Source: Mycobacteriales bacterium
Lineage (GTDB): Bacteria > Actinomycetota > Actinomycetes > BP-191
Assembly: GCA_035714365.1 (NCBI GenBank)
Contig: DASTMB010000037.1
Location: 159,647-223,646 of the forward strand
Direction: 5' to 3'
DNA: 64,000 bases
In this document: one piece after another, positions 1 through 64,000 of the stretch
Position numbering within the stretch: the first letter of the stretch is position 1
How the letters are laid out: the number at the start of each line of letters is the position of its first letter
Position numbers and translations under genes: made by a program
The notes under the pieces: model-generated
Database searches by the model: none
Told to the model about the DNA's origin: nothing
Seen by the model: the letters and a program-made list of their open reading frames with translations, nothing else

Positions 1-26
1 TCGCCGATACCGGCTGGGAGCCGCGG

Positions 27-821
27 GTGGTCTACGACCACCTTGCGCGGCTCACCGCTGTCGCCGCCGAGGCCGGTATCCCAGTGGAACGGGTGAGCAG
101 CGGAAACCTCCGCGACGACCTGCTGCACGCTGAGCGGAGATTCGCGTCGATCCCGTACTACGTGCGCAACCCGGACGGGTCGCAGGGGATGGCCCGGCGT
201 CAGTGCACGTCGGAGTACAAGGTGAAGCCGATCAAGGCGCGGGTCCGCGAGCTACTGGGGTACCCGCATCCCCAGCCGGTACCGCGCTGGGTGTTCGCCG
301 AGCAGTGGGTGGGGTTCTCGACCGACGAGGTGCACCGGGTCGACGGCGGTAAGCACACGCCGCGGTACCTCCGGTCCCGGTATCCGCTGCTGGAGCTTGG
401 CATGTCACGCCGCGACTGTGAGCGTTGGCTGCGCGCTCGCGGCTGGGCCGCGACCAAGAGCGCGTGCATCGGGTGCCCATATCACGGCAATGCGGTGTGG
501 CGCCGGCTGCGTGACAACAGCCCCGCGGAGTGGGCCGAAGCGGTCGCGTTCGATGAGGCGATCCGCGCGGGCGGCGCGCGCGCTCACCCCCTCAAAGGGG
601 AAGCGTTCCTGCACCGCTCCTGCGTGCCGCTTGGCATCGCCCCGATCGACCATGTGACAAGTAATGAATGGCGGGAGCGGCAGGTCGACCTTCGTGACCT
701 GCTGGCGGAGGACGGCGACCCGGACGGCTGTTCACCATTCGGGTGCCGCAGCGGATCTCCCGTCAACGGCTCCCGGCCGGCACTCGAAAGCAGCGGCGAG
801 CGTCCGGGGGGAACGTCGTGA
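27..821 (+). CDS. Phosphoadenosine-phosphosulfate (PAPS) reductase-family protein. The frame stays open to position 1, so the gene probably starts upstream of the window.
   Basis: YKVKPI and C-terminal CIGCPYH resemble the KVxPI and Cys-His motifs of CysH/DndC-like PAPS reductase family. No stop between nt 1 and the first GTG at 27. Stop overlaps the next gene's start (GTGA at 818-821). Confidence 0.45.
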   Translation: MVYDHLARLTAVAAEAGIPVERVSSGNLRDDLLHAERRFASIPYYVRNPDGSQGMARRQCTSEYKVKPIKARVRELLGYPHPQPVPRWVFAEQWVGFSTDEVHRVDGGKHTPRYLRSRYPLLELGMSRRDCERWLRARGWAATKSACIGCPYHGNAVWRRLRDNSPAEWAEAVAFDEAIRAGGARAHPLKGEAFLHRSCVPLGIAPIDHVTSNEWRERQVDLRDLLAEDGDPDGCSPFGCRSGSPVNGSRPALESSGERPGGTS

Positions 822-2227
822 CCGAGAACCTGGCGAAGGTGCTGTTCGGGCCGCGGCCGCGGCGCGGCGTGGTGCTGGGGCTGCGGGTGCCGCAGCTCGC
901 TGTCCTCGTCGCCGGCGGCGCGGTGGCGACGGCGCTGCTCGGCCGGGGCCCGGCTGGGTCCCTCGCCGCACTCGTGGTCGCGGTCACGGCGGCCGGGGTG
1001 GCGCTGCTGCCGATCGGTGGGCGGCACGGTGACGAGTGGCTGCCGGTGTTGGCCCGCTACGCGACCCGGCCCCGCACGGCGCGGCGGCGCGTCGGCGCGC
1101 CGCCGGGCGGCGCGGCTGTTCTGGAGGTGCCGGGGGCGCGGCTGGAGCTGACGGCCGTCGAGGTGGCGGGTGGGCGGCGGGTCGGGGTGGTCGTCGACTC
1201 GCGGCGGCGGACGGTGACGGCGGTGGCGGCGCTGCGCGGCGCCGGGTCGCTGGCGCTGCTCGAACCCGGCGAGCAGTGGCGGCGCGGGCAGGGGTTCGCG
1301 GCGCTGCTCGCCGCACTCGGTCGGGACGGCGCGGCGGTCTTGCAGGTGCAGTGGGTGCACCGGACCCGCCCGATGCCCACCGTGGAACTGGACCGGGTCG
1401 CCGCGCCAGTGGCGCCGTCGCGGTGGGCGGCGGCCGACGCCTCCTACCGGGGACTGCTGGACACCGTCGGCGGGGAGCTGGTGCGCCACGACATGTTCCT
1501 CACGGTCACCGTCCGCGGCCGCGCCGGGGATCTCGACCCGCTGCTGCGCGAGTTGGCGACGGTGCAGGACAGCGCCGACGCGGCGGGCATCACCGTGACG
1601 GGGTGGCTGCCGCCGCGGCTGCTCGGCGCGGCGGTGCGCACCGGGTACGACCCCGGCGCCGTGGCGGTCGTCGCGGCGCGCGACGACGACCCGGACACGG
1701 CCGGCGTGCACCCCGGGGTAGCCGGGCCGGCGGCGACCCAGGAGGGGTGGCGGTGGTTCGCGTGCGACGGGGCGGTGCACGCCACGTACTGGGTCGCGGA
1801 GTGGCCGCGGGTGCCGGTCGCGGTGGACTTCCTCGCGCCGCTGCTGGTCGAGCTGCGGTGCGCGCACACCGTCGCGGTGGTGGCGCAGCCGCTGTCGTCG
1901 CGGGCGGCGCAGCGCGCGACCCGCGCCGCCCGCGCGACTGACCTGGCGGACGCGGACCTGCGGGCGCGGCTGGGGCAGCTCGACGGCGCGCGGGACGACG
2001 CGCAGGCCGACGCCGCGGACCAGCTCGACGCGGACCTCGCCGCCGGGCACACCCTGTTCCGGTTCCACGGCCTGCTCACCGTCACCGCCCCGACCCCCGA
2101 CGCGTTAGCGGCGGGCTGCGCGGAGGTGGAGCAGGCGGCGGCGCGGGCGCACCTGGACCTGCGCCGCCTCTACGGGCAGCAAGCCGAGGCGTTCACCTGG
2201 ACCCTGCCGGTCGGGGTCGGGCCATGA
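818..2227 (+). CDS. Conjugal-transfer membrane protein, possibly the N-terminal part of a split VirB4/TrbE-like component
   Basis: GTG start overlaps the upstream stop. Two hydrophobic helices near the N-terminus (LGLRVPQLAVLVAGGAVATALLG; LAALVVAVTAAGVALLPIG). Stop overlaps the ATG of the downstream Walker-A ATPase (ATGA at 2224-2227). No Walker motif of its own. Confidence 0.5.
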   Translation: MTENLAKVLFGPRPRRGVVLGLRVPQLAVLVAGGAVATALLGRGPAGSLAALVVAVTAAGVALLPIGGRHGDEWLPVLARYATRPRTARRRVGAPPGGAAVLEVPGARLELTAVEVAGGRRVGVVVDSRRRTVTAVAALRGAGSLALLEPGEQWRRGQGFAALLAALGRDGAAVLQVQWVHRTRPMPTVELDRVAAPVAPSRWAAADASYRGLLDTVGGELVRHDMFLTVTVRGRAGDLDPLLRELATVQDSADAAGITVTGWLPPRLLGAAVRTGYDPGAVAVVAARDDDPDTAGVHPGVAGPAATQEGWRWFACDGAVHATYWVAEWPRVPVAVDFLAPLLVELRCAHTVAVVAQPLSSRAAQRATRAARATDLADADLRARLGQLDGARDDAQADAADQLDADLAAGHTLFRFHGLLTVTAPTPDALAAGCAEVEQAAARAHLDLRRLYGQQAEAFTWTLPVGVGP

Positions 2228-3459
2228 CCGGCCGGCTGCCGTGGCAACTCGCCAGCACCGCCCAGCTCGCCGCCGCCCACCCGTGCCCCAGCGGCGGCGG
2301 CCCCGACGTGCCGGGCGCGCTGATCGGCGTCGACCAGCACGGGGCGCCGTTCTGCTTCGACGCGTTCGCCCTCTACGCGGCGCGGCGGTTGACGAACCCG
2401 AACATGCTCGTCGTCGGGGAGATCGGCGCCGGGAAGTCGGCGCTGGTCAAGACGCTGCTGTGGCGGCAGCAGGCGTTCGGGCACGCCGCGTGGGTCGCCG
2501 ACCCGAAAGGCGAGTACGGGCCGCTCGCCGCCGCGTCCGGCGTCACCCCGATCCGCCTCGACCCCGCCGGCGGCGCGCGGCTCAACCCGTTCGACAACGA
2601 CGACCACACCACCCCGGCGCAGCACGGGCCGCTGCTCGCCGCGCTCGCCGCGACCGCGGCCGGGCGGCCGCTGCGCCCCACCGAACACGCCGCCGCCGAC
2701 GTGGCGCTGACCGCCGCCGCCCGCCGCGGCCCGCTCCTGCTCCCCGCCGTCGTCGACGCCCTCCTCGACCCGGCCGAACCCGACGCCGCCGGGCTGCACC
2801 TGAGCGTCGACCGGCTCGCCGACGAAGGCCGCGACGTCGCGCTGGCGCTGCGCCGGCTGTGCCGCGGTGACCTCGCCGGGCTGTTCGACGGACCGACGAC
2901 GGTGCGGCCCCGCCACGACGACCCGCTCGTCGTCCTCGACCTGTCCGCCATCTACCAGCGTGCCCGCGACGCGCTGCCGCTCGCCATGACCTGCGCCACC
3001 GCCTGGTTACAGCACGCCGTCACCGCCGCCACCGCCCCGCACCGCTACGTCGTCCTCGACGAGGCGTGGGCGCTGCTCGCGCATCTGGACACCGCCCGCT
3101 GGCTGCAACAGTCCACGAAACTCGCCCGCGCCCGCGGTGTTGCGCACCTCATCGTGCTGCATCGCCTCTCCGACCTCACCGCCGCCGGCGACGCGCACTC
3201 CGAAACCGTCGCGCTCGCCCGCGGGGTGCTCTCCGACACCGGCGTCCGCGCCCTCTACCACCAGCCGCACAGCGAACTCGCCGCCGCCGCGACGCTGCTC
3301 GGGCTCAGCGACGCCGAAGCGGCGATCCTGCCCCACCTCGACCCCACCATCGGACTCTGGCTCATCGGCGACGCCCACCAGCTCGTCGCGCACCGCCTCG
3401 CCCCCGCCGAGCGGCCCATCGTCGACACCGACGACCGGATGATCGGCGACACCGCGTGA
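2224..3459 (+). CDS. VirB4/TraE-like conjugation ATPase (P-loop NTPase domain)
   Basis: Walker A VVGEIGAGKSALVKT and Walker B YVVLDEAWALL. Start and stop are both translationally coupled to neighbours (2224-2227 and GTGA at 3456-3459). Confidence 0.7.
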   Translation: MTGRLPWQLASTAQLAAAHPCPSGGGPDVPGALIGVDQHGAPFCFDAFALYAARRLTNPNMLVVGEIGAGKSALVKTLLWRQQAFGHAAWVADPKGEYGPLAAASGVTPIRLDPAGGARLNPFDNDDHTTPAQHGPLLAALAATAAGRPLRPTEHAAADVALTAAARRGPLLLPAVVDALLDPAEPDAAGLHLSVDRLADEGRDVALALRRLCRGDLAGLFDGPTTVRPRHDDPLVVLDLSAIYQRARDALPLAMTCATAWLQHAVTAATAPHRYVVLDEAWALLAHLDTARWLQQSTKLARARGVAHLIVLHRLSDLTAAGDAHSETVALARGVLSDTGVRALYHQPHSELAAAATLLGLSDAEAAILPHLDPTIGLWLIGDAHQLVAHRLAPAERPIVDTDDRMIGDTA

Positions 3460-5120
3460 ACCCCCGATCCAACCTGAATCACAAGCCCGCCGGCGACGCG
3501 GACACCACCGCCGCGCTGGTCGTCCTCGCCGCCGCCGCAGTCCTCCTACTCGCCGCGGCGCTTACCTGGGCGGCCGGCACCGGGGCGGCGCTCGCCACCG
3601 GCCGCGGCTGGCCCGCCCTCCCGGCCGGGGACGCGCCCGGCGCACTGCTGCGCCTCCCCCACCACCTCACCGACCCGGCCGCGGCGTGGCCCGACCCCTA
3701 CCGGCGCCACCTGCCCGGCCCGGTGCCCTACTACGCCGCGGCGCTCACCCTGCTCACCGCCGCTGGACTGCCGGCCGCCGCCGCGGCGCGGCGCTACCGC
3801 AGCCGGACACCGCAACGCCGGGCGCAGCCGTGGGCGCGCCGCGCCGAGGTTCGGCCGCTGCGCGTCCACGGCACCGCGGAGCCGGGACGGCTGCTGCTCG
3901 GGCAGCTCGGCCGCACCCGCCTCGCCGCGGAACCGCACCGCTCACTGCTCGTCTGCGCGCCCACCCGCGCCGGCAAGACGACCCGCATCGTCATACCGAA
4001 CGTGCAGGCGTGGAACGGGCCGGTGCTAGTCACCAGCGTCAAACCGGACGTGCTACACGCCACCGCCGACGCCCGCGCCGCCCGCGGCCCGGTGCTGCTG
4101 TTCGACCCCACCGGCTCCACCGGGATCGACAGCGTCAAATGGAGCCCGCTGCTCGGCTGCACCACCTACGCCGACGCCGAGCGGGTCGCGCGCTGGCTCA
4201 CCGACGCCGCCGCCGAGAACCGGTCCTCGGACAACGCCCGCTTCTGGGAACAGCTCGGCGCGAAACTCCTCGCGCCGCTGCTCTACGCCGCCGCCGGCAC
4301 CGGCCGCCACATGATCGACGTCGCCCGCTGGGTCGACCGCCGCGCCACCGCCGAACCCGAAGCCGCCCTACTCGGCCTCGGCGACCCCGACGCGCTCGAC
4401 GCGTGGGCCGCCAGCCGCGCCCGCGAAGAACGGCAACGGGAAAGCGTCTACGCCACCGCCGAAACGGTGCTCCGCGCCATCACCAGCCCCAGCGTCCGGG
4501 CCACCACCACCATCCGGCCCGAGGACCACGCCGACGAGCGCGTGTTCGACCCGGCGACGTTCCTCGACCGCGCCGCCACCCTGCACGTCGTCGCGCCGCC
4601 GCACGAACAAGACCGGCTCCGGCCCCTGTTCGAGGCGATCGTGCAGACCGTGCTCCGCGAGGCCGTCACCCGCCACCTCGCCACCGGGCAACCGCTCAAC
4701 CCGCCGCTGCTCGTCGTCCTCGACGAAGCCGCGAACATCGCCCCGCTGCGCGACCTCGCCCGCCACGTCAGCACCTGCGCCGCGCTCGGCGTCACGTTCC
4801 TCACCATCTGGCAAGACCTCGCGCAACTCCACCACCTCTACGGCGCCGAAGCCCGCACCATCGCGAACAACCACACCGGGCGGCTGTTCCTCGGCGGCAA
4901 CGCCGACCTCGACACCCTCACCACCCTGTCGCAGACCATCGGCGACACCACCCGAACCCGCGCCAGCACCACCATCGCCGCGCGGCACCGCTCCACCACC
5001 TACGCCGAACACACCGAACGCGCCGCCCCCGCCGACCAACTCCGCCAACTCCCCCTCGGCCAGGCGCTCCTCCTCTACGGAGGACTCCCACCCATCCGCG
5101 TCCGCCTGCCGCGGCCCTGA
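3456..5120 (+). CDS. Type IV coupling protein (VirD4/TraG/TcpA family)
   Basis: N-terminal TM helices; Walker A LLVCAPTRAGKTT; Walker B LLVVLDEAANIAPL. GTG start overlaps the upstream stop. Confidence 0.75.
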   Translation: MNPRSNLNHKPAGDADTTAALVVLAAAAVLLLAAALTWAAGTGAALATGRGWPALPAGDAPGALLRLPHHLTDPAAAWPDPYRRHLPGPVPYYAAALTLLTAAGLPAAAAARRYRSRTPQRRAQPWARRAEVRPLRVHGTAEPGRLLLGQLGRTRLAAEPHRSLLVCAPTRAGKTTRIVIPNVQAWNGPVLVTSVKPDVLHATADARAARGPVLLFDPTGSTGIDSVKWSPLLGCTTYADAERVARWLTDAAAENRSSDNARFWEQLGAKLLAPLLYAAAGTGRHMIDVARWVDRRATAEPEAALLGLGDPDALDAWAASRAREERQRESVYATAETVLRAITSPSVRATTTIRPEDHADERVFDPATFLDRAATLHVVAPPHEQDRLRPLFEAIVQTVLREAVTRHLATGQPLNPPLLVVLDEAANIAPLRDLARHVSTCAALGVTFLTIWQDLAQLHHLYGAEARTIANNHTGRLFLGGNADLDTLTTLSQTIGDTTRTRASTTIAARHRSTTYAEHTERAAPADQLRQLPLGQALLLYGGLPPIRVRLPRP

Positions 5121-5124
5121 CCCC

Positions 5125-5139
5125 GATTCAGCGCGAATC
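5125..5139. repeat. 15-bp dyad GATTCAGCGCGAATC (copy 1)
   Basis: Exact copy between convergent gene ends (5120 and 5163). Confidence 0.6.
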
Positions 5140-5162
5140 GGTGCGGCGCACTGACCTGGGGG

Positions 5163-5921
5163 TCACGGTGGGTCACGCCGTCGTCGGCCGACGGCGTTGA
5201 GGAACAGCCCGATCAGCACGACCCCGGTCACTGCCTCGCCGGCCACGAGGTAGCGGGCGTTGTCGCTGACCGGCACGATGTCGCCGTAGCCGACCGTCGT
5301 CACGGTCATGGCGCTGAAGTACAGCATCCGCCCGAACCGCTGCGTGGCGGCCGTCGGGTCACCGGCGTGCGCCTGGCGGAGCCGGCGGAACTCGTTCACC
5401 AACCCTGGACTCGCCGGAAGGTCCCAGTGCCGATAAACAATGGCGGCCTCCGACAGGTGGTGAATGTGCGGGGCCAAGCTGGCAAGACACGCTGAGCCGG
5501 CGGCGTCGGTGGGCTCGAATGCCAGCCACGCTATGCCAGGTTCGGCAGGGGGTGCCAGCGTCGGCCAGTCCTCGTATGAATGTAGGACCCCGTGACACTC
5601 AAGATCGGTGTGGGGGAAGAGTAGGCCGCCGCTTATCAGGGTGATGGTCAGCGATGGGTTGCTGCCGTCGGCCTGCCACATGACGTCGCCAACGAGCACG
5701 AAGTACCTCTCCTCATCACCCGTTCTCGTCGCGTTATATGCCACGTCCTGCAACTGCCAGTCGAAGTGCTGGTCGGCGGCGCGCAGGATGCCGGGTTCCC
5801 GGGCCAGGGTGGATTGGGTGAAGGCACCGTCCATGCGCGTGTAGCCCGCCGCGAACGCCGGGATGAGCGCCAGGTACGACAGGCCCCAGACGGCCGGTGA
5901 TCCGAGCAGCCGATGATGCAA
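5163..5921 (-). CDS. Potassium-channel-like protein (pore helix + TVGYGD selectivity filter + inner helix) with a very long loop between the outer TM helix and the pore
   Basis: C-terminal RMLYFSAMTVTTVGYGDIVPVSDNARYLVAGEAVTGVVLIGLFLNAVG matches KcsA-type pore/filter/TM2. The only candidate outer helix (SYLALIPAFAAGY) lies ~190 aa upstream. Start set at an in-frame TTG; the track ORF extends to 6191 through an Arg-rich, non-protein-like segment. Confidence 0.55.
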   Translation of the reverse strand: MHHRLLGSPAVWGLSYLALIPAFAAGYTRMDGAFTQSTLAREPGILRAADQHFDWQLQDVAYNATRTGDEERYFVLVGDVMWQADGSNPSLTITLISGGLLFPHTDLECHGVLHSYEDWPTLAPPAEPGIAWLAFEPTDAAGSACLASLAPHIHHLSEAAIVYRHWDLPASPGLVNEFRRLRQAHAGDPTAATQRFGRMLYFSAMTVTTVGYGDIVPVSDNARYLVAGEAVTGVVLIGLFLNAVGRRRRDPP

Positions 5922-6199
5922 CTTGTGGCGCGGCGCGTGCCGCCGGCGACGGAAGATCCACCGCGTCCGCGACGTACGGCCCTCGGCAACCGGCGACCGG
6001 CGCCGCCACCGCAGTCGCCGGTCAGTCCGCTCACGCTGACGCACACGGCAGACTTCGCCAATGTCTTGGGGCGCTCCTTGCGGATCGCGCTGAGTCCCGG
6101 CGGGAGCCGCATTTCCCTTGAATCGCGGTACAGCTCGTCGGCGGTGGCTCCTGCTGCGATCTCGATCTTGTTGTCGTGACCGGGCTCCCACAAAGGGCG

Positions 6200-6214
6200 G
6201 ATTCAGCGCGAATC
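6200..6214. repeat. 15-bp dyad GATTCAGCGCGAATC (copy 2)
   Basis: Exact copy in the 5921-6294 intergenic gap. Confidence 0.6.
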
Positions 6215-6293
6215 ACCCTGTCCGGCGCTGGCGCGGGGACGCGCCCGGGGCCGGTAGGCTCGCCCGGATGTGACGCCGCCGGTTGGAGTCGCG

Positions 6294-7772
6294 TTAGGCG
6301 GCGCGGTGCCAGGCGAAGGTGTCGGGGATTCCGTTGGTGTCGTCGGGGACGAGGTTGGGCGCGGCGCTGCTGAACGCGACGACGGACCCGTCGTCGCTGA
6401 CGGTGGGTTCGATGGCGTTGAGGGTGGCTTGGACGCCGTCGTTGGAGAGGGAGAGGAGTTGGTGCGCGCCGGTGGTCCGGTCGGTGAGGTACACGTCGCG
6501 GCCGCTGTCGTTCGTCACGGCTGGGGTGAGGTCGATGGGGCCGAGGTTGGTGGCAGCGCTTTCGTACGTGATCCAGCGGCCGTTGGCGCTGATCGCGGGG
6601 TTCGCGGAGAACTGGTCGGCGGGCAGCCCGCCGAGGCCGGTGGTGACGCGGCGCAGGGTGCCGGCGATCCGGTCGTAGAGGTAGATGTCGGGGGTGAGGT
6701 CGGGCTGGAGTTCCCGCCCGGCGGCGGTGGGGTCGCCGGGGACGAGGTTGTTGGCTTTGGACTGGAACACGATGTAGCGGCCGTCGCCGCTGAGGGTACG
6801 GTTCCCGCCACGATCAAAGTCGCTGAACGTCGTTTCGTTGTCCGCAGCCCAGCCCTCGGCGGAGCGGGAGATCATCCGGGTGCGCTTGGTGATCCGGTCG
6901 TAGAGAAAGACCTGGGTGAACCCTTCGCCGTTGAGGAACTGTCGGTGGAACGCCCATTCGGGTCCGTAGTCGGTGGTGTCGAAGATCGCCGCGTCGGCGG
7001 TCTGGAAGGTGATCCAGCGGCCGTCATCGGAGATCGACGCGTTGACCTTCTCGAAGCGGTGCGCGCGTGGGTGCGCGGAGCCGACCCGTTCGGTGCGGCC
7101 GGTGGTGAGGTCGCGGACGTAGACGTCCTGGACGAGGTTGTCGCCGTGACCGAGGGGGTCGTGCGGGACGAGGTTCGAGGCGCCGGATTGGAACACGACG
7201 TAGCGGCCGTTGCCGCTGATCGCGGGGTACTGCGCGTACGCGTTGTTCGGTTTGCCGTTGTAGCCGACCGAGACGGGGATGGTGCGGTGGCGCAGCCGGT
7301 CGCGCACGTACACGGCGAGCGTGTTCCCTGCTGGCTTGAAGCCGGGTACGAGCTGCCCGCAGCTGGTGAACGCGACGAACCGGCCGTCGCGGCTGACGGA
7401 GCTGGTTACCGGCGCGTCGGAGCCCTCCAATGTGGGGCAGCCGTGGGTGTCGGCGCTGACGAGTTCGGTGCGCCCGGTAGCGAGGTCCCGGGCGTAGACG
7501 TTGTAGCCGAGGCCGCCGTACCGGGCGGTGAGGCCGCAGTCCGCGGTGAGGCCACTGTCGTTGGAGGTAAAAGTGAGCAGGCGGCCGTTGCCGGACAGCG
7601 CAGGGTGGTCGGCGTAGCCGTACTGGGCGGTGCCTTGGCCGCCGCTGCTGCTCACTGATGCCCGCTCCAGTCGCCCGCTGGTCAGCGGCGGCGCGGCGCG
7701 GGTCGCGGGCGCGGCGGCGGCCACGGCGGCGAGGGCCGCTGCCGTGGCGAGGTGCGCTACCGCGCGCCGCAT
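6294..7772 (-). CDS. Secreted PD40/TolB-like beta-propeller repeat protein
   Basis: N-terminal signal peptide (MRRAVAHLATAAALAAVAAAAPATRA). Repeated ISxDGRxVxFxS ... D[VI]Y[VL]xD blades (DVYVRD, DIYLYD, DVYLTD). Confidence 0.7.
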   Translation of the reverse strand: MRRAVAHLATAAALAAVAAAAPATRAAPPLTSGRLERASVSSSGGQGTAQYGYADHPALSGNGRLLTFTSNDSGLTADCGLTARYGGLGYNVYARDLATGRTELVSADTHGCPTLEGSDAPVTSSVSRDGRFVAFTSCGQLVPGFKPAGNTLAVYVRDRLRHRTIPVSVGYNGKPNNAYAQYPAISGNGRYVVFQSGASNLVPHDPLGHGDNLVQDVYVRDLTTGRTERVGSAHPRAHRFEKVNASISDDGRWITFQTADAAIFDTTDYGPEWAFHRQFLNGEGFTQVFLYDRITKRTRMISRSAEGWAADNETTFSDFDRGGNRTLSGDGRYIVFQSKANNLVPGDPTAAGRELQPDLTPDIYLYDRIAGTLRRVTTGLGGLPADQFSANPAISANGRWITYESAATNLGPIDLTPAVTNDSGRDVYLTDRTTGAHQLLSLSNDGVQATLNAIEPTVSDDGSVVAFSSAAPNLVPDDTNGIPDTFAWHRAA

Positions 7773-7849
7773 GGTTGATCGTCCTCCGTGGCGGAGCCGG
7801 GCCGGCCCCTGGCATGTGCTTTCGACGGCGCCGGCCCGGCTCCCTGCCG

Positions 7850-10800
7850 TCAGGCTCCGGTGTCGGTGCTGCTCGTTGTCGTTGTGGTTCCGGTGACGGT
7901 GCAGCCGCTGGTCGCGCGGGTCTGCCCGTCGAGGTAGCTGGCGTTCGCCGTCCAGCAGACCTCGGCGGTCTCCCCGGCCGCGGGGTCGAACGAGGCGGAC
8001 GCCGGGTCGGTGACGGCCGCCTGGGCGGTGGCCGCGTCACCGGGCGCCGCGGTGTAGCTGCGGACGGGGTTGCCGGCGGCGTCGTGGACGGTGAGGGTGC
8101 AGCCGCTGATCGTCGTGGCGGTGGCGTCGGGTGACGCGGCGGCGGCGCAGCGGAACCCGTAGCCGGTGCTCGCCGGGTTCGTCGCGTCGCTGTCGTTGAC
8201 GCCTTCGTGCGGCGCCGCGCTCACGGCGGCGTCCCCGACGACCGTGTGGTCGGCGAGCGGGTTCGGCAGCACGAGCACCGTGACGGTCACCGGGTCGCCG
8301 AAGTAGGCGCTGTAGAGGCCGCCGGCGTTGCGGCGGATGTCGACGACGGGGCGGAACTGCTCGGTGATGAGCGCGCCCCACCACTTCGAGCCGGTGGGGG
8401 CGCGCAGCACCACGTCGAACACGACCTGCTGCCCGGGCCGGGCGGTGTCGGTGTTCACCGTGGCGCGGCACCGGGAGCAGGCGGTGCTCTTGGGCCAGGT
8501 AGCGGAGTCGTACAAGTCGCTGCTGTGCCCGTCCCGTCCGGCGGTGCCCAGGTAGACGACCTCGTTCGGGTACCAGGGGGCGGTGCGGGCGACGGTGTAG
8601 GCGAAGTGGACGGTCTGGGCGCCGCCGGCCGGGATGAGCAGCGGCGTGCCGACGCTGCCGGTGGCGGCGGCGACGGCGGTGGCGCCGAAGTTGCTGGTGG
8701 AGCGGGTGAGGGTGATCGCGGACCCGGACATCCACGGGCCGCCGTCGGCGACGAGGCGGAACGCGTCGGTGCCGCGGCTGCCGCCGGGGATCGACCCGTC
8801 GGGCTTGTACCGCAACCCGAAGGTGCCGGTGGAGCTGGACGGCGCGAAACCGGCGGGTTCGACGACCCCGAGACGGCCGGCGGAGAGCATCGTGGCGCGG
8901 CGGCAACTCAGCCACGGGTTACTCGCGTCGCGGGACGGGTCGGCGCTGCCGCCGACCGGCGGGTCGGCGACCGGACTGCACTGGTCGACGGCGCCGCTGC
9001 TCTGGTCGACGACACCGAGGCGGGTGGCGTGCGCGCCGCTGGCGAACCACGGCATGTTGCCGGTGTTCGTCACGGCGACGGCGCCGCTGGTGTAGCGGTG
9101 CCCGCGGGTGTACGTGCCGTCCGGCTCGGTGTGCGGGCGCGTCTTGGTGACGACGCGGTAGCTGTACCGGGGAGTGAACCCGCCGTAGGTGCAGCCGCCG
9201 GTCGCTCCGTCGTTGGACCACAGGTAGGTGACGCCGTTGGGGCCGACGGGCAGGTTCGCGCACAGGTCGGCGTTCTCCTGGCCGCGGCCGTCGAGCCACG
9301 CGTCGAGGTGCGGGTCGGTGACGGTCTCGGCGTACTCGTGGGACGCGACCTGCCGGAGCCCGTTCGAGGTGCCGCCGACGACGGTGCCGCATCCGTAGGT
9401 CCAGTCGTAGACCGGGGTGCGGCCGGGGAAGTTGATGCCGCTGTAGGCCATGTACTTCGTGCCGCCGCTGGTGCCGCCGCCGACCGTGGCGTAGGTGTGG
9501 AAACCGCACGGGAACCGCTGCTCGCCGCTGCTGACGAGCGGCGAGCCGGGCTGGAGAAACACCATGAACTGCGCGTCGGTGCTGATCGGCCAGCGATTCG
9601 CCTTCGCCGCCCGCAGCGCCTCCGCGGCGAGGTCACCGGACTGCGTGACCGCCGGCGGGCTGCTGGTGTCGACCCACGTGCCGCCGACGCGCATCGTGGC
9701 GGACACCGCGCCGGTGCTGTCGTAGTGCTGGCTCAACACGGCCTGGAAACCGCTGCTGTTCATGCTGGCGAACATCGCCGCGATGTCGCCGCGGTAGCCG
9801 GTCAGCGCCGGCCACTTCGGCCCCCAGAAGATCGGGTACACCACGGGGTGGTGCTGCACGGCGCCACCGTTCCAGCGCAGCGGCGGCGCGCAGGGTTCAG
9901 CGTTGCGGGTGTAGCAGCGGCCCTTCACGACACCGGTCGCGTCGAGGTCGCCGACCGCCGTGAGCGCCCCGGCCGTCGCCGTGGCGCTGGCGCCGGGGGC
10001 CGCGGCGGGGGGCTCGTCGTGGGTGACCGGCGCGGGCGCGGCGGTGACGTCCTCGGCGCTGATCTCCCACTCGGGCGCGCCCACGTGGACGCCGCCGCCG
10101 GCGTCGGCGGCGAGCAGGGCGTCGAGCGTGTCGTGCAGCTCGGTGGCGGCGTCCCCGGTCGCCGCCAACGCTGCCCCGGCGTCAGCCACGCCCGCGACCT
10201 GTCCGCCCAGCGCGATGAGGAGCTGGTCGCCGTCGGCGAGCGCGGCGTGGATACGCGCGGTCGGCAGGATCGGCAGGGGGCGGGAGAGGACGACCTGGGC
10301 GGCGCCCACGGTGTCGAGCAGGTCGGCGGGCGTCGGTAGGCCGGTGACGACCTCGTCGGCGACGGCGCCGGCCTGAGCCGCGACCGCGGTCGCGACGGCG
10401 CTCAGCCCATCGACGACCGCGGCCGGGTCCGTCGGTTGGACGGTGCCGATCGCGTCGGTGCGCACCCACGTCGTCGCCTGCACGGCGCTGACGCGCAGCG
10501 CGTCGAGGGCGACCGCGGCGCCGCCCGCCCAGGCGGTGAGCGTGGCGAGGGCCTGGTCGAGGTCGACCTGCGGCAACGCGGCGCGCAGCGCGGTGCTCCG
10601 CTGGGCGGACAGGGACGTGCGGTAGTCGTTGAGGGTCGCGACGTCGCGCTGCGCGCTGTTCGGTGTCGCGGCGTCGATGAGGTGGGTGAGGTCGGCGACC
10701 GCGGTGAGGGCAGGCAGCCAGGCGGTGACGTCGGTGCTGGCGGCCAGCGGTGTCGCCTCGGCGGCCAGGGCCGGCGGCGGCAACACGGCGGTGACGCACG

Positions 10801-10873
10801 CGAACGCCGCAGCGGTCAGCGTGAGCGTCGCCGCCCGGCGCCGCCACCTGGTGCGGATGAGTCTGCTGGACAT
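7850..10873 (-). CDS. Large secreted protein (1007 aa), function unknown
   Basis: Internal ATG at 10873 gives a signal peptide (MSSRLIRTRWRRRAATLTLTAAAFACVTAVLPPPALAAEA). Upstream part of the track ORF is P/S/T/R-rich junk. Ala-rich helical N-domain, a central Gly/Trp/Tyr-rich domain (VVYPIFWGPKW, HEYAETVTDP) and beta-rich C-terminal domains. Confidence 0.55.
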   Translation of the reverse strand: MSSRLIRTRWRRRAATLTLTAAAFACVTAVLPPPALAAEATPLAASTDVTAWLPALTAVADLTHLIDAATPNSAQRDVATLNDYRTSLSAQRSTALRAALPQVDLDQALATLTAWAGGAAVALDALRVSAVQATTWVRTDAIGTVQPTDPAAVVDGLSAVATAVAAQAGAVADEVVTGLPTPADLLDTVGAAQVVLSRPLPILPTARIHAALADGDQLLIALGGQVAGVADAGAALAATGDAATELHDTLDALLAADAGGGVHVGAPEWEISAEDVTAAPAPVTHDEPPAAAPGASATATAGALTAVGDLDATGVVKGRCYTRNAEPCAPPLRWNGGAVQHHPVVYPIFWGPKWPALTGYRGDIAAMFASMNSSGFQAVLSQHYDSTGAVSATMRVGGTWVDTSSPPAVTQSGDLAAEALRAAKANRWPISTDAQFMVFLQPGSPLVSSGEQRFPCGFHTYATVGGGTSGGTKYMAYSGINFPGRTPVYDWTYGCGTVVGGTSNGLRQVASHEYAETVTDPHLDAWLDGRGQENADLCANLPVGPNGVTYLWSNDGATGGCTYGGFTPRYSYRVVTKTRPHTEPDGTYTRGHRYTSGAVAVTNTGNMPWFASGAHATRLGVVDQSSGAVDQCSPVADPPVGGSADPSRDASNPWLSCRRATMLSAGRLGVVEPAGFAPSSSTGTFGLRYKPDGSIPGGSRGTDAFRLVADGGPWMSGSAITLTRSTSNFGATAVAAATGSVGTPLLIPAGGAQTVHFAYTVARTAPWYPNEVVYLGTAGRDGHSSDLYDSATWPKSTACSRCRATVNTDTARPGQQVVFDVVLRAPTGSKWWGALITEQFRPVVDIRRNAGGLYSAYFGDPVTVTVLVLPNPLADHTVVGDAAVSAAPHEGVNDSDATNPASTGYGFRCAAAASPDATATTISGCTLTVHDAAGNPVRSYTAAPGDAATAQAAVTDPASASFDPAAGETAEVCWTANASYLDGQTRATSGCTVTGTTTTTSSTDTGA

Positions 10874-10970
10874 GGTGTAGGGCCTCCCTGATCCGTGGTG
10901 GAGGCGCCGACCGCGAAAGGCGACGAACGCTGCGCATCCGCGCAGCGACCCCCGTCTGTCGTTCGCCGCC

Positions 10971-11771
10971 TCATTGCACGTACAACGGCGGCCACGCCGC
11001 CGCCCCGTGTGGCGGCACCGATTCGCCCGTCGGTGTCGCGTCTCCTGCGCGTGATGGTGCAACCGGCGCCGACGCGCCAGTGTCCGCGTCGTGGCGTGGT
11101 GCGGACGTGAGGACGCCGTTGCGTCCGGTGAACACCCGGTGCGCTGGCAGGTACCCGCCTGGGTGCTCGGGTTGGTGCGCGACGAGGACGCTCGTGTCCT
11201 CCCGGTCCGTGGTGACCGTGATCGCGGCCGTCGCCTCGGCGCGTGCCGCCCGGTTGAGGGTGTCGAGGAGCCCGTCGACGAGGAGCAGCCGGGGCCGCGC
11301 CGCGACCGCGACCGCCAGGGCGAGCAACGCGGCGTCGTCGGGGTTGAGCGACGAGGAGGCGCGGTCACGTCGCGCGGCGAGGGTCGGGAACCGGTCGAGG
11401 ACCTGTGCGATCCGCCGCGCCCGCGCCGCCGCGTCGCCGTTCCAGGGCTGGTGTCGCGCCGCGCCGAGCGCGAGCCACGCGGTGACGGGCGCGGCGTTGG
11501 GCGCGGCGGGGGTGGCGACGTACTCGACGCCGGCGCGGCGACGCTGGGCGGGGGTGAGGGTGAGCAGGTCGGTGTCGTCGTTGAAGGCGGCCGATGCGCC
11601 GATGGGGGGCAGGGCACCGGCGAGAGTACGGAGCAGCACCGACCCGGTTCGGTCACCGTGAATCACGATGATCGCACCGGTCGGTACGTCGAGGTCCAGC
11701 CACCCGACCGCGCCGGGGCGCAGCCGCACGCCGACCGACCGCAACGCGATCACCAGACCTACCTCGCTCAC
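10971..11771 (-). CDS. ABC-ATPase-like protein with a degenerate Walker A (predicted catalytically inactive)
   Basis: IIVIHGDRTGSVLLRTLAG replaces the GxxGxGKS/T P-loop. LSLNPDDAALLALAVAVAARPRLLLVDGLLDTL resembles the ABC signature/Walker B with D substituted by G after the LLLVD stretch. First gene of the minus-strand chain. Confidence 0.45.
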   Translation of the reverse strand: MSEVGLVIALRSVGVRLRPGAVGWLDLDVPTGAIIVIHGDRTGSVLLRTLAGALPPIGASAAFNDDTDLLTLTPAQRRRAGVEYVATPAAPNAAPVTAWLALGAARHQPWNGDAAARARRIAQVLDRFPTLAARRDRASSSLNPDDAALLALAVAVAARPRLLLVDGLLDTLNRAARAEATAAITVTTDREDTSVLVAHQPEHPGGYLPAHRVFTGRNGVLTSAPRHDADTGASAPVAPSRAGDATPTGESVPPHGAAAWPPLYVQ

Positions 11772-11848
11772 CGTGTGCGTCCGGCGCGTCGATGTGGCGC
11801 CGTCACCCGGGACACCGCGCGACCCCCCGGATTTGGGACACCGGCGCG

Positions 11849-11863
11849 GATTCAGCGCGAATC
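11849..11863. repeat. 15-bp dyad GATTCAGCGCGAATC (copy 3)
   Basis: Exact copy in the divergent promoter region 11771-11988. Confidence 0.6.
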
Positions 11864-11987
11864 AGCGGCCGTACCCACCGCGCCGCTGGGGGGTGAGCTG
11901 CCGGGGCGATGTGTCAGGTATCTGACAGATCCGGCCGTCCGGCGGGGTCACCCTCGACCACATCGGTAGTAGGGGGAGGCGGCCGGC

Positions 11988-12941
11988 ATGGACCGCACCA
12001 AGCAGTGGAGGGTGGCGGACCGGCACCGGGTGGAACTGGTCCGCTACCTGACGGCCCGCACCGGCGCCGCGGACATCGCCGAGGACGCCGCCGCGGAAGC
12101 GATCGCGGCCGCCGGGTCCGCTCATCTCCGCGACGAGCAGCACGCGCAGGCGTGGCTGCGCCGCGTCGGCTGGCATCGCTGCGTGGACGAGTTCCGGCAC
12201 CGCCGCACCCCGGAGTCGCTGTCGCGGGTCGCGGCGCCGTCGTCGACGCCCAGTGCGGAGGAGGTCGCCCTTGAGCATGACCTGGCGGTCCGGGTCCGGG
12301 CCGCGGTGGCGACGTTGCCGCCGCAGCAGCGCGTGGTCGTCACCGCCTACGCGCAGGGTGAGACGGTGCGGGTGATCGCTGCGCGACGGCGGCAGACCGT
12401 GAAGGCGGTGGAAGCGCAGCTCACTCGCGGGCTGGCGCGGGTGCGCGACGCGCTCAACGCGGGGGTCGCCGTGGTGTCGGGTCGGCTGCGGCTTCGCCGC
12501 GCTGCCGCGGTGTCGGCGGCGTCGATGGTCGTCACGGTCAGCGCCGCGCTGTGGCTCGGCGCGACCATCCCGGCGCCGGCCGCCACCTCCGGCGCGGCCG
12601 CCCACCCGGTGCGGTCGGACGCGTCCGGCGCTGTCGTCCGCGTCACCCACCGGGAGCGCACGCCAGCGGCGCGCCCGCAGTCGCCGGCGCCGCCGCACCG
12701 GCGGCCGCACCGCACGCCTGCCGTCCACCGGGCGGGGCACCGCGCGGCGTCGACGCTGCTCGCCCCGCCCGGGGTCACGGGTCCGGCCGGTATCTCGGTC
12801 CAACCGGGCAGCGTGGATCGGGACGGCGGCCGTCTCGGTGACGGGTTCGTCGCCGACGTGCTCGCCTGCATCGGGCATGGCGTGCGGGTCGAGGAGCAGC
12901 GGGTGTCGTGTCGGCCCGACGCCACCGTCTACATGCTGTAG
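11988..12941 (+). CDS. ECF sigma factor with a C-terminal TM helix and extracytoplasmic extension (membrane-tethered sigma/anti-sigma-like fusion)
   Basis: Region 2 (ELVRYLTARTGAADIAEDAAAEA ... AWLRRVGWHRCVDEFRHRR). Region 4 HTH (LPPQQRVVVTAYAQGETVRVIAARRRQTVKAVEAQLTRGLARVRDAL). Hydrophobic helix AAAVSAASMVVTVSAALWLGA, then ~130 aa. RBS GGGGGAGG upstream of the ATG. Confidence 0.65.
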   Translation: MDRTKQWRVADRHRVELVRYLTARTGAADIAEDAAAEAIAAAGSAHLRDEQHAQAWLRRVGWHRCVDEFRHRRTPESLSRVAAPSSTPSAEEVALEHDLAVRVRAAVATLPPQQRVVVTAYAQGETVRVIAARRRQTVKAVEAQLTRGLARVRDALNAGVAVVSGRLRLRRAAAVSAASMVVTVSAALWLGATIPAPAATSGAAAHPVRSDASGAVVRVTHRERTPAARPQSPAPPHRRPHRTPAVHRAGHRAASTLLAPPGVTGPAGISVQPGSVDRDGGRLGDGFVADVLACIGHGVRVEEQRVSCRPDATVYML

Positions 12942-13363
12942 CCGACGACGATGCCTTCGCTGCCGGGCTGCCACTTGAAGATCGCGGAGATCGGCGTCGG
13001 CGGGTCGACGTCGCTGCGGTAGGTGAACAGCACGTCGTAACTTCCGGTGTCGGCGCCGTTCTTCGGCACCGTCCAGCAGACCTGCGCGGTCGGCTGCGTC
13101 GCCGTCGACGTCGTGTAGTTGATCGCGGTGCCGTTGCTGCGCGCGCCGGTGAACTCGATGGTCCACAGCGGCCCGGTCGTGGGCGGGACCCGCAGTTCGC
13201 CGTTGCCGCAGATGGTCTGTCCGCTGGTGGTGAACGACGCGGTGAACCACATGTGCGGCCGTTCCACCTGGGGCAGCGGATCGGTGTCCGCGTGGGCGCC
13301 GTGGGCGGTGAGGAGGGTTCCGGCGGCCGTGGACGCGACGAGCACGACGCGGGCGACGCGCAT
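12929..13363 (-). CDS. Small secreted protein (144 aa), unknown function
   Basis: Signal peptide MRVARVVLVASTAAGTLLTAHGAHA. Immediately downstream of, and co-directional with, the sigma-fusion gene. Confidence 0.5.
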   Translation of the reverse strand: MRVARVVLVASTAAGTLLTAHGAHADTDPLPQVERPHMWFTASFTTSGQTICGNGELRVPPTTGPLWTIEFTGARSNGTAINYTTSTATQPTAQVCWTVPKNGADTGSYDVLFTYRSDVDPPTPISAIFKWQPGSEGIVVGYSM

Positions 13364-13381
13364 GGAGAACCTCCGGACGGG

Positions 13382-14500
13382 TCAGCCTCCCGGCGGCGGG
13401 GGGAGGGGAACATCGTAATGCGGGTCCCCGTCGGTTCGGCACTGTACGGCGTCCTGCTGCTCGGGCACCCACGGGCAGACGGGGGCGACCTCTTCCTGGA
13501 CCTCGAATCCGGGCACCGCGGAGACGCTGAGCACGTCGGCGTTCACCGGTGACGTGGTGCAGGTCGGCTGTCCGTCGATCGGCACGCACGCCCCGACCTC
13601 CCCGTCGGGCAGCGCGCCCGGCAGTCGCGGCAGCCGCACGCCGGTCACGAGCCGGCGGGCCGCTGCTGCCGGTGCCCGGCGCAGCAGCCGGCGCGCGGTG
13701 CGGGTCACCCCCACCGCGTCGCCGGTCGCGACCGCGGCGGCGGCGTCGCCGACACCATCGAGGACCCGGGCGACGGCGCGGGGGACCCGGTGCAGCGAGA
13801 TCGGCACCGGCAGTGGCTGTGTGGCGACGGCGGTCATGAAGACGCCGACCAGCGCCGCGTTCGCCACCGCGACCATCGCCGTCGACACCGCCCCGGGTGC
13901 GGCCGACCGGCGCCGAAGCCGGCCCCGCAGCGCGGCGAGGAACGCGGCGATGAGCCCGCCCCGTTGGCGCACGGCGTGCAGCGCCCGCGTCACCCGTTTC
14001 CGCGTCGCGGCCTCGGTCAGTCCCGTCTCGTCCGCGAGTTGGGAGTACGGCGCGGCGTCCACGTAGCGGCGGCGCAGCAACTCCTGCACCTCGGCGGGCA
14101 GCTCCTCGTAGGCCATGACGACGCGCGTCGCCGCGGTGACCCGCGGGGTCGCCCATAGCGAGACCGCGCCGTCCGGCGGATACGGGACCAGGGCCGGGCG
14201 GCGCCGCGCCCGCCGCCGCGCGTCCGTCGCCGCGTGACGTGCCGCGGTGAACAGCAGCGCGCGCCGGTGGTCGTCGTCAGTCAGCGCCGCCCACGACCGG
14301 TACACCGCGAGGTAGGCGCGCTGCGCCACGTCGTCACACTCGCTGCGATCCACGTACGCCAGTGACGACAGGAAGCGGTAGAGACCCGCGACCGTCTCGG
14401 CGTGGAACTCCTCGAACTCGCGCCCGATCCCCCGCGCGGTCTGACACGCGACCACCGACTGCCCCTTCACGTCCACGCCGCAGGCTGCGGCCACCCGCAC
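13382..14500 (-). CDS. ECF sigma factor fused to a TM helix and a Cys-rich C-terminal domain
   Basis: Region 2 (FEEFHAETVAGLYRFLSSLAYVDRSECDDVAQRAYLAVYRSW). Region 4 (LPAEVQELLRRRYVDAAPYSQLADETGLTEAATRKRVTRALHAVRQR). Hydrophobic segment AVSTAMVAVANAALVGVFMTAV. C-terminal domain with six Cys. Confidence 0.6.
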   Translation of the reverse strand: MRVAAACGVDVKGQSVVACQTARGIGREFEEFHAETVAGLYRFLSSLAYVDRSECDDVAQRAYLAVYRSWAALTDDDHRRALLFTAARHAATDARRRARRRPALVPYPPDGAVSLWATPRVTAATRVVMAYEELPAEVQELLRRRYVDAAPYSQLADETGLTEAATRKRVTRALHAVRQRGGLIAAFLAALRGRLRRRSAAPGAVSTAMVAVANAALVGVFMTAVATQPLPVPISLHRVPRAVARVLDGVGDAAAAVATGDAVGVTRTARRLLRRAPAAAARRLVTGVRLPRLPGALPDGEVGACVPIDGQPTCTTSPVNADVLSVSAVPGFEVQEEVAPVCPWVPEQQDAVQCRTDGDPHYDVPLPPPPGG

Positions 14501-14577
14501 GTCGGGGCATGACGTGCGGCCGATTCATGCCACGTGACAGTCTCACGCACCAGCGCGGTACTGCTTTCACTAGCGGC

Positions 14578-14610
14578 CGTGGAACTTGTGCCGCTGACAC
14601 AAGTTCCACG
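14578..14610. promoter_or_regulatory. Perfect 13-bp inverted repeat CGTGGAACTTGTG-N7-CACAAGTTCCACG in a divergent promoter region
   Basis: Lies in the lower-GC gap between the sigma-fusion gene (minus, start 14500) and the LuxR gene (plus, start 14827). Confidence 0.5.
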
Positions 14611-14826
14611 AGCGTCCACCCCCCGACCGGGTAGATCCTCGACGGAGCGCCACCTCCCCCCGGTGGCGCTCCCCGCCCGTCGGCGAAAGTCCGCACTCCT
14701 TCGCCGAGGTGTCCCAAAAGGCGCCCCCGCGGCGGTGTCACGGGTGGGACCGGGCGTTTCTGTAGGGGCGCCCGGTCCCCCTCACCCGGCGCGAACCGAC
14801 GCGCCGCCCGTCCAGGGGGAGTCCCC

Positions 14827-15759
14827 ATGCCCGACCTAACCGCCGTCGGCATCACCGCCGACGACGAACCCGTCTACCGCGTCCTGCTCGACACCGACCG
14901 GCACCTCACCGTCGACCAGCTCGCCGCCGCCCTCGACCAACCGACCCGCGCCGTCGAGGACGCGATCGAACGACTACAACACCGCGGCTTCGTCGCCGAC
15001 GACGACCACGGCGCCGTCACCGCCGTCCCGGCCTGCGTCGCCGTCACCCGCGCCGCCGCGCGCCGGGAACAGGTTCTGCTCGACCAGCTCGCCGCGGTAC
15101 GCCGCGCCCGCAGCCAGTACACCGCCACCGCGCTACCGGTCGACCCGAGCCCGCACAGCGGCTCCCCGTTCCTCGGCATCATCACCGACCCCGGCGAACT
15201 GCACCGCTGGCGTAGCCGCGTCGCGGCGATGGCCGTCGATACCCTGCGCCGCACCGTCGTCGACGACGCGCCGCTACCCGAGCACGACCCCGACGTCGTG
15301 CGATTCGACCTGTATCAGCAGTCGGCGCTCACCGACGCCACCCGCCTCGCCGCGATCGACGACCCCGACCGGGGGCACCAGGTCCACGTCGTTGCCGCGC
15401 CGCTGCCCCCGCTGCTCATCGCCGACACCACAGTCGCCCTGTTCGAGCTCGGCCCGAGTAGCGGGTTCGTGCTCTACCCGTCGCGGCTCCTCGACGCGCT
15501 GCACGACTACTTCGCCCTCCTGTGGCGCGCCGCCGTGCCCATAGGCGCCCGCGACCCGGAAGGAGCCTGGCAACTCGACCAGGACCGGCGGCGGCTGCTG
15601 CGCCTACTCGCCACCGGCGCAAAGGACCAGGCGATCGCGCACCTGCTCGGCCTCGGATTGCGGACCGTCACCCGCCAGGTTGGTGAACTCCTCCGCGCCT
15701 TCGACGTGGAGACCCGCTTCCAACTCGGGGTGCAGGCCGCTGTCCACGACCTGCTCTAG
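14827..15759 (+). CDS. LuxR-family transcriptional regulator (paralog A)
   Basis: C-terminal GerE/LuxR HTH (RRRLLRLLATGAKDQAIAHLLGLGLRTVTRQVGELLRAFDVETRFQL). N-terminal winged-helix-like segment. RBS GGGGGAG before the ATG. Confidence 0.65.
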   Translation: MPDLTAVGITADDEPVYRVLLDTDRHLTVDQLAAALDQPTRAVEDAIERLQHRGFVADDDHGAVTAVPACVAVTRAAARREQVLLDQLAAVRRARSQYTATALPVDPSPHSGSPFLGIITDPGELHRWRSRVAAMAVDTLRRTVVDDAPLPEHDPDVVRFDLYQQSALTDATRLAAIDDPDRGHQVHVVAAPLPPLLIADTTVALFELGPSSGFVLYPSRLLDALHDYFALLWRAAVPIGARDPEGAWQLDQDRRRLLRLLATGAKDQAIAHLLGLGLRTVTRQVGELLRAFDVETRFQLGVQAAVHDLL

Positions 15760-15862
15760 CCCTGGCCGAGAAGCGCCAGCACAAAATTTGCGGGCGGGTG
15801 TCCCAACGCGGGGGGTCGCGGCGGGGTCGGGGTGACGACCCCTCAGTCCGCAGGAGACCGCG

Positions 15863-16321
15863 ATGCAGTGCGCCACGCCCACCGACGACGCGACGCGCCA
15901 CCGCGCGGTCCAGCGACCGCTGGTCGAGCCCGACGTGGTGGAGTCGCTGGCCCGCACCGCCGGGGAGCTGCTCGACCTGCACGCCGGCGTCCGTGACGTG
16001 CAGGTGAAAGCGGAGCAGGCGACCCGCGACGTCGCCGAGGCGTTGAAGGCGGTGCTGCGTCTCGCCGCGGTCGGCTCCCCGGTGGAGGCGTTCGCGCCGC
16101 TGGTCGACGCGGTGGACCGGGCGATCCTCACCGCCCTCCTCGAAGGAGTGTCGGCGCGGGCGCTGCCCGGGCGCGTCGGGTTGAAGAAGCATGTGGTGCG
16201 GGAGCGGGTCGCGCGGATGAAGGTCCTCACCGGCGCGGACACGCTGTTCCAGCTCGGTGTCGCCGCGGGCGCGTTCGGCTGGGTCGACCCGCCGCAGACA
16301 CCCGCCGACACCGAGTCCTGA
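15863..16321 (+). CDS. Small LuxR-type HTH protein
   Basis: C-terminal LTALLEGVSARALPGRVGLKKHVVRERVARMKVLTGADTLFQLGV resembles a GerE HTH. RBS CAGGAG. Confidence 0.45.
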   Translation: MQCATPTDDATRHRAVQRPLVEPDVVESLARTAGELLDLHAGVRDVQVKAEQATRDVAEALKAVLRLAAVGSPVEAFAPLVDAVDRAILTALLEGVSARALPGRVGLKKHVVRERVARMKVLTGADTLFQLGVAAGAFGWVDPPQTPADTES

Positions 16322-16504
16322 AATTGGTGTGAGGGCTGGGGCCGTCTCGCCCGTGTACCAGGTGAGAGGCACGACACGGACCCCGCGCCGTGACCGCTCC
16401 GACGCCAACCATCACGGGGGCGCCGTAGCCGCCGAACCAACCGGCCGGCGGCTCGGGACAGGCCCGGCACACAACAGCCGGAGCCGCAGCACAAGGAGCA
16501 CATC

Positions 16505-16927
16505 ATGCGACTCAGCACCCGCACCGCCGCCCTGCTCACCACCGCGATCCTCACCGCCGCGCCGATCGCCGCGCACGCCAACGACGTGACGAAGGACGCG
16601 ACGCTCATCGGCAGCGGCGTCGGCACCACCTACCGGATCGACGGCGTGTCCTCGCCGACGCAGAACGCGCTGCTGGTGTCGGCGAGCCACGGCGGCGCCA
16701 CCACCGTCGACCTCAGCACGACCCCGCCCGGGACGGTGCAGATCCAGAACAACAGCACCGCGTCCTACACGTTCCGCAGCACCCTGTTCAACACCTCGGT
16801 GACCGTGCAGGCCGGCGCCACCGGCGTGGCGACCGTCAAGTCCACCAGTGCCGGCGCGTGCGCGACCGTGACGGCGGAGATCGCGGAGGGCACGGTCGTC
16901 GCGACCATCACCGTGTGCGTCGCCTAG
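16505..16927 (+). CDS. Small secreted protein (140 aa)
   Basis: AAGGAG RBS. Signal peptide MRLSTRTAALLTTAILTAAPIAAHA. Followed by a stem-loop. Confidence 0.6.
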   Translation: MRLSTRTAALLTTAILTAAPIAAHANDVTKDATLIGSGVGTTYRIDGVSSPTQNALLVSASHGGATTVDLSTTPPGTVQIQNNSTASYTFRSTLFNTSVTVQAGATGVATVKSTSAGACATVTAEIAEGTVVATITVCVA

Positions 16928-16946
16928 CCCTGACGCGGTAACGGGT

Positions 16947-16980
16947 CGGGGGCTCCACCGTCGCGCCTGGTGGAGCCCCC
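16947..16980 (+). terminator. Rho-independent-like hairpin GGGGGCTCCACC-N8-GGTGGAGCCCCC
   Basis: 12-bp perfect stem directly after the stop of 16505..16927. Confidence 0.55.
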
Positions 16981-16995
16981 GATTCAGCGTGGATC
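16981..16995. repeat. 15-bp dyad variant GATTCAGCGTGGATC (copy 4)
   Basis: Abuts the hairpin, between convergent genes. Confidence 0.5.
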
Positions 16996-16997
16996 GG

Positions 16998-17180
16998 CTA
17001 GGGGCAGGGGTAGGTGACCTCCGGGGTGGTAACCGTGTGGCCGGCGGCGCCGACGGTGGTGGAGTGGATGGTGCACCAGGCGGCCAACGGCCGCGGCGCT
17101 GGTCGGCTGGCGGTGGCGGCGAGGGCCGGTACCGCGGCCAGGATCGCGGCGGCGGCGAACAGTTGGCGGGCTGCGGGCAT
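16998..17180 (-). CDS. Possible small secreted Cys-containing peptide (60 aa)
   Basis: Signal-peptide-like MPAARQLFAAAAILAAVPALAATA followed by CTIHSTTVGAAGHTVTTPEVTYPCP. Lies between a PD40 gene and a terminator. Weak evidence. Confidence 0.3.
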   Translation of the reverse strand: MPAARQLFAAAAILAAVPALAATASRPAPRPLAAWCTIHSTTVGAAGHTVTTPEVTYPCP

Positions 17181-17327
17181 GGTGATGCTCCTTCACAGGT
17201 GGGCCTCGACGGGAGGCGGGTGGGGGATCGGCCACGGCCCGGGCGGGGCGTGGCGCAGCGGCGTTCACCACCCCGGGCGGGGCGGTGGCGGTCGGCGCTA
17301 GCTAGGGGCGCAGGGAGTGGCGCGGGA

Positions 17328-18677
17328 TCAGTCGGCGTGCAGGTAAATGTCGGAGCGGCCGTTGCTGTCCTCGGGGTCGTAGCCGAGGGACGTCCTGATC
17401 GCGAGGACCCGCCCGTCGTTCGAGGTCTGGACGTGGCCGATCGCGGGTGTGATGTTGGCGTTCCAGAAGCCGTTGACAACGTCGGTGTCGGCGCGCTGCG
17501 GCAGGTCCGGGGTGACCCGGGTGACGGCGCCGCTGCCGCGGTCCCAGCGGTAGAGCGTCGTCTCCCCGGACGGGCCGGCGGTGCCGGCGTCGGTGCGGTA
17601 GTGCGCGGTGAAGAACACGTGCTGACAGTCCCCGGTCACATCGGCGTGCGGATCGGTGGTCCAGCCCGACTCCCCGACCTCGGTGTGCACCAGCGTCACC
17701 GCGCCCGTCGTGAGGTCACGGAGCCAGACACGTGAAACCTTGCCGTCGCCAGCAAGGAACAACACGCAGCGGCCACGGGAGCCGAACTGCGGCTCGTAGT
17801 ACCAGTTCCTGTAGAGACTGCCGCCGTTGGAGGAGCGAGGGTCACCGACGCACTGGTTGTTGAGCGGGTCTAGGTCCCCGGTGAGCAGTGTCGTCGCGCC
17901 GGTGACCACATCCCGCACGAACAAATCCGGGGAACAGGCCGAATTGGTGCGACGGTCCTCGTCGGTCTCCTGCTCGCAGGAGGAGTAGACGACGTAGCGG
18001 CCGTCGTCGCTAAGCACCGGAATCACGCCGCCGCAGTTGACGTGCATGGCGACGGTGAACAATTCCCGGGTCGCCACCCGGTAGCCGACGAGGCCGCAGT
18101 CCGATTCGATGCAGTCCTCGTAGACGACCAGCGAACCGTCGCCGCTCATAGCCGCTGCGCCGTTTGCGTAATGGAGAGCGGGCGCGTGCCCACGGGTGAT
18201 GAACGTCGTGTAGTGCCGCAGCCGGTCCCGCAGAAAAAGGTCATCGAGGCCGTTGCCCCTGCCCGGCGCCAGATTGGAGGCCGCCGACTGATACAGCACG
18301 AAACGGCCGTCGTCACTAACCGACCTGGCCACGGACATGTCATTCCCGTAGCGGCCACCCAACCCCACGCTCACCAGCTCCCGGCGCCGAGTCCGCCGGT
18401 CGAACAGGAACACCTGATACGAATGCCAGTCGTTGGCGCGCAGCGGCGCGGTCCACACCACCACCGACCCGTCCCGGCTCAACAACGGATCGAGCGGAGC
18501 CGACTGCACCCCGTCCGCCTGCCGCGGATCAACCACCCGCACCCACCCAGGGCCGCCACCCGCACCCCGGGTACTAGCCGCTCCTCGGGTGCTCCCCACG
18601 CCAGGGCCGGCGGCGACCGCGGGTGCGGTAAGGCCGGCGGCGAGCAGGATCGCCAATAAGGCACGCGCACTTCTCAT
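17328..18677 (-). CDS. Secreted PD40/TolB-like beta-propeller repeat protein (paralog of 6294..7772)
   Basis: Signal peptide MRSARALLAILLAAGLTAPAVAA. Repeated SDDGR[FY]V[LV]YxS and DLF[LV]RD / DIYLHAD blades. Confidence 0.7.
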   Translation of the reverse strand: MRSARALLAILLAAGLTAPAVAAGPGVGSTRGAASTRGAGGGPGWVRVVDPRQADGVQSAPLDPLLSRDGSVVVWTAPLRANDWHSYQVFLFDRRTRRRELVSVGLGGRYGNDMSVARSVSDDGRFVLYQSAASNLAPGRGNGLDDLFLRDRLRHYTTFITRGHAPALHYANGAAAMSGDGSLVVYEDCIESDCGLVGYRVATRELFTVAMHVNCGGVIPVLSDDGRYVVYSSCEQETDEDRRTNSACSPDLFVRDVVTGATTLLTGDLDPLNNQCVGDPRSSNGGSLYRNWYYEPQFGSRGRCVLFLAGDGKVSRVWLRDLTTGAVTLVHTEVGESGWTTDPHADVTGDCQHVFFTAHYRTDAGTAGPSGETTLYRWDRGSGAVTRVTPDLPQRADTDVVNGFWNANITPAIGHVQTSNDGRVLAIRTSLGYDPEDSNGRSDIYLHAD

Positions 18678-18860
18678 TCACTAACCCCCGAATCGCCACG
18701 CCAATGCGGAATGACGCTGATGATTCGCAGGAGGCGGTGCATTTCCTAGATAAGCGCAGTAGGAATGTTGTGCAAATGCACACACTGGAATGGTCGGGAC
18801 GGGTGGTGGGGCGTGGGCGCTGCGGTAGGACGGAGGGGAGGCGACGGAGGGGACGACCCG

Positions 18861-19820
18861 GTGCTGGAACCGCTCGGCGTGACGGAGGTCGATGAGGCTG
18901 TCTACGAACAGGTCCTCGCCGCCGGCGCGGCGACCGACGCTGACCTCGCGCGGACGACCGGCCTCGACCGGACGGCGGTGAGCGCCGCCCTCGCGCAGCT
19001 CCAGCGGCTCGGCCTGGTCAACCGCCTCGCCACCGCGGAGCAGACTGTGGTGGCGCTACCGCCCGCCTTGGCGATCGAGGCGTTAGCGTTCCGCCGCTAC
19101 CGGGAAGTCGACGAGGCCCGCGCCGCCGCCGAGCGGTACGCGCGGCTGCACCAGCAGCGCCCCACTGGTGACGCCGCCGTCGGCTACGTCCAGGTTGTGC
19201 AGGGGGCGGCGGCGCTGTTCCAGCAGTCCACCCAACTCCAGCTCGGCGCCCGCGAGCAGATGCGGGTGTTCGACCGGCCCCCCTACGCCCGGGTCGAGAG
19301 CGTGGTCGAGGAGACGACGCTGCTCTCCCGCGGTGTCCGCTGCCGCGCCGTCTACGACCCCTGCGGCGATGCCGGCCGTTGGTCCGCCGCGGTGGCTGGC
19401 GGGGAAGATGCCCGGCTCGCGACCACCGAGTTGCCGATGAAGCTCGGCATCGCCGACGACACGCTCGCGCTGATCCCTCTCCTCGACGACGCCCACGTCC
19501 GCGAACCCACCGCGCTCCTCGTCCGCCCCTCGACCCTTCTCGCCGCGCTCATCGACTTGTTCGAGTCTCACTGGCAGCGCGCCGCCCCGATCCGCAGCGA
19601 CGGCTCCGTCGACACCGACGCCACTGCGCAACTCCCAGCCGACACCGGGCTCATCGCATCCCTGCTCGTCGCCGGCGTCACCACCGACGCCATCGCCCGG
19701 CAACTCGGCATCACCCGCCGGACATTGCACAACCACATCGACGCCGCGAAGGCCGCGCTCGGCGTCGACAACAAGTACCAACTCGTGCTGCGCGCCAAGG
19801 AACTCGGCCTGCTCGACTGA
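18861..19820 (+). CDS. LuxR-family transcriptional regulator (paralog B)
   Basis: GTG start with GGAGG 10 nt upstream. N-terminal HTH-like segment (DADLARTTGLDRTAVSAALAQLQRLGLV). C-terminal LuxR HTH (DAIARQLGITRRTLHNHIDAAKAALGVDNKYQL). Same architecture as 14827..15759. Confidence 0.6.
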   Translation: MLEPLGVTEVDEAVYEQVLAAGAATDADLARTTGLDRTAVSAALAQLQRLGLVNRLATAEQTVVALPPALAIEALAFRRYREVDEARAAAERYARLHQQRPTGDAAVGYVQVVQGAAALFQQSTQLQLGAREQMRVFDRPPYARVESVVEETTLLSRGVRCRAVYDPCGDAGRWSAAVAGGEDARLATTELPMKLGIADDTLALIPLLDDAHVREPTALLVRPSTLLAALIDLFESHWQRAAPIRSDGSVDTDATAQLPADTGLIASLLVAGVTTDAIARQLGITRRTLHNHIDAAKAALGVDNKYQLVLRAKELGLLD

Positions 19821-19838
19821 CCGCGCGGCATCGCCGCC

Positions 19839-19853
19839 GATTCAGCGCGAATC
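19839..19853. repeat. 15-bp dyad GATTCAGCGCGAATC (copy 5)
   Basis: Exact copy between convergent gene ends 19820 and 19869. Confidence 0.6.
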
Positions 19854-19868
19854 CGGTTGGTCGCGCCG

Positions 19869-20822
19869 TCAGCGGCCTCGCGGTGTCGGAACGGGCAGCG
19901 GGTAGCCGAGCGGGTCGGAGCAGGGCGGCACTTCCGCGGGCGGGCGGATATCCGCGGGCACGAGCGTCGTGGTCACCGTCGCAACCTCGGTGGGGGCGCT
20001 GGGCAGCGGCCCGGTGCGGGTGGGTTCCGGCGGGGTGAGGGGCGGCTTGGTCTCTAGTTGGAGGATCACCGGGTCCCCGTTGGCGTCGAGGACGGGGCGG
20101 CCGCAGCGGTCCACGATCCCGCTGCGCAGCGGCCGCGGCGGGCCGTGCCGGTGGCCCGGTCCGACGATCAACGACGTGCCGCCGGCGACGAGCAAGGCGA
20201 CGACCGCGCCGGTGAGGACCCGCCCGACGAGCAGGGTCATGCCGCGGCGGGCCACGCGGGCACCGGGCCGGGGTGCGGCCTGGTGGCTCGGTTCTGCCGC
20301 TGGGGTGGGGAGGGGCCGGCGGTGCGGGTCGGGCGGGAGCTGGGGTGGCACGAGGTGGACGACCTTCCGGGCGCGGAACGGCGGGATGAGGCCGCGGGCG
20401 GTGATGGTGACGGACAGGTGGGTGATGCGCCGCGCGGTCGGCATGGTGAACGCGCTGAGGCGGTACCTCTGTCCGGCGCGTAGCGGGAACGAGGGGACGA
20501 TGTTGAACAGCGCGTAGTGCTCGTCATCGACTGCGCCGAGGCGCTGATGCAGCGCGGCGATGAGCCGCGGCCCGGTCGGATAGGTCGTCGGCTGCTCGTC
20601 CCGGTCGACGGCGAGCTGGTAGCAGACGCGGGTCACGACGGCGGGTCCGAGGCCGCTGTTGGTGAGGTGGGTGACCCACGCGCCCGCGTCATTGCCATGG
20701 TCGACGAGTGGCGCGGGCGCGTAGGGATCGGATGCGGCGACGGAGCCGAGCAGCGGCCGCGCGAGCAGCCCGGCGAGCAGCCACGCGGTGGCGGCGAGTG
20801 CGGCCGCTGCTGCGGCGATCAT
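19869..20822 (-). CDS. Membrane protein (two TM segments), unknown function
   Basis: ATG overlaps the stop of the upstream protease gene (ATGA). TM MIAAAAAALAATAWLLAGLLARPLL and TM LLVGRVLTGAVVALLVAGGTSLIV. Confidence 0.5.
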   Translation of the reverse strand: MIAAAAAALAATAWLLAGLLARPLLGSVAASDPYAPAPLVDHGNDAGAWVTHLTNSGLGPAVVTRVCYQLAVDRDEQPTTYPTGPRLIAALHQRLGAVDDEHYALFNIVPSFPLRAGQRYRLSAFTMPTARRITHLSVTITARGLIPPFRARKVVHLVPPQLPPDPHRRPLPTPAAEPSHQAAPRPGARVARRGMTLLVGRVLTGAVVALLVAGGTSLIVGPGHRHGPPRPLRSGIVDRCGRPVLDANGDPVILQLETKPPLTPPEPTRTGPLPSAPTEVATVTTTLVPADIRPPAEVPPCSDPLGYPLPVPTPRGR

Positions 20823-22252
20823 CCGTCGGTGGTCTCGACGCCGGAGAGGCCGAGGGCCTTGGTGGCCGCGTACATCGGCGTGTAGTACTTGCGGGTGGTG
20901 ACGCTCCCGGGGCGGGTGCCGCCGCTGTGGATGCCGTCGGCGCGGTACTTGCACACCCGGGTGCCGAAGACGCTTCCGCCGCTATCACCGGGGGCGGAGT
21001 AGTAATCCGTCATGTTCTGCTCGACGAGGGTGGTCTGCCGCTTCGTGTCCGGGTCGGTGTAGGTCACGGAGGCGTGGGTGCGGAGCAGCTTGCCGGTGCG
21101 GTAGCCGCCGGTGCGGGCACCGGAGATGATCTCCAACTGCCCCTTCTTCACGTCGGTCGTCATCATGCAGTGGATGCGGCGGTAGTCGCCCGATTCGACC
21201 GCGACCTCGTTCGACTTGTAGGCGGGCTGGGCGATCGCGATGGAAAGCGCGTCGGCGTTCGTGCCGCTGTGGTACTCGTTGAACTGGCTCTGCCCGATCA
21301 CCTGGTTGCGCTGGAACCACACCGCGCCGCTAACGCCCTCGTCCAACTCGTTGGTCTCGCAGTGGCCGGCCGTCAGAAGGTAGTAGGTGTAGTCGAAGAC
21401 GGCCGGGACCTCGCTCCGTTCGACGTGGTAGGCAACGAAGGCGGAGGTGCATTGCGCCTCGTACCGGGGGTTCTCCGGCAGCGGCCGGTTGACGAGCTGG
21501 CCGCCTCGGAACGGCGGGGCGTTCGGCCCGTCGATGCCGTCGAGCACCGGTCGGTCCTCGTACTCGACCTTGATGGGTGAGCCGGAGAAGCGGGACTCGA
21601 TCACGTTGCGGGCGCGGGTGGTGTCGCTGGCGGCGGCGACGTAGACGGTGTTCGCCTCCTCGTCGATCGAGGTGCTGGTGACATCGACGCTGTTCGCGCG
21701 CAGCTCGCTCGCCGCCTGGTCGACGGCGTGCTGCACGGCGTAGAGCTGGTCGAGGGAGTAGTGCATGAGCTCGACGTGCCAGATCGCGGTCGTCTGCCCG
21801 ATCCGCGCCGCCAGCTCCTGCTCGACCTGCGTCTTGTTGGCGGTGACGCCGACACCGACGAGACCCTTGGCCTGGTCGATCCACGCCCCGGCGTAGATCT
21901 CGCGGTGCGCCTTGAAGTAGTCGTCGATGACGGCGGTGACCTGGTCGACGGCGTTGGTGCGGGCGTCGAGGATCGCCGCCTCGTCTGGGGTGACGATGCC
22001 GCCGACGTCGGTGCTGGCCTGGATCAGGCCGGCGCGGGCGTCGTCGAACAGCTTCTTCACGTAGGGGCGGTCGGCGCGCAGACCCGCCTCGGCACGGAAG
22101 CGCATGTCGTTGACGAGCTGCTGGTCAGTCGCGGCGGGCACGGTCGGGTTGCGGTAGGGGCCGCTGCGCGGCTGCGCCGACGCCGTGGTGGTTCCGGCGA
22201 GGGCCAGCGCGAGCGCGGTGACGGCGGCGATCCGCCGAGGACGCAGGTTCAA
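20819..22252 (-). CDS. Secreted S1-family serine protease of the alpha-lytic protease / streptogrisin type, with N-terminal pro-region
   Basis: Signal peptide. Catalytic His context LTAGHC and Ser context GDSGGS. ~190-aa pro-domain. Confidence 0.8.
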   Translation of the reverse strand: MNLRPRRIAAVTALALALAGTTTASAQPRSGPYRNPTVPAATDQQLVNDMRFRAEAGLRADRPYVKKLFDDARAGLIQASTDVGGIVTPDEAAILDARTNAVDQVTAVIDDYFKAHREIYAGAWIDQAKGLVGVGVTANKTQVEQELAARIGQTTAIWHVELMHYSLDQLYAVQHAVDQAASELRANSVDVTSTSIDEEANTVYVAAASDTTRARNVIESRFSGSPIKVEYEDRPVLDGIDGPNAPPFRGGQLVNRPLPENPRYEAQCTSAFVAYHVERSEVPAVFDYTYYLLTAGHCETNELDEGVSGAVWFQRNQVIGQSQFNEYHSGTNADALSIAIAQPAYKSNEVAVESGDYRRIHCMMTTDVKKGQLEIISGARTGGYRTGKLLRTHASVTYTDPDTKRQTTLVEQNMTDYYSAPGDSGGSVFGTRVCKYRADGIHSGGTRPGSVTTRKYYTPMYAATKALGLSGVETTDG

Positions 22253-22372
22253 CAGTTCCTCCGTAGGGGGTGCAGCGTCGGCGAGTCCGGCGCCAGTAGA
22301 GGTAGTCGCGCGCGCGGCCGCGATGCCGTGGCTCTCTCGGGCTATTGGCGTGAGTCAGCCAGCGGGAGCCCC

Positions 22373-22387
22373 GATTCGCGCTGAATC
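22373..22387. repeat. 15-bp dyad GATTCGCGCTGAATC (copy 6, opposite orientation)
   Basis: Reverse complement of GATTCAGCGCGAATC in the divergent region 22252-22498. Confidence 0.6.
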
Positions 22388-22497
22388 CGCGCCACCGCCT
22401 CCCCGGGTCTGGCAGGAGCCGGCTCCGGTGGCGGCGAAGCGAACCCACAACGACGGTGCGGTACTGCGCCGGTGACGGGGTGAGGGGACGACGCGAG

Positions 22498-23286
22498 ATG
22501 AGGCGGCTTTTCGCGGCGCTGCTGCCGCTGCTGTGCGTTGTGCCGCTCGCGTCGGCGCGCGCCGCGTCCGACGCGCCGACCGGGACACTGGTCGTGAAGG
22601 CGCCGCGCCACGCGAAGGTCGCGGTCACCTTGCGGCATGCCGTGACGTTCTGGCTCGCCGACCGCGGCGACGAGTACGGGCCGGTCGTCGAGGGCAGCAG
22701 CCTCCACACCGGGTTCCTGCTGGTGCCAGCGACTCGCGCGGTGGCGACCATCGGCTGGGTTCGGGTGCCCGGGGCGCCGAACACGCGGATCGAGCTGGTG
22801 GCGGGGAACAACGACCATCCGACGGTCCCCGCCGGGCGCTACACGCTGGAGGTTGTCGGCGAGCGGCCGGTCACCATCACGATGCGGGTCCGCGGCCTGC
22901 CGAACACCACGTGGTCGGCGACGGCGCCGCTGACCGTGCGGCGAGCCGCCGCCACCTTCGACAGCACCGTGGGGCACAACCTCCCCGGCCACGCGAGCGT
23001 CACCCTCACCGCGACGAGTGCCGTGTTTACCGTCGCGTTGTGGCGCTCGACCGGCAACGCCATCTCCGCGTCGTGGTGCCTCGGCCACTCCGCCTGCGGC
23101 GGTGGCCCGCCGAAGCAGGCCACCGCCGGCAGTTTCCTCCCGCCGGTGGTCGACAAGGTCAGCGGCGTGTGGTTCTACCTCGCGCCGCGTACTCCGCGCA
23201 GCGCCGGCTCTTGGACGTCGTTGTGGACGCTGGACTCGAACGTGCTGGCGCGCGACCCGAGCGCCTACGCGCTGGTGATCGGCTAG
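22498..23286 (+). CDS. Secreted hypothetical protein
   Basis: ATG with GAGGGGA RBS. Signal peptide MRRLFAALLPLLCVVPLASARA. Confidence 0.5.
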   Translation: MRRLFAALLPLLCVVPLASARAASDAPTGTLVVKAPRHAKVAVTLRHAVTFWLADRGDEYGPVVEGSSLHTGFLLVPATRAVATIGWVRVPGAPNTRIELVAGNNDHPTVPAGRYTLEVVGERPVTITMRVRGLPNTTWSATAPLTVRRAAATFDSTVGHNLPGHASVTLTATSAVFTVALWRSTGNAISASWCLGHSACGGGPPKQATAGSFLPPVVDKVSGVWFYLAPRTPRSAGSWTSLWTLDSNVLARDPSAYALVIG

Positions 23287-23383
23287 GTCCAGCCGCCGTA
23301 ACAACGCGCGCGCTCGGTCGTACTGCTCAACGAGCGGGCGCCCACCGCCTTCCCTCGATAGCGTGCCCGGGCGCCCGTCCCGT

Positions 23384-23914
23384 TCAGCCGACAGCTCCGC
23401 TGGGGTGGTGGTCGGCGAGGCGCTGGCGCAGGCGGCGACGTAGCTCAACGGTGCGGTCTCGGAGGTGTCGTGCGGTCGTTCCGCGCGCCGCGGCCATGTC
23501 CTGGTAGCCCGTGCCGTGGTGGTACCGCTCGACCAGGAGCACCTGGTCCTGCGGATGTAGCTCGGCGACCGCCGAGCGCACCGCGTCCACGTTCTCCGCT
23601 CGGACCACGTGATCCAACGGCGTACGCCGCGGGCACGGCACATTGACGTCGTACCCCGGGACTGACACCTCGCGGGGGCGACGGCGCGCCACATCGACCG
23701 CCGCTCGCCGGAGCAGAACAGCGAGGAACGCATCCGGGCTGGTCACCGTCGGCCACGCCCGCCACAAGTCGAGGCACGCCTCCTGCCACGCGTCCTCGAC
23801 ATCCGACCGCTCCGCGAGGAGCCGGCGCAGCGTCGCCATCGCCCGCGGCGCCGCCTCGCGGACAAACGCCGTGTACGCGGCATTGCCGCGGCCCGTCGTC
23901 GATGGTGCGTTCAC
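23384..23914 (-). CDS. ECF sigma factor
   Basis: Region 2 (AWQEACLDLWRAW) and region 4 (LHPQDQVLLVERYHHGTGYQDMAAARGTTARHLRDRTVELRRRL). Confidence 0.65.
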   Translation of the reverse strand: MNAPSTTGRGNAAYTAFVREAAPRAMATLRRLLAERSDVEDAWQEACLDLWRAWPTVTSPDAFLAVLLRRAAVDVARRRPREVSVPGYDVNVPCPRRTPLDHVVRAENVDAVRSAVAELHPQDQVLLVERYHHGTGYQDMAAARGTTARHLRDRTVELRRRLRQRLADHHPSGAVG

Positions 23915-24060
23915 GTTCCCCCGTCCCCCTCGCCAACCACGTCCCGTACCGGTTGCCCGATCTCGTTCGCGATGCGGCGCGGCACCCCTGCACGCCCATC
24001 ACGAGCGGACGCGCCGCGAACATGCCGTTGGCGCGGCCGCGCCGCCGCGCATCGCGGTGC

Positions 24061-24510
24061 TCACCAGCGCAGCGTCTCCAGCCGCCGACCTGTCTCCTCG
24101 ACACGCCAGAACCGCCAGCCGTTGGTCTGCGCGGCGGCCCGCTCGGGGTTCAGCGCCGCAACGACCGCGCGAGCTGCCCCGGTCGCCGAGGTGAAGGACT
24201 GGTCGGCCAACGGCTGACTGGTCACGACGACCCGCTTGGTGGCCTGAAGGTAGGTGCCGGTGATCCGCTGACCGCGGTACTCCGCGTAGATCGCGACGGG
24301 ACCCCACGGGTCGCGTGGCGGTGCGGCATGGGTTTCGTGGTCGCGGGTGTAGTCCTTGACCGCGCGCGCCACGATTTCCGATTCGCTCACCTCGAACATG
24401 CGGGCCGCGAACCGCACCAGCCGCAGCGTGGCAACGTCGAGCCGCACCGTTCCACCGCTGACCACTGGACGAGCGGCGCCGCCCCCGGCCGGGGTTGCCT
24501 TCGAATTCAC
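24061..24510 (-). CDS. Small protein with an N-terminal RHH/CopG-like segment and a conserved C-terminal NGWRFWR motif (tandem paralog 1)
   Basis: VRLDVATLRLVRFAARMFEVSESEIVARAV (RHH-like). GTYLQATKRVVV ... SATGAARAVVAALNP ... TNGWRFWRVEETGRRLETLR. Start overlaps the stop of paralog 2 (24507-24510). Confidence 0.5.
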   Translation of the reverse strand: MNSKATPAGGGAARPVVSGGTVRLDVATLRLVRFAARMFEVSESEIVARAVKDYTRDHETHAAPPRDPWGPVAIYAEYRGQRITGTYLQATKRVVVTSQPLADQSFTSATGAARAVVAALNPERAAAQTNGWRFWRVEETGRRLETLRW

Positions 24511-24953
24511 GTTGAATCTGCCATCGTGTTCGAGTGCTTAGCCGCCGTGGCGTTAGGAGGCATGTACCGCACGGTGTCCAGACGCGCGCCAGAGTCCGCT
24601 ATTCGCCAGAAGTGCCACCCGTTGGTCTGCGTGTGGGAGCGCCGCGGGTTCAGCATCTCGACCACCGCGCGCGCCGCGCCCGACGGAGACCGGAATGACC
24701 GCTCCGTCGACTCGCCCGGGTTCACGACTAGGCGCCGCGTGGCCGGGAGGTACGTGCCGTCCACACGGACCCCCGCGTACTCGCAGAACACCGGCACCGG
24801 CTCCCAACGGTGCGCCGGGCCGCTACCTCGGGCACCGATCTGCGCCACCGCCCGGATCACAACCTGCGAGTCCGTGATGCCGTGAAGCCGTGCGGCGAAC
24901 CGGACCGCGAGCGCGGTCGCCTGATCGACCACGATGGTGTCGCCGTAGTTCAT
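24507..24953 (-). CDS. Small protein with an N-terminal RHH-like segment and a conserved C-terminal NGWHFWR motif (tandem paralog 2)
   Basis: ALAVRFAARLHGITDSQVVIRAV. GTYLPATRRLVV ... SPSGAARAVVEMLNP ... TNGWHFWRIADSGARLDTVR. Collinear with paralog 1. Confidence 0.5.
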   Translation of the reverse strand: MNYGDTIVVDQATALAVRFAARLHGITDSQVVIRAVAQIGARGSGPAHRWEPVPVFCEYAGVRVDGTYLPATRRLVVNPGESTERSFRSPSGAARAVVEMLNPRRSHTQTNGWHFWRIADSGARLDTVRYMPPNATAAKHSNTMADST

Positions 24954-25094
24954 GGCGCGAGTGTGCTGGGGGCGGCCGTAAGGCGCCGCGCGTGTCGCCG
25001 AGGATGTTCACGCCCCCTCCGCTTGGCATGAACGCGCCAGCAGCCAGGACGCCCTCGCGGCCGCACGAACATCACCACCCCGTGCGGGTGCGGG

Positions 25095-28000
25095 CTAGCG
25101 ATCGAGTGGTTCCGGCAGGTCGCGGGCGGTGTCGTCGCGCAGGAGGAGCTGCGCGTGCTCGACGGCGGCGAGTTCCGGGTGCTCTGGGTTGGCTCGGTCG
25201 AGGGGGCCGAGGGGCTGGTCGGGGTCGGTGATGCCGTGGGTGAGGCGGTAGGTCTCGATGGTGTGGGCGGCGTGGCGCCAGATGCCGCGCCGGTAGGGGT
25301 CGTGGGGGCGGGGGCCGAGGGTGGTGGTGAGGTAGCGGGGCGGGTTGTGTTCGATGTTGGTGAGGCGTTGGTGGGCGCGGTGGTTGATTTCGTCGCGGGC
25401 CTGGTCGGCTGCGCGCCGCTCGGGGGCGGTTGCGTGTTCGTGGTGGAGCCGCTGCTGTTCGTGGGCTTCGAGGGCGTGCGCGCGTTGCAGCGCGGCGGTC
25501 TCGCGTTGGGTGGCGTGCTGGACGCGGCGTTGGGCGGCGCGGAGTTGGTGGGCGTGGTCGCGGCGGCGGCGTGGGTGGAGGCGTTGCCGGCGGGGCTGGT
25601 CACGTAGGTGGCCTATGGCCTCGTGGCCGGCGGCGGCGTCGAGCGCGGCGTTGGCGGCGTCGGTGTAGGCGGCGGCGAGTTCGGCGCGCCGGTTGGGGAG
25701 CATGGCGCGCTGGGCGGCGTCGCCGCGGCTGACGGCGGCGCGGAGCTGGTCGTCGGTGGCGTCGGCGAGGGGCCGGTTGTCCTCGTCGATGGGCGTGGCG
25801 GCGCCGGTGGCGTCGCGGTGCTGGTGGAGGGCGTGGCGGGCTTGGTGCCAGTCGTCGTGCCGGGCGGGCGGGTCGGCGCTGGTGGGGGCGGGGCCGAGGG
25901 GGCGGTGGTCGGTGTCGGGGATGTGCCAGCGGTCGCGGTAGGTCTGGATGTGGCCGGCGGCATCGCGCCAGGTGCGGCGGCGGGTGACGTTGTTGGTGGG
26001 TGGGGGGCCGAGGGCGGTGAGGTGGGGGGCGGTTCCGGCGCGGGCGGCGCGTTCGGCGGTGATGCCTTGGCGGCGGAGGTGGTCGCGGTAGGCGGCGTCC
26101 GCGTCGTCCGCCGCGGCCGGGCTGTGGTGGGGGTCGGCGGCGTGGTCGGCGTGGGTGGCGCGCAGGACGGCGGTGGTGTTGTCGCCGGGGCCGCCGTCGT
26201 GGAGGTCGAGGGCGGCGCGTTGGGCGCGGGAGCGGGTCGCGGCGGTGGTGAGCTGGGTGAGCGGCGGCGGGTCGCCGGCGGGTGGGTGGTGTTCGGCGCG
26301 CAGGAGCTGGGTGTCGTGGTCGCGGTCGGGGTTGGTGGCGTAGAGCTGGGTGTGTTGGCGGCCGCGGGAGAGGGTGGTGTAGAGGCTTTCCCGGTAGAGG
26401 GCGTCACCGGCGGCGTCGACGAACACGTGCTCGGCGCTGAGCCCTTGGGCGCGGTGCAGGGTGTGCGCATAGCCGTGGTCGAGGCCGCCGCGGCGCAGGT
26501 AGCGGGCGCTGACCTGGTGGTGGGTGCCGTCGGGGAGGGTGACGGTGAGGGTGCCGGCCTCGGGGTCGACGGTGGTGACGGTGCCGAGGTCGCCGTTGAG
26601 CAGGCCGCTGTTGCGGTAGTCGTTGCGCCGCGCGGCGACGAGGTCCCCGACGGCGAAGCGGCGTTCGCCGAGCGGGCCGGCGGTGACGACGAGGTCGGGG
26701 CCGGTGAGCAGCCCGGCGTCGGTGAGGCGGGCGCGGGCGCGGGTGTTGAGGTCGGCGACGGCGCGGCGGCGGGTGGCGAGCATGACGTGCGCCTCGGGTG
26801 ATTCAGCCAGAATCCGGGCGGCCGGTGTGCCGGTGCTGGTGGCGGTGGTGTGGAGGGCGGTCCACCAGTCGGTGACGAGCTGGTCGCGGGCGGCGTCGAC
26901 GTCGGGTTGCACGGTGACCCGCCCGTGGTCGACGTAGGCGTCGAGGGCGGCGTGGACGACGGGCGGGGCGGCGTCGCGGATGGCGCCCAGCGCGGCCCGT
27001 TCCCAGCCGTGGACTTGGCGCATGTTGCGGGTGAGGGTGACCGGCGCGAGTCGGTGCGCGAGGGCCCGGAACAGCCCCCCGGCGTCGATCTCGGGGAGTT
27101 GCCGGTAGTCACCGACGAGGACGAGCTTCGCCTGGTCCCGCCGCGCGTAACCGTGCAGGGCGGCGAGATCGCGGCTGCCGAGCATCCCGGCCTCGTCGAC
27201 GACGATCACGCTGCCGGGCGGCATCGGCCCGTGCCGTGGGTCGTCGAGCTCGGCGAGGAGGCGGGTGATGGTCCAGGTGGTGATGCCGGTGGCGTCGGTG
27301 AGCCGGGCGGCGGCGCGGGCGGCGACGGCGGCGCCGACGACGTGGTGCCCGCCGGCGGTCCAGGCGTCGTGTACGGCGCCGAGGAGGTGGGTCTTACCGG
27401 CGCCGGCGACGCCGATGACGACCTCGACTCCGGCGCCGCCGGTGAGGAGCCGGACGGCGGCGAGTTGCTGCTCAGGGTTGAGGTGGTGCCGTTCCAGGGT
27501 GGCGCCGAGGACGGCGGCGGGCACGACCCCGAGCCCGTCGTGGGCGCGGTCGGCGGCTTGGGTGATCACGGTCCGTTCGAGGTGGAGGAGGTCGGTGGTG
27601 GTGTAGCGGGTCTCGCCGTGCCCGGGAGGGCGGGTGTCGCCGTGGCGTTCGTCGGGGACTGCGCGCAACGCCACCACGTCGCGGTGCCGGAGGAACGCGG
27701 CGGCGTCCGCCTCGATCGCCTCGATCGGGTCGCCGTCGACGCGCGCGACGCAGAGTGCTTGGACGACGTCGCGGCGGTGGAAGTGCGACGCGGCGGCGGT
27801 GAGCCCAGTCGGGGCGAGCATCGCCGCCTGCTCCTGCGCCCGGTCGACCGGCGCCCGGTGGTGGCGGTGCAGCAGCGCGTAGCGGGTGGGGGCGGTGAAC
27901 CCGAGCTGGTCGGCGCGGGCCTGCCAGTCGGCGGCGAGGCGGTGCTGGTCGTAGGGGTGCTTCCGGCGCCGCGTGTCCAGGGTGGCGACTTGCGCGGCAC

Positions 28001-28766
28001 GCGGCCCGTCGAGGCCGAGTTCGGCGAGGCGGGCCTGGATCTCCTCCGCGCGTTGCGAGAAGGCGCGCAGCACCTCGGCGGGGATGCCCTCGACCTCGGA
28101 CAGGCCGTTGCCGCGCACCGTCCAGGCGAGGCCGAGGTCGCGCACGTTGTGCCGGAGTTGGGAGCGGTAGAGCATCCCCGCGGTCTTGGCTTCCCGGAAC
28201 AGGGCGCGCCCGTCGACGGCGTACCAGCGGCCGTCACTGCCCTGCACGGTGTTCGCGGTGACGACGTGGGTGTGCAGGTGCGGGTCCCCAGCACGGGAGA
28301 CGCGGTGTCGGAACGCCGCGCCGACGAGGCCCCGGCCGGGTTCGACCGTGACCCCGTCCTTGCCGCGCCGGACGTGGCCGGCGTGCCGGTCGAGGTAGCC
28401 GAGCGCGGCGGCGACAGCGTGGTCATGCGCGGCGCGGATCTGCTCCGCGAGTTCGGGCTGCCCCAGCGCGGCGAGGAGGCTCAGCGACTTCGGGGCGTTG
28501 AACGTGAGGTCGTAGCCGCGGACCCGGCCGGCGCGGCGCTGCGCGAGCAGGTCCACGCCGGTGCCGGGCTGGTAGCCATCGAGGAGGGTACGCAGCGGGT
28601 CGGCGGTCACTTCCCCGGTGAGGCCGAGCTGGTGCCGGCCGGCGCCGACCCAGTAGCCGGGCGCCTCCCCGGCGCCGAGGTAGTACGCCTCGGTGGTGCG
28701 CGCCACCTTGTTCAGGTAGTAGTCCTCGCCGCGGCCGCCGGCGCCGAGGACCTGAATGCTCAACAT
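25095..28766 (-). CDS. MobF/TrwC-family relaxase fused to a C-terminal helicase (TraA/TraI-like conjugative relaxase)
   Basis: N-terminal Tyr pairs (EDYYLNK ... EAYYLGAGEAPGYWVGAG). Three-His motif GDPHLHTHVVTANTVQ. Helicase Walker A VVIGVAGAGKTHLLG and Walker B VIVVDEAGML. Long C-terminal region. Confidence 0.85.
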   Translation of the reverse strand: MLSIQVLGAGGRGEDYYLNKVARTTEAYYLGAGEAPGYWVGAGRHQLGLTGEVTADPLRTLLDGYQPGTGVDLLAQRRAGRVRGYDLTFNAPKSLSLLAALGQPELAEQIRAAHDHAVAAALGYLDRHAGHVRRGKDGVTVEPGRGLVGAAFRHRVSRAGDPHLHTHVVTANTVQGSDGRWYAVDGRALFREAKTAGMLYRSQLRHNVRDLGLAWTVRGNGLSEVEGIPAEVLRAFSQRAEEIQARLAELGLDGPRAAQVATLDTRRRKHPYDQHRLAADWQARADQLGFTAPTRYALLHRHHRAPVDRAQEQAAMLAPTGLTAAASHFHRRDVVQALCVARVDGDPIEAIEADAAAFLRHRDVVALRAVPDERHGDTRPPGHGETRYTTTDLLHLERTVITQAADRAHDGLGVVPAAVLGATLERHHLNPEQQLAAVRLLTGGAGVEVVIGVAGAGKTHLLGAVHDAWTAGGHHVVGAAVAARAAARLTDATGITTWTITRLLAELDDPRHGPMPPGSVIVVDEAGMLGSRDLAALHGYARRDQAKLVLVGDYRQLPEIDAGGLFRALAHRLAPVTLTRNMRQVHGWERAALGAIRDAAPPVVHAALDAYVDHGRVTVQPDVDAARDQLVTDWWTALHTTATSTGTPAARILAESPEAHVMLATRRRAVADLNTRARARLTDAGLLTGPDLVVTAGPLGERRFAVGDLVAARRNDYRNSGLLNGDLGTVTTVDPEAGTLTVTLPDGTHHQVSARYLRRGGLDHGYAHTLHRAQGLSAEHVFVDAAGDALYRESLYTTLSRGRQHTQLYATNPDRDHDTQLLRAEHHPPAGDPPPLTQLTTAATRSRAQRAALDLHDGGPGDNTTAVLRATHADHAADPHHSPAAADDADAAYRDHLRRQGITAERAARAGTAPHLTALGPPPTNNVTRRRTWRDAAGHIQTYRDRWHIPDTDHRPLGPAPTSADPPARHDDWHQARHALHQHRDATGAATPIDEDNRPLADATDDQLRAAVSRGDAAQRAMLPNRRAELAAAYTDAANAALDAAAGHEAIGHLRDQPRRQRLHPRRRRDHAHQLRAAQRRVQHATQRETAALQRAHALEAHEQQRLHHEHATAPERRAADQARDEINHRAHQRLTNIEHNPPRYLTTTLGPRPHDPYRRGIWRHAAHTIETYRLTHGITDPDQPLGPLDRANPEHPELAAVEHAQLLLRDDTARDLPEPLDR

Positions 28767-28886
28767 GGCCGAGCCTGTGGTGGCCGACGAGCTCCGCTGC
28801 GCTGCTGAACGTCACCCGCCGGTCCGGCGTCCGCTACCCGCGTCGCCGTGTCCGAAGCGCGGTGGCCGGCGGCGGGTGGTGTGGGC

Positions 28887-29188
28887 GGTTGACCAGCTCC
28901 GCGCGGTGCGCCGCCGCCGGCGTTGACCACCGCCCTGCCGGGGCCGGCATCGCCAGATGCAAGGGTGTACCGGGTCGGGCGGCCGAAGGCCGCAGCGATC
29001 GGGCGTGCCGGGGACAGGGCAGCGGGTGCGGTCGGCGGCGGCGTCCGGGTCGGCGGTGAGGGTCGTGGTGGCATGGCGGGCAGGGTCGGCGGCGGGGTTG
29101 ACCGGGCGTTGACCAGGGCGGCGCGGCGATCGATTCAGCGTGAGTCGGGGCATGCGAAAGCCGCCGCCCCGGGTTGACCAGGGCGGCG
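28887..29188. repeat. Iteron cluster of five GTTGACC(A/G)(G/C) repeats (two identical 16-mers GTTGACCAGGGCGGCG), plus one GATTCAGCGTGAGTC dyad variant at 29132-29146; candidate oriT region
   Basis: Direct repeats at 28887, 28922, 29098, 29108 and 29171. Located immediately upstream of the relaxase start, between relaxase and ssb. Confidence 0.5.
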
Positions 29189-29209
29189 GCTCTCGTCGCG
29201 AGGGTGCGG

Positions 29210-29644
29210 CTACGCGGCAGTGGGCTCCCGCCGCGTCTCGGTCCCGGCGGCGGGCTGCGTGGTGTGCTGGTCGGCACCGGCGCGGGTGCTGCGCTGGATC
29301 GTCACCGTCGCCATGCGCAGCGACGCGGCGACCTCGTCCGCGTCGATCTCGTACCGGTACTGCTTCACACCGTCCTTGTCGTCCCAGGACCGCTGCACGA
29401 GCCGCCCGTGGACGACGACGCGGCTGCCGCGCTCCACGGACTCGGCGACGTGCTCGGCCAGCGCCCGCCACGCCACCACGTCGATGAACGTCGTGTTCGC
29501 GTCCTTCCACTGCTTGCTGTTCGCGTCGTAGTACCGCTGCGACGACGCGAGGCGGAACCGGCACCAGGCGTGCCCGCCCGGCGTGTAGCGCAGGTCCGGG
29601 TCGGCCACAACGTTGCCGGTCATGGTGATGCTGCTGTCACTCAT
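29210..29644 (-). CDS. ssb: Single-stranded DNA-binding protein
   Basis: OB-fold SSB signature: TGNVVADPDLRYTPGGHAWCRFRLASS ... DVVAWRALAEHVAESVERGSRVVVHGRLVQRSWDDKDG. Confidence 0.85.
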   Translation of the reverse strand: MSDSSITMTGNVVADPDLRYTPGGHAWCRFRLASSQRYYDANSKQWKDANTTFIDVVAWRALAEHVAESVERGSRVVVHGRLVQRSWDDKDGVKQYRYEIDADEVAASLRMATVTIQRSTRAGADQHTTQPAAGTETRREPTAA

Positions 29645-29714
29645 GGCTGTGCTCCTTCTCCTGTGGGGTGCCGGGGCGGGCGCCGTGCCTGCCCGCCCCG
29701 GCCGGCGGGGTCGG

Positions 29715-31523
29715 TCAGGCGACGCGGCGGGACCGCGACGCCCGGGTCGGCTTGCTGGTGCGCTTGGGGTTCTGCGGCTTGGGCTGCTGCCGGGTGCCGG
29801 ACTTGCGGTTGCGCCGCTTCGCCAGCGACACCGGCTCGGTCGGCTCCGCGTCCGGCTCGGCCCCCGGCTTGTCCTCGGTCGGCTCCGGCTCGCTGCCGGG
29901 GTCCGCGTCGGGCTCGGGCTGCTCGTCGCCGGTCCACGTCCGCGCGTCGTCGCTGCCCGCGTTGGCGGCGGTGGTGCCGTCGGGGTCCGGCTGCTCGGCG
30001 GGACCGTCGATCAGGGCGCGCTCGGCCGGGCTGGGCTCGTAGCCGAGGGCGGTGAGGAGGTCGAAGTGGCGCTGCTCCTGGGCGTCGAGTGCCCGCACCG
30101 GATAGTAGGTGCCGCTGGGCACCCACTTCTCGACCAGGGCGAAGCACACCGCGAGCGCGGCCCGCCACAGGTTCTGCTTGCTCACCTGCGCGTAGGTGAC
30201 GAGCGGTTCGGCGTCGTCCTCGTCCGGTTCGGGCAGGCCGAGGAGGGAGCGCGCGTCGGTGCTGAGGTCGTACTCGTTGGCGTAGCCGACGATCTGCTGC
30301 GCGACGTGCTCAGTGACGAGGGCCTGCGGCGGCTTGCCGGTGGTGAGCAGGGTGCAGACGAAATCGGCGCGCCGCTGCTTGGCGGCGCGCAACTCCTCCC
30401 GCTGCTGCTCCCGGCGGGTCTGCTCGGCCTCGCGCTGGGCCTGCTCGGCCTCGGCCTTCTCGCGCTGCGCCTTCTGCTCGGGCGTCTCCTCGGCGGGGAC
30501 CGCCTTCGCCTTCCCGTTCACCGTCGCCGCGCTGCTCGCGCCGTCGGCGGCGGCGGTGCTGGCGGTGGCGGGCTGGTGGCGGGTGGGGTCGGTGCAGACG
30601 TAGACGACCTGGGCGACGCTGCTGACGGTGGCGGCGTGGCAGGGCTCGCTGGCGTGGTCGTCCACCGCGACGTTGACCTGCCCGGGGAGGCTGCCCAGCG
30701 GCTTCTCGGGCCGTCCGCTCCACGTGCCGTACGGCGGGTACGGCACGAGGGTGAGGTTCTGCTTCTTCAGCGCGGCGATGGTCTTGGCGACCCTGCGCTC
30801 AGCCTCCTCGTCGGCGACGGCGTTGCGCGCGGCGTTGACGATGTAGCCGCGCCCGGCGTTGAACGCCTTGAGCAGACGCGTCTGGTCCTTGATGCGGGCG
30901 AGTTCGAAGCCCTCCTCGAAGGTGATCTGCTCCTTGATGAGCGCGGCGAGCACGTCGTCGGGGAGGCGGAGGATGGACAGGCGGCGCTGGACGGAGGGCT
31001 GCGAGAGGCCGACCAGGGCGGCAATGTCCTCCTGCTTGCGGATGCCGTGGTCCTGGGCGAGGGAGGCGAGTTCGCGGGCCTCCTCGACCGGCGTGAGGGC
31101 CTTGCGGTGCAGGTTCTCGGCGATGCGGTCCACGTCCCTGGCGAGCGTGTCGGCGCCGTCGATCACTTCGCAGGTGGCGGTGGGGATGTTCGCAGCGGTG
31201 AGGGCGAGGTAGCGGCGCTCCCCGAACACGATCAGGTAGCCGCCGTCGGGGTCGGGCTTGACGCGCAGCGGCGTGAGCAGTCCGTGCTTCGTGATCGACG
31301 CGGCGAGGGCGGCGATGTCGCCGTAGTCCTCCCGCTTGTTCTTCGGGTCGGGGTGCAGGTCGCTGAGCGGGATCTGCACGAACGTCCGCTCGACCGGCTG
31401 CGCGGGCGGGGCGCCGTTCGGGCTGGTCGCGCGGGTCTTGCCGTTGGCGCGGGGCGTGCCGTTGCTGCTGGTGGTGCCGTTGGTGTTGGTCTTGCTGGGT
31501 CGGTTCTTGGTGGTGGTCGCCAT
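29715..31523 (-). CDS. ParB-like nuclease-domain (ParB/Srx) protein with a long acidic, Pro-rich C-terminal tail
   Basis: ATG at 31523 with AAGGAGAA RBS. ParB N-domain IPLSDLHPDPKNKRE ... LLTPLRVKP ... IVFGERRYLA. Mid-protein coiled-coil segment (EQKAQREKAEAEQAQREAEQTRREQQREELRAAKQRR). Acidic C-terminus. The upstream 170 codons of the track ORF are Arg/Pro junk. Confidence 0.75.
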   Translation of the reverse strand: MATTTKNRPSKTNTNGTTSSNGTPRANGKTRATSPNGAPPAQPVERTFVQIPLSDLHPDPKNKREDYGDIAALAASITKHGLLTPLRVKPDPDGGYLIVFGERRYLALTAANIPTATCEVIDGADTLARDVDRIAENLHRKALTPVEEARELASLAQDHGIRKQEDIAALVGLSQPSVQRRLSILRLPDDVLAALIKEQITFEEGFELARIKDQTRLLKAFNAGRGYIVNAARNAVADEEAERRVAKTIAALKKQNLTLVPYPPYGTWSGRPEKPLGSLPGQVNVAVDDHASEPCHAATVSSVAQVVYVCTDPTRHQPATASTAAADGASSAATVNGKAKAVPAEETPEQKAQREKAEAEQAQREAEQTRREQQREELRAAKQRRADFVCTLLTTGKPPQALVTEHVAQQIVGYANEYDLSTDARSLLGLPEPDEDDAEPLVTYAQVSKQNLWRAALAVCFALVEKWVPSGTYYPVRALDAQEQRHFDLLTALGYEPSPAERALIDGPAEQPDPDGTTAANAGSDDARTWTGDEQPEPDADPGSEPEPTEDKPGAEPDAEPTEPVSLAKRRNRKSGTRQQPKPQNPKRTSKPTRASRSRRVA

Positions 31524-31606
31524 GGTGGCGTTCTCCTTGGTGAGAGTGGGTTGGGTGGGGTGGCGCGCGGGTGGCGGCGGTGCGCGGGCGGTTCGGCGGG
31601 GGCGGG

Positions 31607-32545
31607 TCACGGCGTCGCCTGGGCGGTGAGGGGGTCGGTGGGGGTGCCGGTGGTGGCGGCGATGCGGTCGAGGACGGCCCGGGCGGTGGTGGTGACGGCG
31701 CGGGCGCTGGCGGCGAGGACGTCGAGGTCTCCGGCTGCCCACTGCGCGACGTAGGGGAGGGAGTAGTCGTCGCTGGGCAGGCCGCTGGCGTGGCAGACGA
31801 TGTAGGCGACGGACTCGGCTTCGACCTCGCCGCGTTCGCGGGGGGTGGTTCCCTCGGCGTGCAGGAGGACGTGCGCGAGTTCGTGGGCGAGGGTCTTGCA
31901 CGCCTGGGCGGCGCTGAGGTCGGCGCGGACCCGGACTTCGCGGGTGGCGAAGTTGGCCCACCCGTTGGCGTGGCCGCAGTCGCCGCGATTCAGCGCGTAT
32001 CCGGCGTCGCGGATCTGCGCGGCGAGGGCGTCCCACAGTCGGCCGGGGTCGGCGCCGTCGAGGAGGAGCGGCGGCACGTCGGGGATGGGGTCGCCGTCGG
32101 TCTGCGACACGTCGAACACGTAGGCGATGCGGAAGCCGCGCAGCCGTCGGCGGGGCGGGGTGGCGTCGGGCCTCTCGCCGGTGCTGGCGCTGGGGGTGCT
32201 CTGGTCGTCGTCGGGCTGGTCGATCCGGTACCGCAGGGGCGCGAAGATCGCGATGCCGCGCTCTCCCTTGCGGACCTGCCGTCCGACGCGCTGCCAGGTG
32301 CGGTATCCGGCGACGCGGGTCGCGTCGGGGCGCTGCATGACGATCAGGAGGAGGTTGTGCAGCGAGTAGTCATGGAACCGGGCGGCGGCGGTGAGCATCG
32401 CCTGCCACTGCTGGCCGTGGACTAGCCCGGCGACGCGTTCGGTGAGTTGCTCGTGGAGGGCGGCGATTCGGTCCGAATCGCGAACGGCGGCGGCGACGCG
32501 TCGGCCGCGCTGCGCGGCTCGGGCGCGGGTTGTGGTGGTAGCCAC
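31607..32545 (-). CDS. ArdC-like antirestriction protein (N-terminal ssDNA-binding ArdC domain + C-terminal zincin-like metallopeptidase domain)
   Basis: FHDYSLHNLLLI (ArdC-N). HELAHVLLH HExxH motif in the C-terminal domain. Confidence 0.75.
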   Translation of the reverse strand: MATTTTRARAAQRGRRVAAAVRDSDRIAALHEQLTERVAGLVHGQQWQAMLTAAARFHDYSLHNLLLIVMQRPDATRVAGYRTWQRVGRQVRKGERGIAIFAPLRYRIDQPDDDQSTPSASTGERPDATPPRRRLRGFRIAYVFDVSQTDGDPIPDVPPLLLDGADPGRLWDALAAQIRDAGYALNRGDCGHANGWANFATREVRVRADLSAAQACKTLAHELAHVLLHAEGTTPRERGEVEAESVAYIVCHASGLPSDDYSLPYVAQWAAGDLDVLAASARAVTTTARAVLDRIAATTGTPTDPLTAQATP

Positions 32546-32953
32546 GAGTGGAGTCCTCCCGTCACTGGGCCTGCGGACCGGGTGTGGAGGCGTCCTGACG
32601 GCCGCCTCAAAAACCGGGTCTCCCGACGCAGCAGTGGGGCGCGGGCGCAGGGGCCCCGGGCAAAGGACGGCCGGAGGCCGAGGCGCGGCGAAATAAGCGG
32701 AGCCGGCCGAGGGCCGGCGCAGCGCGTCGCGCCGGTCCTTTGTCTGGGTGGGGCGCCCGTGCCACGCTGAGGCGGCGGGAGAGCCGGTTTGAGGGCTCTT
32801 TCAGCGCCGCCCGTAGGGCGGCTCCACATTGCCCCGCAGGGGCCGCCGCCGCAGGCGGCGCTGCTCTGTTCGGGTGGTTGTCGGGAGCTGCCGCGACATT
32901 GCGTGCCGCGTCGGCGAACCCATCACGGCGGCGGGACCGCATTCCGGCCGCTG

Positions 32954-33000
32954 CTGGTCAACAGGTGGTCAAAGGCCGGTCAATGGCTGGTCAATGGCTG
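32954..33000. repeat. Array of (C)TGGTCAA repeats, the reverse complement of the GTTGACCAG iteron, including an 11-bp tandem GGTCAATGGCT x2
   Basis: CTGGTCAAC, TGGTCAAAG, then CGGTCAATGGCTGGTCAATGGCTG. Same motif as the 28887-29188 array but inverted; sits upstream of the LysM/BTAD gene. Confidence 0.5.
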
Positions 33001-33093
33001 TGGGGACGCTCGCGGTGAAAGGAATCCGCGGCTGCTGCGTGTGGTCGTACGGGCGCCGGCTAGCGCGGCAATAGGTGTTACGGGGGAACAGAC

Positions 33094-36000
33094 ATGAGCG
33101 GGTGGCGTAGGTCTCGGTATGCCGTCGCGGCGGCGCCGGCTCGGCGTCGGTCCGGGCCGGGGTTGCTGGCGTGGCTGCGGCGGCTGCTGCGGGCGCTGCT
33201 GTCGCTGGCTGGGCTCACCGCACTAGCTGGGGGCGTGCCGGTGGCGTTGTGGCGGGTCGCCGGCTGGCCGCTGCCGCACCGGGTACCGGCGTGGGCGGCG
33301 CTGCGCCGGGGCCTGACCGAGCCGGTCGACGACCGGGTGCTGCTCAACGTGATCGTCGTCGTCACGTGGCTGGCGTGGGCGTACCTGCTGGTGACGATCC
33401 TGGTCGAGATCGCCGCCGCGGTGGCGCCGCGCCGAGTTCGCTGGCATGTCCCCGGCCCCGGCGCGGTGATCGCCCGCCGGCTCATCTCGGGACTGCTCGC
33501 CGCGTCCGCGGCGGTGCCGGTGGTGGCGCTGCCCGCATCCGCCGCCGCCCCACCGGCGCGCCCACCCGCCGCGACCAGCGTCCTCAACGCCGCCGCGCCG
33601 ACCGCCGGCCCCTCCACCGGCGCCGCGGCGCGGCCGGACACCTACACCGTCCGCCCCGGGGATACCCTGTGGGGCATCGCCGCCCACGAGCTCGGCCCCA
33701 CCTCGTCACCGGCGCAGGTCGCGGCGCGCTGGCCCCGCTGGTACGCGGCGAACCGCGGCCGCCCCCAACCCGCCGGCGGCGGGGCACTCACCGACCCGAA
33801 CCGGCTACTGCCCGGCTGGCAACTCCGCGACCCCGACACCCCCGCCCCACACCACACGCCGCCGGCGCGGGCGACCCGCCGCCGCACCACACCGCCCCCC
33901 TCCCCGGCCCCGGCCCCGGCGCCGCACCGCCCGGCGGCCCGGCACACCCCGCCACCCGCGGCGCGCCCCGAGCAGCCCTCCACGCCCGCCGACGCGGCAC
34001 CGACGCGGCACTCCGGCCGCCCCGACGACCAGCCAGCGAACCGGTCGGCGATCCCCGCCGCCCTCGTGCCGATCGGCGGCAGCGCCCTGTTCGCCGCCGC
34101 GGTCGTCTCCACCCTCACCCGGGCGCGACGGCGGCGCGGCGCCCCCGCGCTGCCCGCCCCGCAGGCGGCGGCGCGGCTCGAAACCCTGCTCCGGGTCGCC
34201 GCCGAACCCGACGACCTCACCGACCTGCTCCGCGCCCTCGACCTCCTCGCCGCCCGCCTCGCCGACACCACCATCGACGTGCCACCGATCCTCGGCGCCC
34301 GGCTGCGCCCCACCGCCGTCGACCTACTCCTCGCCGCCACCCGCACCGACGCACCCGCACCGTTCCGCCCCCTCGACGGCGGGCGCGTCTGGACCGTCCG
34401 CCGCACTCAGCTCCCCGCCGTCCGCGACGACGCCACCCCCTGCCCACTACCCACGCTCGTGCCCGTCGGCCGCGACACGGACGGGCTCGTGCTGCTCCAC
34501 CTCGAACACGCCGGCGCCGTCGCGGTCACCGGCACCCCCGACGCGCGGCGACGCCTGCTCACCAGCATCGCCGCCGAACTCGCCGTCGCCCCCTGGCCCA
34601 CCTGGGTCGACGTCACCACCCTCGGCCTACCCCGCGACCTCACCCGCCTCGACCCCGAACGCCTCCACCCCGCCACCACCCTCGACGAGCCGACGCTGCG
34701 CACCCTCACCGCCGCCGACACCCCCACCAGCACCGACCCGGAGGCGCCGGCCGCCGCCCGTATCCGCGCCCCCTGGCAGGACCGCCCCGCGCCCCGCGTC
34801 CTCCTCGCCGCCACCCCACTACCCGAAGCCGCCCTCGCCGCGCTCGGCGAGCACGCCACCCGACCCGGCTCCACCCTCACCGCCCTGACCGCCGGCGAAT
34901 GGCCGCACGCCCGCTGGACGTTCCACATCGACGACGACGGCACCCTCACCGTCCCCGAACTCGGCCTGCGGCTCCACGCCGTCACCGTCACCACCACCCG
35001 GCTCCCGCAACTCGCCGAACTCCTCGAGAACGCCCGCGCCGCCACCACCGACGACGACGACGAGGACCCGCGCGCACCCGCCGCGGCCACCAGCACCCCC
35101 GCCGACGACGCCGGGCAGGCGCCGCCCGACCCGGCCGCAGTCGACCCGGACCCGCAGCCCGCGCCGCCGCAGACCAGCCCCGCCGATTCAGCCCGAATCG
35201 ACGCGAACCCCACCCCCGCCGCCACCACGACCGCGGCCCCCGCCGCCACGGTCACCGACCCGACCCCCGCCGCCGGCCACGCGGTCGACGGCACCGCCGC
35301 GTTGGCCCTCGCGGACCCGGGCGACGACCTCGACCGCGCCGTCGCCGCCTACCTCACCGCCGCGCCCGGCACCGTCCAAGTCCGCGGCTTCGCCGGCCCC
35401 GCCGTCACCGCCCCCGGCACCATCGAATCCCGCCGCGTCGCCACCCTCACCGAACTCGTACTCCTCCTCGCCGCCAACCCCACCGGCCTCTACCCCACCG
35501 ACATCGCCGCCGCCCTATGGCCCGACCGCACCGTCAGCTCCCAAACCATCAGCGCCACCCTCTGCCGCGCCCGCGGCTGGCTCGGCACCGCCACCGACGG
35601 CACCCCACACCTCCCCCCGGCCGGCGCCGGACGAGTCCGTCTCTCCCCCACCGTCCTCGTCGACTGGCAGCTATTCACCGCCCTGGTCGACCGCGCCCGC
35701 CGCCACCCCGACCGGGCACCCGCCGACCTCACCACCGCCCTGCACCTCATCAACGGCGGGTTCCTCACCGACCGCCCCGACGGCCGCTACCACTGGCTCA
35801 CCGACACCGACCTCGAACACACCCTCCCCGCCGCCGTCCTCGACGCCGCGCACCAACTCGCCCGCCACCACCTCGACACCGGCAACCCCGCCGCCGCCCG
35901 CGATACAGCCCGAATCGCGCACCGCGTCGACGACTGCGACGAACGCCCCTGGCGCGACCTCATGGAAGCCGAAGCCGCCCTCGGCCACCCCCAGCGCGTC

Positions 36001-36117
36001 GCCCAACTCCGCGACCAACTCATCCGCCACCTCGACTACGAAGTCGAAGAAGACCTCACCCCTGAAACCGTCCAACTCCTCGACCGGCTCCTCCCACGCG
36101 GGCAGGCCGGCGCGTAG
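33094..36117 (+). CDS. Large membrane protein with a LysM domain and a C-terminal BTAD (SARP-like bacterial transcriptional activator) domain
   Basis: RBS GGGGGAA before the ATG. TM helices near the N-terminus (LLNVIVVVTWLAWAYLLVTILVEIAAAV). LysM (YTVRPGDTLWGIAAHELG). Pro-rich linker. C-terminus resembles AfsR/DnrI-type BTAD helices (WQLFTALVDRARRHP ... LHLINGGFL ... RDLMEAEAALGHPQRVAQLRDQL). Confidence 0.65.
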   Translation: MSGWRRSRYAVAAAPARRRSGPGLLAWLRRLLRALLSLAGLTALAGGVPVALWRVAGWPLPHRVPAWAALRRGLTEPVDDRVLLNVIVVVTWLAWAYLLVTILVEIAAAVAPRRVRWHVPGPGAVIARRLISGLLAASAAVPVVALPASAAAPPARPPAATSVLNAAAPTAGPSTGAAARPDTYTVRPGDTLWGIAAHELGPTSSPAQVAARWPRWYAANRGRPQPAGGGALTDPNRLLPGWQLRDPDTPAPHHTPPARATRRRTTPPPSPAPAPAPHRPAARHTPPPAARPEQPSTPADAAPTRHSGRPDDQPANRSAIPAALVPIGGSALFAAAVVSTLTRARRRRGAPALPAPQAAARLETLLRVAAEPDDLTDLLRALDLLAARLADTTIDVPPILGARLRPTAVDLLLAATRTDAPAPFRPLDGGRVWTVRRTQLPAVRDDATPCPLPTLVPVGRDTDGLVLLHLEHAGAVAVTGTPDARRRLLTSIAAELAVAPWPTWVDVTTLGLPRDLTRLDPERLHPATTLDEPTLRTLTAADTPTSTDPEAPAAARIRAPWQDRPAPRVLLAATPLPEAALAALGEHATRPGSTLTALTAGEWPHARWTFHIDDDGTLTVPELGLRLHAVTVTTTRLPQLAELLENARAATTDDDDEDPRAPAAATSTPADDAGQAPPDPAAVDPDPQPAPPQTSPADSARIDANPTPAATTTAAPAATVTDPTPAAGHAVDGTAALALADPGDDLDRAVAAYLTAAPGTVQVRGFAGPAVTAPGTIESRRVATLTELVLLLAANPTGLYPTDIAAALWPDRTVSSQTISATLCRARGWLGTATDGTPHLPPAGAGRVRLSPTVLVDWQLFTALVDRARRHPDRAPADLTTALHLINGGFLTDRPDGRYHWLTDTDLEHTLPAAVLDAAHQLARHHLDTGNPAAARDTARIAHRVDDCDERPWRDLMEAEAALGHPQRVAQLRDQLIRHLDYEVEEDLTPETVQLLDRLLPRGQAGA

Positions 36118-36219
36118 CGCGCAGAACACGGCTGCCAGGCTGTGGGCGCGCGCTGACGCGTTCGTGCAAACCCGCTGGTTCGGATGGAGTGTGGTGTTAG
36201 GCCGCGCGGTGAGATCCAA

Positions 36220-36255
36220 CATATCGGTACGCGGTGACGCGCGACCGCCGATATG
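36220..36255. promoter_or_regulatory. Inverted repeat CATATCGG-N20-CCGATATG in the lower-GC leader of the DUF3800 gene
   Basis: 8-bp arms; lies about 60 nt upstream of the TTG start at 36315. Confidence 0.35.
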
Positions 36256-36314
36256 TCCGATATTCCTGCAATACTCTGCGGTTCTGGCGCAGTAATTAGG
36301 AACTGAGGAGACCG

Positions 36315-36899
36315 TTGCCGAGCCCCCCCGAAGAGGAGGTTTCCGCCTACGTCGATGAGTCGTTATCCTTCGAGGGCGGTGGCTGGTACCTCCTTGCAGC
36401 AGCCATTGTTAGCAAGTCAGATAAACACGAAGTTCGCCAAAGGCTGCATGATCTTCTGCTCCCGGGACAGCGCCGTCTCCACTGGCGCGACGAGAACGAC
36501 AGCCGCCGCGTGGATTTAGCGAAGGGAATCGCGGAGCTGCCTGTGACGAAGTTGGCAGTCGCCTGTCGTCACGTCACCCGTGACACGCAAGAGCGCGCGC
36601 GGCATCAGTGCCTTACCCGACTCCTGTGGGAGCTCGATCGTCGGCATGTCGCCCACCTCGTGTGCGAAAGTCGACAGACGCGTCTTGATGCCGGTGACCT
36701 CTCCGTTGTTCGAGGTGTCCGGCGGACAGGAGGGATATCACCTCTCCTTCGCGTCTCCTTTTGCGCCGCGCCTGACGAATCCCTCTTATGGATCGCAGAC
36801 ATTCTCGCCGGAGTAATAAGCAGATCGCTTCGGGACAAGGCGGCGCAGCCCGGCCTCGGGTTCACGCCCGTGCGAGAAATGATTTGGCTGCACGACTGA
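36315..36899 (+). CDS. DUF3800-family protein (paralog 1)
   Basis: N-terminal YVDESLSFEGGGWYLLAAAIV and C-terminal LLWIADILAGV, matching the DUF3800 YxDESG ... QxADLxA pattern. GAGGAG RBS. Lies in a locally lower-GC segment. Confidence 0.6.
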   Translation: MPSPPEEEVSAYVDESLSFEGGGWYLLAAAIVSKSDKHEVRQRLHDLLLPGQRRLHWRDENDSRRVDLAKGIAELPVTKLAVACRHVTRDTQERARHQCLTRLLWELDRRHVAHLVCESRQTRLDAGDLSVVRGVRRTGGISPLLRVSFCAAPDESLLWIADILAGVISRSLRDKAAQPGLGFTPVREMIWLHD

Positions 36900-37213
36900 T
36901 GCTCAAACAGCGCGAAGGCCGGGGTCCCGTCGTCCGGCGGGCATACCCGGCCCCACTTCTGGAACCCTCGTGAGTCCCAGCACACGGATTGTGCCTCGAA
37001 CGGTTGGGTTCGTCAACGCATGATGGCTCCACGGATGCGCGAAGCACTGGTGGTGGTGGCGCGGGTGAACCTTCCGCGCACTCGGGGGTTAGCCGCCGAG
37101 CACATGCATGTGCTCGGCGGCCGGGTAGTCAACGCACGAATAGGTGCCGCGCGGGCGCGCGAGGCAACCATTCGGGTAAGTCGGCGCGTGTGTCGTCTTG
37201 TAGAGGAGGAACG

Positions 37214-37441
37214 ATGCCAAGCGCGGGTGACGACACCTTTGACGATGATCGGATCATCGCGCTACTCAAGGACTCGGTACCAACAGCGCCCGTTGCTATC
37301 GATCCAGTAGCCGTCAGAGATCTAGCCCAGCAGACGGAGTCGGGCAGCGACGGCTTCAGTAGCCACCGTCTCCTTCCGGAGCGAAGGCGTTACTGGCACG
37401 CAGCGGGCTGTGCGTTACCGCGCTCGCCGCGATGCCACTGA
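37214..37441 (+). CDS. Small hypothetical protein (75 aa)
   Basis: Strong RBS GAGGAGG 6 nt before the ATG, in the lower-GC segment. No recognisable domain. Confidence 0.3.
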   Translation: MPSAGDDTFDDDRIIALLKDSVPTAPVAIDPVAVRDLAQQTESGSDGFSSHRLLPERRRYWHAAGCALPRSPRCH

Positions 37442-37769
37442 ACCGGCGCACGATCAGCGGGGACGCGGTTGAGCGGCCTGGACGGCGCCATGCGGCCGCC
37501 TATGCTCTAGGCGCCGTCACCAAGACGCCACAACGGAGTCGCGTTCAGGAGCTGGCGCTGGGCCTGGGTCGCGGGAGACGAGCCCGTCGCGCGTTTCACC
37601 CGCAAAATCTGGTGCTGTCACCGACAGCACGTAGCCGGATGAAGCCGATATACTGCTGAGCAAGACGGAGGTCCCTGAGCACGGAACATCGGGGCAACGC
37701 CGTTTCGGCAGGTCAGAGCGGTGCCTCGATCGGTTTCGATTCCCGTCACCCGCTCCAGCCCGGGCCGTG

Positions 37770-38312
37770 TCAGCAGGCGCGCGAGCCCGCCACCGTGACC
37801 GTCCGGCAGCCGAGATACTCCGAGTCGCTGCTCGTGCTCGCGCCCGCGAACACGAAGATGAACACCAGCCCCATGATCACGATGTTCGCCCAGGCGATGA
37901 CCCGGGCGGCGGTGACGAACCCGCTGCCGCTCAGCCGGCCCTGCGAGGCGCGGATCGACCGCGACGCCTGGCCGGCGAGCACCAGCGCGACGATGGCCGG
38001 GATGACCGGGCAGACGACCCAGGCGACGAGCGACGTGACGAACGCGCCGATCGCCTTGCCGTCCGTCTGCGGCGGGCCGTAGCCGTACCCGTAGCCGGGC
38101 GGCGCGTACGGCGGCGGCGTGCCGTAGCCGGCGTAGCCGGGGTACTGGCCGTACCCGGGCTGCTGGCCGTACCCGGGCTGCGCGCCGTACCCGGGCTGCG
38201 CGCCGTAGTCGCCCGGCGGCGGGCCGGGCGGCTGCGCGCCGGGGCCCGGGGTCCAGCCGGAGGGCGGGAGGCCCCAGCCGGGCGCGTTCGGGTCGTTGCC
38301 GCTGTCGGTCAC
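37770..38312 (-). CDS. DUF4190-family membrane protein with a Pro/Gly/Tyr-rich N-terminal region
   Basis: PGYG repeats, then GKAIGAFVTSLVAWVVCPVIPAIVALVLAGQASRSI and a second hydrophobic helix. Confidence 0.6.
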   Translation of the reverse strand: MTDSGNDPNAPGWGLPPSGWTPGPGAQPPGPPPGDYGAQPGYGAQPGYGQQPGYGQYPGYAGYGTPPPYAPPGYGYGYGPPQTDGKAIGAFVTSLVAWVVCPVIPAIVALVLAGQASRSIRASQGRLSGSGFVTAARVIAWANIVIMGLVFIFVFAGASTSSDSEYLGCRTVTVAGSRAC

Positions 38313-38348
38313 GCAAGCCCCCTCGGCTCGGGTCCGGTGCGGCGGAGC

Positions 38349-38708
38349 CTAGCCGAGCGAGGTGGCCGACGCGGCGCCTACGCCGATGACGAGGAGGAAG
38401 ATCAGCAGGAGCAACGCCGCGAACCCGAGGTGCACCCAGGCGATGATCTTCGCGGCGGTGACGATGCCGTCGCCGCCGACCCGGCCGTTGCCGGCCGCGA
38501 TCTCCGCGCGCGCCTTCGGCACGAACACGAGCGCGACGATCGCGGGGACGACGGGGCAGACGAAGAACGCCGCGATCGCGAGCACGAGCGCGAGGACGGC
38601 GTTGGTGCTGGTCGTGGTGGCCGGCGCGTAGGCGTAGCCGGGCGGCGGCTGCTGCTGCCCCCACTGCGGCTGCTCGCCGCCGTACTGCGGCATCCCCGGG
38701 TCCGACAT
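38349..38708 (-). CDS. DUF4190-family membrane protein (second copy)
   Basis: Internal ATG start (MSDPGMPQYGGEQPQWGQQQPPPGYAYAP). AVLALVLAIAAFFVCPVVPAIVALVFVPKARAEI motif. The upstream part of the track ORF is Arg/Cys-rich junk. Confidence 0.55.
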   Translation of the reverse strand: MSDPGMPQYGGEQPQWGQQQPPPGYAYAPATTTSTNAVLALVLAIAAFFVCPVVPAIVALVFVPKARAEIAAGNGRVGGDGIVTAAKIIAWVHLGFAALLLLIFLLVIGVGAASATSLG

Positions 38709-38739
38709 CGCCACCCCTTCCGGTCGAGTGGCGGGAAGG

Positions 38740-39822
38740 CTACTCGTTCGCGGCCGACCGCAGGCGCGCCAGCGACCGGGCCAGCAGCCGCGAGACGTGC
38801 ATCTGGCTGATGCCGACGCGCGCGGCGATCGCCGACTGGGGCAGCCCCTCGAAGAACCGCAGCCGCAGGATGTCCCGCTCCCGCTGCGGCAGCGCGGACA
38901 GCGCCGGCACCAGCCAGGAACGCTCCTCCACCACGCGGTAGCCGTCCTCGACGGCCGGCGTGTCGTGCCAGGCGCCGGTGTCGTCGTCGTCGCGCGGCCG
39001 GTCGAGCGAGTCGACATGCAGCGCCGACCGCGCCTCGAGCGACTCGATCACCTGCTCCTCGGTCGCGCCGAGGCGCACGGCGAGCTCCTTCGGCGTGGGG
39101 GTGCGGCCGAGCTCCTGGGTGAGGTCCTCGCTCGCCGCGCGCGCGGCGAGGTACAGCTCCTGCACCGGGCGGGCGACGTGCAGCGTCCAGGCGTGGTCGC
39201 GGAAGTACTTCTTCAGCTCGCCGACGATCGTCGCCTGGGCGAACGTCGCGAACTTGTTGCCGCGCCCCGCGTCGAACCGCTGCGCCGCCGTCACCAGCCC
39301 GACGTACGCCACCTGCCGCAGGTCCTCGGCCGGCTGGCCGCGCCCGGTGAACCGGGCGGCGAGGCGCTCGGCGAGGTCCCGGTGCGTCCGGACCAGCGTC
39401 TCCACGTCGTCCGAGTGCGGCGGCACGGCGCGCAGCCCGGGCGCCGCGCCGGGCACCGGCTGCGGCGCCACCTCCGCCGGCGGGGCGATGTCCTCGACGC
39501 ACGCCGCCAGCCCCGGGTCGGCCGCCAGCAGCACCTCGGCGACGTGCGCGGCGGGGTGCGCGAGCACGAACCGCCGCCCGGCGCTCTCCACGATCTCGCG
39601 GGCCTCGCCGAGGGTGCGCACCGCCCGCGGGGCCAGCGCCGTCACCGCCGCCAGGTCCAGCACGACGAGCGGCGCGTCGGCGCGGCAGGCGCTGGCGACG
39701 CAGGCGTCGACCAGGACGCCGCTCTCTCCGTCGATCTCCCCCGAGACGTCGATGTGGGCGACGCCGTCCCGTCCGCTCACGAGCCGCAGCTCGGCCTGCA
39801 TCCGCATGCCGGGTGATCCCAT
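38740..39822 (-). CDS. Fusion of an N-terminal STAS (anti-sigma-factor antagonist) domain to a SigB/SigF-type group-3 sigma factor
   Basis: STAS-like N-terminus (LRLVSGRDGVAHIDVSGEIDGESGVLVDACVASACRADAPLVVLDLAAVTALAPRAVRTL). Sigma regions 2-4 (DLRQVAYVGLVTAAQRFDAGRGNKFATFAQATIVGELKKYFRD ... LPQRERDILRLRFFEGLPQSAIAARVGISQMHVSRLLARSL). Exact start among M1/M6/M8 is uncertain. Confidence 0.65.
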   Translation of the reverse strand: MGSPGMRMQAELRLVSGRDGVAHIDVSGEIDGESGVLVDACVASACRADAPLVVLDLAAVTALAPRAVRTLGEAREIVESAGRRFVLAHPAAHVAEVLLAADPGLAACVEDIAPPAEVAPQPVPGAAPGLRAVPPHSDDVETLVRTHRDLAERLAARFTGRGQPAEDLRQVAYVGLVTAAQRFDAGRGNKFATFAQATIVGELKKYFRDHAWTLHVARPVQELYLAARAASEDLTQELGRTPTPKELAVRLGATEEQVIESLEARSALHVDSLDRPRDDDDTGAWHDTPAVEDGYRVVEERSWLVPALSALPQRERDILRLRFFEGLPQSAIAARVGISQMHVSRLLARSLARLRSAANE

Positions 39823-39900
39823 CCGATCACGCGGCCGCCGGCGATGCCGGAGCCGCGACCCCGACGAGCGCCGTGCTCTCGACCTCGTTCTCCGTGCTGC

Positions 39901-40911
39901 TTACCCGCCGCCGGGGGCGGTAACCGCCGCCCCCGCGACGGCGCGGACACGCCACCCGGCCCGCACCGCGCCGGGCTCGGCGAGGGCGACGACGCACCCG
40001 CCGAAGCCGCCGCCGGTCATCCGCGCGCCGTGCACGCCCGGCGTCGCCCTGAGCCGCTCCGCCAGCCGGTCCAGCGCGGGCGTCGTCACCGCGAAGTCCT
40101 CGGCGAGGCTGGCGTGGCTCTCCACCATCGCGCAGCCCGCGGTGCGCAGGTCGCCCGACCGCAACGCGTCCGCGAACGCGCGCACCCGGGCGTTCTCCGT
40201 CACGACGTGCCGGGCGCGGCGGCGCAGCAGCGGGTCGCCGATCGCGTCGACGTCGGCCAACGACGCGTCCGCCAGCGGCCCGACCAGCGCGGCGGCGGCC
40301 TCGCACTCGGCGCGGCGGTCGGCGTACGCGGTGCCGGCGAGGACGCGTTCGCCGGAGTTCACGACGACGACCTCGACGCCGTCCGGCAGCGGCACCGGCG
40401 TGACGTCGAACCTCGTGAAGTCGACGACGAGCGCGTGCCCGTCGCGGCCGAACGCCGACGCCATCTGGTCGAGCAGCCCGGTCGGCGTGCCGGTGGCGAG
40501 GTGCTCGGCGCGCTGGCAGGCGCGGGCCAGCTCCATCGGCGGCCCGGCGAAGCCGAGCGCGAGCGCGACGGCCAGCTCCAACGACGCCGACGACGACAGC
40601 CCGGACCCGATCGGCACGGTGGACGAGACGGCGCCCACCCCGCCCGTCGCGGGCCGCAGCACCGCGACGACGGCGGCGACGTACCGCGCCCAGTCCGGCG
40701 TCACGGCCGCCGGGTCGGCGACGTCGAGCGGCACCTCGCACGGCTCGGGCCGCACGTCGCTGGTGAGCCGCACCACCGGGCCCCCGCGCCGCAACGTCAC
40801 CGTGGTGCCGAGGTCGATCGCCATCGGGCAGGCGAGACCGCCGGCGTAGTCGGTGTGGTCGCCGATGAGGTTGACCCGCCCGGGGGCGAACGCGCGCACG
40901 GTGTCGCTCAC
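39901..40911 (-). CDS. galK: Galactokinase
   Basis: GRVNLIGDHTDYAGG galactokinase signature. GHMP ATP-binding motif PIGSGLSSSASLE. Confidence 0.85.
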   Translation of the reverse strand: MSDTVRAFAPGRVNLIGDHTDYAGGLACPMAIDLGTTVTLRRGGPVVRLTSDVRPEPCEVPLDVADPAAVTPDWARYVAAVVAVLRPATGGVGAVSSTVPIGSGLSSSASLELAVALALGFAGPPMELARACQRAEHLATGTPTGLLDQMASAFGRDGHALVVDFTRFDVTPVPLPDGVEVVVVNSGERVLAGTAYADRRAECEAAAALVGPLADASLADVDAIGDPLLRRRARHVVTENARVRAFADALRSGDLRTAGCAMVESHASLAEDFAVTTPALDRLAERLRATPGVHGARMTGGGFGGCVVALAEPGAVRAGWRVRAVAGAAVTAPGGG

Positions 40912-40962
40912 GCCCGCAGTCCTACCGCGCGCGTACCGTCGGGCGCGAGCGGAGGTTCGCCG

Positions 40963-41937
40963 ATGATCACGCCGGGTAACAGCGGCGCCATGAAGCCGAG
41001 ATCACTGCCGTGGCGCTCCCCGCGCGGCGTGCTGGGCCTCACCCCGCCGTACGGCGGGCTGAAGGACCCGTGCGTCGTCCGCCTCGGCGACGAGTGGCAC
41101 CTGTTCGCGACCGGCTGCAAGGAGGGCTGGACCTACGACGTGGTGCACGCCGTCGCGCCGCACCCGCTGGGCCCGTGGACGATGCTGCCGCCGTCGGTCG
41201 TCACCGGCGCGACCGGCCCGTCGACCTGCGCGCCCGGTGTCGTCGCCGACGGCGACCGGCTGCACCTGTTCCTGCACGAGGCGTACAACCTGCTCGGCGG
41301 CACCGTCACGCACCTGGTCTCCGACGACGCGGGCGCGTCGTTCGCCGCGGTGTCGACGGCGCTCACCGCGCTGCCCGGCACGGCCGAGGCCGGCCTCTAC
41401 GACGCCCACCCCGGCGCGGTCGGCGGCGAGCGGTACCTCGTCTACTCGGCGTTCGCGACGGTCGGCGAGCCGGACCTGCACCTGGCTCGCAGCGAGTCCG
41501 GCACCTGGGACGGGCCGTGGGAGCGGCTCGGCCCGGTGCTCGCCCACGACGACGTGCCGTTCCACAACCGGCGCGGCTGCGAGCACTACGAGTGGGGCCT
41601 GGAGGGCGGGCAGCTCGTGGAGCTGCCGGACGGCCGGACGCTGCTGCTCGGCGTCTGCTTCCTGCCGACGGGCGCGCCCGGGGCGCGGCAGCGGGCGTTC
41701 CTCGCCGTCGCCGACCGGCCGGCCGGACCCTACGAACTGGTCGGGCCGGCGCTGGACCCGCGGTCGTACGGCCGCACCGGCGAGAACGGCCACGGCGCGG
41801 CGGTCGTGCACGACGGCGAGGTGTACCTGTTCTTCCAGCACCGCGACGGCGACGGGCTGCCGTGGGACCTGCACGTCGCCTCCGTGCCGGCCGACGCGCT
41901 GCCGGGCCGCGCGGAGCCGTTCGCCGTGGTGGCGTGA
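40963..41937 (+). CDS. Glycoside hydrolase, five-bladed beta-propeller type (GH43/GH130-like)
   Basis: GGAGG RBS 7 nt upstream of the ATG. LKDPCVVRLGDEWHLFAT resembles the GH43-type DP-containing first blade. Repeated W/Y-rich blades. Confidence 0.6.
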   Translation: MITPGNSGAMKPRSLPWRSPRGVLGLTPPYGGLKDPCVVRLGDEWHLFATGCKEGWTYDVVHAVAPHPLGPWTMLPPSVVTGATGPSTCAPGVVADGDRLHLFLHEAYNLLGGTVTHLVSDDAGASFAAVSTALTALPGTAEAGLYDAHPGAVGGERYLVYSAFATVGEPDLHLARSESGTWDGPWERLGPVLAHDDVPFHNRRGCEHYEWGLEGGQLVELPDGRTLLLGVCFLPTGAPGARQRAFLAVADRPAGPYELVGPALDPRSYGRTGENGHGAAVVHDGEVYLFFQHRDGDGLPWDLHVASVPADALPGRAEPFAVVA

Positions 41938-41968
41938 CGTTCGTCGCGCAACGGGGTAGGCAGGCGCC

Positions 41969-42985
41969 ATGACGCTCCCCACCGCCCCGCTGGGCACGAC
42001 CGGTCTCGACATCACGCGCGTGGGCTTCGGTGCCTGGGCCATCGGCGGCGGGGGCTGGGTCGGCGGCTGGGGCAGCCAGGAGGACGACGAGTCGGTCGCC
42101 GCGATCCGCGCCGCCGTCGAGCGCGGCGTCAACTGGGTCGACACCGCCGCGATCTACGGCCTCGGCCGCTCCGAGGAGGTCGTCGGGCGCGCGCTCAAGG
42201 ACATCCCCGACAACGACCGCCCGTACGTGTTCACGAAGTGCGGGCTCACCTGGGACGACAACGGCGACGGGCCGCACAACGTCATGGCGCCGGACTCGGT
42301 GCGCCGCGAGGTCGACGCGTCGCTGCGCCGCCTCGGCGTGGACCGGATCGACCTGTACCAGGTGCACTGGCCGCCGACGGACGGCACGCCGCTGGAGGAG
42401 TACTGGGCGGTGATGGCCGAGCTGAAGGAGTCCGGCCAGGTCCGCGCGATCGGCCTGTCCAACCACGACGTGAAGCAGCTCGCGCAGGCGGAGGAGGTCG
42501 CGCACGTCGACTCGCTCCAGCCGCCGCTGTCGCTCATCGCGCGCGACGCCGCCGCCGACGTGATCCCGTGGTGCGCCGAGCACGGCACCGGCGTCGTCGT
42601 CTACAGCCCGATGCACTCCGGCCTGCTCACCGGCGCGATGACGCCGGAGCGGGTGGCGTCGCTGCCGGACGACGATTGGCGGCGTTCCAACGACGACTTC
42701 ACCGGCGACAAGGGCCGCGCCAACATGGCGCTCGCCGACGCGCTGCGGCCGGTGGCCGAGCGGCACGACGTGCCGGTCGCGGCGGTGGCGGTGGCGTGGA
42801 CGCTGGCTTGGCCGGGCGTCACCGGCGCGATCGTCGGCGCCCGCAACGCCGGCCAGGTCGACGGCTGGCTGCCTGGCGCGTCGTTGCGGCTGACGGACGA
42901 GGACCTGGACGAGCTGGCGGCGGCGGTGCGCCGCACCGGCGCCGGCAGCGGGCCGCTCGACCCGCGCGCCGAGCCGCGCGGCTGA
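41969..42985 (+). CDS. Aldo/keto reductase
   Basis: [30 protein letters not shown] and IGLSNH motifs. Confidence 0.85.
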
Positions 42986-43005
42986 CCGCCGTGGCCCCGC
43001 GCACG

Positions 43006-44043
43006 ATGCGGGCCGCCTACCTGCCCGGGGGACGGGTCGTCGACCTGCGGGAGATCGAGGTCCCGGTACCGGGGCCGGGCGAGCTGCTGCTGCGGATGGG
43101 CGCGTCCACCATCTGCGGCTCCGACCTGCGGGCGATCTACCGGGAGCACCTGGGCCACGGCGCGGAGGCGTACCAGGGCGTCGTCGGCGGGCACGAGCCG
43201 TGCGGCGAGGTGGTGGAGGCGGGGCCTGGCGTCACGGCGTTCGGGCCGGGCGACCGGGTCGTCGTCTACCACATCGCCGGCTGCGGCTCCTGCGCCGACT
43301 GCATGGACGGCTACGACATCTCCTGCCAGTCGCCGGAGCGGAAGGCGTACGGCTGGCAGCGCGACGGCGGCCACGCCGACTTCATCCTCGCGGACGAGCG
43401 GTCGCTGGTCCGGCTGCCGGAGGAGCTGTCGTTCCTCGACGGCGCCAGCGTCGCGTGCAGCGTCGGCACGGCGTACGAGGCGCTCTGCCGGATCGGCGTC
43501 TCCGGCCGCGACGCGCTGCTCGTCACCGGCCTCGGCCCGGTCGGGCTGGCCGCCGGGCTGCTCGGCAAGGCGATGGGCGCGACGACGGTGATCGGTGTCG
43601 ACCCCGCGCCCGAACGCCGCGCGCTCGCGGTGGGGACCGGCGCCGTGGACGAGGCGGTGCCCGCGGACGCGAACGCCGCCGCCGAGGTGCGCCGGCTCAC
43701 CGGCGGGCACGGCTGCGAGACGGCCGTCGATTGCTCCGGCGCGGCGTCCGGCCGGCTCACCGCGGTGGACGGCGCGCGGCGCTGGGGACGGGTGGCGTTC
43801 GTCGGGGAGGGCGGCCGGGTCGACCTCGACGTCAGCCAGCAGCTCATCCACCGCAACCTCACCGTGCTCGGGTCCTGGGTGACCAGCCGGTGGCGCACCG
43901 CCGAGCTGCTGGAACGGCTCGTAAGGTGGGGGCTGCACCCCGAGGTGCTGGTGACCCATCGGTTCCCGCTCGAGCAGGTGGCGGAGGCGTACGCAGTGGC
44001 CGACAGCGGCGTGGCGGGCAAGGTCGCGGTGGTCGGGAGGTGA
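43006..44043 (+). CDS. Zinc-dependent alcohol dehydrogenase (MDR family)
   Basis: [21 protein letters not shown] structural-zinc motif, and Rossmann fold [10 protein letters not shown]. Real start is an internal ATG of the longer track ORF. Confidence 0.85.
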
Positions 44044-46808
44044 GCGCTCCGCTCGCCTTCGACGAGTACGGCGTCGCGTCGCTCGACGGTGTCTGGGCGT
44101 TCACGCCCGAGGGCGGCGAGCCCACCACCATCGAGGTCCCGGGGCTGTGGGAGGCGCAGGGGCACCTGGAGCTCGACGGCGCCGCCGAGTACTGCCGCCG
44201 CTTCGCGCTCGCCGACACGGCCGGCTACTGGACCCTGACGTTCGGCGCGGTGATGGACCTGGCCGAGGTCTGGCTCAACGGCACCCGCCTCGGCGAGCAC
44301 GACAGCGCGTTCACGCCGTTCTCGTTCGACGTCTCGGGGCTGCTGCGCGACGACAACGAGCTGCGCGTGCGCGTCTACGACCCGTCGCTGGCGGAGCCGG
44401 AGCACATCCGGCTGCCGCACGGGAAGCAGGGCTGGGCGAACAACCACTTCCCCAGCCGGCCGAGCCTCTACATGACGTACGGCGGCATCTGGCAGTCGGT
44501 GACGCTGCGCCGGCACGGGCCGCTCGTCGTGGACGACGTGTTCGTCAACGCCGACCCGGACGACCTGCGGGTGCGCGTCGAGGTGACCAACCGCGGCGCC
44601 GAGCCGGTCGCCGCGCGGCTCGGCGTGCGCGCCGTCGCGCGGGTGCGGATCGAGGACGTGACGGTGGCGCCGGGCGCGACAGAGGTCGTGGAGGCCGCAT
44701 TCGGCGCGACCGACGCGAAGCGCTGGTCGCCCGCCGCGCCGAACCTCTACACCGCGCTGGTCGACGTGCTGGTCGGCGGCGAGCAGAGCGACACGGCGCG
44801 GGTGCGGTTCGGGCTGCGGACGCTGCGGCTCGACGGCCCGACGCTGCTCATCGACGGCGAGCCGTACCGGATGAAGTCGGTGCTCGTGCAGGGGTTCACC
44901 GCGGACCGGCTCTACGCCGAGGGCACCCGCGAGGAGGTCGAGCGCGAGGTGCGCGCGGCGCGGGACATGGGGTTCAACACGCTGCGCCTGCACATCAAGG
45001 CGTTCGACCCGGTCTACCTCGACGTCTGCGACGAGCTCGGCATGCTGCTCGAGTGCGACCTGCCGGTCGCCGAGCCGATCGACCACGACGACATGGGTGC
45101 CGACACCGAGACGGCGCGCGCCTGCCTGCGCGCGATCCGCGAGCAGGTCCGCCGCGACCGCAACCACCCGTCGGTGATCCTCTGGGCCGCGATGAACGAG
45201 CTGACGCTCGACCGCGAGGGCGCCCACTACTGGGACAGCTACGAGGAGTTCGCGAAGACGCTCTACGACGCCGTGGTCGAGCTGGACCCGACCCGGCCGT
45301 GCATCGAGAACGAGTGGGTCGAGCCGGAGCCGGAACGCGTCTTCCGCTCGCCGATCCTCACCGCCCACTGGTACGGCCGGCTGCACGCCGAGTACCTCGC
45401 CAAGCTCGAACGCGAGTCCGCGCGCTACCGCGACGTCGGGATGCCGCTCTACGTCACCGAGTACGGCGACTGGGGCCTGCCGCAGATGCCGCTGCTGCCG
45501 GACGCGCCGTTCTGGGACACCCACGACATCTACGCGACCGGGCTCGCGGCGTCGTTGTGGCCGTCGACGGTGGCGCGGTTCGTGACCGAGACGCAGCGGT
45601 ACCAGGGGCTGTCCGACCGGCTGCAGACCGAGGTGTTCCGCCGGCACGACCACATCGGCGGCTACTGCCTCACCGAGCTGACCGACGTGCCGCACGAGCT
45701 GAACGGCGTGCTCGACCTGCACCGCAACCCGAAGCCGCTCGCGGTGGCCGAGGTCGTGCGGATGAACCAGACCGTGCTGCCGATGCTGGAGCTGGAGTCG
45801 CTGGTACACACGGCCGGGACGCTGCTCTCCGCGCCGTTGCACGTGAGCAACGACGGCCCGGCGCTGGCCGACGTGACGGTCGAGGTGCGCTTCGGCGACA
45901 CCGCCGCGTCGCTGTCGCCGGAGGAGCTGGCCGGGCTGGACGCGAGCGAGCTGAACGAGGCGAAGGCGCTGGCGCGCTTCGACGAGTCGTCGTGGGGCAC
46001 GCGGATCCCGGTGCTCGACGCGTACCGCGCCGCGCCGCACGGCGAGGTCGTCATCGCGGTGCCCGAGGTGCCGGGCAGCCACGACCTGGTGCTGCGGCTG
46101 TCGGCCGGCGGCGTTCCGGTCGCCGAGAACCGCTACCCGATCCACGTCGTGCGGCCGCCGGACGCGGCGTACGCCGTGCGGGTCGTCGGCGAGCGGCGGA
46201 CCGCGGAGGCGCTGTCGCTCGTCGGCGCGACGGTCGGCGACGACGGCCCGACGTTCGTCGCCGAGTACGGCCTGACGCCGGACCTCACCGCCGACCTCGC
46301 CGAGCGGCTGGCCCGCGGCGAGACGGTGGTGGTGCTGGCGCAGCGCGCCGAGGCCGGGCCGCACTACCCGGTGCCCGCCGAGATCGTCGACGTCGAGACG
46401 GTGTGGGGCTCGACGGTGTTCCACTTCACGACCGACGAGGGGTCGCTGCCGTCGCTGCCGCGCCGCGCCGTCCTCGTCGCCGAGGACTCCACGATCCAGG
46501 CCACGGCGATCGTCGTGCGGCTCGGCGGCGAGGCGTGGCCGGACGTGCCGGAGGTCATCGCGTACAAGCCCGCGCCGAACGCCGTCACCGGCCGCATCGT
46601 CGGCTCGCACCGGGTCGGCGCGGGGCGGCTGGTCGTCTGCCAGTACCGGCTGGTCGGGCCGGCGCTGCGCGGCGACGCGGCCGCGCTCGCCGTGCTGTCC
46701 GACCTGGTGCGCTGGGCCGCCGACCCGCCGCCGCGGCTGACCCGCGACCGGCTGGTGAAGGACGACGGCCGGACCGTGACGTTCTACTCGTGGGAGCCCG
46801 TCGCATGA
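44040..46808 (+). CDS. Glycoside hydrolase family 2 (beta-galactosidase/beta-mannosidase-like)
   Basis: GTG start overlaps the ADH stop (GTGA). [22 protein letters not shown] sugar-binding domain. [13 protein letters not shown] acid/base region. TEYG nucleophile region. Confidence 0.8.
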
Positions 46809-47791
46809 CCGGAGAGCGCCGCCGCAACCCCACGGCCGACGAGTGGACGACGTTCGCGACGCACCGGCAGGACCGGACGTTCCTCCCGCCGGCAGAGCAC
46901 TGCCCGCTCTGCCCGACGCGCGACCCGGAGCACCCCACCGAGATCCCGCGGGCGGCGTACGACTTCGTCGTCTTCGACAACAAGTTCCCGTCGCTCGTCC
47001 ACGACGCGCCGGCCCCGGCCACGCCCGCCGGCGGCGTCTACGACGTGGCGCCCGCCGTCGGCGCCACCGAGGTCGTCGTCTACTCCGACGACCACGACCT
47101 CAAGCTCGCCGACATGCCGGCCGAGCGGATCGCCCGGCTGGTCGACGTGTGGGCGGACCGGTACGCCGAGCTGGGCCGCCGCGACGAGGTAAAGTACGTC
47201 TTCGTCTTCGAGAACAAGGGCGAGGCGATGGGCGTCACGCTGCACCACCCGCACGGGCAGGTGTACGCGTACCCGGAGATCCCGCCGCGCCCGATGCGCG
47301 AGCTGACCGCCGCGCTCGACCACTTCGCCGCGCACGGCACCTGCGTGTTCTGCGACGTCGTCGCGCGGGAGCGCCGGGACGGCGTCCGCGTCGTCGCCGG
47401 CAACGAGAGCGTCGTCGCGTACGTGCCGTTCTGGGCCCGGTACCCGTACGAGGTGCACATCGCGACCCGCCGCCACTGCGCGTCGCTGCTCGACGTGACC
47501 GCCCCCGAACGCCGCGCCCTCGCCGAGGTGCTCCGCGCCGTGCTGCGCGCGTACGACGGGCTGTTCGGCTTCCCGCTGCCCTACGTCATGTCGATGCACC
47601 AGGCGCCGACCGACGACGGCCAGTGGCAGCACGTCTCGCACCTGCACCTGGAGCTGACGCCGCCGCACCGCACGGCGACGAAGCTCAAGTACCTCGCCGG
47701 CTCCGAGCTCGGCGGCGGGGCGTTCATCAACGACACCGTCCCCGAGCAGACCGCCGCCGAGCTGCGCCGCGCGCTGGCGGCGTCCCTGTGA
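46805..47791 (+). CDS. galT: Galactose-1-phosphate uridylyltransferase
   Basis: ATG overlaps the GH2 stop (ATGA). HCPLCP zinc motif. HPHGQ active-site HxHxQ. Confidence 0.85.
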   Translation: MTGERRRNPTADEWTTFATHRQDRTFLPPAEHCPLCPTRDPEHPTEIPRAAYDFVVFDNKFPSLVHDAPAPATPAGGVYDVAPAVGATEVVVYSDDHDLKLADMPAERIARLVDVWADRYAELGRRDEVKYVFVFENKGEAMGVTLHHPHGQVYAYPEIPPRPMRELTAALDHFAAHGTCVFCDVVARERRDGVRVVAGNESVVAYVPFWARYPYEVHIATRRHCASLLDVTAPERRALAEVLRAVLRAYDGLFGFPLPYVMSMHQAPTDDGQWQHVSHLHLELTPPHRTATKLKYLAGSELGGGAFINDTVPEQTAAELRRALAASL

Positions 47792-48819
47792 CGCCGGAGG
47801 TCGCGGCCAAGCACGCGCGGGTCGTGGCGCTGCTGGACCGGCTCGGCCTGGACTCCCTCGTGCTGCGCCGCCCCGGCAACGTCGCGTGGCTCTCCGGCGG
47901 CGGCCGCACCCACATCCTCGCCACGCCCGAGGCCGGCGTGGCCGTGGTGCGGGTGCGGCGCGACGGCATCGAGGTGCACACCGCCGTCAACGAGGCGGAC
48001 CGGCTGCGCGCGGAGGAGCTGGCCGCCCTCGACGCGGAGTGGCACGTGCTGCCGTGGTCCGCGCCGCTCGCCGTCGACGGCCCCGACGACACGACGTACG
48101 CCGCCGAGGTCGGGGCGCTGCGCCGCTCGCTGCTGCCCGCGGAGGTCGACCGCTACCGGGACGTCGGCCGGGCCGCCGCCGAGGCGATGACCCAGGCGGC
48201 CGGGATGCTGTCGCCGGAGCTGTCCGAGCACGCCGCGGCCGCCGCGCTCGGCGCGGAGCTGCTCGTGCGCGGGCTGGACCCGGTCGTGCTGCTCGTCGCC
48301 GGCGCGTCCCGCGTCGGCGTCCACCGGCACCCGCTGCCGACGGCGGCGCCGTTGGGGGAGATGGTCATGCTCGTCGCCTGCGCGCGCGGCCCCGGCCTCA
48401 TCGCCAACCTCACCCGCTTCGTGTCGTTCGGGCCGGTCCCGGCGGAGTACGAGCGGCTGCTCGACGTGGAGGCGGCGTTCCTCGACGCGACGGTGCCGGG
48501 CACGCCGGTGGGCGAGGCGTTCGCGGCGGGGACGTACGCGTACGCGGCGGCCGGCTTCCCCGCCGACGAGGCGACGCGGCACCACCAGGGCGGCCCGACC
48601 GGCTACGAGACCCGCGACTACCTCGCCGACGCGACGTCCGCGCCCCCGGTCGAGGAGTGGCAGGCGTTCGCCTGGAACCCGAGCGTGCCAGGGCTGAAGG
48701 TCGAGGACACCGTGCTCGCGACGCCGGGCGGCGTGGAGGTGCTGACGGTGGACCCGGCGTGGCCCACGGTCACCGCGCACGGGCGCGCGCGCCCCGCGGT
48801 GATGGTGAGGAGTCACTGA
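47788..48819 (+). CDS. M24-family metallopeptidase (Xaa-Pro aminopeptidase / creatinase fold)
   Basis: GTG start overlaps the galT stop. Pita-bread fold motifs VGVHRHPLP and HHQGGPTGYETRDY. Confidence 0.7.
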   Translation: MTPEVAAKHARVVALLDRLGLDSLVLRRPGNVAWLSGGGRTHILATPEAGVAVVRVRRDGIEVHTAVNEADRLRAEELAALDAEWHVLPWSAPLAVDGPDDTTYAAEVGALRRSLLPAEVDRYRDVGRAAAEAMTQAAGMLSPELSEHAAAAALGAELLVRGLDPVVLLVAGASRVGVHRHPLPTAAPLGEMVMLVACARGPGLIANLTRFVSFGPVPAEYERLLDVEAAFLDATVPGTPVGEAFAAGTYAYAAAGFPADEATRHHQGGPTGYETRDYLADATSAPPVEEWQAFAWNPSVPGLKVEDTVLATPGGVEVLTVDPAWPTVTAHGRARPAVMVRSH

Positions 48820-48918
48820 CCGGTGCGTTATGTCCGGAAGGTCACGGGGTAGGCGGAGGGCAGACGGCCCGCGCGAGACAAGACGCGGGCCCTGCGTCGC
48901 CGTCCCCTGGAGGCCCGG

Positions 48919-50049
48919 TTGCACCCGTCCGAGCGTGACGAGCTCGTCGTCCTGTCCCACCTGCGGTGGGACTGGGTCTGGCAGCGCCCGCAGCACCTGA
49001 TCTCGCGGATCGGGCGCGGGCGCCGCACGTGGTTCGTGGAGGAGCCGCTGCCGTCGCCGGACGTCACCGAGCCCCGGCTGGTCACCGTCGACGCCGGCAC
49101 CGTCACCCGCGTCTGGCTCGAGGTGCCCGGCGAGGCGGGCGCGCACGTCGGCTTCGGCGACGCCGTCGCCGGCGGGTACCTCGCGGCGCTGACCGACCTC
49201 CTCGGCGTCCCCGAGGGCGCGCGCGACGTCTGGCTCTACACGCCGATGGCGCTCGACCTCGCGCTCGCGCTCGTGCCGCGGCTGCTCGTGTACGACGTGA
49301 TGGACGACCTCGCGTCGTTCGCCGGCGCGCCGCCGGAGCTGCTGCTGCGGCAGCGGCAGGCGCTGCACGAGGCGTCGCTGGTGTTCACCGGCGGGCGGTC
49401 CATCCACCGCGGCGTCGCCGGGCAGAACGACCGGACGTTCCTGTTCCCCAGCGGCGTCGACATCGAGCACTACGCGCCCGCGCGGCGGCTCCGGCCCGAG
49501 TCGCGCGACCGGCACGTCGCCGGCTACGTCGGCGTCATCGACGAACGCCTCGACCTCTCGCTGGTCGCCTCGCTCGCCGCGGCGTTGCCGGACTGGACGA
49601 TCGAGCTGGTCGGCCCGGTCTGCAAGATCGACGAGGCGTCGCTGCCGCAGGCGCCGAACATCGCCTACCTCGGCAAGCAGCCGTACGAGAAGCTGCCGGA
49701 CGTCATGGCCGGCTTCGACGTCGCACTCATGCCGTTCGCGCTCAACGAGGCGACGCGCTCGATCAGCCCCACCAAGACGCTCGAGTACCTCGCCGCCGGC
49801 CTGCCCGTCGTGTCCACCCGGGTGCCGGACGTCGTCAGCGACTTCGGGGCGTTCGTGCAGCTCGAGGACGACGGCGACGGCTTCGCCCGCGCCTGCCGCA
49901 ACGTCCGCCGCCACGACGTCGCCGAACGCGACGCGCGGCTCGCGCCGGTGCTCACCCGCTACCGGTGGGACTGGATCGCCGACCGGATGGCGCGCCACAT
50001 GGACGACGTCCTCAGCGGCGCCACCGCGACCGTCGAGGAGACGGCGTGA
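48919..50049 (+). CDS. Glycosyltransferase, GT-B fold (GT1/GT4-like)
   Basis: C-terminal nucleotide-sugar-binding region (FDVALMPFALNEATRSISPTKTLEYLAAGLPVVST). Confidence 0.7.
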   Translation: MHPSERDELVVLSHLRWDWVWQRPQHLISRIGRGRRTWFVEEPLPSPDVTEPRLVTVDAGTVTRVWLEVPGEAGAHVGFGDAVAGGYLAALTDLLGVPEGARDVWLYTPMALDLALALVPRLLVYDVMDDLASFAGAPPELLLRQRQALHEASLVFTGGRSIHRGVAGQNDRTFLFPSGVDIEHYAPARRLRPESRDRHVAGYVGVIDERLDLSLVASLAAALPDWTIELVGPVCKIDEASLPQAPNIAYLGKQPYEKLPDVMAGFDVALMPFALNEATRSISPTKTLEYLAAGLPVVSTRVPDVVSDFGAFVQLEDDGDGFARACRNVRRHDVAERDARLAPVLTRYRWDWIADRMARHMDDVLSGATATVEETA

Positions 50050-51443
50050 GCCTGCCGGACAACCCCCGCATCGTCATCGTCGGCGCCGGCCCCACCGGGC
50101 TCGGCGCCGGCTACCGCCTCAACGAGCTCGGCTACGACGACTGGGTGATCCTCGAGGCGAACGACTACGTCGGCGGCCTCGCCACGTCGTTCACCTCCGA
50201 GAACGGCTTCACCTACGACGTGGGCGGCCACGTCATGTTCAGCCACTACAAGTACTACGACGACCTCGTCGAACGCCTCATGGGCGACGAGTACACCGAG
50301 CTCAAGCGCGAGGCCTGGGTGTGGATGGAGAACCGCTTCATCCCGTACCCGTTCCAGAACAACGTCGGCGGGCTGTCGCCGGAGACGACGTTCGACTGCG
50401 TCATGGGCGCGATCCGCGCGCGGTACGAGCCGACCGGCGAGACGCCGCAGAACTTCCGCGAGTGGGTCCTCGCCACCATGGGCGACGGCATCGCCAAGCA
50501 CTTCATGCTGCCGTACAACTTCAAGGTCTGGGCCACCCCGCCCGAGCTGATGAACTACGTCTGGATCGGCGAGCGCGTCGCCGTCGTCGACGTCGAGGAC
50601 CTCCTGCGCAACGTGCTGTTCGAGAAGCCGGAGACCACCTGGGGGCCGAACTCCACGTTCAAGTACCCGCTGCGCGGCGGCACCGGCTTCCTCTACGAGG
50701 GGATGCGGCGCTACGTCGAGCCGCACCTCGAGCTCAAGACCACCGTCGCGTCGATCGACCCCGTCGCCAAGGTCGTCCGCACCACCGACGGGCGGGACTG
50801 GCCGTACGACGTGCTGCTCAACACCATGCCGCTCAACAAGCTCGTCTCGTCGTTCACCGGCGGCGTCCCCGACGCCGTCCGCGACGCCGTGGGCGGGCTG
50901 GTGTGGAGCGGCTCGCACATCGTCGGCATCGGCGTCGACCGGCCCGCCATGTCCAACAAGAACTGGATCTACTTCCCCGAGCCGGACGTGCCGTTCTACC
51001 GGGTGACGTACCTGTCGAACTACTCGCCGTACCTCGCCGCGACCCCCGACCAGACGATCTTCCTCACCGAGACGTCGCGGTCGACGTTCAAGCCCGAGGC
51101 CGCCGACACCATCGTCGACCGGGTCGTCGACGGGCTCTGCTCCACCGGCCTCATGGAGGAGTCCGACCGCGACCTCGTCGTCGACCGCTGGCTCTGCTCG
51201 CCGGACATGTCGTACCCGGTGCCGTCCGTCGGGCGCGACCAGGCACTCGGCACCATCCAGCCGTGGCTGCGTTCGCAGGGGATCTTCTCCCGCGGCCGGT
51301 TCGGCGCCTGGCTCTACGAGATCGGCAACATGGACCACTCGGCGATGCAGGGCGTGGAGTTCGTCAACCACGTGCTGCACGGCGAGCCGGAGACCGTGTG
51401 GATCCCGCGCGGCGAGGGCGAGGCCGGCGCCGGGATCCGTTGA
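50046..51443 (+). CDS. FAD-dependent oxidoreductase of the amine-oxidase fold, UDP-galactopyranose-mutase-like
   Basis: GTG start overlaps the GT stop. Dinucleotide-binding IVIVGAGPTGLGAGYRL ... ILEANDYVGG. Placement next to a GT and galactose genes. Confidence 0.6.
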   Translation: MSLPDNPRIVIVGAGPTGLGAGYRLNELGYDDWVILEANDYVGGLATSFTSENGFTYDVGGHVMFSHYKYYDDLVERLMGDEYTELKREAWVWMENRFIPYPFQNNVGGLSPETTFDCVMGAIRARYEPTGETPQNFREWVLATMGDGIAKHFMLPYNFKVWATPPELMNYVWIGERVAVVDVEDLLRNVLFEKPETTWGPNSTFKYPLRGGTGFLYEGMRRYVEPHLELKTTVASIDPVAKVVRTTDGRDWPYDVLLNTMPLNKLVSSFTGGVPDAVRDAVGGLVWSGSHIVGIGVDRPAMSNKNWIYFPEPDVPFYRVTYLSNYSPYLAATPDQTIFLTETSRSTFKPEAADTIVDRVVDGLCSTGLMEESDRDLVVDRWLCSPDMSYPVPSVGRDQALGTIQPWLRSQGIFSRGRFGAWLYEIGNMDHSAMQGVEFVNHVLHGEPETVWIPRGEGEAGAGIR

Positions 51444-51534
51444 CGGGCGGTCGGCCCTCCATTACTCTGACCACGCGGTTTGGCCACGGTCGCCGCCCAG
51501 CCTTAGACCCCGCCCCGGCGGGGTCTTCGTGCGT

Positions 51535-52221
51535 CTAGGGCACCCAGCACGAGATCCGGTGCACACGCGGCTCGATCCGCGCCCACAACGCCGCGTTCGC
51601 GCGCACCGCGCGCTCGTCGCGTTCGACGCCCGACGTGATCCGCCGGTGCAGGAACGCCACCAGGTCGGCGGCCTGGAGCAGCCGGCTGGCGCGTGACGGC
51701 GCGAAGTGCAGCGTGTCCGCGATCCGCGTCAGGTGCCGCGGCCGGTAGCCCGGCGTCGGGCCGCGCTGGAAGCGCCAGATGTGCTCCCGATACCCGTCGG
51801 CTCCGGCGACCTCGTCCGCGATGAGCAGCAGCCGCTCGTCGCGGTCCTCGGCGAGCCGGTCGACCCGCTCGGCGAGGTGCTGGAGCACGACCGCGTGCGG
51901 GTGGACCGTGTGCCGCGCCCGGAGCGCCGGGACGTCCACGCCCTGGAGGACGAGCCGCACGTCGTGCGCCGCGATCGCGGCGAGCGCCGCGTGGTAGACG
52001 CCGAGCCGGGCCCGGACGCGGCGTGCGAACGGCGCCCACTCCTGCGAGCCGTGGAACAGCGCGTGCCCGTGCAGCTCGGCCTGGTCCGGCACGCCGGGCG
52101 CCGACGCGACGACGGCGTCCAGCGCGTGCATCAGCGGGATCGCCTGGTCGTCGGGACAGACGAGTCCGCAGAGCCAGTAGCGGGCGCGGTCGTACGACTC
52201 GTCCAGGTACGTGAGCAGCAT
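51535..52221 (-). CDS. DUF3800-family protein (paralog 2)
   Basis: N-terminal LLTYLDESYD and C-terminal LLQAADLVAF, matching the DUF3800 pattern. Confidence 0.6.
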   Translation of the reverse strand: MLLTYLDESYDRARYWLCGLVCPDDQAIPLMHALDAVVASAPGVPDQAELHGHALFHGSQEWAPFARRVRARLGVYHAALAAIAAHDVRLVLQGVDVPALRARHTVHPHAVVLQHLAERVDRLAEDRDERLLLIADEVAGADGYREHIWRFQRGPTPGYRPRHLTRIADTLHFAPSRASRLLQAADLVAFLHRRITSGVERDERAVRANAALWARIEPRVHRISCWVP

Positions 52222-52387
52222 CGGACCCAGCGTTGCAGCGCCGGAGGGCTTGTGACGGAGCCGGAGCCGATCTGTGGACAGCCATTTCCCTTCGTTGACG
52301 CGGTGGTCATTCGTCCCTATCGTGCGCGTTCGTCACGAATGGTGCGATGCCGTCACCGGCGGCATTGGTCGAGCGCACGGGGGACGA

Positions 52388-53197
52388 ATGAGGGCGCGCA
52401 TTCTCGCGCTCGCGGTGGCGGCGGCTCTCGCCGCGCCCGCACCCGCGACGGCGACGGTCACCGCGGCTGACGGCCGAGCCCTCCCGGTCGGCTCCGTCGT
52501 CGCGTACGGCGCCCGCCACGGCGACACCTGCACGTTCGACGCTCCCTCGGTCGCCCTCGCCGGCGACGAGGTCGCACTCGGGCTGCGTGCCGACGACGGC
52601 TGCCGGCTCGTCGTGTGGACCGTCTCGCCCGCGGTGGCGGACTCGCTGGTGCAGGTGGGACGCCCGAAGACGGATGCGGACGGTGCCACGGCACCGAACG
52701 CTGCGGACCTCACGAGCAGCGGGTCCGGACCGACGGTCTCCGGTCCGGAGGCCGCGGCGGTGGGCATCGTCACCGCCGCGGCGTCGCAGGACGAACGGCA
52801 GGTGCTGCTGCGGCAGAGCGTCTACAAGCCGGGCGGGGTCCGCGTCTACGAGGACGAGGCGGAGGCGGTGTACCTCGTCGACCGGCGCACGGGCGCGCTG
52901 TCCGGGCTGCAGCCGACCGGCGGCTACTGCGCCGGTGACCTGCTCAGCGACTTCGTCTACTCGCCGTTGACCGAGGTGGTCGACTGCTACTACAAGCGCC
53001 GCTACGGCGGCCCCGACCGGATCGGCTTCCTCTCCGGCGGCTACTACCGCGAGGTCGTGGCGGGCATCCAGACCGACGGGCGGACGCTCACCGAGACGTT
53101 CAACCGGTATCGCGGCAAGCCGGCGACCTGGACCTACGACGCGGGCGGTGCGCTGCCCGTGGGCTGGTACACCTACTTCTACGCGCGGGACGTCTGA
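52388..53197 (+). CDS. Secreted hypothetical protein
   Basis: Internal ATG gives signal peptide MRARILALAVAAALAAPAPATA. Stop overlaps the next gene's start (ATGA... 53195-53199). Confidence 0.5.
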   Translation: MRARILALAVAAALAAPAPATATVTAADGRALPVGSVVAYGARHGDTCTFDAPSVALAGDEVALGLRADDGCRLVVWTVSPAVADSLVQVGRPKTDADGATAPNAADLTSSGSGPTVSGPEAAAVGIVTAAASQDERQVLLRQSVYKPGGVRVYEDEAEAVYLVDRRTGALSGLQPTGGYCAGDLLSDFVYSPLTEVVDCYYKRRYGGPDRIGFLSGGYYREVVAGIQTDGRTLTETFNRYRGKPATWTYDAGGALPVGWYTYFYARDV

Positions 53198-53982
53198 TGG
53201 GCAGCCGGGTGCGGGGCGCGGCCGTCGTGGCGCTGCTCCTGCTCGGGATCGCGCCCGGCGCGCGGGCCGCGGCACCGCCGCTCCTCACGGTGAGCGGTGA
53301 CCACTCCGCCGGCGCGGCGATCACGCTGACGACCCGCACGACGCTCGACTTCGAGGACGCGCTCGTCACGACGCACGGGGGGTACGCGGTCCTGACCCTG
53401 TACTCCGCGGCCGGCCGGGAGGTCGGCGGGGTGGCGCGGCTGCCCGAGCTGACCGACCCGGCACAGCCGGACCCGCTCGCGCCGCCCACGGTTCTGGGCA
53501 GCGGTCTGGTCACGCTGGACCCGGGCCGTTACCGCCTCTACCTCCTGACCGACGCCTCCACCACGGTCACGGTGCCGCTCCTCGCCGGCGAGGGCAGCGC
53601 GGTGACGCCGACGGCGCCGCTGCGCGCCACCCACAGCGCGGCCCGCACCTCGGTCACGCGGCCGACGGCGACGCTCCGGCTGCCGCTCGCGGAGCGGCGT
53701 GGCGCGGTCACGCTGGCGGTGGCGCAGTACACCGCCGGCACCGCCAACCTGGGGACGCACACGTTGCGGCTCTGCTTCACGCGCCGCGGGCGTGCCTGCG
53801 TGGACGGCCTCGCGTACACCGGGCAGGCGGTGCACTCGTCGCAGATCGGCTACGAGTTCAACTCCCCGCCCCGCCACGGCAACGACCTCCGGGCGGAGCT
53901 GCGCACGGCGCCGACGGCGCCACCGCCCGCACCGACCGACACGCTCGGGCTCGTCCTGCTCCAGTACGACGTGGCGCGCTAG
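53197..53982 (+). CDS. Secreted hypothetical protein
   Basis: Signal peptide MGSRVRGAAVVALLLLGIAPGARA. Translationally coupled to the upstream gene. Confidence 0.5.
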   Translation: MGSRVRGAAVVALLLLGIAPGARAAAPPLLTVSGDHSAGAAITLTTRTTLDFEDALVTTHGGYAVLTLYSAAGREVGGVARLPELTDPAQPDPLAPPTVLGSGLVTLDPGRYRLYLLTDASTTVTVPLLAGEGSAVTPTAPLRATHSAARTSVTRPTATLRLPLAERRGAVTLAVAQYTAGTANLGTHTLRLCFTRRGRACVDGLAYTGQAVHSSQIGYEFNSPPRHGNDLRAELRTAPTAPPPAPTDTLGLVLLQYDVAR

Positions 53983-54872
53983 GGACGCCAGGGGCCGACG
54001 GACGCGATCTCGGCCGAGGACACCGGGTACGGCAGCGCGAGCTCGTCGCACGCCCACCGCAACGACGCCACCGCCTCGCGGCGCATCGTCTCCAGCAGCC
54101 GCGGGATCGGCGGCACCGGTCCGGCGAGCCAGCCGGCCGCGAGGCCGGCCATCCACGCCGCCCACTCCGGGTGCCCGGCGGCGAGCACGTGCCCGCCGGG
54201 CCCGCCGGCGGCGCGGACGCCGGCCTCGCCCATGGCGAGCATCGCGGCCGGGTTGCCGGACGACGCCCCGGCCCAGTCGACGACGACGGCGCCGCGGCCG
54301 GGGAGCCGGCACCAGTTCTGCAGCCACAGGTCGCGGTGGACGAGCCGGTCGCCGGCCGGGTCGGCTTCGACCGCGGCGGCGGCGAGCACCGGGACGTGCA
54401 CCGTCCAGGCCGCGTCGACCAGGCCGCAGGCGACGAGCGGCGACGGGTCGTCGGCCCAGGCCGGCACGTGGGCCGGCTCGGCCAGCCCGGGGAACGCCGC
54501 CACGGAGCCGAGCGCGGTCAGCGCCTGTCGCAACGCGACCGCGTCGGCGGCGGTGACCGGCGCGCCCCAGGCCGCGGCGGAGAGGTCCTCGGTCACGAGC
54601 ACGCGCGGCACGTCGCCGCCGCCGGGCTCGTACGCGACCAGCGCGGGCAGGTGCGGCGAGTCGACGGTGGCGTAGACGAGCCGCTCGACGGCGACGCCCC
54701 AGCCGTCGGCGCGCGGCGGCTGCTCGGCCTTGACGAACGCCGTACGCCCGCCGGGCAGCGTGACCGACCACCGGCCGGTGTCGGAATAGCCGCCCTCGCG
54801 CAGCGGCCGCACCGTCTCCGGCGCGGCGCCGAGCAGCGCGGCGACGACCGCCGCGACGACCTCGTACTCCAC
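53979..54872 (-). CDS. Aminoglycoside-phosphotransferase-like (APH/ChoK family) kinase
   Basis: VHRDLWLQNW (HxDxxxxN catalytic loop) and VVDWAGASSG (DxG). Confidence 0.65.
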   Translation of the reverse strand: MEYEVVAAVVAALLGAAPETVRPLREGGYSDTGRWSVTLPGGRTAFVKAEQPPRADGWGVAVERLVYATVDSPHLPALVAYEPGGGDVPRVLVTEDLSAAAWGAPVTAADAVALRQALTALGSVAAFPGLAEPAHVPAWADDPSPLVACGLVDAAWTVHVPVLAAAAVEADPAGDRLVHRDLWLQNWCRLPGRGAVVVDWAGASSGNPAAMLAMGEAGVRAAGGPGGHVLAAGHPEWAAWMAGLAAGWLAGPVPPIPRLLETMRREAVASLRWACDELALPYPVSSAEIASVGPWRP

Positions 54873-54932
54873 CGGCGCAGCGTTTCACGCCGACCGGCCA
54901 GGGCAACCGAACGGGGACGCGAGGAGGACGAC

Positions 54933-55532
54933 GTGGACGCGACGAACGACGGCCTGTCCCTGCTGCGGGAGGACCACCGGGCGATGGTGGAGCTGTTCCA
55001 GCAGATCGAGGCGGTGCCGCGGGGCATCCCAGCGGACACGGAGGGCATGCAGCGCAAGCGGAAGCTGTTCGAGCAGGTGTCGGCGGCGCTGTCGCGGCAC
55101 GCCATGGCGGAGGAGCAGCTGCTCTACCCGCTGGCCCGCCGGGTGCTGGACGGCGGCGACGCGCTCGCCGACCACGCCCTGGCCGAGCACCAGCAGGTGA
55201 AGGAGACGCTGGTCCGGCTCGACGGCCTGAGCGTCGACAACCTCGACTTCGACGGCGAGATCCGCTCGCTCATGGCGACGATCCGCGACCACGTCAAGGA
55301 GGAGGAGAACGACCTCTTCCCGGCGCTGGAGTCGCGCCTCACCGCGGGCGAGCTGGCCGAGCTGGCCCGCGACCTGGAACGCGCCGAGCGCATGGCGCCG
55401 ACCCGGCCGCACCCGAACGCGCCGAACCAGCCGCCGTTCAACGTCCTGGCCGGCGCGGGCGTGGCGGTCGTCGACAAGGCGCGCGACGCGCTGTCCGGGC
55501 GCGGCGACATCCGGCCGGGGAGCGACGAGTGA
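54933..55532 (+). CDS. Hemerythrin HHE cation-binding domain protein
   Basis: GAGGAGG RBS then GTG. Repeated H..EE..L(Y/F)P motifs (AMAEEQLLYPL; HVKEEENDLFPAL). Confidence 0.65.
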   Translation: MDATNDGLSLLREDHRAMVELFQQIEAVPRGIPADTEGMQRKRKLFEQVSAALSRHAMAEEQLLYPLARRVLDGGDALADHALAEHQQVKETLVRLDGLSVDNLDFDGEIRSLMATIRDHVKEEENDLFPALESRLTAGELAELARDLERAERMAPTRPHPNAPNQPPFNVLAGAGVAVVDKARDALSGRGDIRPGSDE

Positions 55533-56530
55533 GACGGGACCTGGCGGGCCGCGTGGCCGTCGTCGTCGGCGCGTCGTCGGGCATCGGGCGCGCGGCCGCG
55601 AACAGGCTCGCGGCCGAGGGCGCGGTCGTCGTCTGCGCGGCGCGCGGCAAGGCGGCGCTGGACGCGACGGTGGCGGAGATCCGGCACGCGGGCGGCAAGG
55701 CGCACGCGGTGCCGTGCGACGTCGCCGACCGCGAGCAGGTCGAGTCGCTGGCCCGGCAGGTCGCCGCCGAGCACGGCCGGATCGACGTGTGGGCCAACGT
55801 CGTCGGCATCGCGACCTACGGCACCGTCGAGCAGACGCCGCCGGAGGAGTTCGAGCGCGTCGTGCGGGTCAACTTCCTCGGCCACGTGTGGGGCGCCTAC
55901 GCCGCCCTGCCGCACCTGCGCGAGACGGCCGGGACGCTCATCGGCGTCTCCTCGGTGGTGGGCGTGCGCGCGGTGCCGCTGCTCGCGTCCTACTCGGCGT
56001 CGAAGTGGGCGCTGCGCGGCTTCTACGACGCGTTGCGGATGGAGCTGCGCCGGGAACGCACCGGCGTCGAGGTGACGACGATCCTGCCGTCGTCGGTCGA
56101 CACGCCGTTCTTCCTGCACGCGCGGTCGCGGCTCGGCACCCGGCCGCGGCCGATCCCGCCGGTCTACGACCCGGACGTCGTCGCGGCGGCGATCGTGCGC
56201 GCCGCGAAGCGGCCGACCCGCGAGGTCGTCGTCGGCGGCTCCGGCGCCGGGCTGCTCGTCCTGCAACGGCTCGCGCCCGCGTTCTCCGACCGGCTGCTCA
56301 ACGCCGGCGGGCTGGTCTGGCGGCTGCAGCGCGACACCCGCCCCGACGACGTCCACGACACCTTGGACGAGCCGCTCGACGGCGCGGGAGCGGTTCGCGG
56401 CGGGTGGCGCGGGCACGTGTCGCACACCAGCGCGTACACCGCGCTGGCCGGGCAGCGGCCCTGGGTGACCCGGGCGCTGGTCGCGGGAACGGCGGCGTTG
56501 ACGGTACGACGGCTGCGGAGGTGCCGATGA
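55529..56530 (+). CDS. Short-chain dehydrogenase/reductase (SDR)
   Basis: VVVGASSGIGRAAA cofactor motif. YSASK catalytic motif. GTG start overlaps the upstream stop. Confidence 0.8.
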   Translation: MRRDLAGRVAVVVGASSGIGRAAANRLAAEGAVVVCAARGKAALDATVAEIRHAGGKAHAVPCDVADREQVESLARQVAAEHGRIDVWANVVGIATYGTVEQTPPEEFERVVRVNFLGHVWGAYAALPHLRETAGTLIGVSSVVGVRAVPLLASYSASKWALRGFYDALRMELRRERTGVEVTTILPSSVDTPFFLHARSRLGTRPRPIPPVYDPDVVAAAIVRAAKRPTREVVVGGSGAGLLVLQRLAPAFSDRLLNAGGLVWRLQRDTRPDDVHDTLDEPLDGAGAVRGGWRGHVSHTSAYTALAGQRPWVTRALVAGTAALTVRRLRRCR

Positions 56531-56781
56531 GCACGGTGTGGGTGACGAACGGCGATGCCACCGGCGGCGCCGCCGAGGGCGACTACGTCCTCAAGCCGGC
56601 CGGCGACCTGGTGGAGGTCGGGCGGGTCGAGGGCGGCGAGGTCTGCTGGCTCCAGCCGGTCCCCGCCTCGACGCTGCCGGACCTCGGCACCGCCGACGGG
56701 CTCACCGAGGCGCCCGAGCAGGACCGCGCGCTCGCCGCCGTCCGCGGCGTCGAGACCGCCCTGAACACCCGCGGCGGCTGA
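56527..56781 (+). CDS. Small hypothetical protein (84 aa)
   Basis: GGAGG RBS then ATG, overlapping the SDR stop. Confidence 0.4.
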   Translation: MSTVWVTNGDATGGAAEGDYVLKPAGDLVEVGRVEGGEVCWLQPVPASTLPDLGTADGLTEAPEQDRALAAVRGVETALNTRGG

Positions 56782-56785
56782 CCGC

Positions 56786-57184
56786 GTGACCGAACGCGCC
56801 GTGCCGTGGATCGCGGTAGGCCTGGTGGTCGTCGCCCTCGCCGGCGCGGCCGCCCTGGTCGCCGGACCCGCCCGCGGCGCGCGCGCCGACATCGCCCGCC
56901 AGCAGCGCGACGTCGCCGCGCAGCGCGACCTGCTGGAACGCCAGCTCGCCGCCGTCGAGCGGCAACGCGACCTGACCCGGGCCCAGCTCGACACGGCCCG
57001 CGCGCAGCTCGCCGTCAGCCGCGAGACGCGCGACATCGCCCAGCGGCAGCTCGCCGCCACCGGCACGCTGCTCGCGTTGCAACGCCGCCTGGTGGCGCTC
57101 GCCGAGCAACTCCTCGCGCAGGTACGGGAGATCAACCGGAAGACGCCCCCCGCCGGGGCGGTGACGAACGGAGTGACGCGATGA
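56786..57184 (+). CDS. Membrane-anchored coiled-coil protein (132 aa)
   Basis: TM helix WIAVGLVVVALAGAAALVA followed by QR/LA-rich heptad-like repeats. Confidence 0.45.
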   Translation: MTERAVPWIAVGLVVVALAGAAALVAGPARGARADIARQQRDVAAQRDLLERQLAAVERQRDLTRAQLDTARAQLAVSRETRDIAQRQLAATGTLLALQRRLVALAEQLLAQVREINRKTPPAGAVTNGVTR

Positions 57185-57369
57185 CGAAGCCTCAGCAGAA
57201 CGAGTTGCGGCGGTCCGGCAAGGGGGCTACCGACCAGAGCTCGGCCGAGCTGAAGCCGGAGGCCGGGCAGGAGCTCTCCACCAAGGGACGCGGCGGGCCC
57301 GTGCCGCCGGCGAACGAGCCCGGCTGGGTCGGCCGCACGGGTCCCGCCAAGAACTACCCGGACAAGTAA
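57181..57369 (+). CDS. Small hypothetical protein (62 aa)
   Basis: ATG overlaps the upstream stop (ATGA). Followed by a large hairpin. Confidence 0.35.
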   Translation: MTKPQQNELRRSGKGATDQSSAELKPEAGQELSTKGRGGPVPPANEPGWVGRTGPAKNYPDK

Positions 57370-57376
57370 CCGTCCT

Positions 57377-57461
57377 GGGGTGTCCGGTGGGGGTGGCGCT
57401 AGATTCCGCGCCGCCCCTTGGGCGGCGCTCCCTTTAGTCGCGCCACCCCCACCGGACACCC
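57377..57461 (+). terminator. Nested double hairpin: outer 23-bp perfect stem GGGGTGTCCGGTGGGGGTGGCGC / GCGCCACCCCCACCGGACACCCC enclosing an inner GCGCCGCCCC-TTGG-GGCGGCGC hairpin
   Basis: Directly read; lies 8 nt after the stop of 57181..57369. Far longer than a usual intrinsic terminator. Confidence 0.5.
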
Positions 57462-57507
57462 CTTTCCGTACGTGTGTTCGAGCGCCGTTCGCGGGTAGTC
57501 ACCCGGC

Positions 57508-57723
57508 ATGACGACGACGAATCAGGACGTCAGTCCGAACCCCGAGAAGGACCCGGACGAGTGGGTCACCGGTGACGAGCCGATGACCGGGCCGCAGGCG
57601 TCGTACCTGAAGACGCTGGCGCACGAGGCCGGGGAGGAGTTCGACGCGACGCTGTCCAAGGCCGACGCGAGCAAGCGGATCGACGAGCTCCAGGAACGCA
57701 CCGGGCGCGGCGCCGACGCCTGA
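57508..57723 (+). CDS. DUF3072-family small protein
   Basis: PMTGPQASYLKTLAHEAGEEFDATLSKADASKRIDELQ matches the DUF3072 conserved core. Confidence 0.55.
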   Translation: MTTTNQDVSPNPEKDPDEWVTGDEPMTGPQASYLKTLAHEAGEEFDATLSKADASKRIDELQERTGRGADA

Positions 57724-57783
57724 GCCCGGCAACGCGAAAGGGGTGGGCGCCGGGCGCCCACCCCTTCGTCGTCGCTGGTGTGG

Positions 57784-58380
57784 CTAGCGGCGGCTCTTGC
57801 CGGTCGGCACGTTGGTGCCGGGGACGCGGTCGACACGGCCGGCGCCGCTCACCTGCGGCGGCAGCAGCCCGCCCATCGGCTCGAACCCCTCCGCCTGCGT
57901 CTGCTCGTCGGCGACGCGGACGCCGTAGCGGTAGCTCATCTTGCCGCCGAGCCAGCCGGAGACGCCGAGCACCGCCAGCGAGACGACGGTGAGGACCAGC
58001 AGCCCCATCGGGACCTCGCGGTCGGTGCTGCCGAGCCGGGCCAGGAACGACGCGCCGAGGGCGACGACGACGAGGAGGTTCAGGACCAGGTGCGTCGTGG
58101 CGACGCGGTTCGCCTTGGTGCCCTTCTCGAGCTGCGCGTAGTCCATGAAGCCGAAGATCGCGGCGAGCAGCGCGCCGGCCAGGCCGACGCCGAGCGTGAC
58201 GGTGGCGGCGCGGGCGTAGCCGGTGCCGTTCCCGGCGGTGCGGGACGCGACGTCGAGCACGAGCGTCGTGACGAACGCGCCGATCGGCACGGGCACGAGC
58301 GAGGCGTGGAACGGGTGGCCGTACGGCCCGGCGAGCGCCGAGGCGGGCCGCTTGGCGCGGAGCTGCGCGTTGTTCTTCAT
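57784..58380 (-). CDS. DUF2231-like integral membrane protein
   Basis: Internal ATG (MKNNAQLRAK). HPFHASLVPVPIGAF motif and four hydrophobic helices. Confidence 0.5.
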   Translation of the reverse strand: MKNNAQLRAKRPASALAGPYGHPFHASLVPVPIGAFVTTLVLDVASRTAGNGTGYARAATVTLGVGLAGALLAAIFGFMDYAQLEKGTKANRVATTHLVLNLLVVVALGASFLARLGSTDREVPMGLLVLTVVSLAVLGVSGWLGGKMSYRYGVRVADEQTQAEGFEPMGGLLPPQVSGAGRVDRVPGTNVPTGKSRR

Positions 58381-58474
58381 CGACTGCCTCCGTGGCGGGA
58401 AACGCTGCTGCCCTGCGGCTACCCGCGCCGCGGTTGCGCCGAACGTCCCGCTTCGCCCGCTACGGTACGGCGGC

Positions 58475-59317
58475 ATGAGGACCCGACCCCGCCCCCTCCC
58501 CGCGCTGCTCGGCCTCGCCGCCGGCTACCTGTCCGCGTGGGGCCTGTACCACCTGATGCTCATCGGCTCGTGCTCGACACCGGCCGGGCCCGGCGAGACG
58601 CCGTGCCCGCCGGGCAGCGAGCGGTACTTCTTCGCGGTGTTCATCGGCATGTTCGGCGGCATCCTGCTCAGCGCCGCGGGCGGCGGGTGGGTCGCGTTCC
58701 TCGCGCTGTTCGGCGGCATCGGCGGCGCGGGCGTCGCGGCCGGGACGCACGGCGGCGAGGGCTGGTTCGTGTGGTTCGGGCTCTGCTTCCTGCTCACGCC
58801 GTTCCTCAGCCTGGTCGGCGCGGTCATGGGCGGCGCGAAGCGGATGCGCGCGGCGCGGCTGCTCAGCGGCGGCGTCCAGGCGATGGGGACGGTGCTCGCC
58901 GTCGACGACACCGGCGTCACCATCAACGGGAACCCGCGGGTGCGGATGCGCTTCCGGATCGAGCCGATGGGTGGCGTGCGGCCGCCGTACGAGGCGACGA
59001 AGACGGCGACGGTGCCGCGCATCGCGATCCCGCGCGTCGGCGACCGCTACCCGGTCTGGGTCGACCCGGACAACCCCGACAACTGGATGTTCGCGGCCCA
59101 CCCGCCCGGCCAGGAGCCGGCGCTGCCGCCGAACCTGCGCAAGGTGGTCGAGCTGGCCCGCCGCGGCAGCGCGCCGACGATGCCGCCGCCGCAGGCGACG
59201 TCGGTCGACACGGTGGCCGAGCTGAACACGCTCAACGAGCTGCACCTGACCGGCAAGATCAGCGCGGACGAGTTCGCGGCGCGGACCTCGGCGCTGCTGT
59301 CGCGCCCGGAGGCGTAG
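58475..59317 (+). CDS. Membrane protein with a DUF3592-like segment and a C-terminal SHOCT-like motif
   Basis: Multiple TM helices. GTVLAVDDTGVTINGNPRVRMRFRIEP. C-terminal LNELHLTGKISADEFAARTSALL. Confidence 0.5.
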   Translation: MRTRPRPLPALLGLAAGYLSAWGLYHLMLIGSCSTPAGPGETPCPPGSERYFFAVFIGMFGGILLSAAGGGWVAFLALFGGIGGAGVAAGTHGGEGWFVWFGLCFLLTPFLSLVGAVMGGAKRMRAARLLSGGVQAMGTVLAVDDTGVTINGNPRVRMRFRIEPMGGVRPPYEATKTATVPRIAIPRVGDRYPVWVDPDNPDNWMFAAHPPGQEPALPPNLRKVVELARRGSAPTMPPPQATSVDTVAELNTLNELHLTGKISADEFAARTSALLSRPEA

Positions 59318-59788
59318 GTGCACGCGAACGCCGAACGCGTCCAGGCGGCGCTGCGCGCGGCCGGGTGCGCGGCCGAGGTCGTGGAGCTGGCCGACTCGGC
59401 GCGCACGGCGGCGGAGGCGGCGGCCGCGCTCGGCGTCGAGGTGGGGCAGATCGCGAACAGCCTGGTCTTCGTCGCCGACGGCGAGCCGCTGCTCGTCATG
59501 ACGAGCGGCGCGAACCGTGTCGACACCGCGCGCGTCGGCGCGCTGCTCGGCGCGACGGTCGGCCGGGCCGACCCGGAGACGGTGCGGGCGGCGACCGGCT
59601 TCCCCATCGGCGGCGTGGCGCCGGTCGGGCACCCGGCGCCGTTGCGGGTGCTCGTGGACGAGGACCTGCTCCGCTACGACGCGATCTGGGCGGCCGCGGG
59701 CACGCCGCACACGGTGTTCCCGACGACGGGCGCGGAGCTGGTGCGGATCACCGGCGGCACCGCCGCCGCGGTGCGCGCCGAGCGGTAG
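59318..59788 (+). CDS. YbaK/ProX-type aminoacyl-tRNA deacylase domain protein
   Basis: ANSLVFVADGEPLLVMTSGANRVD ... GFPIGGVAPVGH matches the YbaK deacylase fold. Confidence 0.7.
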   Translation: MHANAERVQAALRAAGCAAEVVELADSARTAAEAAAALGVEVGQIANSLVFVADGEPLLVMTSGANRVDTARVGALLGATVGRADPETVRAATGFPIGGVAPVGHPAPLRVLVDEDLLRYDAIWAAAGTPHTVFPTTGAELVRITGGTAAAVRAER

Positions 59789-59789
59789 G

Positions 59790-62141
59790 TCAGGCAGTGC
59801 GGCGGCGCAGCCGCGCCGCCACCGCCGCCGAGCCGGCCGCCACGAGCGCGACGCCGAGCGGCCAGCCGGGCCCGCCGGTGGCGGGGATGCCGCTCCCGCC
59901 CGAGCCGGAGCCGGAGCCGCCGGAGCCGCCCGGCCCGCCGGTGCCTTCGGTACCGCCGGTGTGGCCGCCCGTGTCACCGCCGCCGGGCGCGGCGGGCGGG
60001 CCGGGCAGCACGAAGTCGAACGCCGCCGTCTCGTCGACCGGGTACAGGAACGTCCCCAGCTCCGGCACCGACACGCTGCCCATGGTGAACACCGTGCCGG
60101 AGTAGAGCCGGGAGACGCCGGGCCTGCTCGCGGGGCCGGCGACGGGACGGCCGTGCTCGTCCAGCGCGCCGGTCAGCGCCTTGAGCACCGACCGCGGCGC
60201 GGACAGCCGGATGATCCCGGCGTCCTGGTTGACCTCCAGCGGGACCTTGGTGGCGCCGGGGTACTGGAGGCACTTCGGGTCGGCGCTGGTGCCGAAGCAG
60301 GTGACCGAGCCGGTGGCGAAGTCGTCGAAGCCGCCGGCGAAGCCGCGCACCGGGTCCCAGTGCACCGACAGCGCCGCGGGCTGGTAGCCGTTGATCCAGC
60401 GGAACGCCCAGATCAGCGACGACGCGTCGGTCCCGGTCAGGGCCTTCTGCAGCTCGGCGCCGCTGAGGTCGGCGACCTTCATCGTCACCGTGATGCCGCC
60501 GTCGGCGACCGGCGCGCCGGTCTCCAGGTCGACCTGCGGGCCCACGTCGACGCGCAGCACGTCGAGCGCGGGCTGGTTGGCCTGCGCCGGCTTCGGCGGC
60601 GGCTCCGGCAGCGTCAGGCTGGACGCCGAGTACGGCGACTGCGCGTCGCCGTCCGGGTCGTCGGAGAACGTCCGCACGACCTCCTTGCGCAACGTCACGT
60701 CCTCACCGCCGAGGTTCGACGGGCCGGTGTTCTGGACGAGGACGTTCGGGATCGCGACCGGGCCGCTCGCGCCGTCGGGGACCTTGCCGGACTCGTCGTA
60801 GACGATGACGAGCCGGCGCCCGGCCGGGTCGAGCGCCATCGCGAAGAAGTCGGCCAGCGAACGGTCGCCGCCCGCGGCGCAGAGCAGGCCGGAGAGGCAG
60901 ACCTGGTCGTAGTGCATCGGGTGCGTCGTCGCCTTGACCTGCGTCCACACCGGGCTGGCGGCGCGCGCATCGAGGGTCTGCGCGACGTAGACGTCCCACG
61001 GCCCCTTGAAGTCCGGCGAGTCGGCGACGCCGCGCGTGGTGCTGCCGTACCAGGTCATCGCGACGCGCCCGGGGGCGCCGCTCGCGACGAGCCACGGGAA
61101 GACCAGCGTCCGCGTCGGCGCCCGCTCCACCGTGACCGGCGCGGAGAAGCCGGGGTTGGTGTCGGTGTCGGTGCAGGAGGCGAGCTTGGCGACCGGCAGC
61201 CACGCCAGCTGCGCGTGGAACGAGCCGGGCTGGCCGCCCTTCTCGCCCCAGCCGACGTAGACGTTGCCGTCGCTGTCCTCGTCGGCGACGACGAAGCCGT
61301 TGGTGGGGTCGAGGTCGGACTCGGCGACGAGGCACGTGGTCCACGTGTCGCCGGCGTCGGTGGACAGCGCGAGCTTGACGTTCGCGTCCTCGCTGAAGCC
61401 GAAGTAGACGAGCGGCGTGCCGGGGTGCGCGGTGTTGTGGGCGCCGTTCGTGTCGGCGTTCATCGGGCCGGGGAAGCCGTTCTGCGGGCCGATGTCGCGC
61501 TGCGCGGTCTCGCTGCACGGGCCGTACGCGTCGTAGGTGAGGCCGCCGTTGGTGGACTTCTGCACGACCAGCTCGCCGCGGCCGATGTCGTTGTAGGTGA
61601 CGAACGACGTCGTGGCGTCGATGAACGTCGTCCACTGCCGGTCCGTCGCGCCGGAGCAGGTGGTCGGCGTCGCGCCGAACGTCGCGCCGTTGTCCTCGCT
61701 GTGCGCGGTCGTGAAGTCGGTGTCGGCGAGGCCGACGTAGGACAGCGCGTACGTGCCGGTCTCCGGCCCGCCGGGGCCGTCCAGCTTCTTCTTGCCGGTG
61801 GACAGGTAGCAGTCGCCGCCGCCGCGGTCGGCGAGCTGCCCGCGCGGCGGCGTGCCGAGCAGGTGGAACTGGTCGCCGCCGTCGGTCGACACCTGCGCGT
61901 AGTCGGCGCCGGTCGTGAACCCGGTCGGGCCGCAGGTGTAGATGCGGCCGTCCGGGTCGATCTCGATGTTCGGCTCGCCCTGGTCGCGCTGCGGGTCGGC
62001 CGGCTGGGCCGGCCCGAACGACAGCGGCGCCGGCGCGGCGCTCGCCACCGGAACCGACGCGGTGAACGCGGGGAGCGCGGCGGGGGCGGCGAGCAGCGCA
62101 CCGAGGAGGGCGAGCCGGGCACGGCGGGAGGGCGTTGGCAT
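59790..62141 (-). CDS. Secreted BNR/Asp-box repeat (sialidase-like) beta-propeller protein with a C-terminal sortase-type anchor-like signal
   Basis: Internal ATG gives signal peptide MPTPSRRARLALLGALLAAPAALPA. Asp-boxes STDGGDQF, STNGGLTYD and STDAGDTW. C-terminal Gly/Ser linker, then IPATGG, then a hydrophobic helix, then RLRRRTA. Confidence 0.65.
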   Translation of the reverse strand: MPTPSRRARLALLGALLAAPAALPAFTASVPVASAAPAPLSFGPAQPADPQRDQGEPNIEIDPDGRIYTCGPTGFTTGADYAQVSTDGGDQFHLLGTPPRGQLADRGGGDCYLSTGKKKLDGPGGPETGTYALSYVGLADTDFTTAHSEDNGATFGATPTTCSGATDRQWTTFIDATTSFVTYNDIGRGELVVQKSTNGGLTYDAYGPCSETAQRDIGPQNGFPGPMNADTNGAHNTAHPGTPLVYFGFSEDANVKLALSTDAGDTWTTCLVAESDLDPTNGFVVADEDSDGNVYVGWGEKGGQPGSFHAQLAWLPVAKLASCTDTDTNPGFSAPVTVERAPTRTLVFPWLVASGAPGRVAMTWYGSTTRGVADSPDFKGPWDVYVAQTLDARAASPVWTQVKATTHPMHYDQVCLSGLLCAAGGDRSLADFFAMALDPAGRRLVIVYDESGKVPDGASGPVAIPNVLVQNTGPSNLGGEDVTLRKEVVRTFSDDPDGDAQSPYSASSLTLPEPPPKPAQANQPALDVLRVDVGPQVDLETGAPVADGGITVTMKVADLSGAELQKALTGTDASSLIWAFRWINGYQPAALSVHWDPVRGFAGGFDDFATGSVTCFGTSADPKCLQYPGATKVPLEVNQDAGIIRLSAPRSVLKALTGALDEHGRPVAGPASRPGVSRLYSGTVFTMGSVSVPELGTFLYPVDETAAFDFVLPGPPAAPGGGDTGGHTGGTEGTGGPGGSGGSGSGSGGSGIPATGGPGWPLGVALVAAGSAAVAARLRRRTA

Positions 62142-62236
62142 GGCTCCATGGTGCACCCCGCGGCCAGGTACGCGAACGCGGGCCGACCTGGCGACGCACC
62201 GGGCCGGCGATGGTTCCGTCGTCCGAGCGGCCGGCG

Positions 62237-62758
62237 CTACCCCTGCGGCTGCCGGTACTCCGGCCGCTCCGACGGGAAGTCGTCCGGGAACACAGCCACG
62301 ACCAGCTCTCCCGCGAGGACAGCAGCGAGGAACGCCGTGGCCGAGCCCGTGAAGGACACCCACTCCGGCCCCCGCGCGCCGTTCACCACGACCGGCCAGG
62401 TCCCGGCGTCCGCCGTCCCGCTCGTCAGCCAGTAGCAGACGTCCCCGTTGTCCGTGACCGCCCACGGCAGCAGCGTGTCGACCGGGTACGGCACCGGCTC
62501 GCCGCTCGCCGCGACCTCGCGCAACGCATCGATGCGGACCGTCCGCTGTCGCTCCAGATCCAGGTTCGGGTTCGCGGCGGACGGCTGGAGCACCCACAGG
62601 AACTCGTCGAACGTCCCGGGGCCGTAGGTGTCGACCAGTGCTCTGTAGTCGGCGGGGAGGCGGCCGACTCGCGCGGTCACGCCGGCCCAGTCGATCGTGG
62701 GCACGCTCGACGACGGCGGGGGCGGTACGACGGCTCTGAGCCGGTCGAGGTCACTCAT
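62237..62758 (-). CDS. SMI1/KNR4 (SUKH-1) family protein
   Basis: IDWAGVTARVGRLPADYRALVDTYGPGTFDEFLWVLQP matches the SMI1/KNR4 N-terminal signature. Confidence 0.6.
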   Translation of the reverse strand: MSDLDRLRAVVPPPPSSSVPTIDWAGVTARVGRLPADYRALVDTYGPGTFDEFLWVLQPSAANPNLDLERQRTVRIDALREVAASGEPVPYPVDTLLPWAVTDNGDVCYWLTSGTADAGTWPVVVNGARGPEWVSFTGSATAFLAAVLAGELVVAVFPDDFPSERPEYRQPQG

Positions 62759-62901
62759 CGGCTACGGCTCCCGTTCCTCACGCTGACGTCGAACGGTTCG
62801 CCTCCTGCCCCAGGAACCCTGCGGCCTTGACGGGCTGGCCACCCGTCACACCGTTCGCTACCCTCTTAGTTACCGACGGGTAACAACGGGAGCGCCGCAC
62901 C

Positions 62902-64000
62902 ATGAGCCACTACCGGAGCAACCTCCGCGACATCGAGTTCACCCTCTACGAGGTGCTCGGCACCAACGAGCGGCTCGGCCGGGGACCGTTCGCGGACATG
63001 GACCTCGACACCGCGAGGAACGTGCTGCGCGAGGTCGAACGGCTCGCCACGGAGGACTTCGCGGCGTCGTTCGAGGAGGGCGACCGGACGCCGCCGACGT
63101 TCGACGCGGCCACCGGCTCGGTGACGTTGCCGGCGGGGCTGCGCAAGAGCCTCGACGCGTTCTTCGGCGGCGAGTGGTTCCGGCTCGACCTGCCCGAGCA
63201 CCTCGGCGGCTACGGCGCCCCGCCGAGCCTGCGCTGGGCCTGCGCGGAGCTGCTCTGCGGCGCCAACGCCCCGGCGTTCATGTACGCCGTCGGCCCGCTG
63301 TTCGCGAAGATCCTCGACGGCATCGCGACCGACGAGCAGCGCAAGCGGTTCGTCGAGCCGATGATCGAGCGCCACTGGGGCGCGACCATGGTCCTCACCG
63401 AGCCGGACGCCGGGTCGGACGTGGGCGCCGGGCGCACGCGGGCGTTCCAGCAGGCGGACGGCACCTGGCACATCGAGGGCGTCAAGCGGTTCATCACCAG
63501 CGGCGACTTCGACTGGCCGGAGAACATCGTCCACCTCGTCCTCGCCCGCCCCGAGGGCGCCGGGCCCGGCACGAAGGGCCTGTCGCTGTTCATCGTGCCG
63601 AAGCTCTGGGTCAACGAGGACGGCAGCCTCGGCGAGCGCAACGGCGTCTACGTCACCAACGTCGAGCACAAGATGGGCCTCAAGGCGTCCGCCACCTGCG
63701 AGATCACGTTCGGCGACAAGGCCCCGGCGCGCGGCTTCCTCGTCGGCGAGGTCCACGACGGCATCGCGCAGATGTTCAAGGTCATCGAGTACGCCCGGAT
63801 GATGGTCGGCACCAAGGCCATCGCGACGCTGTCCACCGGCTACCTCAACGCGCTCGAGTACGCGAAGACCCGGCTGCAGGGCGCGGACATGACGCAGATG
63901 ACCGACAAGACCGCGCCGCGCGTGCCGATCGTGCAGCACCCCGACGTCCGCCGGATGCTCATGACGCAGAAGGCGCACGCCGAGGGCATGCGCGCGCTCG
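62902..64000 (+). CDS. Acyl-CoA dehydrogenase, long type (5' portion; continues beyond the window). Not in the ORF track because it has no stop inside the window.
   Basis: ATG at 62902. [21 protein letters not shown]-terminus typical of large FadE-type ACADs. [19 protein letters not shown] and GVKRFITSG motifs. Confidence 0.75.

Follow-up and report, generated by a model that had tools for sequence, protein, structure and literature searches.

An integrative conjugative element with a dispersed 15-bp dyad

The window, that is, the whole stretch of 64,000 nucleotides that was analyzed, and the locus directly to its left (L004) together contain a 43.9-kb integrative conjugative element, ICE-1, in an actinobacterial chromosome whose source is a Mycobacteriales MAG. 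The leading region consists of ardC-parB-ssb, transcribed toward oriT, and the integrase, attachment sites, and other features are listed in Table 1. Neither Pfam scans of ICE-1 ORFs of at least ~120 aa in the window nor the left-end JGI annotation showed any ParA, CbiA, or AAA_31. The readable host DNA around ICE-1 is a flank of 36 kb, to which every statement on absence from the host is limited. Three relatives, ICE-2, ICE-3, and ICE-4, come from other metagenomes.

We investigated a 15-bp dyad, GATTCAGCGCGAATC, with invariant arms GATTC/GAATC and a strongly preferred spacer, AGCGC; it comprises two half-sites of roughly GATTCRS with one base pair between them. The first-pass annotation had described a dispersed dyad with inverted arms, which was borne out by the counts: the window contained 11 matches at ≤2 mismatches against a chance expectation of 0.06, and none of 100 shuffles reached 11. 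Five exact copies lie in the window and two more directly left of it, and ICE-1 holds 13 copies at ≤2 mismatches, all inside the element, at about one per 3 kb. In a de novo dyad scan of ICE-1, GATTC-N5-GAATC was the most frequent 5-N5-5 dyad, with 10 perfect-arm copies (~2300 times the expectation). The coordinates reported earlier were right except for 31986 and 32464, which were off by one (31987 and 32465). The right-hand part had been said to lack copies, and indeed none was found beyond 35916, even at ≤3 mismatches or at ≤2 arm mismatches with any spacer; this loosened search of the window yielded 20 copies in the ICE part versus 0 in the host part. The density inside versus outside the element, proposed as a check, was 13–20 copies over the whole 44-kb ICE-1 versus zero at ≤3 mismatches, degenerate copies included, on a host side comprising only the 36-kb flank. 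Canonical parS, NBS, and OB sequences were absent from ICE-1.

Table 1. Features of ICE-1 and counterparts of its dyad sites in related elements (window coordinates unless marked L004).
Feature	Position	Strand	Context	Counterparts in related ICEs
attL	L004 1525-1596		inside tRNA-Gly(CCC); tyrosine integrase adjoins	
Exact copy	L004 3043	+	left of window, in ICE-1	
Exact copy	L004 5235	-	left of window, in ICE-1	
Weak copy GATCCAACCTGAATC	3466..3480	+	T4CP gene codons 4-8	exact copy in ICE-2, 2-mismatch copy in ICE-3; rare codons CGA and AAT retained in ICE-1, ICE-2, and ICE-3
Exact copy	5125..5139	+	4 bp past T4CP stop, 23 bp ahead of stop of convergent ion-channel gene	ICE-2: exact at T4CP stop, opposite orientation
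Exact copy	6200..6214	+	gap, PD40 gene 3' end / ion-channel gene 5' end	
Exact copy	11849..11863	+	divergent gap, 266-aa gene / ECF-like sigma gene A	
TrmB/LuxR-like regulator 1	14827-15759			
Weak copy	15302		in ICE-1	
Variant GATTCAGCGTGGATC, two mismatches	16981..16995	+	convergent gap	ICE-2: exact copy in homologous gap, flipped
TrmB/LuxR-like regulator 2	18861-19820			
Exact copy	19839..19853	+	48-bp convergent gap, 18 bp past stop of TrmB/LuxR-like regulator 2	ICE-2: exact copy overlaps homologous stop codon
Exact copy	22373..22387	-	divergent gap, trypsin-like gene / 262-aa gene	
Weak copy AATTCACGTTGAATC	24504..24518	+	41-bp gap separating two RAMA-like genes	
Two-mismatch copy, sense strand GATTCTGGCTGAATC	26800..26814	+	in relaxase gene, codon ~652	kept in ICE-2 and ICE-3 via the rare codons ATT (3% of those for Ile) and GAA; absent in ICE-4
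Two-mismatch variant GATTCAGCGTGAGTC	29132..29146	+	ssb-relaxase gap, beside candidate oriT	4/4 ICEs, same place, same orientation
ParB/Noc-like protein, 602 aa (candidate binder)	29715..31523	-	ParB_N domain, ParB-type HTH, 380-aa C-terminal extension	
One-mismatch copy	31987..32001	+	within ardC	
Perfect 15-bp palindrome GATTCGGTCCGAATC, perfect arms	32465..32479	.	ardC codons ~23-27, rare GAT and CGA	ICE-2: GATACAGGCCGAATC at homologous place
One-mismatch copy	35185..35199	+	within BTAD/LysM gene, rare codons GAT, TCA, CGA	
Two-mismatch copy GATACAGCCCGAATC	35902..35916	+	within BTAD gene, rare codons GAT, ACA, CGA	ICE-2: identical at homologous codons
attR repeat	37732-37755			

All seven exact copies are intergenic, in an element whose intergenic share is just 13.4%, and most of them mark borders of opposed transcription units. 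Overall, nine of the 13 copies are intergenic (binomial P = 6e-6) and at least four lie inside genes. The placement noted earlier, mainly at convergent 3' ends and in divergent gaps, was reproduced, with sites in 4 of 5 convergent and 3 of 6 divergent gaps, plus two tandem gaps. Some of the occupied convergent gaps are only 40–50 bp long and have no terminators.

Short palindromes past stop codons in convergent gaps are also typical of REP elements and intrinsic terminators, and a REP-like, terminator-associated repeat had been offered as an alternative. More broadly, the dyad could act as single-stranded DNA or RNA, either as a hairpin on the transferred strand (for priming or as secondary relaxase sites) or as a REP-like or terminator hairpin. 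This is consistent with the single orientation of 11 of the 13 ICE-1 copies, with the copy that each of the four ICEs has beside the candidate oriT, and with the many copies that follow stop codons. However, the stem has only 5 bp (2 GC + 3 AU; −2.6 kcal/mol, z = −1.3), 31 of 200 shuffles fold as well, folds at the sites in context are ordinary, and no T-run follows; in addition, ICE-2 copies are split 6:7 between strands, and some homologous sites have opposite orientations in different ICEs. We therefore consider the hairpin reading highly improbable. An intrinsic terminator was rejected on the weak stem, the missing T-run, and a terminator scan that returned nothing at dyad sites, and an Rfam search gave no match. 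A REP or MITE was likewise rejected, because the 15-nt dyad has no conserved flanks and no copies in the 36-kb host flank. REP elements, by contrast, are imperfect palindromes of about 20–40 nt with a stable hairpin and are present in many copies across a host chromosome. The dyad differs from both kinds of repeat in being too short and weak to fold, in lacking a U-tract, and in occurring also in promoter gaps and genes.

Conservation of the sites among related elements

The same 15-mer recurs in the three related ICEs, often at homologous positions. ICE-2, which is integrated at a different tRNA-Gly and whose relaxase and T4CP are 64% and 67% identical to those of ICE-1, carries 13 copies, 4 of them exact, and members of the dyad family are also present in ICE-3 and ICE-4. 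Homologous sites recur while their 40-bp flanks show background identity, and copies inside genes are retained in two or three ICEs by codons of 2–6% usage (ATT, AAT, GAT, CGA, ACA, and TCA). These comparisons show that selection acts on the dyad sites as DNA. Site orientation is flipped at three homologous positions, and this, together with the absence of strand bias in ICE-2, fits symmetric binding to double-stranded DNA.

Within the sequence read, the sites were found only on this ICE clade. Outgroup loci L129–L148 (relaxases ≤44% identical, ~170 kb) and L154 (T4CP 54%) gave one match at ≤2 mismatches, and no perfect-arm copy or ParB-like homologue was found in them. Binding by a host protein that the ICE family has co-opted, for instance a global regulator or a nucleoid-associated protein, would agree with the high GC content of all four motif-bearing ICEs (70–74%) and with the persistence of the sites in ICE-2 despite the loss of an intact ParB-like gene. 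A host factor would nevertheless be expected to have chromosomal sites, so the lack of copies, even degenerate ones, in the 36-kb host flank and in 2 kb of ICE-2 host flank counts against it, as does their near absence from other conjugative-element loci of high GC content (~170 kb). We regard this explanation as very unlikely.

Candidate binding proteins

The ParB-family gene reported earlier was confirmed, on the minus strand of the leading region, by domain matches: PF02195 (E 7e-9) and TIGR00180 (89.2 bits; cut-off 58.45) for the N-domain, with the GxxRxxA nucleotide-binding box as GERRYLA at residues 101–107, and PF17762 (E 2.4e-11) for the HTH. The protein aligns with Spo0J 1vz0 (E 8.5e-21), Noc 7nfu, and KorB 8qa8 (E 2e-6); confidence in its AF2 model is low (pLDDT 58.8). 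Among the hallmarks of ParB CTPases, the ParB_N box, the HTH, and a 13–16-bp near-palindromic site on the same replicon are present in ICE-1, whereas a partner ParA/IncC was not found (Pfam scans, ORFs of at least ~120 aa). In each of the four motif-bearing ICEs, a homologue of the gene lies next to ssb.

ICE-1, ICE-2, and ICE-4 share one recognition helix, SQPSVQRRL, which is constant where the motif is constant, despite an overall protein identity of only 44–50%. The protein has Q at the equivalent of Caulobacter ParB 173 and basic residues at 179 and 184, a pattern that ParB/Noc proteins use to read an adenine in the outer position of the half-site (PMC7383237), and the dyad has invariant A2/T14. 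Its architecture also resembles that of parS, NBS, and OB: sites of the ParB family are palindromes of comparable length that frequently lie within genes or at a distance from promoters. In ICE-4, a second cis-element is changed from GGTCAAC to GGCCAAC, with dyad arms and ParB helix unchanged. Conversely, the ICE-3 protein carries three substitutions in the recognition helix, yet the dyad arms are unchanged. R204, a conserved parS-contacting residue of ParB/Noc, is not conserved in the ICE-1 protein according to the alignment, and the spacer of the dyad is conserved yet asymmetric, an unusual feature if the binder is a symmetric ParB dimer. No comparable site network was found on plasmid pTL2A, which has a distant ParB-like homologue.

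ICE-2 complicates the link. A deletion has joined parB, from codon ~150 on, to ardC codon ~31 in a different reading frame, so that the ParB_N domain and half of the HTH are lost and the sole in-frame start of the remnant is within the HTH. Despite this 5' truncation, the 13 sites of ICE-2 are about as well preserved as those of ICE-1, which implies either that the deletion is recent or that the binder is another protein. The proposed comparison of motif and ParB clade thus had a mixed outcome: a ParB-like gene is present in 4/4 motif-bearing ICEs and both are absent in the outgroups, but the ICE-2 gene is truncated. Moreover, this clade has further DNA-binding proteins in common (two TrmB/LuxR-like regulators, an HTH_17 Xis-like protein, WhiB, and ECF-like sigma factors), so this co-occurrence does not discriminate among candidates.

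The dyad may instead be the operator of the two TrmB-N/LuxR-C dual-HTH regulators, with the HTH_17 Xis-like protein as a further option, in which case the ParB-like protein would have a different target or none. Sites of the TrmB family (e.g., the TGM motif) typically have 5–6-bp arms with an N5 spacer, which counts for this reading. ICE-1 and ICE-2 each have intact copies of the two regulators, whereas the ParB-like gene of ICE-2 is truncated; an exact site abuts the regulator 2 stop codon in both elements; and in three ICEs a site lies 11–38 bp ahead of the start codon of the SLT-WhiB-Xis operon. However, the putative recognition helices of both regulator HTHs differ widely between ICE-1 and ICE-2, whereas the motif is 15/15 identical, and neither regulator gene has a dyad site in the promoter gap ahead of it. 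Of the 9 intergenic sites, 3 are in divergent gaps, one of them being the site ahead of the SLT-WhiB-Xis operon, and 4 are at convergent 3' ends, with at least 4 further copies inside genes; a majority of sites at convergent ends or in genes is unusual for a classical transcription factor. A second, promoter-located family of cis-elements (GGTCAAC iterons and the TTGACCGGTCAA palindrome) suits the TrmB/LuxR-like regulators better. We consider their binding to the dyad possible but rather doubtful.

We infer that the dyad is a predicted double-stranded DNA site for a dimeric ICE-encoded protein, most likely the ParB/Noc-like one, and put the chances of this at about even. Of the operator network proposed earlier for the ParB-family protein, the site pattern stood, being non-random, ICE-confined in the sequence read, conserved, and built of dyad arms, while the link to ParB is plausible only. 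A centromere role, proposed as another possibility, is unlikely because no ParA gene was detected on ICE-1.

Known systems and a possible element-wide role

By analogy, the closest counterparts of the dyad network are KorB/OB of RK2 and BisD/bisS of ICEclc. As in ICE-1, RK2 combines a ParB-family protein on a conjugative element with about a dozen dispersed short palindromes, the 16-bp OB sites, whose distance to a promoter can exceed 1 kb (PMC11790492). OB and the dyad both have AT-rich arms and a GC-rich centre, some copies are near promoters and others far from any, and transfer genes are the presumed targets in both elements. Unlike RK2, ICE-1 is an ICE in an actinobacterial host, has no IncC/ParA, and showed no recognizable KorA-like partner in general Pfam scans. 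Its protein also matches chromosomal ParB/Noc (E 1e-20) better than it matches KorB (E 2e-6) and ends in an unrelated 380-aa extension, and the dyad differs from OB in its 15-bp length, its asymmetric conserved spacer, and its many copies at convergent ends or, via rare codons, in genes.

BisD, from ICEclc of Pseudomonas, is likewise an ICE-encoded ParB-like protein with an extra domain and a gene near ssb (PMC12409273). Its parS-like bisS sites can also be inside genes (inrR and ssb), and both proteins are proposed to act ICE-wide. However, there are only two bisS sites, of 23 bp with 11-bp inverted repeats, from which BisD reaches 11 promoters by sliding (PMC12409273), compared with 13–20 short sites in ICE-1. 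BisD activates together with BisC, with which its activator domain works; no BisC-like gene was recognized in ICE-1.

Chromosomal Noc/NBS and ParB/parS (PMC7383237) share a homologous N-terminal domain and HTH with the ICE-1 protein, and Noc sites are similarly dispersed. The dyad half-sites GATTCAG/GATTCGC match parS GTTTCAC at 5 of 7 positions, and the ICE-1 helix resembles that of Noc in its Q173 and in the basic residues at 179 and 184. The spacing of the TTC and GAA triplets nevertheless exceeds that of parS by one base pair, and the dyad centre is asymmetric, in contrast to parS, NBS, and OB. ICE-1 further differs from the chromosomal systems in having no ParA, no evident membrane-targeting helix in its protein, and a mobile element as its replicon.

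On the model of KorB/OB and BisD/bisS, the ParB-like protein would nucleate or load at the dispersed dyad sites and, from there, silence, insulate, or organize the ICE; for example, it may block read-through between convergent operons and repress the excision and transfer operons. The sites lie at borders of opposed units, directly ahead of the SLT-WhiB-Xis operon, next to oriT, and within genes. More tentatively, a ParA-less ParB/Noc-like protein could owe early expression to a conserved single-strand-promoter-like hairpin of the leading region and load on 15–20 dedicated sites, including rare-codon coding ones, to insulate or silence the whole element (“ICE chromatin”), for instance as a roadblock at terminator-less convergent ends.

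If docking of the ParB-like protein is true, this would be the third ParB-fold system, after the two characterized cases KorB and BisD, to control a whole mobile element from dispersed sites, set apart by its phylum, its lack of ParA and KorA, and its site geometry. The insulator or silencer reading, if true, would be architecturally distinct and the first such ParB-based long-range regulation in Actinobacteria, and the sites in 40–50-bp terminator-less convergent gaps suggest a roadblock or insulator role in high-GC bacteria. With a defined 15-mer, ~13 positions per element, homologous positions in four elements, and few candidate binders, the system is ready for experiment, and it would make the poorly understood role of ParB-like genes in plasmid leading regions directly testable.

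The dyad and its distribution on the ICE

The first-pass annotation had described the dyad as scattered and non-random, and a pattern scan upheld this: GATTCAGCGCGAATC matched the window 11 times at ≤2 mismatches, where 0.06 matches were expected by chance, and 0 of 100 dinucleotide-preserving shuffles attained 11. Because the window has about 74% G+C, such an AT-rich dyad is very unlikely to occur by chance. The copies in the window had no common sequence outside the 15 bases; GATTCAGCCTGAATC and GATTCGGTCCGAATC are perfectly palindromic forms of the dyad. With its left part included, ICE-1, the conjugative element, carries 13 copies at ≤2 mismatches, seven of which are exact, with a strand bias of 11:2.

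The window is part of a 335-kb metagenome contig, which NCBI assigns to a Mycobacteriales bacterium MAG. Genes of ICE-1 were called by third-position G+C and by Pfam (see table). Since the 3′ end of tRNA-Gly(CCC) is repeated at attR, the element is a 43.9-kb ICE. Megablast of 25 kb of ICE-1 against PLSDB plasmids and INPHARED phages gave no match, and the literature searched contained no description of the element family or of the dyad. The regulatory gene load is unusually rich for an ICE. Side features include a DUF3800 gene in a low-GC (64.5%) segment adjoining attR, and a second one in the host flank. The tRNA-Arg(GCG) called by ARAGORN lies within a 922-aa ORF of strong coding signal, Rfam at the gathering threshold found no tRNA there, and the call is probably a false positive.

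Features of ICE-1, its flanks and related loci. Plain coordinates are those of the window; L004 is the DNA fetched left of it (window coordinate = L004 coordinate minus 7777)
Feature	Position	Strand	Remark
GATTCAGCGCGAATC, exact	5125, 6200, 11849, 19839	+	pattern scan of window
GATTCAGCGCGAATC, exact	22373	-	pattern scan of window
GATTCAGCGCGAATC, one mismatch	31987, 35185		pattern scan of window
GATTCAGCGCGAATC, two mismatches	16981, 26800, 29132, 35902		pattern scan of window
Perfect 15-bp palindrome	32465		arms-only pattern GATTC-N5-GAATC
Weak dyad copies	3466, 15302, 24504		arms-only pattern GATTC-N5-GAATC
GATTCAGCGCGAATC, exact	L004 3043	+	ICE-1 left part
GATTCAGCGCGAATC, exact	L004 5235	-	ICE-1 left part
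attL	L004 1525-1596		in tRNA-Gly(CCC), adjoining tyrosine integrase
attR	37732-37755		24-nt repeat of tRNA-Gly(CCC) 3′ end
Rest of T4SS genes, SLT-WhiB-HTH_17 operon, tyrosine integrase, tRNA-Gly(CCC)	L004
VirB4-like ATPase, T4CP	ICE-1		Pfam
Three ECF-like sigma genes	11988-14500, 23384-23839		Pfam; two flank a 144-aa gene (12929-13363)
Two TrmB-N/LuxR-C regulators	14827-15759, 18861-19820		Pfam; paralogous pair
RAMA-like small proteins	24061-24953		paralogous pair
TrwC/MOBF relaxase	25095-28766	-	Pfam
SSB, ArdC	ICE-1		Pfam
ParB-family protein	29715-31523	-	Pfam
Candidate oriT block, 50 nt	28946-28995	-	in ssb-relaxase gap
ardC leader, 270 bp	32546-32830		minus-strand genes; non-coding
GGTCAAC/TTGACC family	28888-29179, 32956-32995, L004 5389-5400		second cis-element
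DUF3800 gene	36315-36899		adjoining attR
DUF3800 gene	51535-52221		host flank
tRNA-Arg(GCG) call	46056-46134		ARAGORN
ICE-2 integration site	L152 1987-2062		tRNA-Gly(GCC)
ICE-2 deletion	L126 7600-7760		ardC-parB fusion
pTL2A inverted repeats	L207 3096-3150, 5451-5500, 7055-7110		flank orphan ParB-like gene

The dyad had been reported missing from the right-hand 26 kb, and indeed the host flanks (26.2 kb in the window, 8.1 kb to the right and 1.6 kb to the left) contained no copy at ≤3 mismatches. When ≤2 arm mismatches and any spacer were allowed, the window gave 20 matches on its ICE side and 0 on its host side; given an even spread over the 79.9 kb examined, the probability of finding all 13 copies inside the ICE is 4e-4. 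Exact GATTCAGCGCGAATC was present in at least 120 stretches of genome_contigs, those listed having one match each in unrelated taxa, and in 48 stretches of IMG/VR viral contigs, 47 of them with a single match and one with a copy at either end of the contig. IMG/VR contained no clusters of the exact 15-mer, only scattered chance matches that serve as background.

Intergenic DNA makes up 13.4% of ICE-1, yet all seven exact copies are intergenic, as are 9 of the 13 copies overall (P = 6e-6). The dyad occupies four of the five convergent gaps, two of which span just 42 and 48 bp, and three of the six divergent gaps, which agrees with the earlier observation that most copies lie at convergent 3′ ends or in divergent gaps. 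Being frequent there and scarce in tandem gaps (only two among many), it marks boundaries of opposed transcription units.

The first pass had also raised a REP-like, terminator-associated repeat, a reading that did not survive. As an RNA hairpin, the dyad would have a weak 5-bp stem (−2.6 kcal/mol) that 31 of 200 shuffles equal; in context, its folds were not unusual and no T-run followed it. A terminator scan was negative at the dyad sites, and an Rfam search gave no match. The dyad is not a REP or MITE, because it lacks conserved flanks and has no copy in the host flanks examined. Canonical parS, NBS and OB sequences are likewise absent from ICE-1.

Conservation among related ICEs

We reached three related ICEs from other samples via the closest relaxase and T4CP homologues. 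ICE-2 (L126 and L152, JGI 3300062838), with a relaxase 64% and a T4CP 67% identical to those of ICE-1, lies in a tRNA-Gly(GCC) and has 13 dyad copies at ≤2 mismatches, four of them exact. Dyad family members also occur in the partly sampled ICE-3 (L127, L149, L155) and ICE-4 (L128). A relaxase-only search of metagenome contigs found nothing, and a relaxase alignment search of such contigs returned distant relatives only, which were used as outgroups. These 20 loci (relaxase ≤44% identical, roughly 170 kb) gave one match at ≤2 mismatches and zero perfect-arm copies, and a further element, whose T4CP is 54% identical, had no dyad at ≤2 mismatches; the ParB-like homologue was absent from all of them. 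The comparison with related elements suggested in the first-pass annotation thus found the dyad and the ParB-like homologue together in four ICEs, and outgroups without the protein and essentially without the dyad.

Copies occupy homologous places in different ICEs. The ssb-relaxase gap has a dyad in the same orientation in all four ICEs, and in three of them a dyad lies in the gap ahead of the SLT operon, 11–38 bp from the start codon. Others lie at the T4CP stop codon, directly past the stop codon that ends TrmB/LuxR-like regulator 2, in the gap separating the 140-aa (16505-16927) and 404-aa (17328-18542) gene homologues and, within genes, at T4CP codons 4–8, relaxase codon ~652 and BTAD codon ~910. 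At these places, 12–15 of the 15 dyad bases match, with 40-bp flanks at background identity. The in-gene copies are built from codons rare in ICE-1 (share per amino acid: ATT, 3% for Ile; AAT, 5%; GAT, 6%; CGA, 4%; ACA, 2%; TCA, 4%), and these codons are retained in two or three ICEs, whereas adjacent synonymous positions vary. By these comparisons, selection acts on the DNA sequence of the dyad itself.

The 11:2 bias of ICE-1 is not a family property, since ICE-2 is unbiased (6 vs 7) and three copies at homologous positions have opposite orientations in the two elements. This pattern fits a double-stranded site for a symmetric dimer, not a strand-specific signal. We regard the cis-element network as solid.

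Candidate binders of the dyad

As candidate binders, we compared the DNA-binding proteins common to ICE-1 and ICE-2: the ParB-like protein, two TrmB/LuxR-like regulators, an HTH_17 Xis-like protein, WhiB and ECF-like sigma factors. We rejected RAMA-like proteins, ArdC and PadR, each of which is absent from ICE-1 or ICE-2, the two fully sampled motif-bearing ICEs. We consider the chance that the ParB-like protein binds the dyad to be roughly even. Its homologue adjoins ssb in 4/4 motif-bearing ICEs. Residues 45–222 form a ParB/Spo0J/Noc N-domain and HTH with a GERRYLA box, matching 1vz0 (E = 8.5e-21), KorB 8qa8 (E = 2e-6) and TIGR00180 (above the cut-off). The recognition helix SQPSVQRRL is the same in ICE-1, ICE-2 and ICE-4, although the whole proteins are just 44–50% identical. 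In ICE-4, this helix and the dyad arms are unchanged, while the second cis-element changes from GGTCAAC to GGCCAAC at every copy.

At the position of Caulobacter ParB 173 the protein has Q, and positions 179 and 184 are basic; this is the Noc pattern, by which the outer half-site position is read as adenine (PMC7383237), and A2/T14 of the dyad are invariant. The half-sites GATTCAG and GATTCGC each match the parS half-site GTTTCAC at 5/7 positions, with the TTC-to-GAA distance one base pair wider than in parS. ParB-family sites are often inside genes or distant from promoters (PMC11790492; PMC12409273), and by this analogy the dyad distribution would match them better than a classical operator.

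Several observations speak against the ParB-like protein. A deletion in ICE-2 brings ardC codon ~31 up against codon ~150 of parB in another reading frame, leaving a Met within the HTH as the sole in-frame start, and yet ICE-2 keeps its dyad sites as well as ICE-1 does. Of the first-pass proposal, the dispersed network is supported, and the link to this protein is plausible. Moreover, the ICE-3 recognition helix has three substitutions with unchanged dyad arms, and R204, which contacts parS and is conserved in ParB/Noc, is not retained.

Homologues are very rare (11 matches), and tblastn against plasmids gave N-domain matches only. The distant homologues added no convincing case: L150 has one perfect-arm palindrome in its own parB, not significant after multiple testing, and L151 has none. 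A de novo scan of pTL2A (L207, NZ_CP101476.1), a Cellulosimicrobium conjugative plasmid with a distant homologue, revealed no dispersed dyad network, which also counts against ParB. Its orphan ParB-like gene is flanked by three longer GC-rich inverted repeats, which may be leading-region hairpins.

Binding by another ICE-encoded regulator seems less likely: the TrmB/LuxR-like regulators of ICE-1 and ICE-2 have diverged at many positions in both of their HTHs, while the dyad is identical. What likelihood remains is shared between a host factor and a single-strand function.

The ParB-like protein also has a 380-aa C-terminal extension, with features at residues ~290–320 and 345–505. It holds a conserved Cys/His motif, EPCHA...VVYVCTDP.RH (also given as EPCHA...VC.D..RH), found in the distant homologues P0003 and P0004 too, together with a charged coiled-coil-like helix, a helical domain and a basic tail. 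The AF2 model was of low confidence (pLDDT 58.8).

Leading region and possible role of the network

The relaxase and the ardC-parB-ssb genes lie on opposite sides of the candidate oriT, and the latter are transcribed toward it, as expected of leading-region genes. Within the ssb-relaxase gap, a 50-nt block nearly invariant in five related loci (CTGCGGCCTYCGGCCGCCC.ACCCGGTACACCCTTGCATCTGRCGATGCC) comprises a GCGGCC/GGCCGC hairpin and then a conserved tract, and is a candidate oriT/nic region of the MOBF relaxase. An 18-mer from it had one unrelated chance match in viral contigs (GC 48%). The second cis-element family forms five iterons of the same orientation flanking the candidate oriT, four tandem copies with an 11-bp period upstream of the ardC leader, and a palindrome, TTGACCGGTCAA, that precedes the T4SS operon in both ICE-1 and ICE-2 and differs by one base in ICE-3.

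The ardC leaders of ICE-1 and ICE-2 share about 90% identity, far above coding regions. Taken as ssDNA of the strand predicted to be transferred, the leader forms a single long hairpin (−110.7 kcal/mol, z = −6.4). The hairpin is reminiscent of the Frpo-type single-strand promoters known from conjugative-plasmid leading regions. The leader is a candidate for such a Frpo-like promoter, or for an ssi, of the leading region.

Among known systems, the ICE-1 network comes closest to RK2's KorB/OB and ICEclc's BisD/bisS, and Noc/NBS is nearest by protein sequence. The present case differs in several respects: the replicon is an ICE in an actinobacterial host, it has no recognised KorA or ParA partner, its ParB-like protein carries the C-terminal extension, and its 15-bp site has an asymmetric centre, with many copies within genes or where convergent genes end. 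We infer a mechanism in which the ParB-like protein would be made early in the recipient and would dock on the dispersed dyads once the ICE is double-stranded. Partition is unlikely because ICE-1 lacks ParA. Plausible outcomes would be repression of the SLT-WhiB-Xis operon and of the T4SS operon (codons 4–8 of its T4CP gene carry a copy), a roadblock or insulator at convergent operon ends without terminators, or element-wide loading in the style of KorB or BisD.

Follow-up and report, generated by a model that had tools for sequence, protein, structure and literature searches.

Four adjacent genes in the cargo region of a conjugative element raise the question of whether such a chain works as one functional module or has merely been assembled from unrelated parts. 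The genes are situated in a stretch of 64,000 nucleotides from a Mycobacteriales metagenome genome (the whole of it is called the window below), and an earlier note suggested that they could be a single envelope-sensing or ion-flux effector module composed of a probably non-catalytic ABC-type ATPase, a 1007-aa secreted protein (here BIG), a PD40 propeller and a K+-channel-like protein. We assign a probability of about 0.6 to a different reading, in which an actinobacterial T4SS conjugative element carries the chain as a mosaic of three cargo units that are independent of each other.

The locus and its setting in the element

The description of four co-directional genes on the minus strand is correct, and each of the four open reading frames exhibits a strong third-position GC coding signal in the window (GC3 0.82-0.96). 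Their position between a T4SS block and regulators was also recovered, with VirB4-like and VirD4-like genes (2224-5120) on the flank of the channel gene and ECF-type sigma genes (11988-12941 and 13382-14500) on that of the ABC-like gene. The window further contains a TrwC relaxase gene (25095-28811) and an ArdC gene (31607-32800), which together with the T4SS block on the left support the view that the chain is cargo of a conjugative element. The gaps were said to be short; this holds for the 97 nt between the ABC-like gene and the BIG gene and for the 77 nt between the latter and the PD40 gene, but not for the 372 nt that separate the PD40 gene from the annotated channel start at 5921. The last gap would shrink to 249 nt if translation began at 6044, where an in-frame GTG lies, or to 102 nt with the GTG at 6191; the coding signal of the sequence ahead of the annotated start (5922-6191) is, however, poor (GC3 0.66). 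A riboswitch or structured leader was sought in the 372-nt gap, where no Rfam match was noticed at E <= 1 and folding was no better than that of shuffled sequence (z = -0.61). A promoter and terminator scan was uninformative, with no sigma-70-type site in this high-GC DNA.

A 15-mer, GATTCAGCGCGAATC, occurs on the plus strand at 6200..6214 upstream of the channel gene, at 5125..5139 between the converging 3' ends of the VirD4 and channel genes, and at 11849..11863, where the ABC-like gene and the sigma gene diverge. It is also found upstream of an SLT gene and is absent from the intergenic gaps of the ABC-like, BIG and PD40 genes. The copies starting at 5125 and 6200 are exact 15-bp direct repeats on either side of the channel gene and could mark the insertion of a cassette, as a target-site duplication or as an att site; this was rejected because seven exact and six near copies are distributed across the element, which makes the 15-mer an element-wide motif. 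The channel gene of the window is likewise not an integron cassette, the 15-mers that flank it being copies of this motif and not attC sites.

The secreted protein and its propeller partner

BIG is a multidomain protein encoded at 7850..10873 on the minus strand (GC3 0.96), with an ATG start at 10873 and the ribosome-binding site GGGAGG. It comprises a signal peptide, an Ala-rich helical N-terminal third, a zincin-like centre and Cys-containing beta-rich C-terminal domains; beta-sandwich domains are repeated in it. A word-indexed search returned only the protein itself, and the impression of an orphan was overturned by an exhaustive HMMER scan, in which 951 cluster representatives were recovered at E <= 1e-3 and 17 at E <= 1e-30. 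Full-length homologues share 30-41% identity. No homologue was found in a collection of 72,556 plasmids, and species-representative genomes and JGI metagenome contigs yielded relatives of the central domain only, with no full-length orthologue. The best 80 of 393 confirmed relatives with the central domain alone belong to soil Actinomycetota, Chloroflexota, Dormibacterota and some archaea.

The central domain (9146..9898, minus strand, about aa 326-576) carries the motifs C456-G-F-H459 and S-H512-E513-Y-A-E516-T-V-T-D520-P521, followed by W...E-N-A-D-L-C. Its AlphaFold2 (AF2) model (pLDDT 80.4, pTM 0.81) was compared with known structures by Foldseek, and the first 42 PDB matches were without exception metzincin catalytic domains, at a weak level of similarity (E ~1e-2, probability up to 0.91, TM ~0.35). 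With metzincins and zincins such as ADAM17, adamalysins and archaemetzincin the domain is predicted to share an alpha/beta fold and a His-Glu 'active-site' helix, the model placing the HE residues in the latter half of a long helix. In contrast to the HExxHxxGxxH motif of metzincins, the domain exhibits HExxExxxDP, so that neither the short (HExxH) nor the extended zinc motif is present; moreover, the fold score is weak, the domain is distinguished by additional pairs of conserved Cys and by a C[AG]xH strand, and sequence searches of BIG, whole and in pieces, gave no Pfam or NCBIfam match, nor was any PDB chain matched by the protein or its domain profile. In 40 sequences of the family H512, E513, E516, D520 and P521 are conserved at 90-100%, the family motif can be written HE[YF]xExxTDP, and a glutamate takes the position of the second histidine in 37 of them. 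In the clade of P0065 and P0067 both E516 and D520 have been lost. Catalysis by BIG is uncertain because of these losses, the weak fold match and the presence of HExxE instead of HExxH.

The gene next in line (6294..7772, minus strand, GC3 0.91) encodes a secreted TolB-like beta-propeller of 492 aa, with a clear match to Pfam PD40 (PF07676; 64 bits against a cut-off of 20.9, E = 1e-17) and no match in a PDB sequence search. Although it shares PD40 repeats with TolB, it is not a TolB equivalog (TIGR02800, 20.6 bits against a cut-off of 343), and it occurs in an actinobacterial host with no Tol-Pal context. The pairing of a propeller with a putative hydrolase is reminiscent of the Tricorn-type propeller-protease pairings, from which it differs in that the partner, BIG, is a separate secreted protein. 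Faint 'Tricorn_N' matches were seen in homologues of the PD40 protein.

The two genes are conserved as a pair. Full-length PD40 orthologues (39-41% identity) lie directly downstream of the BIG orthologues in four out of four independent loci (L142, L145, L146 and L147), which were obtained through exact-protein look-ups and lie on contigs of 5-12 kb, short enough to miss an association over a larger distance, while the genes on either side differ every time (glycosyltransferase, Xre, thioredoxin-like, LmeA and ECF sigma genes). Among approximately 130 loci sharing only the central domain of BIG, no relative of this PD40 protein was detected (tblastn, E <= 1e-5). As the first of the three units, BIG and the propeller would thus constitute a conserved two-gene secreted module, observed as such in its synteny and presumed in its function. 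In this module BIG would contribute a zincin-like hydrolase domain, whose HExxE...DP site departs from the canonical one, and beta-sandwich domains behind it, and it is most likely an extracellular hydrolase or a binding platform that works with the propeller.

The channel and its family

The channel-like gene (5163..5921, minus strand, GC3 0.82) encodes 252 aa in the JGI call, with an uncertain start given the upstream GTG at 6044. The textbook K+ selectivity filter, pore helix and inner helix that had been noticed in it were confirmed by Pfam Ion_trans_2 (PF07885; 54.6 bits against a cut-off of 22.5, E = 1e-14); the match spans profile positions 22-75 of 79, leaving the outer helix outside. 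The TVGYGD filter is located at 5280-5297 (aa 209-214) behind the pore helix (195-209), and the part comprising pore helix, filter and TM2 (5175..5339, minus strand) is followed by a short Arg-rich C-terminus. As to the outer helix, the only N-terminal candidate does lie far upstream, as had been assumed, at a distance from the pore helix of 166 residues in place of the earlier estimate of about 190. This candidate, TM1 (5838..5897, minus strand), is the sole N-terminal hydrophobic helix (aa 9-28) and is followed by a motif region that reads FYHST in relatives. The 166 aa between TM1 and the pore helix (5340..5837, minus strand) make up an extracellular insert, the 'giant turret' that was predicted from the sequence and whose architecture proved to be conserved across the family.

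In the AF2 model the ten-residue blocks of TM1 have mean pLDDT values of 96 and 95 and those of the pore and TM2 of 82-95, and the insert is mostly of low confidence (residues 69-168 largely below 50). The structure prediction puts the TVGYGD segment in a K+ pore context, since the model, from the pore helix through the filter to TM2, fits KirBac3.1/KcsA at 1.5 A rmsd over 56 residues with a probability of 0.99; the channel profile matches KcsA at E = 8e-11. The predicted topology is the canonical one of K+ channels: from an Arg-rich N-terminus inside, the chain would pass through TM1 into an outer domain of some 165 aa and return by way of the pore helix, TVGYGD and TM2 to a C-terminus that is again inside. 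The protein presumably forms a tetrameric K+-selective pore, and this member has no cytoplasmic gating domain. With the KcsA/KirBac channels it shares, apart from the superposable pore, a predicted two transmembrane helices per subunit, the canonical filter and an inner helix with a glycine hinge. It differs from them in the absence of an RCK or Kir C-terminal domain and of the TM1 part of the Pfam match, and in belonging to a family of single mobile genes, which in place of the short turret of KcsA have a hypervariable domain of 125-171 aa. A resemblance to K2P channels is seen in the outward helices that the model places after TM1 and before the pore helix (43-66 and 172-185), and one profile match, to TASK-1, reaches into the region before the pore helix. 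This resemblance is architectural only: each channel chain contains a single Ion_trans_2 stretch with a single filter and not the two pore domains of K2P, and the insert, roughly three times as long as the K2P cap, is rich in beta structure, lacks conservation and shows no sign of a dimeric cap.

Full-length homologues (27-35% identity) form a family of constant architecture, consisting of TM1, a hypervariable extracellular insert and a canonical TVGYGD pore. Mean pairwise identity among 18 members is 44% in TM1, 15% in the insert and 58% in the pore region, the filter residues are invariant, and TM1 has the conserved motif WGxxYLLLIPxFAxxY. The family is sparse and very widespread, and the GC content of the DNA around its genes ranges from 26 to ~72%. 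In the plasmid collection only the pore was matched. The neighbourhoods of the homologues are known from nine loci, a number at which association with defence is anecdotal. In Vibrio (L005) the homologue is a single-gene cassette with attC sites at 7909-8030 and 8853-8943, in an array with 24 attC copies. Others adjoin IS110 and DDE transposase or resolvase genes, and one lies in a prophage, where it forms an opposite-strand insert, a moron, next to the head protease and major head genes. Homologues were further seen beside AbiH and NsnA/HEC-04-like genes, close to PD-T4-3 (E = 4e-59) at a locus that also has MmeI and PIN-TPR genes, and in the vicinity of HicA and HEPN-like genes; at L008 a weak match to Polbeta nucleotidyltransferase is the only defence-related one at the Pfam level. 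A conserved partner gene upstream of the homologues was considered and rejected, the preceding genes of ~325 aa in L002 and L003 being unrelated.

The ABC-like gene and the case for a mosaic

The first gene of the chain (10971..11771, minus strand, GC3 0.87) encodes a protein of 266 aa (260 aa in the NCBI call) that resembles the nucleotide-binding domains (NBDs) of LivF/UrtE-type transporters overall, with 24-34% identity over the alignment. In contrast to these, it is devoid of Walker A, signature and Walker B glutamate. The loss of the P-loop Lys and Ser (GDRTGS) that had been reported for it was reproduced, Walker A being reduced by a two-residue deletion from GxNGxGKST to GDR--TGSV, and the degeneration extends to the signature (LSGGE/Q to LNPDD) and Walker B (LLLxDE to LLLVDG, hence DE to DG). 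Judged by these three degenerate catalytic motifs, the protein is probably non-catalytic, as was supposed. No Pfam family was matched, ABC_tran included, and the best NCBIfam match, UrtE (E = 1.9e-10), has 40.6 bits against a cut-off of 285.8. A search of 5.8 billion proteins returned only the protein itself and distant true ABC ATPases at E = 1e-6 or weaker, and in 147 loci tblastn detected no relative apart from the copy on this contig (L001).

When the four proteins were compared by tblastn with the same 147 loci, BIG with PD40 was the sole co-occurrence, and none of the other three genes was found in the nine loci of the channel family. These observations favour the mosaic, since only the BIG-PD40 pair is kept together and the ABC-like gene is an orphan; the channel gene stands apart by its GC3 (0.82, below the 0.87-0.96 of its neighbours), by the 372-nt gap and by an upstream 15-mer of its own. 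The second unit would accordingly be the ABC-like gene, a lineage-specific and catalytically dead NBD relic or pseudo-ATPase, which may share a transcript with the BIG-PD40 module here and is outside it elsewhere. The channel, as the third, would be a self-contained mobile gene.

The proposal of one module, in which a dead ABC protein would regulate, BIG and the propeller would sense and the K+ channel would be the effector, draws on the adjacency and common direction of the genes in the cargo region, on the envelope or extracellular location of three of the four proteins and on the membrane-anchored ECF-type sigma genes next to them. It is largely refuted by the synteny test, in which the four-gene set was not conserved, by homologues of the channel that travel alone as an integron cassette or a prophage moron, and by the separate 15-mer site and long gap ahead of the channel, and we regard it as highly improbable. 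The BIG-PD40 pair might instead serve conjugation and not be cargo at all, as a surface adhesin or as a mating-aggregation or cell-wall-remodelling factor of the T4SS element. BIG is indeed large and secreted, with repeated beta-sandwich domains, the pair is located between the T4SS genes and the relaxase, and the 15-mer precedes the ABC-BIG-PD40 block as it does the SLT gene; nevertheless, the 72,556 plasmids gave no match and T4SS genes were seen in none of the four BIG-homologue loci (weak evidence, as the contigs are short), which leaves a conjugative role improbable. The chance that the ABC-like frame is a decaying, functionless remnant of a LivF/UrtE-type transporter ATPase falls slightly short of even. 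Such decay agrees with the loss of every catalytic motif, with the lack of a close homologue, with a low-complexity C-terminal tail of ~60 aa and with a neighbourhood in which a sigma gene and a secreted protein take the place of a permease or binding-protein gene. On the other hand, the frame is intact over 266 codons with a clean frame signal, a gene with a ribosome-binding site begins 97 nt downstream, and pseudo-ATPases with regulatory roles exist. The preferred mosaic carries the lesson that a neighbouring position in ICE cargo does not show that genes form a module.

Possible roles of the channel

The suggestion of an abortive-infection or exclusion function fits the neighbourhoods of the channel homologues and by gene association concerns the channel alone, for which a defence or exclusion role is plausible and unproven. 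Membrane-depolarising proteins with such roles include RexB of phage lambda and the transmembrane effectors of CBASS and other systems. Like these, the channel is borne by an element, is predicted to dissipate ion gradients and has homologues among Abi, restriction-like and toxin-antitoxin genes and in prophages, whereas it differs from them in having a true K+ filter, no sequence relation, no partner sensor gene and no PADLOC match. On anatomy and gene neighbourhood, the channel is most likely an element-borne depolarising device, because its variable, sensor-like part faces outward and its relatives reside in defence islands, prophages and integron cassettes. It would leak K+ and depolarise the cell when a signal arrives from outside or from the envelope, for instance from an attacking phage or a rival element. 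That the whole turret-insert family is an unrecognised single-gene anti-phage or exclusion system, in which the hypervariable outer domain senses a phage or a rival element at the surface and the K+ pore then opens, is an unlikely proposition; the opening would collapse the membrane potential (abortive infection) or block DNA entry. This reading would explain the solo spread of the gene across ICEs, prophages, integron cassettes and defence islands at such different GC contents.

It is doubtful, too, that the gene encodes an accessory K+ channel of the ordinary sort that serves ion or osmotic homeostasis or the control of membrane potential, its insert being a cap or a pH or ion sensor and its mobile neighbourhoods incidental. 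Such a role is consistent with the canonical filter, with the NCBI name of the relatives ('potassium channel family protein') and with the many non-defence adaptive genes that ride in integron cassettes and ICE cargo. It also agrees with the near absence of defence signal at L008 and with the defence models, since PADLOC-DB v2 gave no match to any of the four proteins at E <= 0.01 and none to the L148 homologue at E <= 1e-5. A literature search on the family in defence or integron contexts, and on large-turret prokaryotic channels, found nothing relevant. The patchy spread over hosts of 26% to ~72% GC, the hypervariable outer domain and the repeated placement among Abi, restriction-like and toxin-antitoxin genes or in a prophage structural module fit a conflict gene better than a housekeeping one.

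If the depolarising reading is right, an outside-sensing, truly K+-selective channel is added to the conflict genes of mobile elements, and structural biologists who work on channels would find in it a natural case of a minimal 2TM channel with a large ligand-type domain in its turret. Whether or not that reading is right, the region is an ordinary cargo mosaic that holds two uncharacterised families worth annotating, neither of which has a Pfam model or a curated model of its own. One, with over 900 cluster representatives from soil bacteria and archaea, is the secreted zincin-like domain with HExxE...DP; the other is the TM1-insert-pore channel family, and the BIG-PD40 conserved gene pair is defined along with them.

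Gene content and position in the conjugative element

The presence of four co-directional minus-strand genes, reported in the earlier note, is borne out by third-position GC and frame plot, which agree on a coding signal in all of them, in DNA of about 70-77% GC. They are the ABC-like gene (10971-11771, GC3 0.87), the BIG gene for a 1007-aa secreted protein (7850-10873, GC3 0.96, with an ATG at 10873 behind a GGGAGG ribosome-binding site), the PD40 gene (6294-7772, GC3 0.91) and the channel gene (5163-5921, GC3 0.82). The short gaps attributed to the chain hold for the first three genes (97 and 77 nt) and not for the channel, whose annotated start is preceded by 372 nt. A VirB4-like gene (2224-3459) and a VirD4/TraG-like gene ending at 5120 lie to the left, with TrbL and SLT genes farther out; to the right come two long ECF-type sigma genes and TrmB/LuxR-like regulators, then a trypsin-like protease, a TrwC relaxase (25095-28811) and ArdC (31607-32800). 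Housekeeping genes (galactokinase, aldo-keto reductase, GH2) begin near 38-40 kb. With this gene content on both sides, the four genes are located inside a conjugative element, as had been proposed. Its right end is probably at 36000-38000; GC falls there to 0.645 and element-type genes yield to housekeeping ones. This interval is free of tRNA genes, the window's only one being tRNA-Arg at 46056-46134, and no integrase was identified within the window.

The two sigma-70 r2/r4 proteins are unusually long; they have 317 aa (11988-12941, plus strand) and 372 aa (13382-14500, minus strand). Each carries a hydrophobic stretch and a long extension past region 4, and they are ECF-type factors with a built-in membrane or extracytoplasmic tail; a small secreted protein of 144 aa (12929-13363) is encoded between them. 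Further cargo on the way to the relaxase includes two TrmB/LuxR-type double-HTH regulators at 14635-15759 and 18750-19820 (plus strand) and, at 20819-22354 (minus strand), the secreted trypsin-like protease, whose open frame has the trypsin domain at aa 325-498.

Conserved and non-conserved parts of the chain

The earlier note regarded the four genes as one possible module, and this interpretation did not survive the synteny test. Exact-protein look-ups of BIG homologues provided five independent contigs, four of which (L142, L145, L146 and L147, with homologues P0065, P0063, P0067 and P0069 respectively) have a PD40 gene of 482-518 aa about 90-115 nt after the BIG homologue, its product being 39-41% identical to the window PD40 protein over the full length; the fifth, L141 (P0061), ends about 200 bp past the BIG gene. 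The genes upstream differ from locus to locus (glycosyltransferase, Xre-type HTH, a 148-aa unknown, thioredoxin-like/LmeA), and so do those downstream (unknowns, ECF sigma, DUF4395). When 147 loci were searched by tblastn, PD40 relatives were found only beside full-length BIG orthologues and were absent from about 130 loci sharing just the central domain of BIG, the ABC-like protein occurred nowhere besides the window's own locus, and the channel was present in no BIG locus. Conservation thus extends to the BIG-PD40 pair as a two-gene unit and not to the chain of four; the chain is ordinary cargo mosaicism of an integrative and conjugative element, from which two uncharacterised families remain, namely the channel with its TM1-insert-pore plan and the central domain of BIG.

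The ABC-like gene was suspected to be non-catalytic, and alignment to the nearest true ABC ATPases points the same way. Its Walker A reads GDR--TGSV, with a two-residue deletion and loss of the Lys/Ser, the signature is LNPDD in place of LSGG[EQ], and Walker B has DG in place of DE. There is no Pfam match, the similarity to UrtE/LivF-type nucleotide-binding domains is weak (40.6 bits against an NCBIfam cut-off of 285.8), and the closest database matches, the protein itself aside, are transporter ATPases of the ordinary kind, none better than E = 1e-6. No permease gene lies near it. The gene is a decaying relic or else a pseudo-ATPase specific to its lineage, and from these motifs it is predicted to contribute no ATPase activity.

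The PD40 protein carries PD40 repeats (64 bits) as well as a signal peptide and is not TolB. Together with BIG it could act outside the cell as a hydrolase or binding complex, and ECF sigma factors may control the pair; sigma genes adjoin the BIG-PD40 region both here and in L146. The ECF sigma gene of L146 (5069-5710) directly follows the pair, and its product is weakly similar to the second window sigma (E = 8e-5).

The central domain of BIG

A word-indexed search with BIG returned only BIG itself; scanning 1.84 billion cluster representatives exhaustively with HMMER yielded 951 relatives at E <= 1e-3, of which 17 reach <= 1e-30. A dozen are full-length homologues (30-41% identity) with the layout unchanged: a signal peptide, an Ala-rich N-terminal third, the central domain, two beta-rich 'NTGxxxW' domains and a Cys-bearing C-terminal domain. 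The others share the central domain only (9146-9898 on the minus strand, about aa 326-576), which is usually placed just behind the signal peptide of host proteins of many sizes and has a variety of domains fused C-terminally to it (FN3, Ig-like, DUF2510). These relatives come from soil Actinomycetota, Chloroflexota, Dormibacterota and some archaea (Nitrosopolaris, Thermoplasmata). The region has no Pfam domain in any of these proteins and no sequence match in the PDB. It defines a large family of more than 900 cluster representatives without a Pfam model.

The predicted structure of the domain is confident (pLDDT 80.4, pTM 0.81, with 173 of 300 residues at pLDDT >= 90). Its first 42 Foldseek matches in the PDB are all metzincin catalytic domains (ADAM17/TACE, ADAM33, snake-venom adamalysins, ADAMTS), with weak scores (E ~1e-2, TM ~0.35); archaemetzincin stands at rank 47, again with weak scores. 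Near-invariant residues are C456, H459, H512, E513, E516, D520, P521, W526, E533, D536 and C538, in the motif C[AG]xH ... [ST]HE[YF]xExxTDP ... W ... E[IV][AG]DxC. As in the active-site helices of zincins, the HE pair is located in the C-terminal half of a long helix (model residues 201-218); in contrast to metzincins, the domain has HExxE instead of HExxH, and for this reason the modelled domain is called zincin-like and is not filed as a metzincin.

The putative potassium channel family

The channel protein, for which a JGI gene with the identical product lies on the 335,661-bp contig Ga0334944_000010 of metagenome 3300034009, matches the Pfam family Ion_trans_2 (E = 1e-14) over profile positions 22-75 of 79 only, so its putative outer helix falls outside the match. 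A search of 5.8 billion proteins recovered about twenty full-length relatives (27-35% identity, 250-320 aa) with one common plan: an N-terminal helix WGxxYLLLIPxFAxxY, an FYHST-type motif, a poorly alignable stretch, RMLYxSxxTxTTVGYGDIxP and a conserved inner helix. AlphaFold2 on the family alignment places TM1 at residues 9-28 (mean pLDDT of 10-residue blocks 95-96), the pore helix at 195-209 and TM2 at 220-249 (block means 82-95), while residues 69-168 are mostly below 50. The TVGYGD segment lies in a membrane pore context, as the predicted segment from pore helix through filter to TM2 can be overlaid on KirBac3.1 and KcsA with a deviation of about 1.5 A across 56 residues (probability 0.99), and the family profile matches KcsA at E = 8e-11.

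The giant turret, i.e. the insert between TM1 and the pore helix, is real and present throughout the family with a length of 125-171 aa. Mean pairwise identity is 44% in the TM1 region, 15% in the insert and 58% in the pore and TM2. Arg-rich segments before TM1 and after TM2 suit the usual in-out-in topology, which by the positive-inside rule would put the insert outside the cell. The chain stops 8-10 residues past TM2, so this member is devoid of a cytoplasmic gating domain.

Neighbourhoods and possible role of the channel

No partner gene is common to nine channel-family neighbourhoods. In Vibrio diabolicus the gene is a single-gene integron cassette, bracketed by two (7909-8030 and 8853-8943) of the 24 attC-type repeats of a 17-kb locus. 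One homologue adjoins IS110 and one lies between DDE-transposase/resolvase and rve genes. PD-T4-3 (E = 4e-59) is found two genes away from another homologue, whose island also has MmeI and PIN-TPR genes, and yet another is accompanied on its island by HicA, DUF4258 and a HEPN/PD-Lambda-3_B-like gene. An IMG/VR member (L148, 5512-7059, on a 26%-GC contig) is located between AbiH and NsnA/HEC-04-like defence genes next to a large serine recombinase, and a second one is inserted, on the opposite strand, next to head-protease and major-head genes in a prophage. The GC of the surrounding loci runs from 26% and 46% up to about 72% in this region of the window. Such a pattern is characteristic of a conflict or adaptation gene that is self-sufficient and moves horizontally. 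PADLOC has no model that matches the family, and a literature search found no paper on it. The L148 member is longer at its C-terminus by a cytoplasmic extension of about 230 aa without a Pfam match, hence some family members may be gated from inside too.

The pore sequence, the predicted fold, the conserved architecture around a hypervariable outer domain and the solitary mobility are shown, and the protein is a credible candidate for a new kind of mobile K+ channel. It would form a tetrameric K+-selective pore whose sole plausible sensor faces outwards, and on a mobile element such a pore could dissipate the K+ gradient and membrane potential upon an external or envelope cue. The abortive-infection or exclusion function that had been suggested is kept as the likeliest use, for the channel and not for a four-gene module, at a probability of about 35-40%. 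Plain K+ homeostasis or environmental sensing is judged somewhat less probable, and the remainder is given to neither reading.

A repeated 15-mer and the start of the channel gene

The 15-nt near-palindrome GATTCAGCGCGAATC (GATTC-N5-GAATC) has seven exact copies, all intergenic and all inside the element, and none between 36 and 64 kb, against 0.06 expected by chance. Five are in the window (5125-5139, 6200-6214, 11849-11863, 19839-19853 and, on the minus strand, 22373-22387) and two lie just to its left, at 18450-18464 and 20642-20656 of L001, this contig's own copy among the compared loci. Six near copies (16981, 26800, 29132, 31987, 35185 and 35902) are also within the element, and the 15-mer is absent from 146 other loci compared. 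The positions are promoter-like (ahead of the SLT, channel and ABC-like genes) or between convergent 3' ends, and the motif is probably an operator of an element-encoded regulator, the TrmB/LuxR-type double-HTH proteins being candidate binders. A single copy stands ahead of the ABC-like gene and the channel gene is flanked by two, with none between the ABC-like, BIG and PD40 genes; this layout would be compatible with one regulator of the element shared by two separate units, ABC-BIG-PD40 and the channel. The pair flanking the channel was also considered as a target-site duplication, a reading that the wider distribution of the motif across the element rules out.

The channel reading frame is open upstream to a GTG at 6191, 9 nt from a 15-mer copy, with an in-frame GTG at 6044; the stretch 5922-6191 (minus strand) is Arg-rich and has a poor coding signal (GC3 0.66). 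Because the N-termini of homologues are Arg/Lys-rich and 10-40 aa long, the gene may in fact begin at 6044 and not at the TTG annotated at 5921. A Shine-Dalgarno sequence is absent before all three candidate starts (5921, 6044 and 6191), and for this reason the channel transcript may be leaderless.

Follow-up and report, generated by a model that had tools for sequence, protein, structure and literature searches.

Two predicted membrane-tethered ECF sigma factors, one with a secreted operon partner, among actinobacterial conjugation genes

Results

Two ECF-type sigma factor genes at one locus

The window, the whole 64-kb stretch of DNA analysed here, carries on opposite strands two genes for ECF-type sigma factors, sig1 and sig2, together with a gene for a small secreted protein and genes for two helix-turn-helix (HTH) proteins (Table 1). 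Both sigma ORFs are unbroken and coding over their full length, and the same ORF calls were obtained in three independent assemblies of the contig (JGI, ENA and Logan). Third-position GC content stays at 0.83–1.0 across both entire ORFs, the part after the hydrophobic helix included (GC3 about 0.9), and this uniformity gives no hint of a frameshift or of a separate downstream gene.

A strong Shine–Dalgarno element, GGGGGAGG, lies 8 nt 5' of the sig1 ATG. For sig2, an in-frame GTG at 14455 preceded by an AAGGGG Shine–Dalgarno-like element offers an alternative start; translation possibly begins there, which would shorten the protein to 357 aa. Called from GTG 14500, sig2 has seven cysteines (residues 7, 19, 55, 305, 314, 342 and 354), four of them in the extension behind the helix; the six cysteines counted in the initial annotation are obtained only from the start at 14455. 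Two of the three cysteines of sig1 are in its extension, at C294 and C308 of a C-terminal module with the motif GDGFVAD..AC...R[VI]SCRPD.

Table 1. Positions of genes, protein segments and candidate regulatory DNA at the sig1–sig2 locus.
Feature	Position	Strand	Evidence or context
TTTGGGACAC, 147 nt 5' of sig1 ATG	11832..11841	+	exact 10-mer count
Palindrome GATGTGTCAG-N4-CTGACAGATC 5' of sig1	11908..11931		kept in L001
sig1, ECF-type sigma, 317 aa	11988..12941	+	ORF, GC3, Pfam, NCBIfam, hydropathy
sig1 core: sigma2 (residues ~11-73), sigma4 (~102-157)			
sig1 transmembrane helix, residues 172-194, after RLRLRR	12501..12569	+	Kyte–Doolittle 19-residue mean 1.84
sig1 tail: basic, Pro/Ala/His-rich linker (195-270), 2-Cys C-terminal module (~271-311)			
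Small secreted partner, 144 aa, second gene of sig2 operon	12929..13363	-	homologues 3' of sig2-type genes
sig2, ECF-type sigma, 372 aa	13382..14500	-	ORF, Pfam, NCBIfam, GC3, hydropathy, AlphaFold2, PDB profile search
sig2 core: sigma2 (residues ~27-101), sigma4 (~125-181), short juxtamembrane helix (184-199)			
sig2 transmembrane helix, residues ~204-227, after RGRLRRR	13820..13891	-	Kyte–Doolittle mean 2.07
sig2 tail: Ala/Arg/Pro-rich linker (228-300)			
sig2 4-Cys C-terminal module, residues 301-372	13385..13600	-	family alignment
Perfect palindrome, 13-nt arms, CGTGGAACTTGTG-N7-CACAAGTTCCACG	14578..14610		between 310-aa HTH gene and sig2
TTTGGGACAC, ~209 nt 5' of sig2 GTG	14709..14718	-	exact 10-mer count
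Divergent HTH regulator, 310 aa; N-terminal TrmB-like winged helix, C-terminal LuxR/GerE-like HTH	14827..15759	+	Pfam TrmB, HTH_23 (sub-threshold)
Putative small HTH protein, 152 aa	15863..16321	+	weak AsnC-type HTH matches only

Both proteins have divergent ECF sigma cores

Sigma70_r4_2 and Sigma70_r2 were the only domains that Pfam found in the two proteins; sigma1.1 and sigma3 are absent, as in ECF (group 4) sigma factors. The r4_2 scores of 29.5 (sig1) and 27.2 bits (sig2) pass the curated cut-off of 25.7, while the r2 scores of 21.6 and 23.4 fall slightly under the cut-off of 24. Together with TIGR02937 scores of 36.7 and 38.3, under a cut-off of 42.9, the r2 values mark sig1 and sig2 as divergent ECF members. 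The best-scoring NCBIfam model, spanning the whole sigma core of both, was TIGR02983 (SigE-fam_strep), which describes the SigE-family sigma factors of Streptomyces; at 45.2 bits (sig1) and 60.2 bits (sig2) the scores are far under its cut-off of 141.55, and neither protein is thus a member despite the likeness over the core. A profile of the sig2 family matched solved ECF sigma factors (SigE, SigL, SigH and RpoE) down to E=6e-27, with PDB matches confined to profile positions 8–181, and AlphaFold2 modelled sigma2 and sigma4 of sig2 at a pLDDT of about 90. Among 12 sig2-family members, Pfam matched r2 in 11 and r4_2 in 10. Regions 2 and 4, ascribed to both proteins from the outset, are therefore borne out by Pfam and NCBIfam, and for sig2 also by the PDB profile search and AlphaFold2.

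No similarity between sig1 and sig2 was detectable by BLASTP, and by sequence they are two unrelated-looking families and not a duplicated pair. One full-length sig1 homologue (P0003) was found; it is 47% identical to sig1, and conservation extends over the last 40 residues. By eye, a homology of the two tails looked plausible (ITV.PG ... V..C-x11-13-C-R/P-x-D, also in the 2-Cys relative P0055); given an hhalign probability of 1.4%, it is not claimed. sig1 would be another membrane-tethered ECF sigma factor of separate origin; its 2-Cys tail is simpler, and it lacks a partner.

A single hydrophobic helix close to sigma4

With a 19-residue Kyte–Doolittle mean of at least 1.6 as the helix criterion, exactly one segment qualified in each protein, preceded in both by a run of arginines. 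The Eisenberg mean hydrophobicity is 0.61 for the sig1 helix and 0.68 for that of sig2; the hydrophobic moments of 0.06 and 0.02 indicate that the helices are not amphipathic, a possibility that the initial annotation had raised against its own proposal. Four Lys/Arg residues precede the sig1 helix and none follows it; family-wide, the positive-inside bias is modest, with 31 Lys/Arg versus 18 in the flanking 15 residues. An equivalent segment occurs in all sig2-family members, where the consensus combines a conserved polar residue with Gly (Q-A-A-x-V-G) and ends in an APP..VP exit. In all 15 proteins examined, the segment has the hydrophobicity and moment of a membrane-spanning helix. In sig1 and sig2 only 15–25 residues separate sigma4 from the helix.

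The architecture predicted from these features is a cytoplasmic sigma2/sigma4 core followed, ~20 residues on, by one transmembrane helix in N-in/C-out orientation; in sig2, a basic, disordered linker of ~75 residues is predicted to carry a conserved module of ~70 residues outside the membrane. Behind the helix, the initial annotation had placed a sensor domain of 130–150 aa. An extension of 123–145 residues is indeed there, but it is mostly low-complexity Ala/Pro/Arg linker and not a folded domain of that length, and the conserved module amounts to ~40 residues in sig1 and ~70 in sig2.

A rare family with a conserved cysteine module

The sig2 family is rare and undescribed. It comprises ~13 clusters, all from metagenomes, and was recovered by exhaustive HMMER scan only. 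When sig1, sig2 and the family alignment were used in word-indexed protein searches, almost nothing came back (self, P0003 and P0026); tblastn of sig2 and its partner against 72,556 plasmids gave no matches, and a metagenome scan with the sigma-subfamily alignment yielded generic ECF cores only.

The same layout of ECF core, single transmembrane helix and extracytoplasmic C-terminal tail recurs in 12–13 clusters from independent metagenomes. The architecture first read from this locus is thus real and not the product of a missed frameshift. The thought that a frameshift or assembly error had joined an ordinary ECF sigma gene to a downstream anti-sigma gene drew on the facts that sigma/anti-sigma gene pairs are the commonest arrangement and that the source is a metagenome assembly. 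It is effectively refuted by the identical ORFs in three assemblies, by GC3 that is even across the junction, by 12 or more divergent relatives, taken from unrelated samples, that share the fused length and layout, and by an extension that holds no anti-sigma domain.

Within the tail, the family alignment defines a cysteine module with the consensus P..C(x2-8)C..PGD..TV.V....V....V.VC..VP.....TC.T.G.P.Y.VPPPP, in which C314, C342, P346 and C354 are invariant. Every full family member has four cysteines in the module, three of them invariant, with spacings of x2-8 and x9-17; the first cysteine is relocated in P0026 and P0123. The mean pairwise identity of the module is 40%, compared with 29% for the sigma core. 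Greater conservation than in the core, an even cysteine total and a first cysteine that has moved and not been lost argue that the tail is functional. The number and relocation of the cysteines are as expected for an exported domain with paired disulfides, and the module probably holds two disulfide bonds. Pfam gave no match to the module, and AlphaFold2 modelled it at a pLDDT below 50.

Conserved cysteines in a C-terminal extension are also known from ECF238 (CorE/CorE2), ECF287 and ECF288, whose extensions are soluble, cytoplasmic and engaged in metal or redox sensing; ECF287, an actinobacterial group, has an extension of ~80 aa and no anti-sigma factor (PMC7826278 and supplementary text). 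Were the hydrophobic segment not membrane-spanning, or the protein peripheral, the sig2 tail could be a cytoplasmic sensor of this kind. The four conserved cysteines, the Arg-rich "outer" linker and the Cys-rich cytoplasmic extensions already described elsewhere (PMC7826278; PMC8999054) lend some weight to this idea, which we regard as quite improbable: the segment looks membrane-spanning in every protein examined, the cysteine spacing is not knuckle-like, the first cysteine is relocated in two members while the cysteine number is always even, and the obligate partner is a secreted protein. The module of sig1 and sig2 sits behind a transmembrane helix and a long linker, and the sig2 neighbours are genes for one TrmB/LuxR-like HTH protein and one secreted protein in place of the MerR/TetR neighbours of ECF287.

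A secreted partner is encoded with every sig2-type gene

The gene for the secreted protein starts 18 nt past the sig2 stop codon, with GGAGG 7 nt before its ATG, and its 3' end overlaps that of sig1 by 13 nt. The initial annotation had described each sigma factor as near a small secreted protein; there is one such gene only, and it lies on the sig2 strand. The protein starts with a signal peptide that ends in AHA|D, and C52, C96, W67 and W131 are invariant in its mature part (~115 aa). All homologues have a signal peptide, an AxA-type cleavage site and two invariant cysteines, and held-out members matched an HMM built from the remaining ones at E=3e-21, 2e-20 and 2e-7. Pfam and PDB sequence searches gave no match. 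AlphaFold2 predicted an all-beta sandwich of eight strands (pLDDT 80 overall, core about 90), and Foldseek returned generic Ig-like beta-sandwich matches only; the partner is hence described here as a predicted Ig-like beta-sandwich.

A partner homologue lies directly downstream of the sig2-type gene in 10 of 10 loci, at gaps of 14–55 bp, and none of the three 2-Cys sigma variants (sig1, P0003 and P0055) has a partner of its own. By these gene neighbourhoods the secreted protein is an obligate operon member of the sig2 type only, and what the strict pairing ties it to is the kind of extracytoplasmic tail and not the sigma core. Sigma and partner divergence are correlated (Mantel r=0.62, p=0.001). 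A mirror-tree test for co-evolution of tail and partner gave no signal beyond co-inheritance (partial r 0.31); as the partner correlates no more strongly with the Cys module than with the sigma core, co-inheritance alone explains the correlation.

The last result is also what one would expect if the partner were an output, the first gene of the regulon, for instance a surface, adhesion or entry-exclusion protein that makes no contact with the Cys module, with the sigma factor freed by an envelope cue. Operons that include their own targets are common for ECF sigma genes, generic Ig-like sandwiches occur in surface and inhibitor proteins, and the module outpaces the conjugation backbone in divergence, as is frequent in surface-specificity proteins. 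This reading has a real though minority claim; the pairing of partner with 4-Cys tails argues against it, as do the tight gaps and the GGAGG after the sig2 stop codon, which are typical of stoichiometric partners.

The locus recurs among conjugation and integration genes

The window also encodes a VirB4-like ATPase, a coupling protein, a TrwC relaxase and ParB. Related loci carry VirB4 and a coupling protein (L005), TrwC (L008), Replic_Relax and TrwB (L013) or an integrase (L095), and at sig2-type loci HTH genes and conjugation or integration genes are present wherever the flank suffices. The 310-aa HTH protein is 37–40% identical to the products of genes divergent from the sigma gene in L005 and L009; a divergent regulator of ~310 aa was found in 3 of 10 loci and a small HTH protein in five, with homologues of the 152-aa protein adjoining the sigma–partner pair in L005, L095, L012 and L096. 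The sigma–partner module diverges faster than the conjugation backbone. Described at first as cargo of an element, the locus looks more like a recurrent regulatory module of a T4SS-type conjugative element family. A genome scan with the 310-aa HTH alignment found two Streptosporangiales loci, both without sigma and without partner. PADLOC anti-phage defence models matched none of sig1, sig2, the partner, both HTH proteins and two upstream proteins.

The exact 10-mer TTTGGGACAC has only two copies in the window, each 5' of a sigma gene whose orientation it shares, and L009 has TTTTGGACAC at a comparable distance from its sigma gene. The long palindrome between sig2 and the divergent HTH gene is a candidate operator on sequence grounds; two more perfect inverted repeats of 11 nt lie at 14644-14672 and 14746-14779. 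The palindrome upstream of sig1 is kept as TGTCGGATATCTGACA 5' of the sig1 homologue in L001. Between 11600 and 15000 we found no sigma-70-type promoter and no intrinsic terminator.

Neither sigma factor has an anti-sigma domain

Neither sig1 nor sig2 nor any of the relatives contains the H-x3-C-x2-C motif, and Pfam matched neither zf-HC2 (at E up to 1) nor RskA nor FecR in any of the 12 sig2-family members. The sig1 and sig2 extensions gave no Pfam domain, carbohydrate-binding types included, and no neighbouring gene is anti-sigma-like. Given just 15–25 residues between sigma4 and the helix, no means of inhibition other than the tether is visible.

If nothing except location inhibits the protein, it might act while still tethered, with no proteolysis. 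RNA polymerase would be recruited to the membrane in the manner of ToxR/CadC-type regulators, perhaps coupling transfer-gene transcription to the T4SS assembly site, and the outer module would act through conformation or oligomerisation. In ECF holoenzyme structures sigma4 exposes its C-terminus to solvent, which makes a tether on an active sigma factor conceivable. A tether this short, however, leaves scant room for holoenzyme and DNA at the membrane surface. The helix, moreover, has conserved helix-destabilising polar, Gly and Pro residues, as site-2-protease substrates do. Every characterised membrane-fused sigma protein cited in PMC8999054 is activated by cleavage, and we consider action in the tethered state improbable.

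Discussion

The idea of a membrane-tethered one-component sigma factor is already published. For the actinobacterial groups ECF48, ECF52 and ECF53, a C-terminal extension that tethers the protein and activation by proteolytic release have been proposed (PMC8999054, section 3.5.3; PMC7826278; bioRxiv 10.1101/2019.12.11.873521, supplementary text; PMC5826349). Like these proteins (e.g. SCO4117 of Streptomyces coelicolor, ECF52), in which the extension behind the ECF core comprises one (or one to two) transmembrane helices, an extracytoplasmic stretch rich in proline and a domain beyond it, sig1 and sig2 come from an actinobacterium ("Mycobacteriales bacterium", NCBI), have an extension with at least one transmembrane helix and lack a separate anti-sigma gene. 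They differ in having no ZAS (H-x3-C-x2-C) domain between sigma4 and the membrane, a zinc finger that the group descriptions give for all ECF52 members and about 30% of ECF53. Their outer module is a Cys motif of 40–70 residues, whereas extensions in the described groups reach 350–400 aa and in ECF52 include carbohydrate-binding domains (NPCBM/NEW2, ricin-type), which sig1 and sig2 lack. By the same descriptions, neither a conserved secreted partner nor an association with conjugative elements has been reported for these groups; sig2 has both.

IutY (ECF243) of Pseudomonas putida likewise joins a sigma domain, a transmembrane segment and an outer sensing domain in one polypeptide, and experiments show that sequential proteolysis by Prc and RseP frees the active sigma factor (PMC8999054). 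It is proteobacterial, serves cell-surface signalling with a TonB-dependent receptor and has a FecR-like anti-sigma part fused to a FecI-like sigma factor, none of which applies to sig1 or sig2.

The order of sigma factor, membrane tether and secreted modulator in the sig2 operon, in which sigma and tether are fused, recalls RpoE–RseA–RseB of Escherichia coli. In that system RseB, bound to the periplasmic domain of RseA, prevents cleavage at site 1. The likeness is one of logic only, with no relation in sequence or fold, the sig2 partner being a predicted Ig-like sandwich of ~115 residues.

We give a probability of roughly 0.5 to the reading that sig2 and the secreted protein form a two-gene signalling unit on an actinobacterial T4SS-type conjugative element, with a sigma factor released by proteolysis. 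Since the family is always co-encoded with a secreted beta-sandwich protein, the sig2-type protein is probably a membrane-anchored signalling switch. Tethered close to the membrane, the sigma factor would be withheld from productive use by RNA polymerase. The Cys module would sense an outside signal and would be bound by the co-secreted Ig-like protein, a protector or a ligand, in the manner of RseB on RseA. The signal would permit site-1 cleavage within the linker, after which a site-2 protease of the host would cut inside the membrane, freeing active sigma factor to turn on genes of the element. The 310-aa and 152-aa HTH proteins may control transcription of the operon through the intergenic palindromes.

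Some observations run against this reading. Arginine makes up 15% of the outer linker of sig2, which is atypical of translocated segments. The upstream regions of sig2-family operons share no bipartite ECF promoter motif. No protease gene is conserved in the module; a trypsin-like gene lies at 20819..22252, and the short flanks of the other loci showed no counterpart.

Predictions of ECF sigma factors fused to a membrane-spanning extension go back a decade, and very few of these proteins have been studied; the described actinobacterial groups are all thought to carry a built-in zinc-finger anti-sigma domain. The sig2 family would be the minimal case, a sigma factor tethered straight to the membrane with nothing else holding it, and thus a clean system in which to ask if a tether is by itself enough to silence a sigma factor and by what route the protein is freed. 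The obligate secreted partner would provide a testable handle on the extracellular input. Recurrence among conjugation and integration genes, on contigs assigned, where named, to uncultured actinobacteria, suggests a regulatory layer of horizontal gene transfer for which we found no published description.

More speculatively, sig2-type sigma factors and their Ig-like partners could be fast-evolving, element-specific extracellular receptor–ligand pairs by which a conjugative element senses itself, or the envelope or neighbouring cells, and times its transfer functions; we hold this to be rather unlikely. It would amount to a protein-based self-sensing switch wired straight to a membrane-tethered sigma factor that has no anti-sigma domain, with a logic analogous to the peptide-signal systems of Gram-positive conjugative elements. 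sig1 presumably works like sig2, minus the partner.

Two ECF-type sigma factors predicted to span the membrane

The window DNA (~74% GC) belongs to a 335-kb metagenome contig (JGI 3300034009 Ga0334944_000010) that NCBI labels 'MAG TPA: Mycobacteriales bacterium'. Gene callers at JGI, ENA and Logan returned the same three ORFs at the sigma locus, namely sig1, sig2 and a small ORF between them. GC3 stayed at 0.83-1.0 throughout both sigma ORFs, the region after the helix included, which argues that neither is two genes merged by a missed frameshift, a possibility raised in the initial annotation. Both proteins matched Sigma70_r2 and Sigma70_r4_2 in Pfam; TIGR02983 was the best curated model for each, with scores far under its cut-off. 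The sig2-family profile aligned with solved ECF sigma factors (SigE, SigL, SigH and RpoE; E down to 6e-27) over positions 8-181 only, and AlphaFold2 modeled sigma2 and sigma4 of sig2 with a pLDDT of ~90.

sig1 and sig2 each contain one segment above the Kyte-Doolittle threshold, preceded by a run of Arg. The high mean hydrophobicity and near-nil hydrophobic moment of these segments indicate a membrane-spanning rather than an amphipathic helix. Pfam, hydropathy, GC3 and the identical gene calls thus confirm the architecture first described, in which ECF regions are followed by a hydrophobic helix and a C-terminal extension. As the sigma core is necessarily cytoplasmic, the tail after the helix should lie outside the membrane; an N-in/C-out topology is therefore directly predicted from the domain order. 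The sig1 tail holds two Cys and the sig2 tail four; the six Cys previously counted in sig2 are correct if translation starts at GTG 14455, whereas GTG 14500 gives seven.

Features of the sigma locus and its surroundings in the window
Feature	Coordinates	Strand	Size or remark
VirB4-like ATPase (AAA_10)	2224..3459		conjugation backbone
T4SS coupling protein, VirD4/TraG-type	3456..5120		conjugation backbone
Secreted protein	7850..10873	-	1007 aa
ABC-ATPase-like protein	10971..11771	-	266 aa
10-mer TTTGGGACAC	11832..11841	+	
Palindrome TGTCAGGTATCTGACA	11908..11931		5' of sig1
sig1	11988..12941	+	317 aa
Partner small ORF	12929..13363	-	144 aa
sig2	13382..14500	-	372 aa
Perfect inverted repeat	14578..14610	.	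13-nt arms; contains GGAAC
Perfect inverted repeat	14644..14672	.	11-nt arms; HTH-sig2 intergenic
10-mer TTTGGGACAC	14709..14718	-	
Perfect inverted repeat	14746..14779	.	11-nt arms; HTH-sig2 intergenic
HTH protein	14827..15759	+	~310 aa
Putative HTH protein	15863..16321		152 aa
HTH regulator	18861..19820	+	~310-320 aa
Weak Trypsin-domain match	20819..22252	-	477 aa
TrwC relaxase-helicase	25095..28766		1223 aa; conjugation backbone
ParB-like protein	29715..32036		773 aa; conjugation backbone
GC dip	36001..38000		0.645
Long high-GC3 ORF	43200..46808		
tRNA-Arg(GCG) call (ARAGORN)	46056..46134	+	

A conserved Cys module and an obligate secreted partner

Scanned exhaustively with HMMER, 1.84 billion representative proteins yielded a sig2 family of ~12-13 clusters (348-428 aa) that align end to end with sig2. 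A word-indexed database search recovered hardly any members, none matched among 72,556 plasmids and none was found in a scan of the JGI metagenome collection; the family is rare and so far metagenome-only. In all members the helix occupies the same position, only 15-25 residues from sigma4. Beyond it come a Pro/Ala-rich linker that varies among members and then a C-terminal module, ~70 residues long, in which C314, C342, P346 and C354 are invariant and which ends in poly-Pro. Mean identity in this module is 40%, compared with 29% in the sigma core. Every full member has four Cys; two of them (P0026 and P0123) lack the first module Cys and carry another ~20 residues downstream. The retained count and the moved first Cys fit disulfide pairs. 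Zinc-finger anti-sigma motifs are absent from all members, as are Pfam domains in the extension, and AlphaFold2 gave no fold for the sig2 Cys module (pLDDT <50).

Wherever the DNA beyond a sig2-type gene is available (the window, L005 twice, L006/7, L008/9, L012, L013, L095, L096 and L097), a homologue of the small ORF (137-149 codons) follows the sigma gene by 14-55 bp on the same strand. An HMM built from seven of these proteins detected three held-out ones (E=3e-21, 2e-20 and 2e-7), with exactly one match per sigma gene and no other match in the 64-kb window. In the window its ATG lies 18 nt past the end of sig2 and is preceded, at 7 nt, by GGAGG. The small protein is an obligate operon partner of the sig2-type sigma. 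The initial annotation had placed a small secreted protein near each sigma, which holds for sig2-type operons and fails for the 2-Cys proteins (sig1, P0003 and P0055), whose own operons contain no partner homologue. Partner proteins have a signal peptide with an AxA-type site and two invariant Cys. AlphaFold2 modeled the partner from an 8-sequence alignment as an eight-stranded all-beta protein (core pLDDT ~90). Foldseek matched it only to generic Ig-like sandwiches (ApaG, CsgC/CsgH and a proteinase inhibitor; E 1.5e-3 or weaker), and searches of Pfam and of PDB sequences gave no match.

The related locus L005 carries, at 6001..12128, two sig2-type sigma-partner pairs ~3.5 kb apart (355 aa with 143 aa; 370 aa with 137 aa), the sigma factors being ~28% and the partners ~42% identical. 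The window is therefore not the only case of an element with two membrane-tethered sigma factors.

sig1 is no detectable paralogue of sig2

The two sigma factors do not form a paralogous pair: sig1 and sig2 gave no BLASTP match, and profile comparison of their tails returned a probability of 1.4%. One full-length sig1 relative is known, P0003 (47% identity), on a contig from the same sequencing run. The last 40 residues are well kept between the two (GDGFVAD..AC....R[VI]SCRPD) and the post-helix linker poorly. The palindrome TGTCAGGTATCTGACA 5' of sig1 is kept as TGTCGGATATCTGACA upstream of P0003 (L001, ~4975..4995) and is likely an operator for some dimeric regulator. The two genes immediately 5' of sig1, which are transcribed divergently from it, encode a secreted protein of 1007 aa and a protein of 266 aa that resembles an ABC ATPase; neither matched Pfam or PADLOC, and neither is kept in the related loci.

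The sigma-partner module recurs on conjugative elements

The sigma locus lies between the VirB4-like ATPase and coupling protein on one side and TrwC and ParB on the other; the element is thus a conjugative element of T4SS type, not FtsK/TraB type, in an actinobacterium. Conjugation or integration genes also neighbor related loci: VirB4 and coupling protein (L005), TrwC (L008), Replic_Relax and TrwB (L013) and a tyrosine integrase (L095). Backbone identities are high (VirB4 80% and coupling protein 67% to L005; TrwC 59% to L008), whereas those of the module to its relatives are low (sigma 27-32%, partner 32-48%, HTH protein 37-38%). The module therefore travels with this family of conjugative elements, and its divergence far outpaces that of the backbone. 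The sigma pair had been regarded as element cargo; its recurrence with conjugation genes and fast divergence argue against incidental cargo, and the sigma-partner-HTH unit has the look of a module for regulation or specificity. PADLOC defence models gave no match at the sigma locus.

A model of tethering and release, and its relation to known systems

The proposed mechanism builds on the domain order, the topology directly predicted from it, the conserved tail and the obligate operon partner. The sigma factor would be silenced by confinement within ~20 residues of the membrane; a site-1 cut in the basic linker, which is exposed, and then a cut within the membrane would release it. By analogy with RseB, which gates cleavage of RseA by binding it, the partner sandwich protein may bind the disulfide-bonded tail and so gate cleavage. 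The sig2-family helix contains conserved polar, Gly and Pro residues, as expected of site-2-protease substrates. For IutY, release by cleavage has been shown by experiment; for ECF48/52/53 it is a published proposal (PMC8999054).

The model has several weak points. The outer linker is Arg-rich and the positive-inside bias modest; in a rival reading, the tail would be a cytoplasmic Cys sensor rather than the outward-facing domain that the topology predicts. No protease gene is conserved in the module. A 477-aa protein with a weak Trypsin-domain match, encoded 6 kb from the sigma locus, would be a candidate site-1 protease for the Arg-rich linkers; the flanks available for related loci, which are short, showed no such gene. 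Neither a co-evolution signal particular to tail and partner nor a recognisable shared ECF promoter was detected. In two further rival readings, the partner would be a product of the sigma factor's regulon, a reading to be set beside its strict one-to-one operon linkage, or the sigma factor would be active while tethered, the short sigma4-helix spacing notwithstanding.

One-component signalling by a tethered sigma factor, as first suggested for this locus, is partly supported; as an idea it has been published in general form (PMC7826278; PMC8999054; PMC5826349). Like sig1 and sig2, ECF48/52/53 are actinobacterial and have a membrane-spanning extension without a separate anti-sigma factor. They are defined, however, by a zinc-finger anti-sigma domain, which upon testing was absent from sig1, sig2 and their relatives. 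ECF287 is likewise actinobacterial with a Cys-rich extension, but that extension is soluble. No paper in the literature searched describes an ECF sigma factor that has an obligate secreted partner and is encoded on actinobacterial conjugative elements. Within this known general kind, the family stands out by the lack of an anti-sigma domain, its conserved Cys module, the obligate secreted Ig-like partner and the T4SS-type linkage.

HTH neighbors, upstream DNA elements and other features

The divergent ~310-aa HTH protein beside sig2 also occurs in L005 and L009 (37-40% identity), and the 152-aa putative HTH protein adjoins the sigma-partner pair in L005, L095, L012 and L096. A second, paralogous HTH regulator of ~310-320 aa, 29% identical to the first, is encoded within 5 kb; both have a TrmB-like N-terminus and a GerE/LuxR-like C-terminus. 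The genomes of Sphaerisporangium melleum and Microbispora oryzae encode distant relatives, with no sigma gene of this kind linked to them.

In 64 kb the exact 10-mer TTTGGGACAC is present just twice, once ahead of each of the two otherwise unrelated sigma genes, at a distance of 150-210 nt and in the orientation of that gene. L009 has TTTTGGACAC at a comparable distance from its sigma gene, and L006 and L012 have a T-run followed by TGTCGGG-NN-CCCGACA. Possibly TTTGGGACAC is an operator or promoter element common to these genes, but a convincing -10 partner for it was lacking. Three perfect inverted repeats lie within the 326-bp gap that separates sig2 from the 310-aa HTH gene; the one at 14578..14610 contains GGAAC, which typical ECF -35 elements have as their core. 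A comparable G-loop hairpin is present in the same intergenic region of L005.

Elsewhere in the window, a tRNA-Arg(GCG) was called inside a long high-GC3 ORF; either the tRNA call is false or it is a sign of a wrong ORF call. A GC dip (against ~0.74 elsewhere) may mark an element boundary or an insertion.
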